A stretch of 32,000 nucleotides of DNA, taken from an uncultured Actinomycetes bacterium (lineage in GTDB: Bacteria; Actinomycetota; Actinomycetes; S36-B12; CAIYMF01). The stretch lies in contig CAWJMG010000003.1 in NCBI GenBank assembly GCA_963843975.1, positions 600,001 to 632,000 on the forward strand, read 5' to 3'. The notes under the pieces were generated by a model. It did not search any database, was not told the origin of the DNA, and saw nothing but the letters and a program-made list of their open reading frames with translations. Below, piece after piece: positions 1 through 32,000 of this stretch (the first letter of the stretch is position 1; each line of letters opens with the position of its first letter). Made by a program: the position numbers and the translations under genes.

Positions 1-873
1 CGGCCGCTGGCGCGCTCCAGATCTCGCCCGCCAACACCTCGATCGCGCTGTCGACGTACGCCGACAAGGGCCTCTACTTCCGCACCGCGCCGCCGGACAC
101 GTTCCAGGGCGCCGTCCTCGGCCAGCTGGCCAGCGCGGACCACAAGACCGCCGCTGTCCTCGCGCTGCAGGACGCCTACGGCGAAGGTCTCGCGAAGACC
201 TTCGTCCAGGCGTTCACCGCTGCCGGTGGCACCATGGCGATCGACCCGATCATCTACGACCCGAAGGCCGCGTCCTACGAGGCCGAGGTCACCAAGGTGA
301 AGGGTGCCAACCCGGAGGCTCTGGTCCTCATCGGCTTCGACGAGTCGAAGAAGATCCTCCAGGAGCTCATCAAGCAGGGCATCGGCCCGGACAAGCTGCC
401 GCTGTTCCTCTGCGACGGCAACCTGGCCCAGTCCCTCGCCGAGGGCCTGCCCGCCGGCATCATGAACGGCAGCCAGGGCACGACCCCGGGCGCCAAGGCC
501 TCCGACGCGTTCAAGGCCTCGCTCCTGTCGATCGACCCCAAGCCTCGAGGACTTCTCCTACGCTCCCGAGTCGTACGACGCCGTGAACCTCGTCGCCCTG
601 GCCGCTGAGGCTGCCAAGTCCGACGCGGGCACCGCGATCGCGGCGAAGATGCAGGAGGTCTCCTCCGGTGGCGAGAAGTGCACCAACTTCAAGGACTGCA
701 AGGCCCTTCTCGACGGTGGCAAGGACATCGACTACGAGGGCCAGTCGGGTCCGTGCGACCTCGACGCCAACGGCGACCCGTCCAAGGCCACCATGGGCGT
801 CTACGCCTACGGCCCGGACAACAAGTACGCCGCTGTCGACTTCATCTCGGGCGACGTCCCGGCCGCGAGCTGA
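1..873 (+). pseudogene. Branched-chain amino-acid ABC transporter substrate-binding protein (LivK / type-I periplasmic binding fold). The 5' end is cut by the window edge and a single extra base near 543 interrupts the frame.
   Basis: Frame 3 from base 3 reads AAGALQISPANTSIALSTYADKGLYFRTAPPDTFQGAVLGQLA... and runs through track ORF 234..608 up to ...SLLSIDPK, after which sense is lost (PRGLLLRSRVV...). The next frame from 544 reads LEDFSYAPESYDAVNLVALAAEAAKSDAGTAIAAKM... (track ORF 583..873) to TGA 871-873. The span 3..873 is 871 nt, which is 3n+1. Confidence 0.8.
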
Positions 874-900
874 TCTCAGCCCGCTGAAGTCCTAGCACCG

Positions 901-936
901 GAAGACCCCCGCAGCCCCCGGGCTGCGGGGGTCTTC
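901..936 (+). terminator. Rho-independent terminator candidate downstream of the binding-protein gene
   Basis: GAAGACCCCCGCAGCCC (901-917) pairs perfectly with GGGCTGCGGGGGTCTTC (920-936). A short T-containing tail (tgctgt) follows, and the hairpin starts 28 nt after the stop codon. Confidence 0.7.
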
Positions 937-1014
937 TGCTGTCCCGGCCCAGGTGCCGAGCTCCGCCGTGCACCGACGCGCCTCGCGGCCCGTGCCCCAC
1001 GGCGCGAAAACCCG

Positions 1015-1105
1015 GAGAAGAGGTCACCAGAAGCCCCCTGAAGGGCGCTCTGTGACCCTGAGGGCCTGAAAGCGCCCGTGAAGGGCCTTCTGGTGACCAC
1101 TTCTC
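1015..1105. repeat. Long imperfect inverted repeat (35-nt arms, 21-nt spacer) containing three CCnTGA(A)GGGC mini-hairpin modules
   Basis: The left arm GAGAAGAGGTCACCAGAAGCCCCCTGAAGGGCGCT (1015-1049) matches the reverse complement of the right arm (1071-1105) at about 30 of 35 positions. CCCTGAAGGGC, CCCTGAGGGC and CCGTGAAGGGC start at 1036, 1056 and 1076, a 20-nt spacing. Confidence 0.6.
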
Positions 1106-1139
1106 GGCCCTGTGGGGCGCTTCGAGGGGGCTGGACGTG

Positions 1140-1174
1140 CGAGGAGCCCCGGACGGCGTGTCCGGGGCTCCTCG
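1140..1174. terminator. Perfect 15-bp GC-rich hairpin, likely the terminator of the livF-like gene (minus strand)
   Basis: CGAGGAGCCCCGGAC (1140-1154), loop ggcgt, GTCCGGGGCTCCTCG (1160-1174). It lies 36 nt downstream of the minus-strand stop at 1210. No clear U-tract on that strand. Confidence 0.5.
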
Positions 1175-1177
1175 GTC

Positions 1178-1207
1178 GTTCTGAGCCGTTCTGGGTGGTT
1201 CTGGGCT
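1178..1207. repeat. Three tandem copies of a 10-nt unit (GTTCTGrG core)
   Basis: GTTCTGAG, GTTCTGGG and GTTCTGGG start at 1178, 1188 and 1198, an exact 10-nt phase. They sit between the 1140-1174 hairpin and the livF-like stop codon. Confidence 0.5.
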
Positions 1208-1209
1208 GG

Positions 1210-2076
1210 CTAGGCCTTGGCGAGGGTGCCGAGGTAGAGCTGGATGACCTTGGGGTCGGTGGCCAGGTCGCGGCCGCTGCCCGTGTAGGCGTTGCGCCCC
1301 TGGTCGAGCACGTAGCCGCGGTCGCAGATCTGCAGGCAGCGGCGGGCGTTCTGCTCGACCATGATCACGGTGACGCCGGTCTTGTTGATCTCCCGGACGC
1401 GCACGAAGACCTCGTCGGTGAGCGCGGGGGACAGGCCCGCGGACGGCTCGTCGAGCAGGAGCACCGACGGGTTCATCATGAGCGCGCGGCCCATGGCGAC
1501 CATCTGGCGCTCGCCGCCCGAGAGCGAGCCCGCGCGCTGCTTGCGCCGGTCGCCGAGGGTGGGGAACAGGTTCGTGACGAAGTCGAAGCGCTCGGAGTAG
1601 CTCGCCGGCGCCTGGTAGGACCCCATCTGGAGGTTCTCCTCGATGGTGAGCGAGGGGAACACGTTGTTCGTCTGCGGGACGAACCCGATGCCGCGCTTGA
1701 CCAGCTGGTCGGCGCGCATGTTGGTGATCTCCTCGCCCCGCAGCGTCACCGCGCCCTCGCGGATGCGCACGAGGCCGAACAGCGCCTTGAGGAGCGTCGA
1801 CTTGCCGGCGCCGTTCGGGCCGATGATGCCGACCAGCTCGCCCTCGTGGGCGTAGAGGTCGGCGCCGTTGAGGATGTTGACCCCGGGCAGGTAGCCCGCG
1901 ATGACGTCGTCGACGCGGACGAGCGCGCCCTCGGCCTCGGACAGGTGCGAGGTGCGGTCCAGCGACTCCGAGCGCGCCGAGCCGTGCCCGTGGCCGTGCT
2001 CGTGGTCGTGGTGCTGCTCGGCGTCGACATGGAGCTCGCGCTGGAACTCGCTCGGGTTGTCGGGGGTGACGCTCAT
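1210..2076 (-). CDS. livF: Branched-chain amino-acid ABC transporter ATP-binding protein (LivF-like) with a His-rich N-terminal extension
   Basis: Translation from ATG 2076 reads MSVTPDNPSEF... It shows Walker A GPNGAGKST, signature LSGGERQ, Walker B LLLDEPS and the typical LivF C-terminus PKVIQLYLG. The ATG overlaps the upstream stop (ATGA, 2073-2076). The rest of track ORF 1210..2748 upstream of 2076 is an Arg/Gly-rich artefact. Confidence 0.9.
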   Translation of the reverse strand: MSVTPDNPSEFQRELHVDAEQHHDHEHGHGHGSARSESLDRTSHLSEAEGALVRVDDVIAGYLPGVNILNGADLYAHEGELVGIIGPNGAGKSTLLKALFGLVRIREGAVTLRGEEITNMRADQLVKRGIGFVPQTNNVFPSLTIEENLQMGSYQAPASYSERFDFVTNLFPTLGDRRKQRAGSLSGGERQMVAMGRALMMNPSVLLLDEPSAGLSPALTDEVFVRVREINKTGVTVIMVEQNARRCLQICDRGYVLDQGRNAYTGSGRDLATDPKVIQLYLGTLAKA

Positions 2077-3014
2077 GCCTGCTCCTCCGGGGTCGCCTCG
2101 GGCGCGGCCTCGGGGGCCGGGACGTCGTCGGCCGTGAAGGCCTCGCCGCTCTCGGTGAGCGCCTGGTCGTGGTGCGCGCCGAGGTAGGCGTCGATCACGG
2201 CCTGGTCGCTCATCACGGCGTCGGGCGGACCCTCGGCGATGATCTGGCCCTGGCCCATCACGATCACCCAGTCGCTGATGTCGCGGACCATGTCCATGTC
2301 GTGCTCGACGAACAGCACGGTCATGCCCTGCTCGCGGAGGTCCTTGATGTGGCCGAGCAGCGACTGCGTCAGGGCCGGGTTCACACCGGCCATCGGCTCG
2401 TCGAGCATGACCATCTCCGGGCCCACCATGAGAGCGCGCGCCATCTCGAGCAGCTTGCGCTGGCCGCCGGACATCTCGCCGGCGAAGTCCTCGCGCTTGG
2501 CGTCGAGCTTGAAGCGGGCGAGCAGCTCGTCGGCCCGCTCGGTGTTCTTCTTCTCCTGCGCCGACCAGAGGAAGGGGAGGAGCGCACGGAAGAAGCTCTC
2601 GCCCTTCTGCCCCGTGGCGCCGAGCCGCATGTTCTCGATGACCGTGAGCTTGGACAGCGCCTTGGTCAGCTGGAACGTGCGGACCATGCCCATGCGCGCG
2701 ACCTTGTGCGGCGCAACGCCCTTCAGGCTCGTGCCGTTGAGGGCCCACTCGCCCTCGTTCGGCTGGTCGAAGCCGGTGAGCAGGTTGAAGAACGTGGTCT
2801 TGCCTGCACCGTTGGGACCGATGAGCGCGGTGATCGCGCCGCGCTGGATCTCGACGTGGCCGACGTTGACCGCGGTGAGGCCGCCGAAGCGGCGCACGAT
2901 GCCGTCGGCGACGACGATCGGGTCGGGCTTCTTCGAGCCCGGCGTGTGCTCGACGCCGGCAAGGGCGGCGACGGCGGCCTCCTTGCGGCTGCCGTAGGTG
3001 GTGTCAGCGGGCAT
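2073..3014 (-). CDS. livG: Branched-chain amino-acid ABC transporter ATP-binding protein (LivG-like)
   Basis: 313-aa ORF with Walker A GPNGAGKTT, signature MSGGQRK, Walker B VMLDEPMAG and the LivG-type insert between Walker A and the signature motif. Its start overlaps the livM-like gene end by 11 nt. Confidence 0.9.
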   Translation of the reverse strand: MPADTTYGSRKEAAVAALAGVEHTPGSKKPDPIVVADGIVRRFGGLTAVNVGHVEIQRGAITALIGPNGAGKTTFFNLLTGFDQPNEGEWALNGTSLKGVAPHKVARMGMVRTFQLTKALSKLTVIENMRLGATGQKGESFFRALLPFLWSAQEKKNTERADELLARFKLDAKREDFAGEMSGGQRKLLEMARALMVGPEMVMLDEPMAGVNPALTQSLLGHIKDLREQGMTVLFVEHDMDMVRDISDWVIVMGQGQIIAEGPPDAVMSDQAVIDAYLGAHHDQALTESGEAFTADDVPAPEAAPEATPEEQA

Positions 3015-3987
3015 CGAGCGCCAGCTCCTTCCGGTCGCCGAAGATCCCCTGTGGTCGGTAGATCATGAGCAGCATCAGACCGAGCCCGACCAGCATGAAG
3101 CGGATCTGGCCGACCTGGGTGCTGGTGATGAACGTGATGACGCCGTTCGCCACGGCCTCCGTGAGGAACTCGCCGACGAAGATGATCAGGGCCCAGAAGA
3201 TGATCGCGCCGACGACCGGGCCGAAGACCCGGGCAGCGCCGCCCAGGATGAGGATCGTGTAGGCGAAGAACGTGAAGTCCGTCGAGAACGTGTCCGGCTG
3301 GACCGCCTGGGTGTACACGGCGGAGATGAAGCCGCCGAAGGCGCCGATGACGCCACCGAGGATGAGCGCCTGCATCTTGTACGAGTAGACGTTCTTGCCG
3401 AGCGAGCGCACGGCGTCCTCGTCCTCGCGGATGCCCTTGAGCACGCGGCCCCAGGGCGAGCGCACGAGGAGCCACACGACGAGCAGCCAGAACGCGACCA
3501 CCGACCAGCCCACCACGAAGACCCAGGAGTCGTTCTTGCTGAAGCTGATCGGGCCGAGAGCGATGCCCGTCCTGAACGGGTTGAGCGCGTAGAACTCGTC
3601 AGCGAAGCGCGTGATGCCGTCGGAGCCGCCGAAGATCTCGCGGAAGGTCACCGAGCGCACGAGGAGGCGGATGATCTCCGCCGCCGCGATGGTGACGATG
3701 GCGAGGTAGTCGGCTCGCAGCCGCAGGGTCGGAAGACCCAGCAGGAGCGCCAGGACCACCGTGCCGAGGATGCCCACGAGGACGCCGAGCCAGAGGCTCG
3801 CCCCGAGGTAGGACACCGTGACCGCGAGGCCGTAGGCGGCGACGGCGAGGAAGCCGGCCTGACCGAAGTTCAGGAGGCCCGTGTAGCCGAAGTGCACGTT
3901 GAGGCCGATAGCCGCGAGGCAGTAGATGATCGCCAGGATGCCGATCGACTGCGTCAGCGTCTGGCTGATGATGTTTCCCCAGTCCAT
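3004..3987 (-). CDS. livM: Branched-chain amino-acid ABC transporter permease (LivM-like)
   Basis: 327-aa polytopic ORF (MDWGNIISQTLTQSIGILAIIYCLAAIGLNVHFGYTGLLNFGQAGF...). A GGAGAGGG Shine-Dalgarno lies just upstream of ATG 3987. Confidence 0.9.
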   Translation of the reverse strand: MDWGNIISQTLTQSIGILAIIYCLAAIGLNVHFGYTGLLNFGQAGFLAVAAYGLAVTVSYLGASLWLGVLVGILGTVVLALLLGLPTLRLRADYLAIVTIAAAEIIRLLVRSVTFREIFGGSDGITRFADEFYALNPFRTGIALGPISFSKNDSWVFVVGWSVVAFWLLVVWLLVRSPWGRVLKGIREDEDAVRSLGKNVYSYKMQALILGGVIGAFGGFISAVYTQAVQPDTFSTDFTFFAYTILILGGAARVFGPVVGAIIFWALIIFVGEFLTEAVANGVITFITSTQVGQIRFMLVGLGLMLLMIYRPQGIFGDRKELALDAR

Positions 3988-3999
3988 GACCCTCTCCTC

Positions 4000-5268
4000 T
4001 CAGCCGATCCGCTCGCGTCGTCCGAGCAGGCCCTGCGGCCGGACGATGAGAACGAGGATCAGGATCACGAGTGCGCTGACGCTCTTGAGCTCCGGCGGCA
4101 CGAACAACGTGGACAGGTTGATGAGCAGGCCGATCAGCAGCGATCCGAGGAGCGCGCCGAACGCCGTGCCCAGGCCGCCGACCGTGACGCCGGCGAAGAC
4201 GAGCAGCAGGATCTGGAAGCCCATGAACCAGTTGACGCCCTGGGTCATGCCGAGCAGGACGCCGGCCAGCGCCGCCATCGTGGCGCCGAGGATCCAGACG
4301 ACGTTGATGACGCGCTCGACGTCGATGCCGGACGCAGAGGCGAGCGCCGGGTTGTCGGCGACCGCGCGCGACGCCTTGCCCATCTTCGTGCGCAGCAGCC
4401 AGTAGATGCAGAGCAGGATCGCGATGATCGCGACCGCGCCGCCGATCATCGCCTTCGGCGTGATGCTGACGACGCCGATCTGGATGCCGGCCTGGCCGCT
4501 GTACTCGGCGTACTGGACCGTGTTGCCGCCGAAGAAGAACAGGATCACGTAGCGCACGAGGATGCCGAAGCCGATGGAGACGACCAGCATCGCGATGAGG
4601 CCCGTGCCTCGTTTGCGCAGCTTCCGCCAGAGCAGGCGGTCCTGGAGCGAGCCGAGGATCGCGCAGGTGATGAGCGCGAGGGCCGCGGCCAGCACGAGCG
4701 GGATGTGCAGCAGGTTGTTGAACACGTACGTCGAGACCGCGCCCAGCGTGAGCAGCTCGCCGTGCGCGAAGTTCGTGAGGCCCGTGGTGCCGTAGATCAG
4801 CGACAGGCCGACGGCGGACAGCGCCAGGATCAGGCCGAGCAGGAGGCCGTCGACCGTGAGCTGGATCGCCTGCTCCCACTTGGACGTGGTCTCCACGACC
4901 CCATCACCGGTGGGGAACTGGATGCGCACCTTCCCGAGGAACGCGTTCACCGTCCGGGTGTTGCCGGAGTCGGGCGCGAGCGCCACACCCTCGGGGAGGG
5001 TGGCCTCGTCGAGGACGACCTTGTACGTGCCGGACTTGGGGGTCTTGATCTCCCAGGCGCCGGTGGCGTCCGTGGTCGCGGCCCCGGAGAAACCGGTGTC
5101 GTTGCTGGCGGTGATCTTCACGCCGGCGACGCCCTTGTCCGCCGCGGTGACCGTGCCGAAGAGCACGGGACCGGACGTAGACGCCGCGGCCGGGGATGCA
5201 CCCAGGCCGACGACGAGGGCTGCCGCAGCGAGCAAGGCGGCCAGCAGAGCCGCAGCGCGTGCGCGCAC
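4000..5268 (-). CDS. livH: Branched-chain amino-acid ABC transporter permease (LivH-like) fused to an N-terminal signal peptide and a secreted beta-sandwich-like domain
   Basis: GTG 5268 is preceded by AAGGAGGA (5273-5280). The product reads VRARAAALLAALLAAAALVVGLGASPAAA (signal-like). Next comes GTVTAADKGVAGVKITASNDTGFSGAATTDATGAWEIKTPKSGTYKVVL, a carboxypeptidase-regulatory-like pattern. The LivH core follows (LGLILALSAVGLSLIYGTTGLTNFAHGEL...). The track ORF start at 5451 has no ribosome-binding site and adds non-protein-like sequence. Confidence 0.85.
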   Translation of the reverse strand: MRARAAALLAALLAAAALVVGLGASPAAASTSGPVLFGTVTAADKGVAGVKITASNDTGFSGAATTDATGAWEIKTPKSGTYKVVLDEATLPEGVALAPDSGNTRTVNAFLGKVRIQFPTGDGVVETTSKWEQAIQLTVDGLLLGLILALSAVGLSLIYGTTGLTNFAHGELLTLGAVSTYVFNNLLHIPLVLAAALALITCAILGSLQDRLLWRKLRKRGTGLIAMLVVSIGFGILVRYVILFFFGGNTVQYAEYSGQAGIQIGVVSITPKAMIGGAVAIIAILLCIYWLLRTKMGKASRAVADNPALASASGIDVERVINVVWILGATMAALAGVLLGMTQGVNWFMGFQILLLVFAGVTVGGLGTAFGALLGSLLIGLLINLSTLFVPPELKSVSALVILILVLIVRPQGLLGRRERIG

Positions 5269-5469
5269 TCGGTCCTCCTTCGCGCGAGAGAGCCGAGGCT
5301 CTCGCCGGGCCCGGGAAGGTCCCGGGCGCTCCCGTCCACGGGGAACGGTCGCGCCGGAGCATAGCCATGTAACCGGCGTTGCGGGACACAGGTGCCCGGG
5401 CTGTGTCGAGGTCGTGAACACGCGGCCCGCTTCTGCTCCTCGAACCGTCACACGCTCGATACGGGCACG

Positions 5470-6216
5470 TCACACGAGCAGTGCCACCAGGGCCGTCGCC
5501 ACGGGGGCGATTACCAGCGCCGGCAGCATGTCCGCCACGGGGACGTCACGGATCCGGAGCAGCCGCAGGGCCACACCGACCAGGAGCAGCCCGCCGGTCG
5601 CCGTCAGCGCCGAGATCTCAGCCGGCGGCAGCAGGCTGCCGAGCGCCAGCCCGAGGATGGTCCAGAACCCCTGGTAGGCGATGACGGCCAGGGCCGAGGC
5701 GGCGACGCCCCAGCCGAGGGCGGCCGCGAAGGCGATGGACGCGAAGCCGTCCAAGGTCGCCTTCAGGGCCAGCTGCTCGATCCCGGTGCCGAGTCCGTCC
5801 GAGAGCGAGCCCAGGATCGCCAACGGCCCCACGCAGAAGACGAGGGAGGCTGTCACGAAGCCCTCGACGAAACGGTGGCTGCCCGAGTCGTCCGCGCCCT
5901 TCACCAGCCGCCGGCGCAGCCAGGAGCCGAGGCCCTCGAGCCGTGATTCGAGGCGCAGCAGCGAGCCGACGATCGAGCCGACCAGGAGCGAACCGAGCAC
6001 GATGAGCACCGGGGCGCCGGACGGCGTGGCGGCACGCAGCTCGGGGTCGAGGACGGCGGACGCCGACAGCGCGGCCACCAGCAGGACCACGAGGCCGAGG
6101 CCGTCGGTGACCACCTGACGTGTGCGCTCGGGCAGCCGGTCGCCGAGGGCCACGCCGATGGCGGACCCCACCAGGATCGCCACCACGTTCACGAGCGTCC
6201 CGGTTCCGGGCGGCAC
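5470..6216 (-). CDS. DUF554-family (YqgA-like) integral membrane protein
   Basis: GTG 6216 sits behind GGAGA. The product reads VPPGTGTLVNVVAILVGSAIGVALGDRLPERTRQVVTDGLGLV..., a pattern I recognise as DUF554. The upstream part of track ORF 5470..6405 is Arg/Pro-rich and not protein-like. Confidence 0.75.
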   Translation of the reverse strand: MPPGTGTLVNVVAILVGSAIGVALGDRLPERTRQVVTDGLGLVVLLVAALSASAVLDPELRAATPSGAPVLIVLGSLLVGSIVGSLLRLESRLEGLGSWLRRRLVKGADDSGSHRFVEGFVTASLVFCVGPLAILGSLSDGLGTGIEQLALKATLDGFASIAFAAALGWGVAASALAVIAYQGFWTILGLALGSLLPPAEISALTATGGLLLVGVALRLLRIRDVPVADMLPALVIAPVATALVALLV

Positions 6217-6419
6217 GGCGTCTCCTCGTCCGTCGGTTCGGATCCTGCTGCCAGGTGGGCGTCGGGCGACGGGATCCGTGCCTGGCGGGCGGGTGTGATG
6301 CAGATTCTTGCGCGAAGCCCTTGCCGGGGGTCGGGGCGGGGGACCTAGAGTGCGGTTCCGGTGACGGGGGGTCACTCCGCGGCGGGGCCCTGGGCCCCGG
6401 CGCACTCCTGGGAGGTGCT

Positions 6420-7040
6420 GTGGGTCGTTCGCCTGTAGCCATCCGCACGGTCGCGGCGCACGAGATCGACTCCCTCGCCGAGCTCTGGAACGAGCTCATC
6501 ACGCAGGAGCACGCGAGCCTCGTCGTCCCCGGCTCCCTCGACATCGCCGAGCGTGTCCGCGAGCGCGTCATCGCCTCGGAGGACGCCGTCGCCGCGGGGA
6601 GGCGTCCGACCTTCCGCGTCATCGTGGCCGACGTCGAGGGCGCACCCGTCGGCTTCGCCTCGCTGTCCGTCGTCGACCGGGGCCTGCTGTCGGCGACCGC
6701 AGCGGTCGTGGTGGACGTCGTGCACGTGAGCGGCAAGCACCGCAAGCACGGCGTGGGCACCGCGCTGCTCCGCGAGGCCGCGGGCTTCGCCGACGAGGTC
6801 GGTGCCGGCGACGTCGTCGTGAACGTCCCGCCGACACATCGCGACGTCAACCGCTTCTTCGCCCGCTACGGTTTCACGCCGATGGTCGTACGCCGTTCCG
6901 CGCCGATCGGCCAGCTGCGTCGCCGCCTCGGCGTCGAGCCGCGCCTGGACGTGCGCGACACCACGGTCGATCTCACGCCGACGCAGCGCTCGCTGCGCCG
7001 GCGGGTGCTGCTCACCCCGCGTCGCGCCGTCCGCCCCTGA
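6420..7040 (+). CDS. GNAT-family N-acetyltransferase
   Basis: GTG 6420 follows GGAGG (6411-6415). The acetyl-CoA motif-A-like segment is VVHVSGKHRKHGVGTALLREAAGFA, followed by NRFFARYGF. The start is uncertain by a few codons. Confidence 0.75.
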   Translation: MGRSPVAIRTVAAHEIDSLAELWNELITQEHASLVVPGSLDIAERVRERVIASEDAVAAGRRPTFRVIVADVEGAPVGFASLSVVDRGLLSATAAVVVDVVHVSGKHRKHGVGTALLREAAGFADEVGAGDVVVNVPPTHRDVNRFFARYGFTPMVVRRSAPIGQLRRRLGVEPRLDVRDTTVDLTPTQRSLRRRVLLTPRRAVRP

Positions 7041-7047
7041 GGCCGGA

Positions 7048-7068
7048 GGGCGCCCTCGTCAGGCGCCC
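7048..7068. terminator. Short GC hairpin between convergent genes (possible bidirectional terminator)
   Basis: GGGCGCC (7048-7054), loop ctcgtca, GGCGCCC (7062-7068). It overlaps the thioesterase stop codon. Confidence 0.3.
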
Positions 7069-7469
7069 GGGCGGTCGCGCAGCAGGCACGTGATGCGCGA
7101 CGTGCACACGCGCGTGCCCTCGTCGTCCACGATCACGACCTCGAAGGTCGCGAGCGTGCGACCGAGGGAGATGGCGGTGGCCGTGCCCGTGACGTGGCCC
7201 GAGGTGGCGCTGCGGTGATGGGTGGCGTTGATCTCGATGCCGACCGGGACCTTCTCGGGGCCGGCGTGGAGGGCTGCCGCGAACGAGCCGAGGGTCTCGG
7301 CGAGCACGACACTGGCACCCCCGTGCAGCAGGCCGAACGGCTGGCGGTTGCCCGCCACCGGCATCCGGCCGACGAACCGCTCCGGCGCCGCCTCGAGGAT
7401 CTCGATCCCCATCGACTCGGCGAGCTCGCCGAGCCCATAACGCATCAACTGCTCCAGGTTGTCCGTCAT
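7059..7469 (-). CDS. Hotdog-fold acyl-CoA thioesterase, PaaI family
   Basis: 136-aa ORF of typical PaaI/YbgC-like size. It contains ...GRMPVAGNRQPFGLLHGGASVVLAETLGS... and ends in a beta-sheet-rich tail. Confidence 0.8.
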   Translation of the reverse strand: MTDNLEQLMRYGLGELAESMGIEILEAAPERFVGRMPVAGNRQPFGLLHGGASVVLAETLGSFAAALHAGPEKVPVGIEINATHHRSATSGHVTGTATAISLGRTLATFEVVIVDDEGTRVCTSRITCLLRDRPGA

Positions 7470-7492
7470 AGGACCACCCTAGGATCAGCAGG

Positions 7493-10190
7493 GTGACAAC
7501 GACAGCGCCGTCGGGCCGACCCCGCCTCCTCCTGCTCGACGGCCACTCGCTGGCCTACCGGGCGTTCTACGCCCTGCCGGTCGAGAACTTCTCCACGACG
7601 ACGGGCCAGCCGACCAACGCGGTCTACGGCTTCACCTCGATGCTCATCAACTCGCTGCGCGACGAGCAGCCGACGCACCTCGGCGTCGCCTTCGACGTCA
7701 GCAGGCAGACCTTCCGCTCGGTGGAGTACCCCGAGTACAAGGCGACCCGCTCGGCGAGCCCGGACGAGTTCAAGGGCCAGGTGCCGCTGATCCGCGGGGT
7801 GCTGACCGCGCTGAACATCCCGTACGTCGAGGCCGAGGGCTTCGAGGCCGACGACCTCATCGCGACCCTGACCACGCAGGCCGTGGCGGATGGGTTCGAC
7901 GTCCTCATCATCACCGGCGACCGCGACGCCTACCAGCTCGTCGGCGAGCACGTGACCGTGCTCTACCCGAAGAAGGGCGTCAGCGACCTCGCGCGCATGA
8001 CGCCGGAGGCGGTCGAGGAGAAGTACGGCCTCACCCCGGCGCAGTACCCCGACTACGCCGCGCTGCGCGGCGACCCCAGCGACAACCTGCCGTCGATCCC
8101 CGGTGTGGGGGAGAAGACCGCCGCGAAGTGGGTGCGCGAGTTCGGATCCCTCGCCGAGCTGGTCGAGCGCGTGGGCGAGGTCAAGGGCAAGGCCGGCGAC
8201 TCGCTGCGGGCGGGCCTCGCCGACGTCGTCCGCAACCGCCGACTGACCGAGCTCGTGCGCGACGTCCCGCTGCCGCTCACCCCGGCCGACCTCGAGCGCC
8301 GTGCCTTCGACCGCGACACCGTGCACGAAGTGTTTGACGCGCTCCAGTTCCGCGTGCTCCGCGAGCGGCTGTTCGCGCTGCACGGCGACGACGCCGCACC
8401 TGCCGCCGGCGCAGCGGAGGAGGTCGAGGTCGCGACCCTGGCCGCTGGCGCCCTCGGTGGATGGCTCGACCAGCACGCGGCGGTCGGCGTACGTGTCGGG
8501 GTCGTCCTCGAGGGTCGCTGGGGCAGGGGCGGCGGGGACGTCGACTCGTTCGCCATCGCCGCGCCCGACGGCTCTGTGGCGTGGTGGTCGGTGGGCTCCC
8601 TGCTCCCGGAGGACGAGTCGGCCTTCGCGGAGTGGCTGGCTGACGCAGATCGCGCCAAGGCGATGCACGACGCGAAGGGCCCGGAGCTCGCGCTCCGGTC
8701 GCGCGGCCTCGTGCTGGCCGGGCTCACCTGCGACACCGCGCTGGCGGCGTACCTCGTGCTGCCGGGGCAGCGCAGCTTCGACCTCACCGACCTCGTGCCG
8801 CGCTTCCTCAAGCGCGACCTCGCGGGCGCCGCCTCGGCCGGGTCCGACCAGCTGTCCTTCGACACCGATCCGGACGAGGCACGGGCCGCGTCGCTGGGCA
8901 TGCAGGCCAAGGCCGTGCTCGACCTGGCCGACGCGCTCGAGGCCGAGCTCGAGGCCCGCGGCGGCACGCGGCTGATGGCCGACGTCGAGCTTCCCGCTGC
9001 TGCACGTGCTCGCGGATCTCGAGCAGGCGGGCATCGCGGTCGACCTCGACCACCTGCAGGGTCTCGAGGACGAGTTCGGCGAGTCGATGCGCGCGGCCGA
9101 GTCGGCTGCGCACGAGCTCGCGGGCCGTCCCTTCAACCTCGGGTCGCCCAAGCAGCTGCAGGAGATCCTCTTCGGCGAGCGCGGCCTCCCGACGACCAAG
9201 AAGATCAAGACCGGCTACACGACCGACGCCGATGCGTTGCAGAGCCTGTTCGCCCAGACCGGCGACCCGCTGCTCGAGCAGCTGCTGCGGTGGCGCGACG
9301 TCTCCAAGCTGCGGCAGACCGTGACGGGCCTGCTGTCGTCGGTGTCGGACGACGGCCGTATCCACACGACCTTCAACCAGATCGTGGCCGCCACCGGCCG
9401 GCTCTCGTCGCAGGACCCCAACCTGCAGAACATCCCGATCCGCACGGCCGAGGGACGTCGGATCCGCAGCGGATTCGTCGTCGGGCCGGGCTACGAGTCG
9501 CTGCTCACCGCCGACTACAGCCAGATCGAGATGCGCCTCATGGCGCACCTGTCGGAGGACGCCGGCCTCGTCGAGGCGTTCAACTCCGGCGAGGACCTGC
9601 ACAACTACGTCGCGTCCCGAGTGTTCGGCGTCGCACCGGCCGACGTCGACGCCGCGCAGCGCAGCAAGATCAAGGCGATGTCGTACGGCCTGGCGTACGG
9701 CCTCTCGCCGTTCGGCCTGTCGCAGCAGCTGGGGATCACCCCGGCCGAGGCGAGCGGACTCATGGACGAGTACTTCGAGCGGTTCGGGGGAGTGCGCGAC
9801 TACCTCCGCGAGGTGGTCGACCGCGCCCGCGGCACCGGCTACACCGAGACGATGCTCGGACGTCGCCGCTACCTGCCCGACCTCACCTCCGACGTGCGGC
9901 AGCGCCGCGAGATGGCGGAGCGCATGGCGCTGAACGCGCCCATCCAGGGATCGGCGGCCGACATCGTGAAGGTGGCGATGCTGCGCGTCGACGCCGCGCT
10001 GAAGGCGCAGGGGCTCGCCTCGCGGATGCTGCTGCAGGTGCACGACGAGCTCGTGCTCGAGGTGGCGCCGGGCGAGCTCGACGCGCTGCGCGCCGTCGTC
10101 GTGGAGGGCATGGGCGGTGCCGTGCCGTTGACCGTCCCGCTCGACGTGTCGGTCGGCGTCGGTCGCACCTGGGAGGACGCCGGGCACTGA
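7493..10190 (+). pseudogene. polA: DNA polymerase I, interrupted by a single extra base near 8990-8996
   Basis: The N-terminus from GTG 7493 is a 5'-nuclease domain (RLLLLDGHSLAYRAFYALP, ITGDRDAYQL, GDPSDNLPSIPGVGEKTAAKW). The frame stays good up to ...GGTRLMADVELP, then turns to nonsense. The next frame reads (F)PLLHVLADLEQAGIAVDL... with pol-family-A motifs (DYSQIEMRLMAH, RRxAKxxNFG-equivalent QRSKIKAMSYGLAYG, LLQVHDELVLE) to TGA 10188-10190. The total span is 2698 nt, which is 3n+1. Confidence 0.93.
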
Positions 10191-10192
10191 GC

Positions 10193-10224
10193 CACCTGAC
10201 ACGCTCGCCGCGACTCGTCAGGTG
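10193..10224 (+). terminator. Hairpin immediately after polA (weak terminator candidate)
   Basis: CACCTGAC (10193-10200) pairs with GTCAGGTG (10217-10224) around a 16-nt loop. No U-tract. Confidence 0.3.
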
Positions 10225-10281
10225 CAACATCCCGGTCCCGCTGACGCGCCGCAGTCGTTGCGCCGTGCAAGGATCCGGCCC

Positions 10282-11727
10282 ATGCCCAGTCTCCGCCGCA
10301 CCGTCCCTGTCGTCGCCGCCCTCGCGGCCTCCGCGCTCCTCCTCGCGGGGTGCGGCTCCGGCGGGGGCGACGTCCCGCGGGCCCGGCAGGTGACGCCCGA
10401 CGTCGCCTTCACCGGCTGCGACGTCGCGAAGTGCACGGACACGATCAACGGGGCGCCGTACGAGATCAAGCTGCCGAAGACCTGGAACGGCACCCTGCTG
10501 CTGTACAGCCACGGCTACCGCTACGCGCAGCCCGCGCCGCCGGCGTTCACGCCGGTGAACACCGAGCCGCAGGCCGCGCCCGACGACGTCACCGCCCAGA
10601 CGCTGCTCGACCAGGGCTACGCGCTGGCGGGCTCGGCGTACGCCTCGAACGGCTGGGCCGTCGCCGACGGTGTCAAGGCCGCCGAGGACCTGTACGCCTA
10701 CTTCAAGGACAACGTCGGCGACCCCTACCGGGTGCTCGTGTGGGGCGACTCGCTCGGCGGTCTCATCACGCAGACCATCGCCGAGAAGCACCCCGAGTGG
10801 GTCGACGGCGCAGCGCCGTTCTGCGGTGCCGTCGCGGGTGTCGTCCCGAACATGAACCTCGCTCTCGACGTCTCGTACGCCGTGAAGACGCTGCTGTACC
10901 CGGAGATGAAGCTCACGGGCTATGCGTCGTACGAGGAGTCGGTGCAGAACTGGACCGAGGCCGTGAAGCGCGTCGTCGCCGCCGCGTCCGACACCGCGGG
11001 CGGCGGCACCGCGAAGGTGCTCTACATCGCCGCGCTCATCGACGCGCCCGTCCAGACGCAGCGCTTCGACGGCTCGACGGTGGAGTCGAAGGTGAAGGCC
11101 ACCGTAGAGGCGCTGGCGACCGGTCTCGGGTACGCGACGTTCGCGCGCTACGACCTCGAGGACCGCTTCGGGGGCAACCCTTCGTCCAACGTCGGGACCG
11201 ACTACTCGACGCGCGTCGACGCGTCGGAGGCATCGCTCGTGGACGCGGTGACGGCAGGCGCGACGGCGGATCTCAACGCGCTCATGGCCGCTGGAGTCCG
11301 GGTCGAGGCGGACGCGGCCGCGCTGGAGAAGGCGAAGTCCGAGGGCGGCGATCCCCAGGGCACTGTGCAGGACCCGACGATCACCCTGCACACGGCTGCC
11401 GACCCGCTCGTCATCGCCCAGAACGAGACCTTCTTCGCTGACAGGTTCGCGGCCGCCACGGCTGCCGGCACCGCCACAGCGGGGCTGGTGCAGCTCTACA
11501 CCGTCGCGCCGTCGACCTACCCGGAGGAGCCGGGCGCGCCGTACGGCGCGGGTCACTGCAACTTCACGTCCGAGTCGCGGGTCGCGGTCATGGGGCTGCT
11601 GACCCGTTGGGTCCAGGACGGCGTCTTCCCGGGTGCAGCAGCGGTGGAGTCCGCGATGGGCGACTCTTCGGGATACAGCCCGCTGTGGACTCCCGGCCCG
11701 TGGCCCAACACGGCCGACGCTTCGTGA
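10282..11727 (+). CDS. Secreted lipoprotein with an alpha/beta-hydrolase (serine esterase-like) core
   Basis: ATG 10282 gives MPSLRRTVPVVAALAASALLLAGCGSG, a signal peptide plus L-A-G-C lipobox. A nucleophile-elbow-like motif VWGDSLGG follows a SHGY oxyanion-like segment. The specific family was not recognised. Confidence 0.7.
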   Translation: MPSLRRTVPVVAALAASALLLAGCGSGGGDVPRARQVTPDVAFTGCDVAKCTDTINGAPYEIKLPKTWNGTLLLYSHGYRYAQPAPPAFTPVNTEPQAAPDDVTAQTLLDQGYALAGSAYASNGWAVADGVKAAEDLYAYFKDNVGDPYRVLVWGDSLGGLITQTIAEKHPEWVDGAAPFCGAVAGVVPNMNLALDVSYAVKTLLYPEMKLTGYASYEESVQNWTEAVKRVVAAASDTAGGGTAKVLYIAALIDAPVQTQRFDGSTVESKVKATVEALATGLGYATFARYDLEDRFGGNPSSNVGTDYSTRVDASEASLVDAVTAGATADLNALMAAGVRVEADAAALEKAKSEGGDPQGTVQDPTITLHTAADPLVIAQNETFFADRFAAATAAGTATAGLVQLYTVAPSTYPEEPGAPYGAGHCNFTSESRVAVMGLLTRWVQDGVFPGAAAVESAMGDSSGYSPLWTPGPWPNTADAS

Positions 11728-11750
11728 GCCGTGATGCCCGCAGGGAGTCG

Positions 11751-12509
11751 TCAGAGGGGAAGTCGACGGAACAGCGGACGCGGCACGTGCCGAAGCGCTG
11801 ACATCACGGGGCGCATCAGGCCCGGGGCGTACACGATCTCGCGACCCTTGGCGAGGCCTTCGACGACGGCGGCACCGACATCTTCGGCCGACACCGCGAG
11901 CGGCGCGTCCGGAAGGTGGGCCGTCATGCGCGTGCGGACGAATCCGGGTCGCACGACCATCGCCCGTGCACCGGAGCCGCGGAGCATCTCGACGATGCCG
12001 AGCCCGACGGCGTCCAGGCCCGCCTTCGTCGACCCGTAGACGAAGTTGGAGCGACGGGCACGCTCTCCGGCGACGCTGGACAGAACCACGAGAACTCCGT
12101 GCCGCTGCTGCCGCAACCGGGTCGCGACGTGCAGGGCCACGGACATCGACCCGACGTAGTTGACCTGTGCCGCGCGGACCGCGAGCGACGGGTCCGACTC
12201 GAACTCGCTCTGGTCGCCCAGCACCCCGGCAACCAGCAGGACGACGTCGATGTCGCCGGCGTCGAAGGCCTGCGCCACGAAGGCCTCGTGCGAGGAGGTG
12301 TCCGACGCGTCGAACTGCGCCGTCACGACTCCCGCGACCCCGGCACGGGTCAGGGATTCTGCCGCCGCGTCGAGCTCTGGAGACGGCCGCCCTGCCAGGA
12401 CGACGCGGGTGAGCGACTGCGGGTCCAGGGCGCGGACGGTGGCAAGACCGATCTCGCTGGTGCCACCGAGGACGAGGACGGACTGCGGGCGTCCGTGGGC
12501 ATCGATCAC
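11751..12509 (-). CDS. dprE2: Decaprenylphospho-2'-keto-ribose reductase (DprE2-type short-chain dehydrogenase)
   Basis: 252-aa SDR with LVLGGTSEIG (NAD(P) site) and the YGSTKAG catalytic motif. It lies directly downstream of dprE1 and is start/stop-coupled to it (GTGA at 12506-12509). Confidence 0.85.
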   Translation of the reverse strand: MIDAHGRPQSVLVLGGTSEIGLATVRALDPQSLTRVVLAGRPSPELDAAAESLTRAGVAGVVTAQFDASDTSSHEAFVAQAFDAGDIDVVLLVAGVLGDQSEFESDPSLAVRAAQVNYVGSMSVALHVATRLRQQRHGVLVVLSSVAGERARRSNFVYGSTKAGLDAVGLGIVEMLRGSGARAMVVRPGFVRTRMTAHLPDAPLAVSAEDVGAAVVEGLAKGREIVYAPGLMRPVMSALRHVPRPLFRRLPL

Positions 12510-13837
12510 AGGTCAAGCCTCCGGGAGAGATCCGAGGCGAGCACGCCCCGGGGGTCGGCGTCGCGCCTGACGGCCAGCCACTCGTCGAGGCGCGGGTACA
12601 TGGCCCGCAGGGTGGCGGGCGTCGTGCGGGCGTCCTTGGCGAGGTACGTGCGCCCGCCCGCCATGACCACCATCCGGTCGAGCGCGTCCAAGGTCGAGGC
12701 GAGCGCCGGCACCCGGGTCGGGACGTCGACGGCGAGGGTCCACCCGGCCAGCGGGAACGACAGCGCCGAGGCGTTGCCCTGGCCGAATCGCTTGAGGACG
12801 GTCAGGAACGACGGCGCACCGGCCGCGTGCAGACGCTGGAGGATCCGGGGCACGAGGTCTGCGGCCGCATCAGGCACGGCGCACTGGTACTGGACCAGTC
12901 CACCGGGTCCGTAGACGCGGTTCCAGTCGTCGACCCCGTCGAGCGGGTGGAAGAAGGCCCGCACCCCCTGGCGCTCTGCGTCGCGCGAACGGGGCGCCTT
13001 GCGGAACCAGGTCTCGTTGAAGGCCGCGACCGTGAGGCGGTTGACCAGGCCGAAGGGCGGCGTGAGGGGCACGCGCAGACGTGCCGGCGCCCCAACCGCG
13101 CCCGCAACGCCTGCCGTGGGCGCGTGGTCGCCCTGGGTGACCACACCTCGGCCGAGACGCGCCCCCGTCGCCGTGGCGTCGATCCACGCCACGGAGTAGC
13201 GGTGGGACGCGTCGGTGGCGACGAGGTGCGCCATGACGGCGTCGAGGCTGTCGAGCCGGCGGGTGTCGACGAGCACGTCGGTGGACGCCACCGCCAGGGC
13301 CCTGAAGGAGACCTCGGTCAGGACGCCCGTCAACCCCATGCCGCCGACGGTCGCGCGGAACAGGTCCAGGTCGGCGCCGGTCGAGGACGGCCCCACCCGA
13401 CGGATGCCCCCGGCCGGGGTGACGATCTCGAGGTCGACGACGTGGTCGCCGAACGAGCCGTCGTGATGGTGGTTCTTGCCGTGCACGTCCGCCGCGACGG
13501 CGCCGCCGACGGTGATGCGGCTGGTGCCCGGGGACACCGGCACGAAGAGCCCGTACGGCTCCAGGACGTCGATCACCTGGCCCAGGCGAGCGCCTGCTCC
13601 GCACCGCACGACGCCGTCGTCGCCGACCTCGACCCGTGCAAGGGCGGACAGGTCGAGCACGGTGCCGCCGGCGTTCTGCGCGGCGTCGCCGTACGACCTC
13701 CCGAGCCCCCGGGCCACCACGCCGCGCGGCGGCGCCTCGTCGAGGATGCGCGTGACGTCGGCTGCCGCCCGCACTGCGCGGACCTCCGCCGACGTGGGGC
13801 TCGTGCGCCCCCACCCGTGCAGCAGCTGCTCAGGCAC
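12506..13837 (-). CDS. dprE1: Decaprenylphosphoryl-beta-D-ribose 2'-oxidase (DprE1, FAD-dependent)
   Basis: The 443-aa product starts at GTG 13837 (VPEQLLHGWGRTSP...). It contains RGLGRSYGD and GGAVAADVHGKNHH. The C-terminus FGQGNASALSFPLAGWTLAVDVP...YLAKDARTTPATLRAMYPRLDEWLAVRR aligns residue for residue with the M. tuberculosis DprE1 C-terminus as I recall it. Confidence 0.9.
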   Translation of the reverse strand: MPEQLLHGWGRTSPTSAEVRAVRAAADVTRILDEAPPRGVVARGLGRSYGDAAQNAGGTVLDLSALARVEVGDDGVVRCGAGARLGQVIDVLEPYGLFVPVSPGTSRITVGGAVAADVHGKNHHHDGSFGDHVVDLEIVTPAGGIRRVGPSSTGADLDLFRATVGGMGLTGVLTEVSFRALAVASTDVLVDTRRLDSLDAVMAHLVATDASHRYSVAWIDATATGARLGRGVVTQGDHAPTAGVAGAVGAPARLRVPLTPPFGLVNRLTVAAFNETWFRKAPRSRDAERQGVRAFFHPLDGVDDWNRVYGPGGLVQYQCAVPDAAADLVPRILQRLHAAGAPSFLTVLKRFGQGNASALSFPLAGWTLAVDVPTRVPALASTLDALDRMVVMAGGRTYLAKDARTTPATLRAMYPRLDEWLAVRRDADPRGVLASDLSRRLDL

Positions 13838-14702
13838 CGCTGGCCGCCAACGCGAACGTGATCACCCAGAGCAGGGCGAGCACCTGGAGCGGGCGGTCGC
13901 GGAGAGCGACATCCTCCGGGGCCTCGGCGCGACCCGCGTCGATGTCCAGCGCGTACCGCAGCACCGCCAGCACGAAGGGTGCGACCGACCAGGCGGCCCA
14001 GGAGCCGTTGGCGCGGATGCCGACCTCGAACGCCCACAGGCAGTACGCCGTGATCGTGACAGCTGCAGCCAGTCCCCAGACGAACCTCAGGTAGCTCGGC
14101 GTGTAGCTGGACAGGCTCCGTCGCGCGGGCTCCGAACCCTCAGGCTGGGCCAGCAGCTCGGAGAACCGCTTGCCGGAGGCCATGAACAGGGAGCCGAACG
14201 CGGCGACGATGAGGAACCACTGCGACACCGGGATCCCGGTGGCGCTGCCGCCCGCGATCGCGCGGAGGAGGAACCCGGCCGAGAGCAGCGCCAGCTCGAG
14301 GACGGGCTCGTGCTTGAGCCGCGTGGAGTACGCCACCGTGGCGCCGAGGTACGCGGCCAGGACCCAGACCAGCTCGGGGCGCGTGAACCACCAGGCAAGA
14401 CCGAGCGCCAGCACGACCAGAGCGACAGCCGCGCCCAGCGCGACAGCGGGAGTGAGCGCACCTCGCGCCACCGCCCGATCGCGCTTCACCGGGTGCGCGC
14501 GGTCGGACTCGATGTCGAGCACGTCGTTCACGAGGTACGTCGCGCTGGAGACCAGGCAGAAGCAGACGACGGCGATCAGCGAGGGCCGCAGCACGTCGGG
14601 CTCGAGGAGGCGACCTGCCGCGAGCGGGACGGCGAGCACCAGGACGTTCTTGGCCCACTGGCGCGGACGCAGCGCGGAGAGCAGCGCCGTGGCCCTGCTC
14701 AT
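13830..14702 (-). CDS. ubiA: Decaprenyl-phosphate 5-phosphoribosyltransferase (UbiA superfamily, Rv3806c-like)
   Basis: ATG 14702 gives MSRATALLSALRPRQWAKNVLVLAVP... with the UbiA motif YLVNDVLDIESDRAHPVKRDRAVARG. The product is 290 aa and polytopic. Its start overlaps the upstream stop (ATGA 14699-14702) and its end overlaps the dprE1 start by 8 nt. The rest of track ORF 13830..16493 is artefact. Confidence 0.85.
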   Translation of the reverse strand: MSRATALLSALRPRQWAKNVLVLAVPLAAGRLLEPDVLRPSLIAVVCFCLVSSATYLVNDVLDIESDRAHPVKRDRAVARGALTPAVALGAAVALVVLALGLAWWFTRPELVWVLAAYLGATVAYSTRLKHEPVLELALLSAGFLLRAIAGGSATGIPVSQWFLIVAAFGSLFMASGKRFSELLAQPEGSEPARRSLSSYTPSYLRFVWGLAAAVTITAYCLWAFEVGIRANGSWAAWSVAPFVLAVLRYALDIDAGRAEAPEDVALRDRPLQVLALLWVITFALAASGA

Positions 14703-15901
14703 GCGTCCCCCTTCCGCCGTGCCCGCAGGACCGCTCCTGCCGACGTGAGCAGTGTCGCGGATGCGACGACGCACCAGGCGACCGACACGGGTGAGGTGCG
14801 ACCCACCGTCACCACGAGGACGACGAGCACGACGACCGCAGCCCACACCAGGACTGCGGCGCGCGGGTCGTCGGCGGCGAGGCGGTCGTACAGAACGAGG
14901 TAGGCGAGGGACAGCATGACGCCCGAGAGCACGAACACCGCGGCGGACGCGGCCACCACGTCGTAGCCCGGGCCGAGGAGCAGCGGAACCGCCCGGGCAC
15001 CGATCGCGGCGGCGACCGCGACCTCGACCGCTCCGAGACCGCACAGCAGCAGGAGCGCGCGCCTCAGCGCTCCGCGCTCGCCGTTCGCCAGGCGGGGGAA
15101 CACCGCGACCACCACGGCCTGCGGCAGCCAGAACGCGACCTTGGCGAGGATGGCACCGGCGGCGTACTGCCCTGCGTCCTCGGGGTTCAGGAGGGCGCGT
15201 GCCAGGAGGACGTCGATCGAGGTCAGGGTGAACATCGCGAGGAGGGCGAGGGCGGCGCGACCGGTCTCGGCAGCCATGGCACGCTCGACGGGTCCACGGG
15301 TCGGGTGAGCCACCGGGCCGAGCGGTCGCACGGCGAACCAGCCGGCGATCGAGCCGACCAGGATCGCGATCGCGGTGATCGTGACGCTGCGGGTGACCAC
15401 GACGGCCACGAGGGCGAGACCGCTGCGCAGCACGGCCGCGAGCGCGTACTGCGTCGACAGTGCTGCGAACCTCTCCGCACCCTGGGCGGTGCCGAGGGCG
15501 AGACCCGTGAGGGTCAACGGCACGAAGGCCAGCGCCAGCGCCGCGAGGGGCAGCAGACCGAGGTGCAGCACCACGGCGAGCACCGGCACGGCCACGAGGG
15601 CGAGCACCCCCTCGACCAACGCCGCGGCGAGCGCCACCCGGCCGAGTGCGGCTCCGTCGTCCCCCCGGGCAGCGCGGCGGGCCACGACCGCCTGGACGGC
15701 GAGGGAGACGACGTTGCCGATGAGCAGCACGTTGAGCAGCGCGCCCAGCTCTCCGAACGCTGCCGGGCCGAGGAGTCGGGCGCCGACCACGTTGACGGCG
15801 TATCCGAGCACCTGGCCGACGGCGAGACCGACCGCAAGCAGCGCGCTGCTGCCGAGCAGCGCGCGGTGCCGCCGGACGGACTGGTCGGACGACGCGCTCA
15901 C
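14699..15901 (-). CDS. Polysaccharide-biosynthesis / MOP-superfamily (Wzx-like) flippase
   Basis: GTG 15901 follows GGGGAG. The 400-aa product has about 12 hydrophobic segments. The N-terminus RALLGSSALLAVGLAVGQVLGYAVNVVGARLLGPAAFGELGALLNVLL is typical of Wzx/'polysaccharide biosynthesis protein' families. Confidence 0.7.
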   Translation of the reverse strand: MSASSDQSVRRHRALLGSSALLAVGLAVGQVLGYAVNVVGARLLGPAAFGELGALLNVLLIGNVVSLAVQAVVARRAARGDDGAALGRVALAAALVEGVLALVAVPVLAVVLHLGLLPLAALALAFVPLTLTGLALGTAQGAERFAALSTQYALAAVLRSGLALVAVVVTRSVTITAIAILVGSIAGWFAVRPLGPVAHPTRGPVERAMAAETGRAALALLAMFTLTSIDVLLARALLNPEDAGQYAAGAILAKVAFWLPQAVVVAVFPRLANGERGALRRALLLLCGLGAVEVAVAAAIGARAVPLLLGPGYDVVAASAAVFVLSGVMLSLAYLVLYDRLAADDPRAAVLVWAAVVVLVVLVVTVGRTSPVSVAWCVVASATLLTSAGAVLRARRKGDA

Positions 15902-15973
15902 GTTGCTCCCCGGTTCGTGGCTGACGGACGCGCCACAATAGGCCCGTCCACCCCGTCGAAGCCTGGAGGTCGC
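15902..15973. promoter_or_regulatory. Divergent promoter region between the flippase/DPA operon and the GT-C-like gene
   Basis: This 72-bp gap holds the only AT-rich patch nearby (ccACAATAgg, 15935-15940). On the minus strand it reads TATTGT, which fits the actinobacterial -10 pattern TAnnnT, about 30 nt upstream of GTG 15901. No convincing -35. Confidence 0.3.
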
Positions 15974-17719
15974 GTGGCCGCCTCCCCGGCGACGTCGGGA
16001 GCACGAGCGTGGCGAGGCGACGCGACCATCTGGGGCGTCGCAGTCGTCGCGGCTGTCGTCGTCCTCGGTCCTGCCCTCGGCCCGGGCTATGTGCTGCATG
16101 CCGACCAGGTGTTCGTCCCGACCCAGGACCTGCTGCCGTGGATGCTCGGCGTCGGGTCGGGCCTGCCGCGCGCGGTTCCGCAGGACGGCGTCGTCGCGCT
16201 GCTGTCCGGGCCGGTGCCGGGGTGGCTGCTCGAGAAGGCGGCGTTGTTGGCCGCTCTCGTCCTCGTCGCGGTCGGCGCGGCGCGCCTCGTCCGACCTCGC
16301 GGCACGGGGGCTGCGGTGGTGGCGGGCCTCGTCGCCCTGTGGTCCGCCTACGTGGCCGAACGGCTTCTCCTGGGGCACTGGTCGTTGCTGCTCGCTGTGG
16401 CGGCGCTGCCGTGGGCGCTCGCGGCGGCGCGCGACGTGAGGTCGGGGCGGACGGGGTCGCTCGCGCGGTGGCTGCTGTGGGTCGCGCTCGCATCGCTCAC
16501 GCCGTCCGGCGGGATCCTCGTCCTCGTCGTCAGCCTTCCGGCGATCCTGTGGCCGGGCGGCGGTGCTACGACGCGCGTCCGGCTCGGCGCGGGGGTGCTC
16601 GGGATCGTGCTCCAGCTGCCGTGGATCGTCCCGACCCTTCTGCACCCGGCCCCGGTCACCGGCGCGGTCGGCGCCGACGTGTTCGCCGCGCGGTCCGAGG
16701 GTCCGTGGGGCCTGCTGCTCACAGTGCTCACCTCCGGCGGCGCCTGGAACTCGGGGGCGGTACCGGATTCGCGGACGGGCTGGTGGGGCATCGCGCTCGG
16801 GGTGCTCGTGCTGGTGGTCGCTGCGGCGGGTGCCCGGGATGTTCCACGGGTGCTCGGCCGGTCGATCGCGCTGCCGCTCGTCGTCGTCGCCGTCGCGGGG
16901 GTGCTGTGGTGCCTTGTCGGCGGCTGGTCGGCGACGAGGCCCGTGGCGGAGTGGGTGGTGGGCAGCATGCCGGGCGGCGGCCTGCTGCGTGACGCGCAGA
17001 AGTGGCTGGCGCCCTGGGCGCTGCTGGTCGCGGTGAGCGCCGGTCTGGGGGCTGGCCGGATCGCCCGGCAGATGGCAGCCCGGTCAGGGGACCGGGCTGC
17101 CGGGGTCGCGCTGCTCGTCGGTATGGCCCTGCTGCCGGTGCTCGCGCTGCCCGACCTCGTCGCCGGCGTGGGCGGCCGCCTCGCGGCCACGCAGTACCCC
17201 GACGACCTCGCGCGGGTCCGCGCCGCGCTCGACGATGCGCCCGAGGGCGACGTCGTCAGCCTGCCGTGGCAGACCTTCCGGGCCTTCCCCTGGAACGACG
17301 GAGGCCGCGTGTCGCTCGATCCGCTGCCGCGCGCCCTGCCCCGCACGGTGCTGTCCTCGGGAAGCCTGCCGGTGCAGAGGGGGGACCTGATCCTCACCCT
17401 GCCGGGGGACGACCCGCGCGCCACGGAGGTCGACGCCGCTCTCGAGGCCGGCGAGCCCCTGGGCCCGGTCCTCGCCCGGCTCGGCGTGGCCTACGCGGTG
17501 GTCGCCTCCGACCTGCCGGAGGCGGCCGCTGCACTGCCGACCGGTTCCACCGCCGTCGTGGCCGGCGCGTCCTTCAGCCTGTACCGGCTCTCGGCCGAGC
17601 CTGAGGCGGCCCCGGCCCGACCGGTGCTCGCGCCTGCGGCGGCGCTGGCGGCGTACCTGCTCGTGGTGCTGGGAGCGGCCGCCGCCCTGCTGGGCGTACG
17701 GCGTCGCGCCAGCAGGTGA
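15974..17719 (+). CDS. Polytopic membrane protein, putative GT-C-fold glycosyl(arabinosyl)transferase. The family was not recognised.
   Basis: GTG 15974 follows GGAGG (15965-15969). The 581-aa product has a first hydrophobic helix followed by an acidic loop (GYVLHADQVFVPTQDLLPW) and about 12 further hydrophobic segments. A roughly 150-aa soluble C-terminal region ends in one last transmembrane helix. Track ORF 15305..17719 upstream of 15974 overlaps the flippase gene and is artefact. Confidence 0.6.
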   Translation: MAASPATSGARAWRGDATIWGVAVVAAVVVLGPALGPGYVLHADQVFVPTQDLLPWMLGVGSGLPRAVPQDGVVALLSGPVPGWLLEKAALLAALVLVAVGAARLVRPRGTGAAVVAGLVALWSAYVAERLLLGHWSLLLAVAALPWALAAARDVRSGRTGSLARWLLWVALASLTPSGGILVLVVSLPAILWPGGGATTRVRLGAGVLGIVLQLPWIVPTLLHPAPVTGAVGADVFAARSEGPWGLLLTVLTSGGAWNSGAVPDSRTGWWGIALGVLVLVVAAAGARDVPRVLGRSIALPLVVVAVAGVLWCLVGGWSATRPVAEWVVGSMPGGGLLRDAQKWLAPWALLVAVSAGLGAGRIARQMAARSGDRAAGVALLVGMALLPVLALPDLVAGVGGRLAATQYPDDLARVRAALDDAPEGDVVSLPWQTFRAFPWNDGGRVSLDPLPRALPRTVLSSGSLPVQRGDLILTLPGDDPRATEVDAALEAGEPLGPVLARLGVAYAVVASDLPEAAAALPTGSTAVVAGASFSLYRLSAEPEAAPARPVLAPAAALAAYLLVVLGAAAALLGVRRRASR

Positions 17720-17748
17720 CTCCTCGCGACACAGGTGGGTCACGGCTC

Positions 17749-17776
17749 TTCCCTCTGGGCTACTGACTGGTAGTGT
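17749..17776 (+). promoter_or_regulatory. Candidate promoter for the small ORF
   Basis: TAGTGT (17771-17776) fits TAnnnT and lies in an AT-rich patch. A weak -35, TTCCCT (17749-17754), sits 16 nt upstream. This would give a leader of about 25 nt containing the GAGGAGGG Shine-Dalgarno. Confidence 0.3.
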
Positions 17777-17807
17777 TCGCGGCACTTGTCCTGAGGAGGG
17801 CCTTCTC

Positions 17808-17957
17808 GTGGGTGCTGGAATCATCGCTGCGATCATCGCGGCAGTCATCGGCGCGGTCGTCGGTGTCGGCGGCGCAGTCGGGCTTGTGGCCAGCCAGGGT
17901 GGCGGCAGCTTCCCCGAGCAGGTGCCGGGCGCGATCGTGGTCTACGGCACCAACTAG
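17808..17957 (+). CDS. Small membrane protein (49 aa), DUF2613-like. It is absent from the supplied ORF track.
   Basis: GAGGAGGG (17793-17800) lies 7 nt before GTG 17808. The product is VGAGIIAAIIAAVIGAVVGVGGAVGLVASQGGGSFPEQVPGAIVVYGTN, ending at TAG 17955-17957. It has one transmembrane helix and a short tail ending Y-G-T-N, resembling mycobacterial DUF2613 proteins as I recall them (...VEYGNR). Confidence 0.6.
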   Translation: MGAGIIAAIIAAVIGAVVGVGGAVGLVASQGGGSFPEQVPGAIVVYGTN

Positions 17958-17974
17958 GCGCCGACGCAGAGCTC

Positions 17975-18011
17975 GACGAGGCGGTCACCCCGATGGGGTG
18001 GCCGCCTCGTC
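17975..18011. terminator. Hairpin between the convergent small ORF and GT4 gene
   Basis: GACGAGGCGGTCACCCC (17975-17991), loop gat, GGGGTGGCCGCCTCGTC (17995-18011), with one G-U position. It overlaps the last codons of the minus-strand GT4 gene. Confidence 0.4.
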
Positions 18012-19238
18012 TGCGTCTGCGGCAGGGAGAGGGTGGTGCACGTGCGCCGGCGGAGCGGGCTCCACCGGGGCAGTGCGTCCGGTGGCTTCCGCGAGAACGG
18101 CGGCGAAGCGCCGGGCGGTCTCGTCCCAGCCGAAGGACTCGGCTCGTAGCGCGGCGGCGGCCCCGAGGCGGTGCCGCATGTCGTGCTCGGTGAGCAGCAG
18201 CGTCACCGCGTCGACGAACCCGTCCAGGTCGTCGACGAGGACACCGGTGCGGCCGTCCACGATCGACTCACGGACCCCGCCGGCGCTGCGGTAGGCGATC
18301 GTCGGGACGCCGTAGCCGGCAGCCTCCATGACGACGAGGCCCCAGCCCTCCTTGAGCGAGGGCAGCAGCATGAGCCACGACTCCGACACGTGCTGGTGCT
18401 TGGTGTCCTCGTCCACGAAGCCCACGAAGTCGACCATGTCCACCACCCCCAGCCGGGCGGCCTCCGTGCGCAGCTCGGGGGACCACCAGCCGTCGCCGAC
18501 GATGCGCAGCCGGAGGTCGGGGAACTGCGGGCGCAGGCGGGCGACCACCTGCAGAGCGTGCTCGACCTGCTTGTGCGGCACGAGCCGTCCCAGGACGATG
18601 AGAGTCGGCACCGCTGCCGGTGCCGGGGGGAGCCGTGGAGGCTCGATCCCGTTGCGCACCACCGTGATCGCGTCGGGTGCGACGCCGAGCACGGCCAGCT
18701 CGTCGCGGGTCACCTCCGACACGGCGACGTAGCGCGAGCGGCGGTACGCCCGCGGACCTACCCGCGATTCGAGGAACCACCCGATGCGCGAGCGCACAGG
18801 GCCGTAGACCACCGGCCACTGCTCGCGGTGGACGTGGTGCACGAGGTTGACGACCGGGACCCGAGTGGCCCAGGTAGAAGCCCAGGGGACACCGTTCTGG
18901 ACGTCGACGACGACATCGAAGCTGCCGAGGCGCCGCGCCAGCTGCAGAACGAACGCGGTCGGGTAGACGCCGAGCTTGCTGCCGCGACGCACATACCTCA
19001 CGCCGTCGCGGACCTCCTCCGCCGTGGATCCGGGGTAGCGCGCGCAGAGGACGGTGACGGCGTCGCCACCCGCGGCGAGCGCCTTGGCCACGCTCTCGAC
19101 GTAGACCTCCGAGCCCCCGCCCTCCGGATGCCGCGTGTCCCGCCAGTTGCACACGAGCACGCGCAGCGGCGTCGGCGACGTCGCTCCGGGGCCGGGGCGG
19201 TGGGGCACGGGGGCTCGCTCTGCTGGGGTGAAGATCAC
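17985..19238 (-). CDS. GT4-family (GT-B fold) glycosyltransferase
   Basis: 417-aa ORF with RVLVCNWRDTRHPEGGGSEVY at the N-terminus. The C-terminal motif is LLPSLKEGWGLVVMEAAGYGVPTIAYRSAGGVRESIVDGRTGVLV (E-x7-E type). The GTG 19238 start is uncertain and a downstream start is possible. Confidence 0.85.
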   Translation of the reverse strand: MIFTPAERAPVPHRPGPGATSPTPLRVLVCNWRDTRHPEGGGSEVYVESVAKALAAGGDAVTVLCARYPGSTAEEVRDGVRYVRRGSKLGVYPTAFVLQLARRLGSFDVVVDVQNGVPWASTWATRVPVVNLVHHVHREQWPVVYGPVRSRIGWFLESRVGPRAYRRSRYVAVSEVTRDELAVLGVAPDAITVVRNGIEPPRLPPAPAAVPTLIVLGRLVPHKQVEHALQVVARLRPQFPDLRLRIVGDGWWSPELRTEAARLGVVDMVDFVGFVDEDTKHQHVSESWLMLLPSLKEGWGLVVMEAAGYGVPTIAYRSAGGVRESIVDGRTGVLVDDLDGFVDAVTLLLTEHDMRHRLGAAAALRAESFGWDETARRFAAVLAEATGRTAPVEPAPPAHVHHPLPAADADEAATPSG

Positions 19239-19250
19239 GGGTGCGGCACG

Positions 19251-19272
19251 AAGGTTACTCGCGAGTCACCTT
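19251..19272. promoter_or_regulatory. 22-bp near-perfect palindrome (operator candidate) in the GT4 / methyltransferase-aftD divergent region
   Basis: AAGGTTACTCG|CGAGTCACCTT has 10 of 11 positions symmetric. It is AT-rich relative to its surroundings. It lies 12 nt from the GT4 start and 41 nt from the methyltransferase start. Confidence 0.45.
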
Positions 19273-19313
19273 GATGCCGACTCCCTCGACGCAGTCGGGT
19301 AGCGTCCCGCGGC

Positions 19314-20060
19314 GTGGAGGCGAAGGAGTTCCGGGCGACCCTGGGTCGCTCGGTGCGCCTGCTGCGGGACTTCCGGCACGAGCAGGACGACCCGGACCGC
19401 TTCTACGGCGCCCTGGCACGGGACTCCGCCGCCCAGGTCGGCTCGCTGCACCCCCTGCGCGGGGCGACGCTGCTCGACGTCGGCGGCGGTCCCGGCTACT
19501 TCGAGGACGCCTTCACCGCCGAGGGTGCGCGGTACGTCGCGCTCGACGCGGACGCCGGCGAGCTGGCCCTGCACGGGCGCACGCCAGGCCCGCGGACCGT
19601 CCTGGGGGACGGGCTGGCCCTGCCCTTCGCCCGAGGCTCGTTCGACGTCACCTACTCCAGCAACGTCGCCGAGCACGTCCCTGAGCCGTGGCGGATGGCC
19701 GAGGAGATGGTGCGGGTGACGAGGCCCGGCGGTCTCGTCTTCCTGTCGTACACCCTCTGGTACGGCCCTTGGGGCGGGCACGAGACCTCGCCCTGGCACT
19801 GGCTCGGGGGAGACCGTGCCGCCGACCGGTACCGACGCCGGACCGGCCACGACCCCAAGAACGTCTACGGCACCTCGTTGTTCCGCGTCACCGCCGCCGC
19901 CGCGGACCGCTGGGCTCGCAGCGCCGTCGCGTCGGGCGCCCTGCGCGACGTCCGGCTCGTCCCGCGCTACCTGCCCTCGTGGGCCGGCGCCGCAGCGAGG
20001 ATCCCCGCGGTGCGCGAGGTCGTGTGCTGGAACCTCGTCGTCGTCGGGCGCAGGACGTGA
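19314..20060 (+). CDS. Class I SAM-dependent methyltransferase (Rv0224c-like)
   Basis: 248-aa ORF from GTG 19314 with SAM motif I LLDVGGGPGYF and post-I ALDAD. It also carries the N-terminal FRHEQDDPDRFYGALARDSA segment that I associate with the mycobacterial Rv0224c family. Its stop overlaps the aftD-like start (GTGA 20057-20060). Confidence 0.85.
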   Translation: MEAKEFRATLGRSVRLLRDFRHEQDDPDRFYGALARDSAAQVGSLHPLRGATLLDVGGGPGYFEDAFTAEGARYVALDADAGELALHGRTPGPRTVLGDGLALPFARGSFDVTYSSNVAEHVPEPWRMAEEMVRVTRPGGLVFLSYTLWYGPWGGHETSPWHWLGGDRAADRYRRRTGHDPKNVYGTSLFRVTAAAADRWARSAVASGALRDVRLVPRYLPSWAGAAARIPAVREVVCWNLVVVGRRT

Positions 20061-23000
20061 CGCGCGCCGTCTGGCGGTTCCGTCTGCTCGCGACGTGCCT
20101 GGCGCTCACGGCGTTCGCCTTCCTCCAGGACCCAGGCAGGGTGGCCGCCGACACCAAGCTCGACCTCACGGCCGACCCGTGGGGGTTCCTCGGGCGGGCG
20201 CTACACCTCTGGGACGACCAGGGCTTCTTCGGCCAGCTGCAGAACCAGGCGTACGGGTACCTCTTCCCCATGGGCCCGTTCTTCGGCGTGCTCACCAGCG
20301 CGGGACTTCCCGCCTGGGTCGTGCAGAGGATCTGGTGGTCCGTGCTGCTGGGCGCGGCATTCCTGGGCGCCGTCCGACTCGCGCGGCTCCTCGGTGTCGA
20401 CAGCCCTGGCGCGCGCTGGGTGGCAGGTCTGGCCTTCGCGCTCGCGCCGAGGGTGGTGTCGACCCTCGGCCCCATCTCCTCCGAGACGCTGGTCGTCGCG
20501 ATCACGCCGTGGGTGCTGATCCCGCTCGTGCTGGCCACGCAGGGCGCGCCTCGATGGACGCCGAGGCGCGCCGCCGCCGTCTCCGCCGTCGCCGTCCTGG
20601 CAGCCGGGGGGGTCAACGCCGTGGCGACCGGCGCGGCTCTCGTGCTGCCCTTCCTGTGGCTCATGACGCGGGCGGGGGGACCGGCGCGACGCCGACTGGT
20701 GCTGTGGTGGGCGGGGTGCGTCGGGCTCGCCACGCTGTGGTGGGTCGTGCCGCTCCTGACGCTCGGCCGCTACTCCCCGCCCTTCCTGGACTGGATCGAG
20801 TCCGCGTCGGTCACGACCGGCCGTACCGATGTGGCCACGGCTCTCCGCGGCAGCGACGACTGGGTGGCGTACGTCGCCGGAAGCGGCGGGCCGTCGTGGC
20901 CGGCCGGTTGGAGCCTCGTCACTGAGCCTCTGCTGATCCTGCTCACGGGGCTGGTGGCCGCCGCGGGACTCACGGGCCTGGCGCTGGTACGACGCGAGCG
21001 CCGCTTCCTGCTGCTGGCCCTGCTCGTCGGGCTCGTGCTCACCACGCTCGGGCACACGGGTGCCGTCCAAGGGTTGGGCGCGCCGCAGCTGCAGCAGCTG
21101 CTCGACGGTGCCTTGGCGCCGCTGCGCAACACGCACAAGTTCGACGTGGTGATGCGACTGCCTCTGGCGCTCGGTGTCGGCTTCGTCGTGGCTGCCCTGG
21201 GGACCCGGCTGTCCCGGCTACGTCGGCCACGGCTCACCCAGGCAGTGGCGCGGCGGACGGCCGTCGTGGTGACCGGTGTGCTGGTGGTCGGCGCGGCCTG
21301 GCCGCTGGTGACGGGCTCGATCACGCGCAACCGCTCGTACGAGTCGATCCCTGGCTACTGGCAGGACGTCGCCGACTGGCTGGCGGCGGACGGCGAAGCC
21401 GACGGCACCGCACTGGTCGTTCCAGGGGCGCCGTTCGGGGTGTACCTCTGGGGCAGGAGCCAGGACGAGCCGCTGCAGCCGCTCTCCTCGACCCCGTGGG
21501 CCGTACGCGACGCCGTCCCGCTGTCGTCGGCGGGGAACATCAGGCTCCTCGACCGCGTCGAGGCGAGGCTCGCCTCGGGGCGCGGCTCTGCCGGCCTCAC
21601 GGAGGCCCTCGCCCGGGCCGGCGTCCGCTACCTCGTGGTCCGCAACGACCTGGACACCGTGTCCGCGCAGGCGCCCCGGGCGATCCTCGTCCACGAGGCG
21701 ATGGACGCGTCACCCGGCATCACGTTCGAGCGCGGCTTCGGACCGCCCATCGTGCCCTTCGGCACCGGGACGACGGTGGTCGACGCCCGACTGGACGCGG
21801 CGTACAGCGCCGTCGAGGTCTACCGCGTGACCTCGCCGACCGAACCCGGCGACGGTCGCGCGGTCGTGCGCGACGCGAGCGACACGGTGTGGTCGCCGAC
21901 CACCACCAGCGACGCGGTCGTCGACCTCGCAGACGCGGGCCTGCTCTCCGGCCGGGCCGCCGTCCTCGGTGAGTCGGCCCCCGACGGGGTGACCACCACG
22001 CCCGTCCTGACCGACTCCTACCGTCGGACGGAGGTCGACTTCGGCCTGGTGCACGACAACCGCACCGCGGTCCTGCGGGCCGACGAGGAGTACGTGCGCG
22101 CGCGCAAGGCGCACGACTACGGAGCGGGGAGCCTGTCGGTGCCCGTCACGTCGACGCTCGAGGGTGTCGAGGAGGTGCGCGCGTCGTCCAGCCAGTCGGG
22201 TGTCGGCGCGCTCGACGGCATCGTGCCGGGGCGGTCGCCGCGGGCTGCCCTCGACGGCGACCTCACCACGGCGTGGCAGGTCCGTGATCTCGCCTCAGCC
22301 TCGCCCTCGTGGTGGGAGACGACCTTCACCGCGCCCCGTGATCTCGGGAGTCTGCAGATCGCGGTCCTGCGCGATCCGGTGACCGGTGCCGGCCCCACGG
22401 ACGTGACCGTGGTGACCGACACGGGCAGTGCGCAGACGGCTGTGGCCGACGGCGAGGACCTGCAGACCGTGGCCGTGCCTCCCGGTGCGACCCGCTCTCT
22501 GCGCGTCGAGCTGACGGCGGCATCACCGGCAGCCGGCGCACGTGTCGTCGGCCTCCGTGAGGTGCTGGTGCCCGGAGTGCTCACGGGAGCTCCGCTCCAG
22601 CTTCCACGCGCTGCGGGGTCGGGCGGCGTGGTGCTGACAGCCCGCGACGGCGCCCGCGACGGATGCGCGAGCGTCCCCCTGCGCTTCCCGTGCGGTTCCG
22701 CCCTTCCCCGCGAGGGGGAGGACGAGGTCGGCATCGACCGTCTGGTCGACCTTGCCGACGGCGGCACCTATGACGTCGCGGTGACGGTCCGGCAGCGCTC
22801 GGGCAGCGGGGCCGGTCGGCTGCAGGACCCGTCCCGGCCGGCGATCAGGGCCTCGGCGTCGAGCGTCCTGGTCGCAGACGCGAGGAACAGGCCGCAGGCG
22901 GCTGTCGACCGTGACCCGTCGACGGCCTGGATCGCCGCCGTCGGCGACGTCCGGCCGAAGCTCACGCTGACTCTCCCCGAGCCCCGCCGCATCACCGGCC

Positions 23001-24196
23001 TGGTGCTGCAGACCGAGCCGGACGTGGGTGCCTCCCGCCCGTTCCTGCTGACCGTGCAGGCCGGCGGACGCAGCATCGACACGGCGGTGGACGAGCAGGG
23101 GGCTGTGACGCTGCCCCCGATCACGACGTCGAGCATCACCATCACCTTCCGCGGTGCGACGTCGCTGCGCTCGATCGACCTGCAGCGAGGGATGAGCACG
23201 GTGCTCCCGGTCGGTGTCTCGGAGGTCCTCGTGCGCGGTGCGCTGGACCTCGGCCTCGGCGTGTCGAGGGAGGCGGCGACGGGTGTGGCCTGCGGCTTCG
23301 GTCCTGCGGTGGAGGTGGACGGCGCACCGGCGGTGCAGACGACCCTTCTCACGACGACCGGTTCGCTCCTGAACGGTCGGAGTCTGCGGGCCAACGCGTG
23401 CGGCGGGACGCTGCCGCTGCCGGCGGGCACGCACCGCATTCGCGTGCGGTCGACCCCGGAGCTTTCGGTGGTGTCCCTCGCGCTCACCCCGGTGGGCGCC
23501 GCGCGGACAGCCTCCGATGCCGAGCCGGCCGAGATCGTGCGATGGACGGCGACCGATCGCACGCTGCTCGTGACGCCGTTCCCCGAGGTCCGCACGCTCG
23601 AGCTGGCCGAGAACGCCAACAGGGGTTGGGTCGCCACCCTTGGGGGCGAGCCCCTGGCCGGCGTGGTGGTCGACGGGTGGCGCCAGGCGTTCGTGCTCCC
23701 GGCGGGGGCCGGAGGCGAGGTGGCCGTGGTGTTCGGGCCCGACCGCTTCTACCGGCTAGGGCTTGCCGGGGGCGCCGTGGCGGTCCTTGCGCTCCTCGTC
23801 CTGGTTGCCTGGCCCCGTCTCCGGCGCGAGGGCGTGACAGCCGTGCCAGCCTCTCGCCGGCCCATCTCCATCCTGCGGCTGCCCCCGGGCCTCATCGCGG
23901 CGACGACGGTCGCGATCGTCGTCGCCGGTGTCGCCGGAGTCGTCGTGGGCGCGCTGGCGCTGATCGCCGCTCGAAGCCGTCACCGGGTCCGCGCCGTGGC
24001 CCTGAGTGCGGTCACCGCATCGGTTCTGGCCGCAGCGGCCCCCTGGCCAGGCTCGCTGGACAGTCCCGTTCTGGTCCTGGCCGCGTCGCTGGTCGCCCTC
24101 TTCGCCGTGCTCGTGCTCGTGTGCCCCGCGGGCTGGGTCAGGCCCGGACGAGGTGCCGAAGCCGCGACGCCGGGCGCTCGACGATCCGCCAGCTGA
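20057..24196 (+). CDS. aftD: AftD-like alpha-(1->3)-arabinofuranosyltransferase (DUF3367 GT-C domain plus carbohydrate-binding modules), 1379 aa
   Basis: GTG 20057 gives VTRAVWRFRLLATCLALTAFAFLQDPGRVAADTKLDLTADPWGFLGRALHLWDDQGFFGQLQNQAYGYLFPMGPFF. This matches the recalled M. tuberculosis AftD N-terminus (DTKLDLTANP...QNQAYGYLFP). A large soluble region has discoidin-like signatures (DGDLTTAWQ, DRDPSTAWIA), and C-terminal transmembrane helices follow. Confidence 0.85.
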   Translation: MTRAVWRFRLLATCLALTAFAFLQDPGRVAADTKLDLTADPWGFLGRALHLWDDQGFFGQLQNQAYGYLFPMGPFFGVLTSAGLPAWVVQRIWWSVLLGAAFLGAVRLARLLGVDSPGARWVAGLAFALAPRVVSTLGPISSETLVVAITPWVLIPLVLATQGAPRWTPRRAAAVSAVAVLAAGGVNAVATGAALVLPFLWLMTRAGGPARRRLVLWWAGCVGLATLWWVVPLLTLGRYSPPFLDWIESASVTTGRTDVATALRGSDDWVAYVAGSGGPSWPAGWSLVTEPLLILLTGLVAAAGLTGLALVRRERRFLLLALLVGLVLTTLGHTGAVQGLGAPQLQQLLDGALAPLRNTHKFDVVMRLPLALGVGFVVAALGTRLSRLRRPRLTQAVARRTAVVVTGVLVVGAAWPLVTGSITRNRSYESIPGYWQDVADWLAADGEADGTALVVPGAPFGVYLWGRSQDEPLQPLSSTPWAVRDAVPLSSAGNIRLLDRVEARLASGRGSAGLTEALARAGVRYLVVRNDLDTVSAQAPRAILVHEAMDASPGITFERGFGPPIVPFGTGTTVVDARLDAAYSAVEVYRVTSPTEPGDGRAVVRDASDTVWSPTTTSDAVVDLADAGLLSGRAAVLGESAPDGVTTTPVLTDSYRRTEVDFGLVHDNRTAVLRADEEYVRARKAHDYGAGSLSVPVTSTLEGVEEVRASSSQSGVGALDGIVPGRSPRAALDGDLTTAWQVRDLASASPSWWETTFTAPRDLGSLQIAVLRDPVTGAGPTDVTVVTDTGSAQTAVADGEDLQTVAVPPGATRSLRVELTAASPAAGARVVGLREVLVPGVLTGAPLQLPRAAGSGGVVLTARDGARDGCASVPLRFPCGSALPREGEDEVGIDRLVDLADGGTYDVAVTVRQRSGSGAGRLQDPSRPAIRASASSVLVADARNRPQAAVDRDPSTAWIAAVGDVRPKLTLTLPEPRRITGLVLQTEPDVGASRPFLLTVQAGGRSIDTAVDEQGAVTLPPITTSSITITFRGATSLRSIDLQRGMSTVLPVGVSEVLVRGALDLGLGVSREAATGVACGFGPAVEVDGAPAVQTTLLTTTGSLLNGRSLRANACGGTLPLPAGTHRIRVRSTPELSVVSLALTPVGAARTASDAEPAEIVRWTATDRTLLVTPFPEVRTLELAENANRGWVATLGGEPLAGVVVDGWRQAFVLPAGAGGEVAVVFGPDRFYRLGLAGGAVAVLALLVLVAWPRLRREGVTAVPASRRPISILRLPPGLIAATTVAIVVAGVAGVVVGALALIAARSRHRVRAVALSAVTASVLAAAAPWPGSLDSPVLVLAASLVALFAVLVLVCPAGWVRPGRGAEAATPGARRSAS

Positions 24197-25316
24197 GTGC
24201 CGCGACGCCTGTCGAGCAGACGGCAGCAGCGGGGAGCAGCCACCAGGCGCCGCCCGTGAACGGGTCACGTCCGGTCACCTCGAGGAGCGTCCACACCACG
24301 GCCAGGTGCCAGAGGAAGATGCCGTAGGACCATCGGCCGAGCGCACGCCCCACCGTCGAGGTCAAGGCACGGTGCCAGCCGTCGTGACGGGTGCCGAGGA
24401 ACCCTGGTGCGAGGAATGCCACTGCTGCGGCCCCGTACAGGACGTGGCGTGCCACGACCGTCCACGCGGGGGACTGCTCCAGGGTGTAGCTGCCACCCAC
24501 CGGTGTTGCAGCGACGAGCAGGCAGGCCAGGGCGATGACGAGACAGGTCCCGGTGTCGTTCGCGAGCTCCAGCACGCGTCGGGTGGCCGGGCCCGGGGTC
24601 CCGAGGCGACGTCGCTCGTGCAGCACGGCGGCCGCCATCCCGAGCGCGAACCAGTCCAGGAACGCCGGCAGCCACAGGCCTGCACGCGGGTCGCTCACGA
24701 GGCCGACCGATCGCGCGACGGTGGTCGCGAGCCCGAGCGCGGCGACGCAGCCCAGCCCGACGAGCTGGGCACGCGCCGACCGGTCTGCGTCGCCGCGCCC
24801 GCGCCGCGTGACGAGCCAGGCCAGGGGCGGCAGCGCGAGGTAGAACGCGATCTCCGCTCCGAGGCTCCACGTGTGCGTGAGTCCTTCGACCAACGGATCG
24901 GGGGAGTAGGTCTGCAGGACGCCCAGGTGCACGAGCCAGGTCCGCAGCGGGTGCGGCCCCCCGGACGCCGGCAGCCAGAGCAGCACCACGACGACGAGCA
25001 CCCAGTAGGCCGGGAGGATCCGGATCGCGCGCCGCCACAGGTAGCCGGCCAGACGGGGCGGGCGACCCCCGGTCATCCCCGCCCGGGCCCACGGGCGGTA
25101 GAGCAGGAACCCCGACAGCAGGAAGAAGATCGTGACGCCCCAGTCGAGCCGCGAGGCGAATCGTCCGGCAGCGTTGAGCTGGACCCACCCGGTGAGGAAG
25201 GCGACGTGCGTCGTGAGCACGAGCAGCGCGGCGACGGCCCGGTAGCCGTCCAGCGCGGCGAGCCGATGCTCGGTCGGCGCTGGTGCGGCGAGCGGCGCGG
25301 TGCTCACGGTGGTCAC
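24138..25316 (-). CDS. Acyltransferase family 3 (OafA/YrhL-type) integral membrane O-acyltransferase
   Basis: 392 aa from GTG 25316 with RLAALDGYRAVAALLVLTTHV, FFLLSGFLL and RRAIRILPAYW, the hallmark acyl_transf_3 N-terminal motifs. Its start overlaps the upstream stop (GTGA 25313-25316). Confidence 0.85.
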   Translation of the reverse strand: MTTVSTAPLAAPAPTEHRLAALDGYRAVAALLVLTTHVAFLTGWVQLNAAGRFASRLDWGVTIFFLLSGFLLYRPWARAGMTGGRPPRLAGYLWRRAIRILPAYWVLVVVVLLWLPASGGPHPLRTWLVHLGVLQTYSPDPLVEGLTHTWSLGAEIAFYLALPPLAWLVTRRGRGDADRSARAQLVGLGCVAALGLATTVARSVGLVSDPRAGLWLPAFLDWFALGMAAAVLHERRRLGTPGPATRRVLELANDTGTCLVIALACLLVAATPVGGSYTLEQSPAWTVVARHVLYGAAAVAFLAPGFLGTRHDGWHRALTSTVGRALGRWSYGIFLWHLAVVWTLLEVTGRDPFTGGAWWLLPAAAVCSTGVAALSWRIVERPASRLRHLVRA

Positions 25317-27188
25317 GGTGCGGCAGCCTCGAGTGGTGCGGTCGTCGCCTGTCCCAGGCGCACCGTGCTGACGCAGACGGTGGCACCCGGAGACGTGGCC
25401 CGAAGCGTGACGGTGCGCCCGCCTCCGAGGATGCCGGTGTAGATGTCGTGCAGGCCTGGCTCCAGCGCGACCGTGCGCACCGGGTCGGCGCCCATGCTGA
25501 TCTCGAGCGATGTCGGGGCGGACGCGATGTACGCGATGTGCACCATGTGGTCGAACCGCACCACCTCAGTGCTCATACGCACCGAGGTCCCTGCGTCGCG
25601 AACGAGCCAGCCGCAGTCGGGGACCGGTCCGGGCACCGAGGCGGGCCCCTGCACGCGGCCGGGCACGACCTTGCCGAAGTCGTCGATCAGCAGCAGCTGG
25701 TCGACGGTGCCGGTGAACGTGGGGAGGTCCTCCTCGCCGGCGAAGAACCAGCTGTACTGGTTGAACGGGAAGACCAGCGCCCAGATCACGAACCCGGGGA
25801 CGCTGCCGTCCATGAAGTCCTTGTCGGGCCCCACGGTGCGCAGCTCGGTCAACGACGACTTGGCCCAGCGCGCCTCGGGCCCGTCGCCGAGCCCCGGTGC
25901 GAAGGCGACGACCGCGACCAGGAACGAGGCGATCTGGAGCTGGGCGAGCACGAGGGCGGAGATCGCAGCTGCCGTGCGACGTCGCGGCCGCCACTCCGTC
26001 AGCATCTCCGGCGCCGGGTCGTCGCGGAGCCGTGCCAGGGCGAGCGCCGACGCGATCACGGTGACGACGACCAGGTCGGAGTAGTAGCGGGGGAGGCTGG
26101 AGGTCTCGACCAGGAACTGGGCGCGACCGAGGTTGATCAGCAGCAGCACCAACGCGCCGTAGACGACGACCAGCAGCAGGGCTCGGCGGGCTCGCGGTCC
26201 GAACGTGGCCACGAACAGGCCGGCCGCGAGCACCACGACGCTCAGGACGAGGCCCACCCAGCCGGGCGTGGGAACGGCGTTGTAGCTGCTGAGCGCCGAG
26301 CCCCAGTCCCAGGGCCCCCCGAACAGCGAGGGCACGAAGGTGCCGATGAGGCCGGACGAGAGCTGATCGGCGAAGCGCGCGATGTTGGGTCCCGCCACGA
26401 CCGACGACGTCCCGTTGCTGCGGTAGGCGACGTACCAGCCGCCCAGCAGCGCCACCAGTCCGAGGAACAGCGGCCAGTGCAGGCGCAGGACGTGCAGCCC
26501 TGCCCTGACGACGTTGTGGACCGGGGTCACCGCGACGAGGAGGAGGGCCACGACCACGGGCAGCAGCACCGACTTCTCGAAGAAGCCGAGGGATGCCGCC
26601 GTCGCCCCGAGGATCCAGAAGTAGCTTCCCCAGCGTCGCCCGTGGCCGAGCCTCAGCGCGTGGTCCGCGACGATCAGCATGCAGGCGATGAAGGGGGTGG
26701 AGTTCAGGGCCGTCGCCCACCACACCGAGATCTGCACCACCGGGATGCTGGTGAGGAAGAGCACCAGTGGGACGAGCATCCGCCAGCGCAGTCCGACGTG
26801 CCGCACGAGGAAGCGGTACGCCATCACGGCGATCAGCGCCTGGCCGAGGGCCAGGGCCACGGCGATCCAGGCGTACTGGAAGCCGCCGAAGCTTCGAGAA
26901 CGGCTGGGCGACGACGAAGGACAGGGGCATGTAGTGCCCGCCCCAGGGTTGGAACACGTACTCCGGGTCGAGCCAGTCGAAGTGCGCGCCCTGGCCGCGG
27001 AACATGAAGTCGTCGGCGTAGTACCAGCCGCGCAGGCACAGCCAGGTGAGGATCGCGATCTGGGCGCCGACCATCGCGCGGGCCACCTGCCGGACGCGCG
27101 CCTGCGTCGGGTGCAGCGGGGTTTTCGCCCCCGCGCCCGCAGAACGGTCCGCGACCTTCGTGTGGGCAGGGGTGTGTACGGCTGTCAC
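25313..27188 (-). pseudogene. Polytopic membrane protein of unknown function (paralog B of the 27185..29002 gene), interrupted by one extra base near 26891
   Basis: The N-terminal 99 codons come from track ORF 25566..27230, starting at GTG 27188: VTAVHTPAH...AQIAILTWLCLRGWYYADDFMFRGQGAHFDWLDPEYVFQPWGGHYMPLSFVVAQPFSK. The next frame continues FGGFQYAWIAVALALGQALIAVMAYRF... (track ORF 25313..26860). The span is 1876 nt, which is 3n+1. The join aligns without a gap to paralog A. Confidence 0.75.
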
Positions 27189-29002
27189 GGCGCGATCACC
27201 GGCACTCCCACGGTGATGTCGTCGGTGCACACCGAGACGCCCGACGAGATGGACCCGATGCGCACGGCGTCGCCCCCACCGGTGAGGTTGAGGTCGACCT
27301 CGCCGAGGCCGCGGGAGATCGGGACCTCGACTCCCGGCGCATCACCGAACGAGACCATGGCGGTCCCGTTCCCCGAGGCGAAGTAGGTCATGCGGATCGT
27401 GTGCGCGAAGTCGGGAACGGCTGTCGCGAGCGGAACCGAGCCCGAGTCGCGGAGGAGCCAGCCGCAGCCCGGCACCGGGCCCTTGGCGCTGGCCACGCCC
27501 TGGACGATTCCCTGCCGGAGGCTGCCGTCGGCAGCGAGGACCCGCAGCTGCGTCGTGACGTCCGCGATGTCAGGGCGTGGTTCCAGAGGGGCGAGGAACC
27601 GACCGATGAGCTGGTACGGCGAGGAGAGCGGGGAGAGCACCGCCGGGGGCACGGCCTGGTCGAGCAGCGCCGGCCCCTCGGCCGCTGTCGCAAGCGAGTA
27701 CGTGGCTCCTCCGACGTACCCCCGGCCGTCGTTGGCCGACCAGACCGTCCGGTACCCCGACAACGACACCAGCGACGCGACGACGACCGCGCACACAGCG
27801 GTGACGGCGAGGGCAGGGCTCGCCAGGGACGGCACGTGGACTCCCCGGAGGTGCGCCAGGCCGCGGCGCGTGGGGCCGCGCAGGACCTGCAGCGCCATCC
27901 CGAGCGCCAGAGCGAGCGGCAGCCCGGCAGCGGCGGTGACGCGCAAGGTCTGGATGCTGTAGGCCGTCGTGGACGGGACAGGCGAAGCGAGCAGAGCCAG
28001 GCCGACGGTCAGCAGGAGCCAGGTGAAGGCCCAGACCCAGAGGGCGAGCGCACGACGGGAGAGCGCCGAGCTCGTCACCACGAGGACGAGGACGACCTGC
28101 AGGGCGGCGATCGTCCACCACAGGGGCGGGTTCGTCGCCGGCGTCTCAGGGGCGAGCGGCGCCCAGGTGAGCGGCCCGCCGACCAGGGCGCCGAGTCCGT
28201 CGCTGACGGCACGCCCGACAGCGTTCGCCCAGTCCTCGGCCTGCGGCCGCCCCGGATATGTCGTGGGCACGAGCACGATCCGGGCGACGACAGCCGCGGC
28301 GACCAGCGCAGTCGCCGCCGCCGCGAGGATGGTGACGGCACGCCGGCTCCGTCGCGCGCCTCCGGGATCGAGGACCGGGAGGACGGCCACGGCGAGGACC
28401 GGCACGAGCAGCGCCAGATCCCCGAACGGGCACACGAGGATCCAGACGATCGTGGCCAGGACCAGGGGCACCGTGGATCCGCGCCGCCACCAGGTGGTCC
28501 CGGCGAGCAGGAGCAGCAGGAGGCTGATCTGCGTCAGCGACGTGGGCACGCCCGAGGTCCACCAGGCGGACTGAGGCAGGGTGAGGGGCGAGAACGCGAG
28601 GAGCGTGACGGGGACGAGCGTCCACCAGGAGCCAGGCCACAGCCTGAGCATGAGGCGGGTGGCGAGCAGCACCACGAGGCACTGGAGACCGATCAGGATG
28701 AGCGACTGAGGAGTGAAGTTCATCGGCCACGCCCGCGACAGCGGCCACTGGAGCGCGGCCAGGCCGGGCGTGATGCCCGGGACCGGTGCCTGGAGCAGGT
28801 AGTCCTGGGTGAACGGCAGCTCCCAGCCGCGGATGCGCAGCACGTGGTCGGAGTCGTGGAACCACCCGCTGCCCAGCAGCCAGAACCTCACCACGACACC
28901 GAGGGCGGCGACGGTGATCGCACCGCGTCGCGGGTCCCAGTAGCGGGTGAGGAGGGTGCGCGCATCGGCGTGCGCCGACACCACGACCCCAGCGCTCGCC
29001 AT
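27185..29002 (-). CDS. Polytopic membrane protein of unknown function (paralog A), possibly GT-C-like
   Basis: ATG 29002 follows GGGGAGAA. The 605-aa product begins MASAGVVVSAHADARTLLTRYWDPRRGAITVAALGVVVRFWLLGSGWFHDSDHVL... and has many hydrophobic segments. A roughly 170-aa C-terminal domain contains GPVPGCGWLLRDSG and VSVCTDDITVG. Track ORF 27185..30163 upstream of 29002 is artefact. Confidence 0.75.
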   Translation of the reverse strand: MASAGVVVSAHADARTLLTRYWDPRRGAITVAALGVVVRFWLLGSGWFHDSDHVLRIRGWELPFTQDYLLQAPVPGITPGLAALQWPLSRAWPMNFTPQSLILIGLQCLVVLLATRLMLRLWPGSWWTLVPVTLLAFSPLTLPQSAWWTSGVPTSLTQISLLLLLLAGTTWWRRGSTVPLVLATIVWILVCPFGDLALLVPVLAVAVLPVLDPGGARRSRRAVTILAAAATALVAAAVVARIVLVPTTYPGRPQAEDWANAVGRAVSDGLGALVGGPLTWAPLAPETPATNPPLWWTIAALQVVLVLVVTSSALSRRALALWVWAFTWLLLTVGLALLASPVPSTTAYSIQTLRVTAAAGLPLALALGMALQVLRGPTRRGLAHLRGVHVPSLASPALAVTAVCAVVVASLVSLSGYRTVWSANDGRGYVGGATYSLATAAEGPALLDQAVPPAVLSPLSSPYQLIGRFLAPLEPRPDIADVTTQLRVLAADGSLRQGIVQGVASAKGPVPGCGWLLRDSGSVPLATAVPDFAHTIRMTYFASGNGTAMVSFGDAPGVEVPISRGLGEVDLNLTGGGDAVRIGSISSGVSVCTDDITVGVPVIAP

Positions 29003-29197
29003 GGTTCTCCCCGTGTCCTGTCTCCGATGTCCGGGTGATTGTGCCCCACGCCGCGGACCGGACCTGCCGACGCGCAGGTCGGGGGCGCGGCATGACGGAA
29101 CCGGTGTCGTTTTGTGACCTGCGTGTTTCGCCGTGATGCTGGTCAGGGAGGTTACTGTCCGGTACGTTCCGCGCGACACAACTCGCGGAGGTCCGGA

Positions 29198-30145
29198 ATG
29201 CGCCGAGGAATCGGTCTGGTGCTCGTCGCCCTCGGTGTGGCACTCCTGGTGCTGGCACCGATGGTCAAGTTCTACGCCGTCCCCAAGCTGGCGGTGGCGC
29301 CCCTCGACCTCGATCCGAAGTCGCCGAGCCTCAACGAGGGCGTTGCAGAGACGCTCCTCGACATCTCGACGCTCACCGAGCAGACCAACGTCCCCGTCAC
29401 CTCGACGCGGTTCACCACCGCTGACGTCGCCGCCTCGCAGGCCGCCGGCGGCAACATCGGCGTGTACGAGTCGTTCAGCCGCGTCAACCGTGCTGACGGC
29501 AGCCTCGTCACCGCGGGGACCGAGCGTTATGCGTTCGACCGCACCACGAACGTCATGACGACGGGGTCGAACGCCAACCTCGACGGTGAGCCGATCACGG
29601 ACGCGATGATCGCGGGCGACGCGATCATGCCGCTCAAGCTCCCCTTCTTCGTCGACAAGAACGCCGTCTACAACTACTTCGACACCTCGCTGCTGAAGGG
29701 CTACCCGCTGGCCTTCGTCGAGGAGACGCAGATCGACGGCCTCACGGTCTACAAGTTCGAGTCGAAGATCGAGCCGACCCAGATCGGTGAGCAGGAGGGC
29801 ATCGGCGAGAAGGTCGGCGGCACCGCGGACTTCGTGGCGCCCCGGTTCTACGCGAACGATCGCGTCGTCTTCGTCGAGCCCATCACCGGCCAGGTCGTGG
29901 ACGGTTACGAGGACCAGCTCCAGACCTTCCGCGGCCCTGATGGCACGGACAAGATCACGATCATCAAGGCCAAGATCGGCTTCACCGCGGAGAACAAGGC
30001 GACCGCCGTCTCCGACGCGAAGGCGAACTCCGCCAAGCTCGGGCTTCTCGCCAACACCGTTCCTGTGGTCGCCGCCGTCGCCGGTCTCGTCCTGCTGGTC
30101 ATCGGCATCCTGCTGATCCGTCGGCCGGACGGCACGGACGCCTAG
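29198..30145 (+). CDS. DUF3068 ('PorA-family') bitopic envelope protein
   Basis: ATG 29198 lies 6 nt after GGAGG (29187-29191). The product begins MRRGIGLVLVALGVALLVLAPMVKFYAVPKLAVAPLDLD..., the DUF3068 N-terminus as I recall it. A soluble central domain and a C-terminal transmembrane helix (VVAAVAGLVLLVIGILLI) complete the 315-aa protein. Confidence 0.7.
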   Translation: MRRGIGLVLVALGVALLVLAPMVKFYAVPKLAVAPLDLDPKSPSLNEGVAETLLDISTLTEQTNVPVTSTRFTTADVAASQAAGGNIGVYESFSRVNRADGSLVTAGTERYAFDRTTNVMTTGSNANLDGEPITDAMIAGDAIMPLKLPFFVDKNAVYNYFDTSLLKGYPLAFVEETQIDGLTVYKFESKIEPTQIGEQEGIGEKVGGTADFVAPRFYANDRVVFVEPITGQVVDGYEDQLQTFRGPDGTDKITIIKAKIGFTAENKATAVSDAKANSAKLGLLANTVPVVAAVAGLVLLVIGILLIRRPDGTDA

Positions 30146-30163
30146 CCAGCACCATCCGATCAC

Positions 30164-30202
30164 GACGCGAGGGCCCAGCCGTCACGGCTGGGCCCTCGCG
30201 TC
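30164..30202. terminator. Bidirectional terminator hairpin between convergent genes
   Basis: GACGCGAGGGCCCAGCC (30164-30180), loop gtcac, GGCTGGGCCCTCGCGTC (30186-30202), a perfect 17-bp stem. It lies between stop codons at 30145 (+) and 30209 (-). Confidence 0.65.
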
Positions 30203-30208
30203 TCGTCG

Positions 30209-31357
30209 TCAGGGAGCAAGGCCACCGACGTCGACGAACTCCGGCACCGAGGCGAGCGCGTCCCTCATCAGGACACGCGCTGAGGGCGACGTCCGGCTCA
30301 GCACCACGACCCCTGCAGCACCGGGGGGCGTAGCGACCAGCCCCGGCGCGTACGTGTACTCGGAGTCGGTCGAGGGGGACTGCAGCAGGACGCGCGACGT
30401 CCACGGTCCCCACGCGTGCGCGGAGGTGAGCGCAGCGACGTCCTCGTCGAGGAACTCCTCGGGCTTGGTCACGAGCAGGACGCCCGCGGCGGTCGCACGC
30501 GCTGCGAGAACCGTGGACACGCCGGCACGGAGGACCACCCGCGCGGCCGAGGGCGAGGGCGACCACCCGGTCGCGGTGCGGTAGGTCCAGGTGGCGGCGT
30601 CCGCCACGGTGGCGACGGGTGCCCTGGCGAGCAGAAGATCCCGGCCGAGCTCGCCGGCGTGCGGGCGGGTGCCGTAGATCCACACGTGGTCGCCGACCGG
30701 TGCGAATGCGGCGCCCCAGAGCACGTCCGACGCGGGCAGGTCGACGACGGGTCCGACCTGCGGCGCACCGTGGGAAGGAATCGTCAACGTCGCCGTCGCG
30801 GCGCCCACCCGGCGGAATCCGAAGGCGTCGCCACGGTCCACGGCGAGACGCTGGCCGAACACGACCACGGTCACCGGGTCATCCCCTCGGACGACCACGG
30901 AGTGCGTGGGCCACAGCCAGGTGCCGTCTCGGCCCGGGAGCGCGTCCTTCCCGGGCGACACGGAGGTCCAGCACCCACCGTCCGTGACAACCACGCTGTT
31001 GCGCAGCATGGCGGCATCGGGTCCTCGAACGCCGTCGTCGTCCACGGTGCCGGTGAAGGTGTCCCCGAACACCCAGAGCAGCCGACCGTCCGGCAGCCGT
31101 GTGCTGGACGCTCCGTCGCCGCCCGCCCAGTCCCCGTCCTGCGCACCGAACAGCCGACTCCATCCGGCGGCGTCGCTCGGCTCGTCGCCGCAGTCCTCGG
31201 TGGCGGTCGGCGCCGCGGTGGGGGCAGCACCGGTCATGGTCTGGGACGCCGCGGGGTGGGCGCCGCTCACGGAGTGCGGCGCGTACGACGACGGCGCACC
31301 TGCCCCCGCAGCGGCGACGAGGGCGAGGACGACCGGTCCGACCACGCCATGGAGCAC
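30209..31357 (-). CDS. Secreted beta-propeller-like glycoside-hydrolase-like protein (possibly DUF4185-type)
   Basis: 382 aa from GTG 31357 with a hydrophobic N-terminus VLHGVVGPVVLALVAAAGAGA and an Ala/Pro/Thr linker. Repeated blade-like segments follow (GGDGASSTRLPDGRLLWVFGDTFTG, NSVVVTDGG, GTWLWPTHSVVV, VWIYGTR, LLLARAPV...ATWTY). The family call is from memory only. Confidence 0.6.
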   Translation of the reverse strand: MLHGVVGPVVLALVAAAGAGAPSSYAPHSVSGAHPAASQTMTGAAPTAAPTATEDCGDEPSDAAGWSRLFGAQDGDWAGGDGASSTRLPDGRLLWVFGDTFTGTVDDDGVRGPDAAMLRNSVVVTDGGCWTSVSPGKDALPGRDGTWLWPTHSVVVRGDDPVTVVVFGQRLAVDRGDAFGFRRVGAATATLTIPSHGAPQVGPVVDLPASDVLWGAAFAPVGDHVWIYGTRPHAGELGRDLLLARAPVATVADAATWTYRTATGWSPSPSAARVVLRAGVSTVLAARATAAGVLLVTKPEEFLDEDVAALTSAHAWGPWTSRVLLQSPSTDSEYTYAPGLVATPPGAAGVVVLSRTSPSARVLMRDALASVPEFVDVGGLAP

Positions 31358-31437
31358 GTAGTGGTCTTCGACGTCCGTCGCAGCCCGTCATGAACTGGAT
31401 GCGCCGAACGGGTGACGCCCGCACGCCACCTGGTGCG

Positions 31438-32000
31438 TCAGGACCGCCGGCAGACCCAGATCGCCGTGCCGGGAATGATCCGGCCGCGGGTCGGCGACCA
31501 ACCTCCCCAGACCTCGTCGTTGCGCTCGGGCCACTCAGGCTCCACGAGGTCCTCGATCGCGAAGCCGCAGCGCGCGAGCACACGGACCGTGTCTCCGAGC
31601 GTGCGGTGGTGCTCCACGTACGTCGCCGTTCCGTCCGCGTCGCGCTCCACGTAGGGCGTGCGGTCGAAGTACGGACGGTCGGCCAGGAGACCAGCGGGGC
31701 CCGGGGCATCCGGGAAGGCCCAGCGGACGGGGTGCGTCACGGAGAACACCCACCGCCCGCCGGGCCGCAGCACCCGGGCGACCTCGGCGAACACCCCGGC
31801 GACGTCGGCGACGAACGGGACCGCGCCGTACGCCGAGCACACCAGGTCGAAGGAGGAGTCCGCGAACGGCAGCTCGCCGGCGTCCGCCTGGACGAGCGGG
31901 ACCGCGGGGGAGTACGACCGGGAGTGCGCCAGCATCGCGTGGCTGAGGTCGAGGGCGACGGCTTCCGCGCCCTGCTCGACCAGCCAGCGGGCTCCCTGCG
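31438..32000 (-). CDS. Class I SAM-dependent methyltransferase (Methyltransf_11-like). The 5' end lies beyond the window.
   Basis: The reading frame is open to the window edge (...QGARWLVEQGAEAVALDLSHAMLAHS...). It then reads QADAGELPFADSSFDLVCSAYGAVPF and VLRPGGRWVFSV, the SAM-MTase post-I/II/III motifs. The stop is at 31438-31440. Confidence 0.8.
   Translation of the reverse strand, partial: QGARWLVEQGAEAVALDLSHAMLAHSRSYSPAVPLVQADAGELPFADSSFDLVCSAYGAVPFVADVAGVFAEVARVLRPGGRWVFSVTHPVRWAFPDAPGPAGLLADRPYFDRTPYVERDADGTATYVEHHRTLGDTVRVLARCGFAIEDLVEPEWPERNDEVWGGWSPTRGRIIPGTAIWVCRRS

Follow-up and report, generated by a model that had tools for sequence, protein, structure and literature searches.

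An AftD-centred locus joined to a DPA donor operon and predicted to build a D-arabinofuranose-containing envelope glycan in an uncultured actinomycete

We describe a locus that probably builds and remodels a D-arabinofuranose-containing cell-envelope glycan in an uncultured high-GC actinomycete, a reading to which we give a probability of about 0.6. It lies within a 32-kb window, the whole stretch of DNA analysed here, and we infer that the host envelope contains D-arabinose. The Mem family described below, the combination of genes at the locus and the host lineage are new, and most of the other parts are already known. HMM tests bear out the dprE1, dprE2, ubiA and aftD calls of the first-pass annotation (three equivalog passes, and 764 bits for AftD), and its GT4, methyltransferase, acyltransferase-3 and DUF3068 calls are matched by Pfam families.

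Gene map and translational coupling

A third-position GC frame plot, inspection of start codons, and exact identity to public proteins whose genes were called independently place all of the genes (14/14) at the positions first annotated (Table 1). The 20-kb block runs from the dprE2 stop (11751) to the DUF4185 gene start (31357). Translational coupling within the locus is real: 4-nt overlaps join wzx to ubiA (ATGA), as well as dprE1 to dprE2, the methyltransferase gene to aftD, memB to memA, and memA to the acyltransferase-3 (AT3) gene (all GTGA), and ubiA overlaps dprE1 by 8 nt. The ubiA ATG overlaps the wzx stop, the dprE2 start the dprE1 stop, and the aftD start the methyltransferase stop. 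The AT3 gene and aftD are convergent, and their 3' ends overlap by 59 nt.

Table 1. Genes of the block and the adjoining lipoprotein gene (positions in the window)
Gene or product	Position	Strand	Evidence or remark
dprE2, decaprenylphospho-2-keto-ribose reductase (SDR)	11751-12509	-	final gene of donor operon
dprE1, decaprenylphosphoribose 2'-oxidase (FAD)	12506-13837	-	NF053785
ubiA, decaprenyl-phosphate phosphoribosyltransferase (DPPR synthase, Rv3806c type)	13830-14702	-	NF008978, PF01040
wzx, predicted Wzx-type MOP-superfamily lipid-linked-sugar flippase	14699-15901	-	heads donor operon, divergent from mmpA
MmpA (Rv0226c/NCgl2761 family), 581 aa	15974-17719	+	NF053599
DUF2613-like (Rv0236A type) 49-aa single-TM peptide	17808-17957	+	Shine-Dalgarno, synteny
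GT4 (GT-B) cytoplasmic glycosyltransferase	17985-19238	-	Glycos_transf_1, Glyco_transf_4
MtrP-like SAM methyltransferase	19314-20060	+	Methyltransf_11
AftD, GT-C arabinofuranosyltransferase	20057-24196	+	PF11847, CBM_AftD
TmaT-like AT3, membrane O-acyltransferase	24138-25316	-	PF01757; closes memB-memA-AT3 operon
memA, predicted GT-C-fold membrane protein, memB paralogue	25313-27188	-	family HMM; frame broken
memB, predicted GT-C-fold membrane protein, unnamed family	27185-29002	-	AF2 model, Foldseek
PgfA/LmcA-like (DUF3068/PorA) periplasmic protein	29114-30145	+	PF11271, NF053601
Secreted DUF4185/GH183-type beta-propeller, candidate endo-D-arabinofuranase	30209-31357	-	PF13810
Lipoprotein alpha/beta-hydrolase, outside block, possibly tied to donor operon	10222-11727	+	LLAGC lipobox

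An operon for the arabinofuranose donor

Compared with the mycobacterial DPA pathway (Rv3806c, Rv3807c, Rv3790, Rv3791, and Rv3789), the same three core enzymes are found here at equivalog level. UbiA matches NF008978 at 367.7 bits (cut-off, 207), DprE1 matches NF053785 at 507.6 bits (cut-off, 500) in addition to FAD_binding_4 and ALO, and DprE2 matches NF053786 at 339.6 bits (cut-off, 250) in addition to adh_short. DprE2 is 85% identical to its counterpart in the related locus L001, and the DprE1 alignment with the Mycobacterium smegmatis enzyme (4aut; 369 bits) spans the full length. DprE1 retains the AKD catalytic lysine and, unlike mycobacterial DprE1, carries Ala in place of the benzothiazinone-binding Cys. 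As in mycobacteria, dprE1 directly neighbours dprE2 and is coupled to it. In contrast to the mycobacterial arrangement, ubiA and the dprE genes form a single operon with a Wzx-type flippase gene at its head, dprE2 is not followed by aftA or emb, and the 32-kb window holds neither an Rv3807c-like PAP2 protein nor an Rv3789/GtrA-like one.

The Wzx-like call of the first-pass annotation finds its support in structure prediction: the AF2 model (pLDDT, 94.1) aligns in Foldseek with WzxE (9g9n; TM 0.79, rmsd 3.7, E 4e-8) and MurJ (TM 0.74), and the predicted fold is that shared by these MOP-superfamily flippases (TM 0.77-0.79 to WzxE). The protein itself has no Pfam match, and PF01943 is matched by 29 of the 62 members of its family. 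Unlike WzxE, with which it shares 14% identity, it is coupled not to an O-antigen or ECA cluster but to the DPPR synthase. The wzx-ubiA coupling is seen again in the loci L001, L010, and L011, and the wzx homologue of Dietzia occupies the same divergent position beside mmpA.

A core homologous to the tmaT-aftD locus of Mycobacteriales

The core of the locus (MtrP, GT4, MmpA, Wzx, PgfA, TmaT, AftD, and DUF2613) has a homologue in Mycobacteriales, the tmaT-aftD locus known from Corynebacterium glutamicum (cgp_3161-3168/NCgl2759-2764), Mycobacterium tuberculosis (Rv0224c-Rv0228 plus Rv0236c/Rv0236A), and Dietzia cinnamea (L005). The families in common are an MtrP-like methyltransferase, a GT4, MmpA, PgfA/LmcA (DUF3068), a TmaT-type AT3, AftD, and the DUF2613 peptide. 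Correspondence with the Dietzia locus is gene for gene, at identities of 26 to 54%, and both have mmpA divergent from the wzx-like gene and AT3 beside aftD. To this core the lineage has added the donor operon and the Mem paralogues. Unlike in the tmaT-aftD locus, the donor operon is here fused to wzx, two mem paralogues of predicted GT-C fold lie between pgfA and AT3 and are coupled to the latter, a GH183-like gene has been added, and the host falls outside Mycobacteriales. The merger of two mycobacterial loci that was first proposed for this region has to be narrowed: in both C. glutamicum (10.64898/2026.07.31.741767) and Dietzia, aftD already adjoins the Rv0224c-Rv0228 homologues, and since it thus lies inside the tmaT locus of Corynebacterium and Dietzia, the merger consists only of the new junction with the donor operon.

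AftD matches PF11847 at 763.6 bits as well as CBM_AftD, aligns with Mycobacterium abscessus AftD (6w98; 610 bits) over residues 10-1320, and keeps equivalents of the proposed catalytic residues E251, D474, and E475 (in FLDWIES and QDEPLQ). It is a GT-C enzyme with periplasmic CBMs and, by topology prediction, a C-terminal TM bundle. As at the tmaT-aftD locus, MmpA and PgfA pass the NCBIfam equivalog cut-offs, with 430 bits against NF053599 (cut-off, 210) and 203 bits against NF053601 (cut-off, 160), respectively. MmpA, with 10 TM segments and a periplasmic domain, has a GT-C fold in degenerate form and, judged by profile comparison, is homologous to the N-terminal GT-C domain of AftD (hhalign, 97.8%, E 1e-12, 412 columns). 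The PgfA-like protein also matches PF11271 (214.9 bits) and has TM anchors at residues 33-51 (N-terminal) and 317-335 (C-terminal). The GT4 (117 bits to Glycos_transf_1, with a further match to Glyco_transf_4) is 48% identical to the syntenic Dietzia gene and is the counterpart of the tmaT-locus GT4. The methyltransferase (Methyltransf_11, 65 bits) and AT3 (PF01757, 91.8 bits) are 54% and 37% identical to their syntenic Dietzia counterparts, that of AT3 again lying beside aftD. The 49-aa open reading frame follows a strong Shine-Dalgarno sequence (GAGGAGG) and has positional orthologues of 47 to 48 aa in L004, L006, L010, and L011. Its annotation as DUF2613-like draws on an alignment with the Dietzia DUF2613 protein, including an invariant C-terminal YG common to both, and its profile match is below threshold (13.2 bits, E = 0.1).

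In Mycobacteriales, the tmaT locus has been a subject of study since 2015 with regard to the acetylation and export of trehalose mycolates. Its genes had been described in the first-pass annotation as largely of unknown function, which is not the case, as roles in trehalose-mycolate acetylation and transport are published for TmaT, MtrP, MmpA, and PgfA. TmaT binds AftD, and the TmaT-AftD complex is published. Weighing against an arabinan function, the TmaT, MtrP, and MmpA phenotypes in Mycobacteriales concern mycolate transport and not arabinan.

A Mycobacteriales-like role, in which an unrecognised mycolate producer with the remaining pathway elsewhere acetylates and exports trehalose mycolates while AftD extends arabinogalactan and LAM, would account for the passed trehalose-lipid-delivery equivalogs (MmpA and PgfA), the match of the whole gene set to that of Dietzia, a mycolate producer, and the published phenotypes of orthologues. 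We nevertheless regard it as improbable, and the conclusion that the host is an uncultured high-GC actinomycete and no ordinary mycolate-producing member of Corynebacteriales is supported. The published function (formation of acetyl-TMM, mycolate export) depends on mycolates, and this host would not be expected to make them; to our knowledge, mycolic acids are restricted to Mycobacteriales. The closest genome locus belongs to a metagenome-assembled genome (MAG) labelled Candidatus Nanopelagicales (AftD, 73%), and another relative is a MAG labelled Frankiales; neither lineage is known to produce mycolates. Identity is 44% to the Frankiales MAG and is low by comparison to Mycobacteriales proteins (AftD, 35% to Dietzia; AT3, 37%; PgfA, 26%). 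In addition, the gene order beside polA is common to this uncultured clade, and the 32-kb window contains no pks13, fadD32, mmpL, or Ag85 gene.

An unnamed GT-C family and a secreted candidate arabinanase

MemA and MemB are predicted to combine a GT-C glycosyltransferase fold with a carbohydrate-binding-like domain. The AF2 model of MemB (pLDDT, 91.9; pTM, 0.91) displays about 10 TM segments and a C-terminal CBM-like beta-sandwich; its Foldseek matches are EmbA/EmbB (the best solved structures), STT3, PglB, ArnT, and AftB, and its C-terminus matches CBMs. The family comprises 2,357 cluster representatives, has no Pfam or NCBIfam model, and displays a near-invariant FYxDDF motif after TM1, which reads YYADDF in MemA. 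MemA scores 508 bits against the family HMM. In the window, a 1-nt insertion near 26890 interrupts its frame, and the intact product of 624 aa (P0131) is found in another assembly of the same sample. Two observations speak against the arabinan reading: profile comparison detects no similarity of Mem to AftD or MmpA, and the loop motif of MemB has DSD in place of DD.

The first-pass annotation had noted the absence of Emb- or AftA-like genes from the window. This is correct at the level of sequence families, for which no Emb, AftA, AftB, or AftC match occurs among the window genes, but not at the level of predicted fold, as the GT-C folds of MemA and MemB match EmbA/EmbB. With Emb, AftA, AftB, and AftC (CAZy GT53, GT85, GT89, and GT87) they share this membrane fold, a first outer loop with an acidic motif, a predicted C-terminal periplasmic domain of carbohydrate-binding type, and linkage to DPA genes. 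They differ in that Pfam, NCBIfam, PDB profile, and hhalign comparisons give no sequence-family match, and they are much shorter than Emb (about 600 to 650 aa). The mem-AT3 coupling is observed in five contexts (this locus, L001, L006/7, L008, and L013).

The gene at the far end of the block encodes a protein with a signal-like N-terminus, a Pro/Ala/Thr-rich linker, a PF13810 (DUF4185) match of 43.1 bits (cut-off, 39.5), and a separate DUF5005 match. DUF4185 enzymes have been shown to be endo-D-arabinanases of family GH183 (PMC10115798). In comparison with the GH183 endo-D-arabinofuranases AraH1/AraH2 (Rv1754c and Rv3707c), DUF4185 is above the gathering score both here and in the L001 orthologue, whereas the match here is partial (profile positions 165-284 of 309) and DUF5005 separate. 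The protein is a candidate for the GH183 role. Sequence search found no solved GH183 chain.

Proposed pathway

As the sequences show, the wzx-ubiA-dprE1-dprE2 operon carries genes for the enzymes that convert polyprenyl phosphate and PRPP to polyprenyl-phospho-D-arabinofuranose (DPA). The Wzx-type flippase may then carry a polyprenyl-linked intermediate to the outer face, the candidate cargoes being DPR, DPA, and a lipid-linked acceptor that the GT4 would make. Outside the membrane, up to four proteins of GT-C fold could use DPA, namely AftD, MemA, MemB, and possibly the degenerate MmpA; their fold and catalytic residues are borne out by the analyses above, and the choice of donor and acceptor is an inference. 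MemA and MemB may fill the roles of mycobacterial Emb, AftA, AftB, and AftC. The conserved coupling and the published TmaT-AftD complex suggest that the TmaT-like acyltransferase cooperates with AftD and Mem in the O-acylation of either the glycan or a glycolipid. Accessory roles would fall to MtrP, PgfA, and the DUF2613 peptide, and the secreted GH183-type enzyme might trim the arabinan.

The module was first suggested to be self-contained, which is not supported: the window lacks an initiating transferase, galactan genes, a DPPR phosphatase, a GtrA-like protein and a ligase. The lack of an acceptor-priming enzyme, DPPR phosphatase and ligase in the 32 kb, together with the partial DUF4185 match, counts against the arabinan reading.

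Alternatively, DPA and the GT-C enzymes might decorate something other than a wall polysaccharide, such as an LM/LAM-type lipoglycan, a secondary metabolite, or surface proteins or pili, for which Pseudomonas aeruginosa PA7 offers a precedent. The missing galactan genes fit this idea, as do the resemblance of the GT4 to cytoplasmic lipid-primer glycosyltransferases and the effect on LM/LAM of LmcA, the C. glutamicum homologue of PgfA. DPA-dependent membrane glycosyltransferases have also been proposed for the arabinosylation of actinomycete natural products (PMC13110770). However, no NRPS/PKS biosynthetic gene cluster or pilin gene is nearby, the locus is surrounded by housekeeping genes and shows conservation over a broad clade, and the several carbohydrate-binding modules of AftD and the CBM-like domain predicted for MemB fit polymer substrates, so that we consider such a target unlikely, though less so than a mycolate-related role.

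Recurrence in related genomes

Returning to the envelope glycan, the same gene order is found in L001, with protein identities of 73 to 88%, and recurs in rearranged form in nine further loci, which indicates that the arrangement is more than chance. The corresponding locus of L002, L004, L009, and L012 lacks the donor operon, an observation against the arabinan reading in that physical linkage is not obligatory. It would also suit the view that the donor operon and the AftD module are unrelated, incidental neighbours, which we hold to be very improbable: AftD is DPA-dependent by family, and wzx, a member of the AftD module in Dietzia, L009, and L012, is nonetheless translationally coupled to ubiA in this locus as well as in L001, L010, and L011. 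Furthermore, L008 carries the donor genes ahead of mem-AT3, one operon holding mem, AT3, and ubiA-dprE1-dprE2, an independent second joining of both units. In L011, ubiA alone of the donor genes is present. Just outside the block, the lipoprotein hydrolase, with weak Hydrolase_4 and Peptidase_S9 matches, keeps its position beside the donor operon in L001, L002, L010, and L011.

Genes of a proposed arabinan locus

The locus is best read as one for a D-arabinan-type envelope glycan, in which a tmaT-aftD module is wired to a predicted pathway for the donor polyprenyl-phospho-beta-D-arabinofuranose (DPA) and accompanied by two GT-C members of an unnamed family. Raw lists of open reading frames (ORFs) were of no use because the G+C content of the window is 72%; genes were called from third-position GC and start-codon context. 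Nine of these calls are identical to proteins called independently on a public 2.76-Mb contig, and identical DNA is also present in the assembly of run ERR12037365. Gene calls and family assignments together confirm the 14-gene block that the first-pass annotation had described, including its limits, while the interpretation attached to it is only partly supported. Overlaps of 4 to 8 nt define three translationally coupled units: wzx-ubiA-dprE1-dprE2, the methyltransferase gene with aftD, and memB-memA followed by the gene for an acyltransferase-3 (AT3). At their 3' ends, aftD and AT3 share 59 nt.

Features of the window and of homologous loci in other genomes
Feature	Position	Strand	Observation
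Periplasmic binding protein, branched-chain amino-acid transporter	3-873	+	Split between ORF 3-608 and overlapping ORF 466-873
LivH/LivM-type ABC permease	4000-5451	-	N-terminal CarboxypepD_reg/SdrD_B-like beta-sandwich domain
polA	7493-10190	+	Split over two frames near 8988-8992 by one extra base, GAGCT[T]CCCG; polymerase domain at 9006-10190
Lipoprotein, ~490 aa	10222-11727	+	LLAGC lipobox
Envelope-glycan block	11751-31357		From dprE2 stop (11751) to DUF4185 gene start (31357)
dprE1	12506-13837	-	Ala at the benzothiazinone site
memA/memB region	25313-29002		Compared with L001
memA insertion	26885-26895	-	One inserted base near 26890, AAGCT[T]CGG on coding strand; called memA shortened to 515 aa
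Second SAM methyltransferase	31438-32000	-	Cut by window end
Lipoprotein counterpart, L001	3-1259		Same position as in window
Lipoprotein counterpart, L010	14174-15625		Same position as in window
Lipoprotein counterpart, L011	12181-13656		Same position as in window
memA/memB region, L001	15262-18878		Compared with window
GT4-methyltransferase fusion with inserted GT4 and GT2, L004	4066-7959		Fusion of 639 aa
Genes beside PgfA, L006	4317-8660		GDSL-lipase/CW_binding_2 protein and O-acyltransferase
Genes beside PgfA, L007	121-4463		GDSL-lipase/CW_binding_2 protein and O-acyltransferase

The frames of memA and polA are broken in the window. We reject the reading of the two as pseudogenes: both breaks are single-base insertions, and another assembly from this sample has an intact memA, which encodes 624 aa (P0131) from a GTG start overlapping the memB stop. 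In polA, the 5'-3' exonuclease part and the polymerase domain are read in different frames; the gene is intact in relatives (about 900 aa), and an assembly error is the probable cause of its break. The memA and polA breaks occur in a common context, AGCT(T)C. The split binding-protein gene suggests a third frameshift, the ANF_receptor/Peripla_BP_6 match having its N-terminal part in the first ORF and its C-terminal part in the second. Scanning the window for Rfam families and tRNAs gave no matches.

Donor operon and flippase

Under profile-HMM search the earlier ubiA, dprE1, and dprE2 calls hold, all three products passing NCBIfam equivalog cut-offs: decaprenyl-phosphoribose (DPPR) synthase, encoded by ubiA, at 367.7 bits (NF008978; cut-off, 207), DprE2 at 339.6 bits (NF053786; cut-off, 250), and DprE1 marginally, at 507.6 bits (NF053785; cut-off, 500). 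DprE1 also contains an FAD_binding_4 domain (77 bits) and aligns end to end (residues 6-443) with the Mycobacterium smegmatis enzyme 4aut at 369 bits, keeping the catalytic lysine (K418 in M. tuberculosis) within a conserved AKD motif. The benzothiazinone-binding Cys387 was not found in this alignment; an alanine near residue 370 takes its place (GWTLAVDVP versus GWNVCVDFP in M. smegmatis). Cys387 is typical of the DprE1 family but dispensable for catalysis, and since natural Ala and Ser variants are known among mycobacteria, the alanine does not exclude membership of the family. Judged from sequence, the substitution would predict natural insensitivity to benzothiazinones. Homologues of the DPA pathway outside Mycobacteriales are already in the literature (PMC13110770).

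Pfam and NCBIfam searches of the Wzx-like protein returned no match, including none to PF01943 (Polysacc_synt), which is matched by 29 of its 62 homologues. An AlphaFold model built on these homologues (pLDDT, 94.1) superposes on WzxE, the lipid III flippase (9g9n; TM, 0.79; rmsd, 3.7 over 411 columns; E, 4e-8), and on MurJ with a TM of 0.74. The protein had thus been correctly labeled a Wzx-like flippase, and it is a candidate flippase for DPA or its ribose precursor, DPR. The identity of the DPA/DPR flippase in mycobacteria is still debated.

In the closer relatives, polA and the donor operon (or ubiA) are always separated by the gene for a lipoprotein with weak alpha/beta-hydrolase matches, possibly an esterase that serves the envelope module.

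The tmaT-aftD module

The AftD call is upheld by a PF11847 match of 763.6 bits over residues 17-683 and by conservation of the residues E251, D474, and E475 (M. abscessus numbering), proposed as catalytic by Tan et al. (10.1101/2019.12.22.885152). Their equivalents lie in FLDWIES and SQDEPLQ in the alignment to the M. abscessus cryo-EM sequence 6w98 (610 bits, residues 10-1320). At 1,379 aa, where the reported average is 1,381 aa (10.1101/2019.12.22.885152), the protein has the expected architecture of an N-terminal GT-C domain, periplasmic carbohydrate-binding modules (CBM_AftD, 72.5 bits), and a C-terminal transmembrane (TM) bundle (TMs at 1234-1356). We regard it as a predicted arabinofuranosyltransferase of the AftD family, homologues of which have already been reported from eleven other actinobacterial orders (10.1101/2019.12.22.885152).

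The 581-aa protein is not an unknown GT-C but MmpA (NF053599, 430.4 bits; cut-off, 210), of the Rv0226c/NCgl2761 family described by Cashmore et al. (PMC8698533), and is itself a distant relative of AftD. Comparison of nine MmpA with eight AftD sequences by profile-profile alignment gave 97.8% probability (E = 1e-12, 412 columns), which justifies its former label of divergent GT-C-like protein; an invariant MmpA aspartate aligns with AftD D474, and the E251 region is gapped. The literature has remarked on the glycosyltransferase resemblance of MmpA and a neighbor. PgfA, the DUF3068 protein, was identified by NF053601 (203.3 bits; cut-off, 160), and Pfam confirms the initial assignments to the GT4, Methyltransf_11, Acyl_transf_3, and PorA/DUF3068 families. 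The 49-aa ORF described as DUF2613-like matches PF11021 only weakly and below threshold (13.2 bits versus 22.1; E = 0.1). Orthologues nonetheless occupy its position in four loci (the one in L004 weakly flagged as DUF2613), and in an alignment with the DUF2613 protein of Dietzia both a TM helix and a C-terminal YG, the latter invariant, are shared. For the secreted protein annotated as GH-like, DUF4185 is above the gathering score of 39.5 (43.1 bits for the window protein, 45.1 for its L001 counterpart), yet the match is limited to profile positions 165-284. DUF4185 is now CAZy GH183, comprising endo-D-arabinofuranases that act on arabinogalactan and LAM (PMC10115798), and the window protein is on this basis a candidate GH183 endo-D-arabinanase.

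Taken as a set, the MtrP-like methyltransferase, GT4, MmpA, PgfA/LmcA, TmaT-type acyltransferase, and AftD are the conserved "tmaT locus" of Mycobacteriales, of which aftD forms part in Corynebacterium glutamicum (10.64898/2026.07.31.741767). Synteny with the Rv0224c-type neighborhood was compared through a Dietzia cinnamea locus reached via a Wzx homologue (37% identity), whose order is MtrP, GT4, MmpA, divergent Wzx, PgfA, acyltransferase-3, AftD, and DUF2613. The core of the block matches it: all six genes are co-located in the same relative order, and the Dietzia AftD is 35% identical over its full length. Because the Dietzia locus has the same gene set, Wzx homologue and DUF2613 included, the wzx-type gene and the small peptide are part of the ancestral module. 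The view of the AftD neighbors as largely of unknown function is outdated, since the literature assigns the locus a role in acetylation and export of trehalose mycolates; a physical TmaT-AftD complex has also been reported. All five of TmaT, MmpA, MtrP, PgfA, and AftD are essential in M. tuberculosis; in current work they are taken to connect the synthesis of arabinan with the export of mycolates.

A large unnamed family of predicted GT-C proteins

MemA and MemB are paralogous membrane proteins whose assignment to the GT-C superfamily is based on a structural model and Foldseek, because sequence and profile searches came back empty. The MemB model (pLDDT, 91.9) is a multi-TM GT-C fold with a periplasmic domain, and Foldseek gave a probability of 1.0 to EmbA/EmbB, STT3, PglB, ArnT, and AftB (E, 7e-4 to 4e-2; TM, 0.32-0.39); by this model, both proteins are predicted GT-C members. 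An acidic motif, FYxDDF, follows the first TM helix in the first extracytoplasmic loop and is near-invariant across 68 members, reading YYADDF in MemA and FHDSDH in MemB. Pfam and NCBIfam searches with MemA, MemB, and the 68 relatives gave no matches apart from one to PMT_2 at 3e-4, PDB sequence and profile searches yielded nothing useful, and hhalign found no useful match to AftD or MmpA. Membership of the Emb, AftA, AftB, or AftC sequence families was likewise not found by Pfam, NCBIfam, or profile similarity.

The size of the family is evident only by exhaustive HMMER search, which recovered 2,357 cluster representatives (893 below 1e-30); word-index searches with MemB, as a single sequence or a 68-sequence profile, recovered two proteins only. 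Among the 150 representatives listed, almost all are 580-670 aa long, and one relative comes from Micromonospora acroterricola. Genomic context supports a link to arabinose: the Frankiales-labeled MAG (L008) carries an operon ubiA-dprE1-dprE2-mem-AT3 convergent with AftD, and an arrangement of PgfA, divergent mem-AT3, and convergent AftD recurs in L001, L006/L007, and L013. The family, about 2,400 sequence clusters, may represent new arabinofuranosyltransferases.

Between the window and L001, MemA and MemB are 41% and 38% identical, respectively, and neighboring genes 73 to 88%. By these identities memA and memB appear to be the fastest-evolving genes of the locus, a divergence consistent with a diversifying glycan structure or phage pressure.

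A possible arabinan machine without mycolates

The module is here joined directly to the DPA operon, a Wzx-type flippase, and the unnamed GT-C family. The suggestion that it is self-contained is not supported, as the window lacks an initiating phosphoglycosyl transferase, galactan genes, a DPPR phosphatase, a GtrA-like protein, a polymerase, and a ligase. Mycolate genes were also not found within the 32 kb; the relatives are labeled Nanopelagicales and Frankiales, and the host lineage is not expected to make mycolates. A tentative joint reading, to which we give roughly three chances in ten, is that AftD, TmaT, MmpA, MtrP, PgfA, and Wzx constitute an ancient actinomycete machine for arabinan assembly and acylation that is older than mycolic acids, and that in this mycolate-free lineage is fed by adjoining DPA genes. 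The Mem proteins would then be new, widespread DPA-dependent arabinofuranosyltransferases replacing Emb and AftA-C, and the ubiA-coupled Wzx the DPA/DPR flippase. On this reading, a glycan function would be primary, and the phenotypes in mycolate export that tmaT, mmpA, and mtrP mutants show in Corynebacterium and Mycobacterium would be its secondary effects.

Occurrence of the complete module in lineages from which mycolates are not expected amounts to a natural experiment on TmaT, MmpA, MtrP, PgfA, and AftD; its activity in this organism would represent a mycolate-independent core function. It also provides candidates for two open questions, namely the DPA/DPR flippase and a family of possible new arabinofuranosyltransferases, and points to D-arabinan-type polymers occurring more widely among environmental actinomycetes than the wall chemotypes of cultured strains would suggest.

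Distribution and lineage-specific gene content

Scanning a genome collection with AftD as the query returned two relatives, a MAG labeled Candidatus Nanopelagicales (L001; AftD 73% identical, full synteny) and an error-rich MAG labeled "uncultured Actinomycetota"; eight further contexts were found via Wzx or Mem homologues. The AftD module adjoins polA in six of these eight (L004 and L008-L012), several of which also contain a 4HBT thioesterase, a GNAT protein, and a branched-chain amino-acid ABC transporter, like the window. The complete wzx-ubiA-dprE1-dprE2 operon is present in the window, L001, and L010, and wzx-ubiA only in L011, whereas in L008 ubiA-dprE1-dprE2 precede mem-AT3; no donor genes lie nearby at the L002, L004, L009, and L012 loci. 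Consolidation of donor and AftD genes is real but lineage-specific and has arisen in two different ways, which argues for function over accident.

In L004, a methyltransferase domain is fused to the GT4, and two additional glycosyltransferases, one GT4 and one GT2, lie between the fusion and the DUF2613-like ORF, showing that the glycosyltransferase content of the module varies between lineages. A 765-aa GDSL-lipase/CW_binding_2 protein and an Acyl_transf_3-SGNH O-acyltransferase in L006 and L007 are further acylation/deacylation machinery on the same module. The second methyltransferase of the window may belong to the locus; in L001 and L002 its orthologues come after the DUF4185 gene, and L006 has one near the module. 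Finally, the combination of LivH/LivM-type permease and beta-sandwich domain, an unusual fusion, is also found in L010.

Follow-up and report, generated by a model that had tools for sequence, protein, structure and literature searches.

The 32,000-nucleotide window analyzed here carries two adjacent minus-strand genes, A and B, that encode polytopic membrane proteins and run directly into an acyltransferase gene, and the question is what these two proteins contribute to a locus that is otherwise rich in envelope glycan genes. A sequence-only reading of the window had described A and B as tandem paralogs with a shared two-cysteine domain. Its account of the paralogy, the start/stop overlaps, the acidic loops and the cysteines holds, however, B is not encoded in a single frame and A lacks the DD motif. 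The analysis indicates that A and B are probably tandem members of an unnamed, Actinomycetota-wide family of GT-C-fold glycosyltransferases, in which B would be the catalytic copy and A either inactive or altered in specificity.

Genes A and B and their locus

A and B are paralogous. Their C-terminal domains align with 34% identity over 171 aa in a BLASTP comparison (E=5e-24), which bears out the earlier proposal, and the N-terminal similarity is weak in the pairwise comparison (E=0.009). The kinship of the N-terminal parts is established solely via the family alignment and the two structure models. The genes are chained to the acyltransferase by two 4-nt GTGA overlaps, both present in the sequence as previously described, one in which the A stop overlaps the GTG start of B (27185-27188) and one in which the B stop overlaps the GTG start of the acyltransferase gene (25313-25316). 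The acidic-loop strings that had been quoted for the two proteins, GSGWFHDSDHVL in A and LRGWYYADDFMF in B, are found in the translations. A promoter and terminator scan of positions 23900-29400 found none, in DNA whose 72% GC makes such a scan uninformative. The features of the locus are collected in Table 1.

Table 1. Coordinates of the genes, gene segments and motifs in the window
Feature	Position	Strand	Basis and remarks
DprE2-like	11751-12512	-	Pfam adh_short
DprE1-like	12506-13861	-	Pfam FAD_binding_4 + ALO
UbiA-type prenyltransferase	13830-14750	-	Pfam UbiA
MmpA (Rv0226c)-type polytopic protein	16100-17719	+	Coding-frame segmentation; family differs from A/B
GT4 glycosyltransferase, Rv0225 type	17985-19265	-	Pfam; homolog in M. 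lehmannii locus
SAM methyltransferase, Rv0224c type	19275-20060	+	Pfam; homolog in M. lehmannii locus
AftD-like GT-C arabinofuranosyltransferase with CBMs	20063-24196	+	Pfam PF11847 (E=2e-229), PF24607; convergent with acyltransferase
Acyltransferase-3 (TmaT/SucT-type)	24138-25316	-	Pfam PF01757 (E=5.6e-26); last gene of the A-B-acyltransferase chain
Gene B	25313-27188	-	1876 nt, in two frames
B remainder, second frame	25313-26889	-	TM2-TM11 and C-terminal beta-sandwich
B Cys525 codon (25615-25613) to Cys605 codon (25375-25373)	25373-25615	-	Candidate disulfide
+1 frame break in B	26885-26892 (shift at 26889/26890)	-	...CCG TTC TCG AAG C/TTC GGC GGC...
B N-terminal segment, first frame	26890-27188	-	Translation; cytoplasmic tail, TM1, YYADDF motif, GHYMP motif
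B D59-D60, family-invariant DD	27009-27014	-	Start of first periplasmic helix
Gene A	27185-29002	-	ORF and translation; 605 aa, clean ORF; GT-C-fold paralog with degenerate conserved-residue set
A Cys513 codon (27466-27464) to Cys592 codon (27229-27227)	27227-27466	-	Candidate disulfide, periplasmic domain
A D50-S51-D52	28847-28855	-	Family alignments; replaces family x-D-D after TM1
DUF3068/PorA-family membrane protein (Rv0227c type)	29114-30145	+	Pfam PF11271 (E=2.2e-63); divergent from A

As judged from their Pfam domains, the DprE1-like, DprE2-like and UbiA-type genes constitute the decaprenyl-phospho-arabinose donor pathway in the window. The acyltransferase shares 40.5% identity with the gene that M. 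lehmannii carries at the Rv0228 position, and residues 415-969 of the long MmpA-type ORF match the gene located between GT4 and DUF3068 in that species with 37% identity (E=2e-63). MmpA (NCgl2761/Rv0226c) is a polytopic protein with an extracytoplasmic domain near its C-terminus, and its locus is arranged MtrP - GT4 - MmpA - DUF3068 - TmaT (PMC8698533). MmpA and A/B are all polytopic proteins of one conserved envelope locus, however, they belong to different families. The identification of A or B as MmpA/Rv0226c was rejected because it is the separate MmpA-type gene of the window that matches the M. lehmannii gene. In mycobacterial genomes the A/B profile detects only a galE1-adjacent gene and does not match the gene at the Rv0226c position.

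Fold and membrane topology

AlphaFold2 models of A (pLDDT 92.0, pTM 0.91) and of the read-through B protein (pLDDT 90.4, pTM 0.90) each feature 11 TM helices. When the models were compared to the PDB with Foldseek, the best full-length matches were all GT-C enzymes, namely EmbA/B/C, ArnT, STT3/PglB, AftA, AftB, DPY19 and Pmt4, each with a probability of 1.0, at E-values from 7e-5 to 1e-2 and TM of about 0.35-0.48. The top matches of A are EmbB/EmbA/EmbC and ArnT. The C-terminal domain matches carbohydrate-binding modules (CBMs) and is modeled as a CBM-like beta-sandwich. The models thus support a GT-C fold for A and B, as the sequence-only reading had suggested in calling them unrecognized GT-C-type proteins, and Pfam, NCBIfam and PDB searches gave no sequence-level link to a characterized GT-C enzyme. 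The numbers of Lys and Arg residues follow the positive-inside rule, with 23 inside and 6 outside for B and 17 and 6 for A. In the predicted topology the N-terminus is cytoplasmic, and both the acidic loop and the Cys-bearing domain are extracytoplasmic, the side of the membrane on which the earlier reading had placed them.

The Foldseek E-values are modest (~1e-4) and the global TM-scores are ~0.4. A and B have in common with Emb, AftA, AftB and ArnT the GT-C fold (best Foldseek matches 7bvc, 6x0o, 7bvh, 5f15/5ezm, 8if8 and 9dlf), an acidic motif in the first periplasmic loop past TM1, a carbohydrate-binding-type periplasmic domain after the TM bundle, and a genomic tie to the decaprenyl-P-arabinose pathway. 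However, A and B have 11 TM helices in ~600 aa, whereas the Emb proteins have 15 TM helices in ~1100 aa, and the motif set of A/B (WW..N..P, FEK, GGPW.W and RY..D) is unlike those of Emb, Aft and ArnT. Emb or AftA Pfam domains were detected in neither A nor B nor any of 79 relatives. The identification of the family as AftB (GT89) was rejected because there is no profile match to the PDB AftB chains (9dlf, 9dlh) at E<=10; the similarity to AftB is at the level of the fold only (Foldseek E=3e-3, TM 0.37). AftD (Rv0236c) is another GT-C enzyme with CBM-type domains, and it is encoded 1 kb away in the window. An hhalign comparison with the alignment of the AftD N-terminal GT-C domain (PF11847) gave a probability of 0.2% and E=0.3. 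Additionally, a PF11847 match is absent from A, B and the 79 relatives, and AftD does not appear among the top 50 Foldseek matches.

A family that spans the Actinomycetota

A and B have no match in Pfam or NCBIfam at E<=1, no match better than E=0.005 was obtained for the 79 relatives, and sequence searches of the PDB with both profiles returned no chain at E<=10. The named GT-C families covered by the Pfam/NCBIfam comparison include PMT, PMT_2, STT3, Arabinose_trans, AftA_N, GT87, GT-C_AftD, DUF2142 and others, which agrees with the earlier statement that the proteins could not be placed in a named family. A full HMM search recovered 2337 representatives of clusters formed at 50% identity (E<=1e-3), of which 892 remain when the threshold is set to E<=1e-30. 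The family was located at a minimum of 564 genomic loci (at least 564, with the subset sharing the WWAAALN and GGPW.W motifs as the query), the best 80 of which are all from Actinomycetota, and it spans that phylum, including Mycobacterium, Nocardia and Rhodococcus. A large family is thus present with no Pfam or NCBIfam model and no characterized member. A locus search with A alone gave 67 pattern matches, 0 of which were confirmed. The four-sequence family alignment has no conserved stretch of 7-10 columns, and word-indexed homolog searches with A or with the four-sequence profile returned only 2 proteins each, as hydrophobic words saturate the candidate list.

Among 40 relatives the family is found only in those with AftD, in 15 of the 20 AftD-positive and 0 of the 20 AftD-negative genomes. 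The phylogenetic profile against aftD that had been suggested for these genes thus places the family nested within AftD, and because five AftD-positive relatives do not have it the family is not an obligate AftD partner. Outside the Mycobacteriales, Acyl_transf_3 and AftD genes lie within 10 kb (<=10 kb) of the family gene in 22-24 of ~30 loci, DUF3068 also accompanies it, and in many loci the acyltransferase is directly downstream on the same strand.

Conserved residues in A and B

The family-invariant residues, which comprise DD, H-x-M-P, WW..N..P, E-K, GGPW.W, R and R-Y..D, are found on the periplasmic membrane face. The family-conserved polar residues are all retained in B. D59 and D60 of B are conserved in 100% and 99% of 147 representatives, respectively, and in the model they open a juxtamembrane helix, 5 residues past TM1. 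The Asp-rich loop after TM1 that had been described for both proteins carries this DD motif in B, whereas the acidic motif of A is DSD, with Ser at the position of the 100%-conserved first Asp. In the model of A the helix begins at residue 50. Of 60 conserved columns, 22 hold a non-consensus residue in A, and the losses of A (in B numbering) are D59S, H85G, M87T, N162P, P165L, K205L, R355S, Y368V and D371A. The ortholog of A in genome G021 retains the residues that are missing in A, and its terminal branch is 0.66 compared to 1.61 for A. Compensating hidden frameshifts were rejected as the source of the divergence of A because tblastn against the G021 ortholog aligns A over its full length as a single HSP in a single frame.

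The loss of about nine invariant polar residues suggests that A is probably non-catalytic or has a changed specificity. The proposal that both proteins are sugar transferases suits B, which keeps the conserved residues, and is doubtful for A because most of these residues are lost; the alternative that had been offered, an acceptor presenter, fits A better than a transferase does. The C-terminal domains of A and B each contain two Cys and no other Cys. Of 149 family sequences, 147 have the two Cys (columns 99% conserved), in line with the conserved pair reported earlier, and the two probably form a disulfide.

The tight and conserved adjacency to the acyltransferase, together with the start/stop overlap, would also suit a pair of non-enzymatic scaffolds, in which a GT-C-like fold carries a CBM-like domain that holds the glycan acceptor for the downstream acyltransferase. 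A is without most of the conserved polar residues and keeps the whole C-terminal domain, an AftD-TmaT complex has been predicted (bioRxiv 10.64898/2026.07.15.738315), and knockouts of mmpA and tmaT have the same phenotype (PMC8698533), all of which are consistent with such a role. However, DD, H.MP, EK, R and RY..D are 90–100% conserved in the 147 representatives at the periplasmic membrane face, which is the pattern of a catalytic or donor-binding site and not of a scaffold, and B and nearly all relatives retain these residues. A purely scaffolding function is therefore unlikely. Comparable scaffold roles have been suggested for MmpA and for AftD in combination with TmaT.

The frame break in B

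B had been taken as one intact gene, however, its coding sequence lies in two frames and is one base longer at the break than that of intact orthologs. In the GC3 frame plot the first frame has a GC3 of 0.9-1.0 only down to ~26890, and the value stays at 0.9-1.0 in both frames, each over its own segment. Viterbi coding-frame segmentation gives the same two-frame structure, one frame matches the family profile over positions 1-69 (E=5.5e-19) and the other over positions 69-587, and the proteins of relatives match B in two frames by tblastn. The G021 ortholog of B is intact and unbroken, and its residues 1-107 align to the first-frame segment. Reading AAGC as one step (K) yields an uninterrupted B protein of 624 aa, and this AAGC is unique. 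CTTC was rejected as the four-letter bridging step because CTTC occurs in frame a second time, which scrambles the C-terminus.

The break is most likely an assembly indel, since two other genes of the window are likewise split, polA between its exonuclease and polymerase domains and a binding-protein gene near position 500, and since stop-less frame switches occur at ~70 per Mb in the source assembly compared to ~7 per Mb in short-read loci. In control loci the excess of such switches falls in long-read MAGs. Alternatively, the locus may be decaying, with B a true frameshifted pseudogene, A a degenerating copy, and the product no longer made. The frameshift is present in the assembly, A combines its residue losses with a long branch, and the family would appear dispensable, as it was detected in no more than 12 of 24 congeners and 5 AftD-positive relatives lack it. 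However, there is only a single break in 1.9 kb of B, both B frames preserve their high GC3 and all of the conserved residues, and A has no frame breaks and a pLDDT of 92. The split polA and the ~10x excess of stop-less frame switches over short-read assemblies also point away from a true mutation, and decay of the locus is quite unlikely.

The mycobacterial member of the family

The family profile detects exactly one gene per genome in five Mycobacteriales and Micromonosporaceae genomes (E 1e-198 to 1e-260), and the M. lehmannii gene at the galE1 locus matches with E=1.6e-260. A and B also match ~50 Mycobacteriales loci by tblastn with E-values of 1e-17 to 1e-47. In Mycobacterium the family gene has a galE1-type epimerase on one side and holB/topA on the other, an arrangement that corresponds to the MSMEG_6142/6143 position. 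By the gene order of M. tuberculosis, the mycobacterial member is probably Rv3635, and synteny together with the published description makes it most probably MSMEG_6143/Rv3635.

A preprint describes MSMEG_6143 as a GT-C-like protein whose C-terminal domain is periplasmic (bioRxiv 10.1101/2025.11.14.688347). Its knockdown phenotype correlates with those of tmaT, aftD, mmpA and MSMEG_0311 and clusters with mycolate, TmaT and AftD genes, and a mechanism is not given in either preprint (bioRxiv 10.1101/2025.11.14.688347; bioRxiv 10.64898/2026.07.15.738315). A and B resemble MSMEG_6143 in being polytopic, in the C-terminal periplasmic domain and in the GT-C-like structure, however, they are only about 25–27% identical to the mycobacterial members, and they are duplicated within an AftD/acyltransferase locus whereas the mycobacterial gene adjoins galE1. 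That the family consists of PglB/STT3- or PMT-like glycosyltransferases acting on secreted proteins and not of polysaccharide builders, as the STT3, PglB and Pmt4 matches in Foldseek and the flagging of MSMEG_6143 as an 'N-oligosaccharyl transferase' by distant homology (bioRxiv 10.1101/2025.11.14.688347) might suggest, is highly improbable given that 0 of 79 members match Pfam STT3/PMT, that the small CBM-like sandwich at the C-terminus is not an OST periplasmic domain, that the genomic context is arabinan/decaprenyl-P-arabinose and AftD, and that EmbB, EmbA and ArnT rank above the oligosaccharyltransferases.

Proposed function

From these features we infer an enzymatic activity, its donor and acceptor, and a role for A. 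B would be the catalytic copy, in which the DD carboxylates and conserved Lys/Arg residues would bind a polyprenyl-phosphate sugar as in the Emb, Aft and ArnT enzymes. An envelope glycan, which the CBM-like domain would hold, would then accept the sugar. The TmaT/SucT-type acyltransferase, which is next in the operon, would then O-acylate the same polymer. The donor is most likely decaprenyl-P-arabinose because the whole decaprenyl-P-arabinose pathway and AftD are in the same locus; it could be another sugar, as the mycobacterial gene adjoins a UDP-Gal/GalNAc 4-epimerase and not the decaprenyl-P-arabinose genes. A, in which both fold and CBM-like domain are preserved, may be a partner or acceptor-binding subunit, or may have a changed specificity. 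A periplasm-facing lipid-linked-sugar transferase that feeds the acyltransferase is thus a testable hypothesis. For this genome the result is modest, an ordinary-looking catalytic copy with a probable assembly error and a degenerate copy.

In non-Mycobacteriales the family gene is physically located within the TmaT/AftD/DUF3068/MmpA/GT4/MtrP block together with the decaprenyl-P-arabinose pathway, an arrangement that points to an origin of the module before that of the mycolate envelope. A wider and rather doubtful reading is that the family glycosyltransferase, the acyltransferase, AftD, DUF3068, the MmpA-type and GT4 proteins, the MtrP-type methyltransferase and the decaprenyl-P-arabinose pathway form one ancestral Actinomycetota machine, older than mycolic acids, for the assembly and O-acylation of an arabinan-type envelope glycan. 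B would be the transferase that places the acylated residue, and A would be a catalytically inactive paralog forming a pair with B, much as EmbA does with EmbB. If so, the 'mycolate export' phenotypes of tmaT, mmpA, aftD and MSMEG_6143 would be secondary to glycan assembly. A and B would be the strain-variable parts that determine specificity for the surface glycan, since their identity between two congeners is 38–42% compared to 77–82% for the flanking genes.

Gene content and organization of the locus

The genome that carries the window is an actinobacterial assembly of 4.19 Mb in 3 contigs, with 72% GC and 92.9% completeness. After the AftD-like gene, the gene order is the acyltransferase, gene B, gene A, DUF3068, and the DUF4185 protein. 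The paralogy of A and B proposed in the sequence-only reading is confirmed by their C-terminal domains, which are 34% identical over 171 aa (E=5e-24), and both GTGA overlaps that it described are present, at 27185-27188 and 25313-25316. A scan of 23900-29400, which is 72% GC DNA, revealed no terminator-like site. The convergent 3' ends of the AftD-like and acyltransferase genes share 59 nt (24138-24196). The DprE2-like, DprE1-like, and UbiA-type genes make up a complete decaprenyl-phospho-arabinose (DPA) donor pathway. A 974-aa plus-strand ORF at 14795-17719 is a chimera in which plus-strand coding is confined to the MmpA-type gene, and 14704-16100 is coding on the minus strand for a product with no Pfam match.

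Features of the A/B locus, other split genes in the window, and related loci carrying duplications of the A/B family (positions are those of the window or, for L loci, of the locus)
Feature	Position	Strand	Remarks
Gene A	27185-29002	-	Uninterrupted 605-aa ORF
Gene B	25313-27188 (1876 nt)	-	Two reading frames in the assembly
DUF3068/PorA-family gene	29114-30145	+	PF11271; on the other side of the A/B pair from the acyltransferase
Acyltransferase-3 gene	24138-25316	-	PF01757, E=5.6e-26
AftD-like gene			PF11847, E=2e-229; convergent with the acyltransferase
DprE2-like, DprE1-like, and UbiA-type prenyltransferase genes	11751-14750	-	Single chain
MmpA/Rv0226c-type gene	16100-17719	+	37% identical to the gene flanked by GT4 and DUF3068 in M. 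lehmannii
GT4 and methyltransferase genes			Within the window, same locus
Secreted DUF4185/DUF5005-like protein	30209-31387	-	Locus edge; Pfam match weak (for DUF4185, below the cut-off margin)
polA	7472-10190	+	Split over two frames
Periplasmic-binding-protein gene (ANF_receptor/Peripla_BP_6)	3-873	+	Two frames
Duplication locus L021	9442-13262
Duplication locus L023	6007-7824 and 10001-11770
Duplication locus L016	10001-13454

The frame break in gene B

Gene B, with the limits given in the sequence-only reading, is not a single reading frame in the assembly. The first ~100 codons, encoding the cytoplasmic tail, TM1, and the YYADDF and GHYMP motifs, are in one frame and the other 525 codons are in a second. 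The GC content at third codon positions (GC3) changes frame at about 26890, and a 7-state Viterbi segmentation places the switch at 26889/26890. The family profile matches one frame with its positions 1-69 and the other with 69-587, and residues 1-107 and 110-630 of the intact B ortholog from the congener G021 align on either side of the break, so the break consists of one extra base. When AAGC is taken as one step, B reads as an uninterrupted 624-aa protein. Both halves have a GC3 of 0.9-1.0 and all conserved residues are present.

Other genes in this assembly are broken in the same manner. The coding frame of polA switches at 8991/8992, with the 5'-3' exonuclease/exo1-like domains in the frame of 7472 and a complete DNA_pol_A domain in the frame of 8976, and this split is most likely an assembly indel. 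The periplasmic-binding-protein gene switches frame near 480-540, with profile positions 77-207 and 267-350 falling in consecutive ORFs. The first 1.2 Mb of the contig contain 84 same-strand coding-frame switches without a nearby stop codon, or 70/Mb, versus 19/Mb in 1.15 Mb of control loci, where most cases come from long-read 'MFD' MAGs; the remainder, from short-read loci, amount to roughly 7/Mb. Split genes of the same type occur in two few-contig, low-completeness congeners (G008 and G010). With ~70 versus ~7 such switches per Mb, no individual frameshift in this genome should be taken as the mark of a pseudogene. Together with the intact GC3 and conserved residues of B, these observations favor an assembly indel, and we consider it quite likely that the frameshift is an artefact.

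Size, fold, and topology of the A/B family

Neither A, B, nor 79 relatives matched any model in Pfam-A or NCBIfam, and a sequence search of the PDB returned no chain matching the family. Across 1.84 billion cluster representatives, an exhaustive HMM search recovered 2337 proteins at E<=1e-3, of which 892 also reached E<=1e-30. Nearly all have 580-650 aa and align over their full length, and those that carry a name in their source are called 'hypothetical protein'. At least 564 loci were confirmed in a pattern-seeded scan that covered one genome per species, and the best 80 of them all come from Actinomycetota, including Mycobacterium, Mycolicibacterium, Nocardia, Rhodococcus, Hoyosella, Actinoplanes, Micromonospora, Nocardioides, Aeromicrobium, Kribbellaceae, Dermatophilaceae, Ornithinibacter, Jatrophihabitans, Blastococcus, Pseudonocardia, and Streptosporangiaceae. 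In the numbering of read-through B, the near-invariant residues are D59, D60, H85, M87, P88, Q116, W156, W157, N162, P165, E204, K205, G290-G291-P292-W293-x-W295, R355, R367, Y368, and D371, together with, in the C-terminal domain, G505, G520-P521, C525, Y553, G578, C605, and G612.

AlphaFold2 models based on a 79-sequence alignment have a pLDDT of 90.4 and a pTM of 0.90 for read-through B, and a pLDDT of 92.0 and a pTM of 0.91 for A. The full-length Foldseek matches of these confident models in the PDB are GT-C enzymes without exception (E 7e-5 to 1e-2, probability 1.0, TM ~0.35-0.48), namely EmbB/EmbA/EmbC, ArnT, yeast and human STT3, PglB, AftA, AftB, DPY19, and Pmt4, which supports the earlier proposal of a GT-C protein. 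No sequence-profile relation to the GT-C domain of AftD was found with hhalign (probability 0.2%). The C-terminal 170 residues are modeled as a beta-sandwich that matches CBM36, CBM61, CBM6/35, BiXyn10A CBM1, and an arabinoxylanase CBM, as well as the lectin-like domain III of Cry toxins. A count of the model helices yields 11 TM segments. The K+R counts on the predicted cytoplasmic versus periplasmic side are 23 versus 6 for B and 17 versus 6 for A, a distribution that predicts a cytoplasmic N-terminus, with the DD loop, the C-terminal domain, and every conserved polar residue on the outside. The two conserved cysteines that had been noticed in the C-terminal domain are both present in 147/149 sequences and the domain has no other Cys, and a disulfide between them is plausible.

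Divergence of A from B

Gene B retains the family consensus residue at every conserved polar position. Gene A differs from the consensus in 22/60 conserved columns, with changes at nine near-invariant positions (D59S, which makes the motif DSD, H85G, M87T, N162P, P165L, K205L, R355S, Y368V, and D371A) and a conservative replacement of E204 by D; the conserved positions of its C-terminal domain are all kept. This divergence does not result from sequencing frameshifts, because one single-frame HSP covers A. The G021 locus has the same order of DUF3068, A, B, and acyltransferase, with an ATGA overlap, and G021-A, the positional ortholog of A, keeps all nine residues. The tree groups A with G021-A (support 99) and B with G021-B (support 100), so the duplication is older than the divergence of the two genomes. 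The terminal branch of A is 1.61 versus 0.66 for G021-A.

Among 24 congeners, the A/B pair is present only in these two genomes. Between them, A is 38% and B 42% identical, versus 82% for the flanking DUF3068 gene and 77% for the acyltransferase. No other part of the operon changes nearly as fast as A and B, and this drop in identity inside a conserved operon points to hypervariable or replaced glycosyltransferase genes. Independent duplications of the family occur in Ornithinibacter, Dermatophilaceae, and an uncultured actinobacterial MAG (L021, L023, and L016), and the copies in the Dermatophilaceae and Ornithinibacter loci keep the conserved residues. The second copy at L016 is split over two frames.

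Genomic context and mycobacterial relatives

In some 30 loci outside Mycobacteriales, an acyltransferase and AftD lie within 10 kb of the family gene in 22-24, with the acyltransferase usually directly downstream on the same strand, and DUF3068, GT4, methyltransferase, and MmpA-type genes are also present in ~20. Window queries recovered a methyltransferase - GT4 - MmpA-type - DUF3068 - acyltransferase block in M. lehmannii, which we take to be the Rv0224c-Rv0228 block on the M. tuberculosis map; the acyltransferases are 40.5% identical. AftD (PF11847) was found in 20/40 relatives. The family was found in 15/40, all among the 20 AftD-positive genomes and in 0/20 AftD-negative ones, a co-occurrence that is supportive rather than statistical evidence because kin are not independent. 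The five AftD-positive genomes without the family have completeness of 64-99%.

Five Mycobacteriales or Micromonosporaceae genomes each contain exactly one family member, and therefore the Rv0226c/MmpA gene is a member of another family. Loci from Mycobacterium instead have the family gene adjoining an NAD-dependent epimerase gene near holB and topA, which is presumably the position of Rv3635. Since MSMEG_6142 is a GalE1 homolog (PMC5389812), it is also that of MSMEG_6143. In an M. smegmatis CRISPRi phenotype atlas, MSMEG_6143 was described as polytopic with a C-terminal periplasmic domain and a GT-C-like structure; its knockdown groups with mycolate synthesis/transport genes and MSMEG_0311, 0315, 0317, and 0319, and lowers AzLac labelling (10.1101/2025.11.14.688347). 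The GT-C assignment is thus not new, as this preprint had already noted it for the probable family member MSMEG_6143. The tmaT phenotype correlates strongly with those of aftD, MSMEG_6143, mmpA, and MSMEG_0311, and an AftD-TmaT complex was predicted (10.64898/2026.07.15.738315). Additionally, acetylation of TMCM by TmaT needs MmpA (NCgl2761/Rv0226c) (PMC8698533). Given these phenotypes and its gene order, the window physically links genes that in mycobacteria are tied by phenotype only. Its further contributions are a motif set, a degenerate paralog, a hypervariable gene pair, and, outside Mycobacteriales, a conserved linkage to AftD, the acyltransferase, and the DPA pathway.

Proposed function

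Most likely, the family enzyme would face the periplasm and transfer a polyprenyl-phosphate-carried sugar to an envelope glycan that its CBM-like domain binds, and the product would then be O-acylated by the co-transcribed TmaT/SucT-type enzyme. Decaprenyl-P-arabinose is the probable carrier in this locus. Of the two paralogs, B is probably the enzyme, and A probably either lacks catalytic activity or has become re-specialised. The DUF4185/DUF5005-like protein at the locus edge may be a glycan hydrolase.
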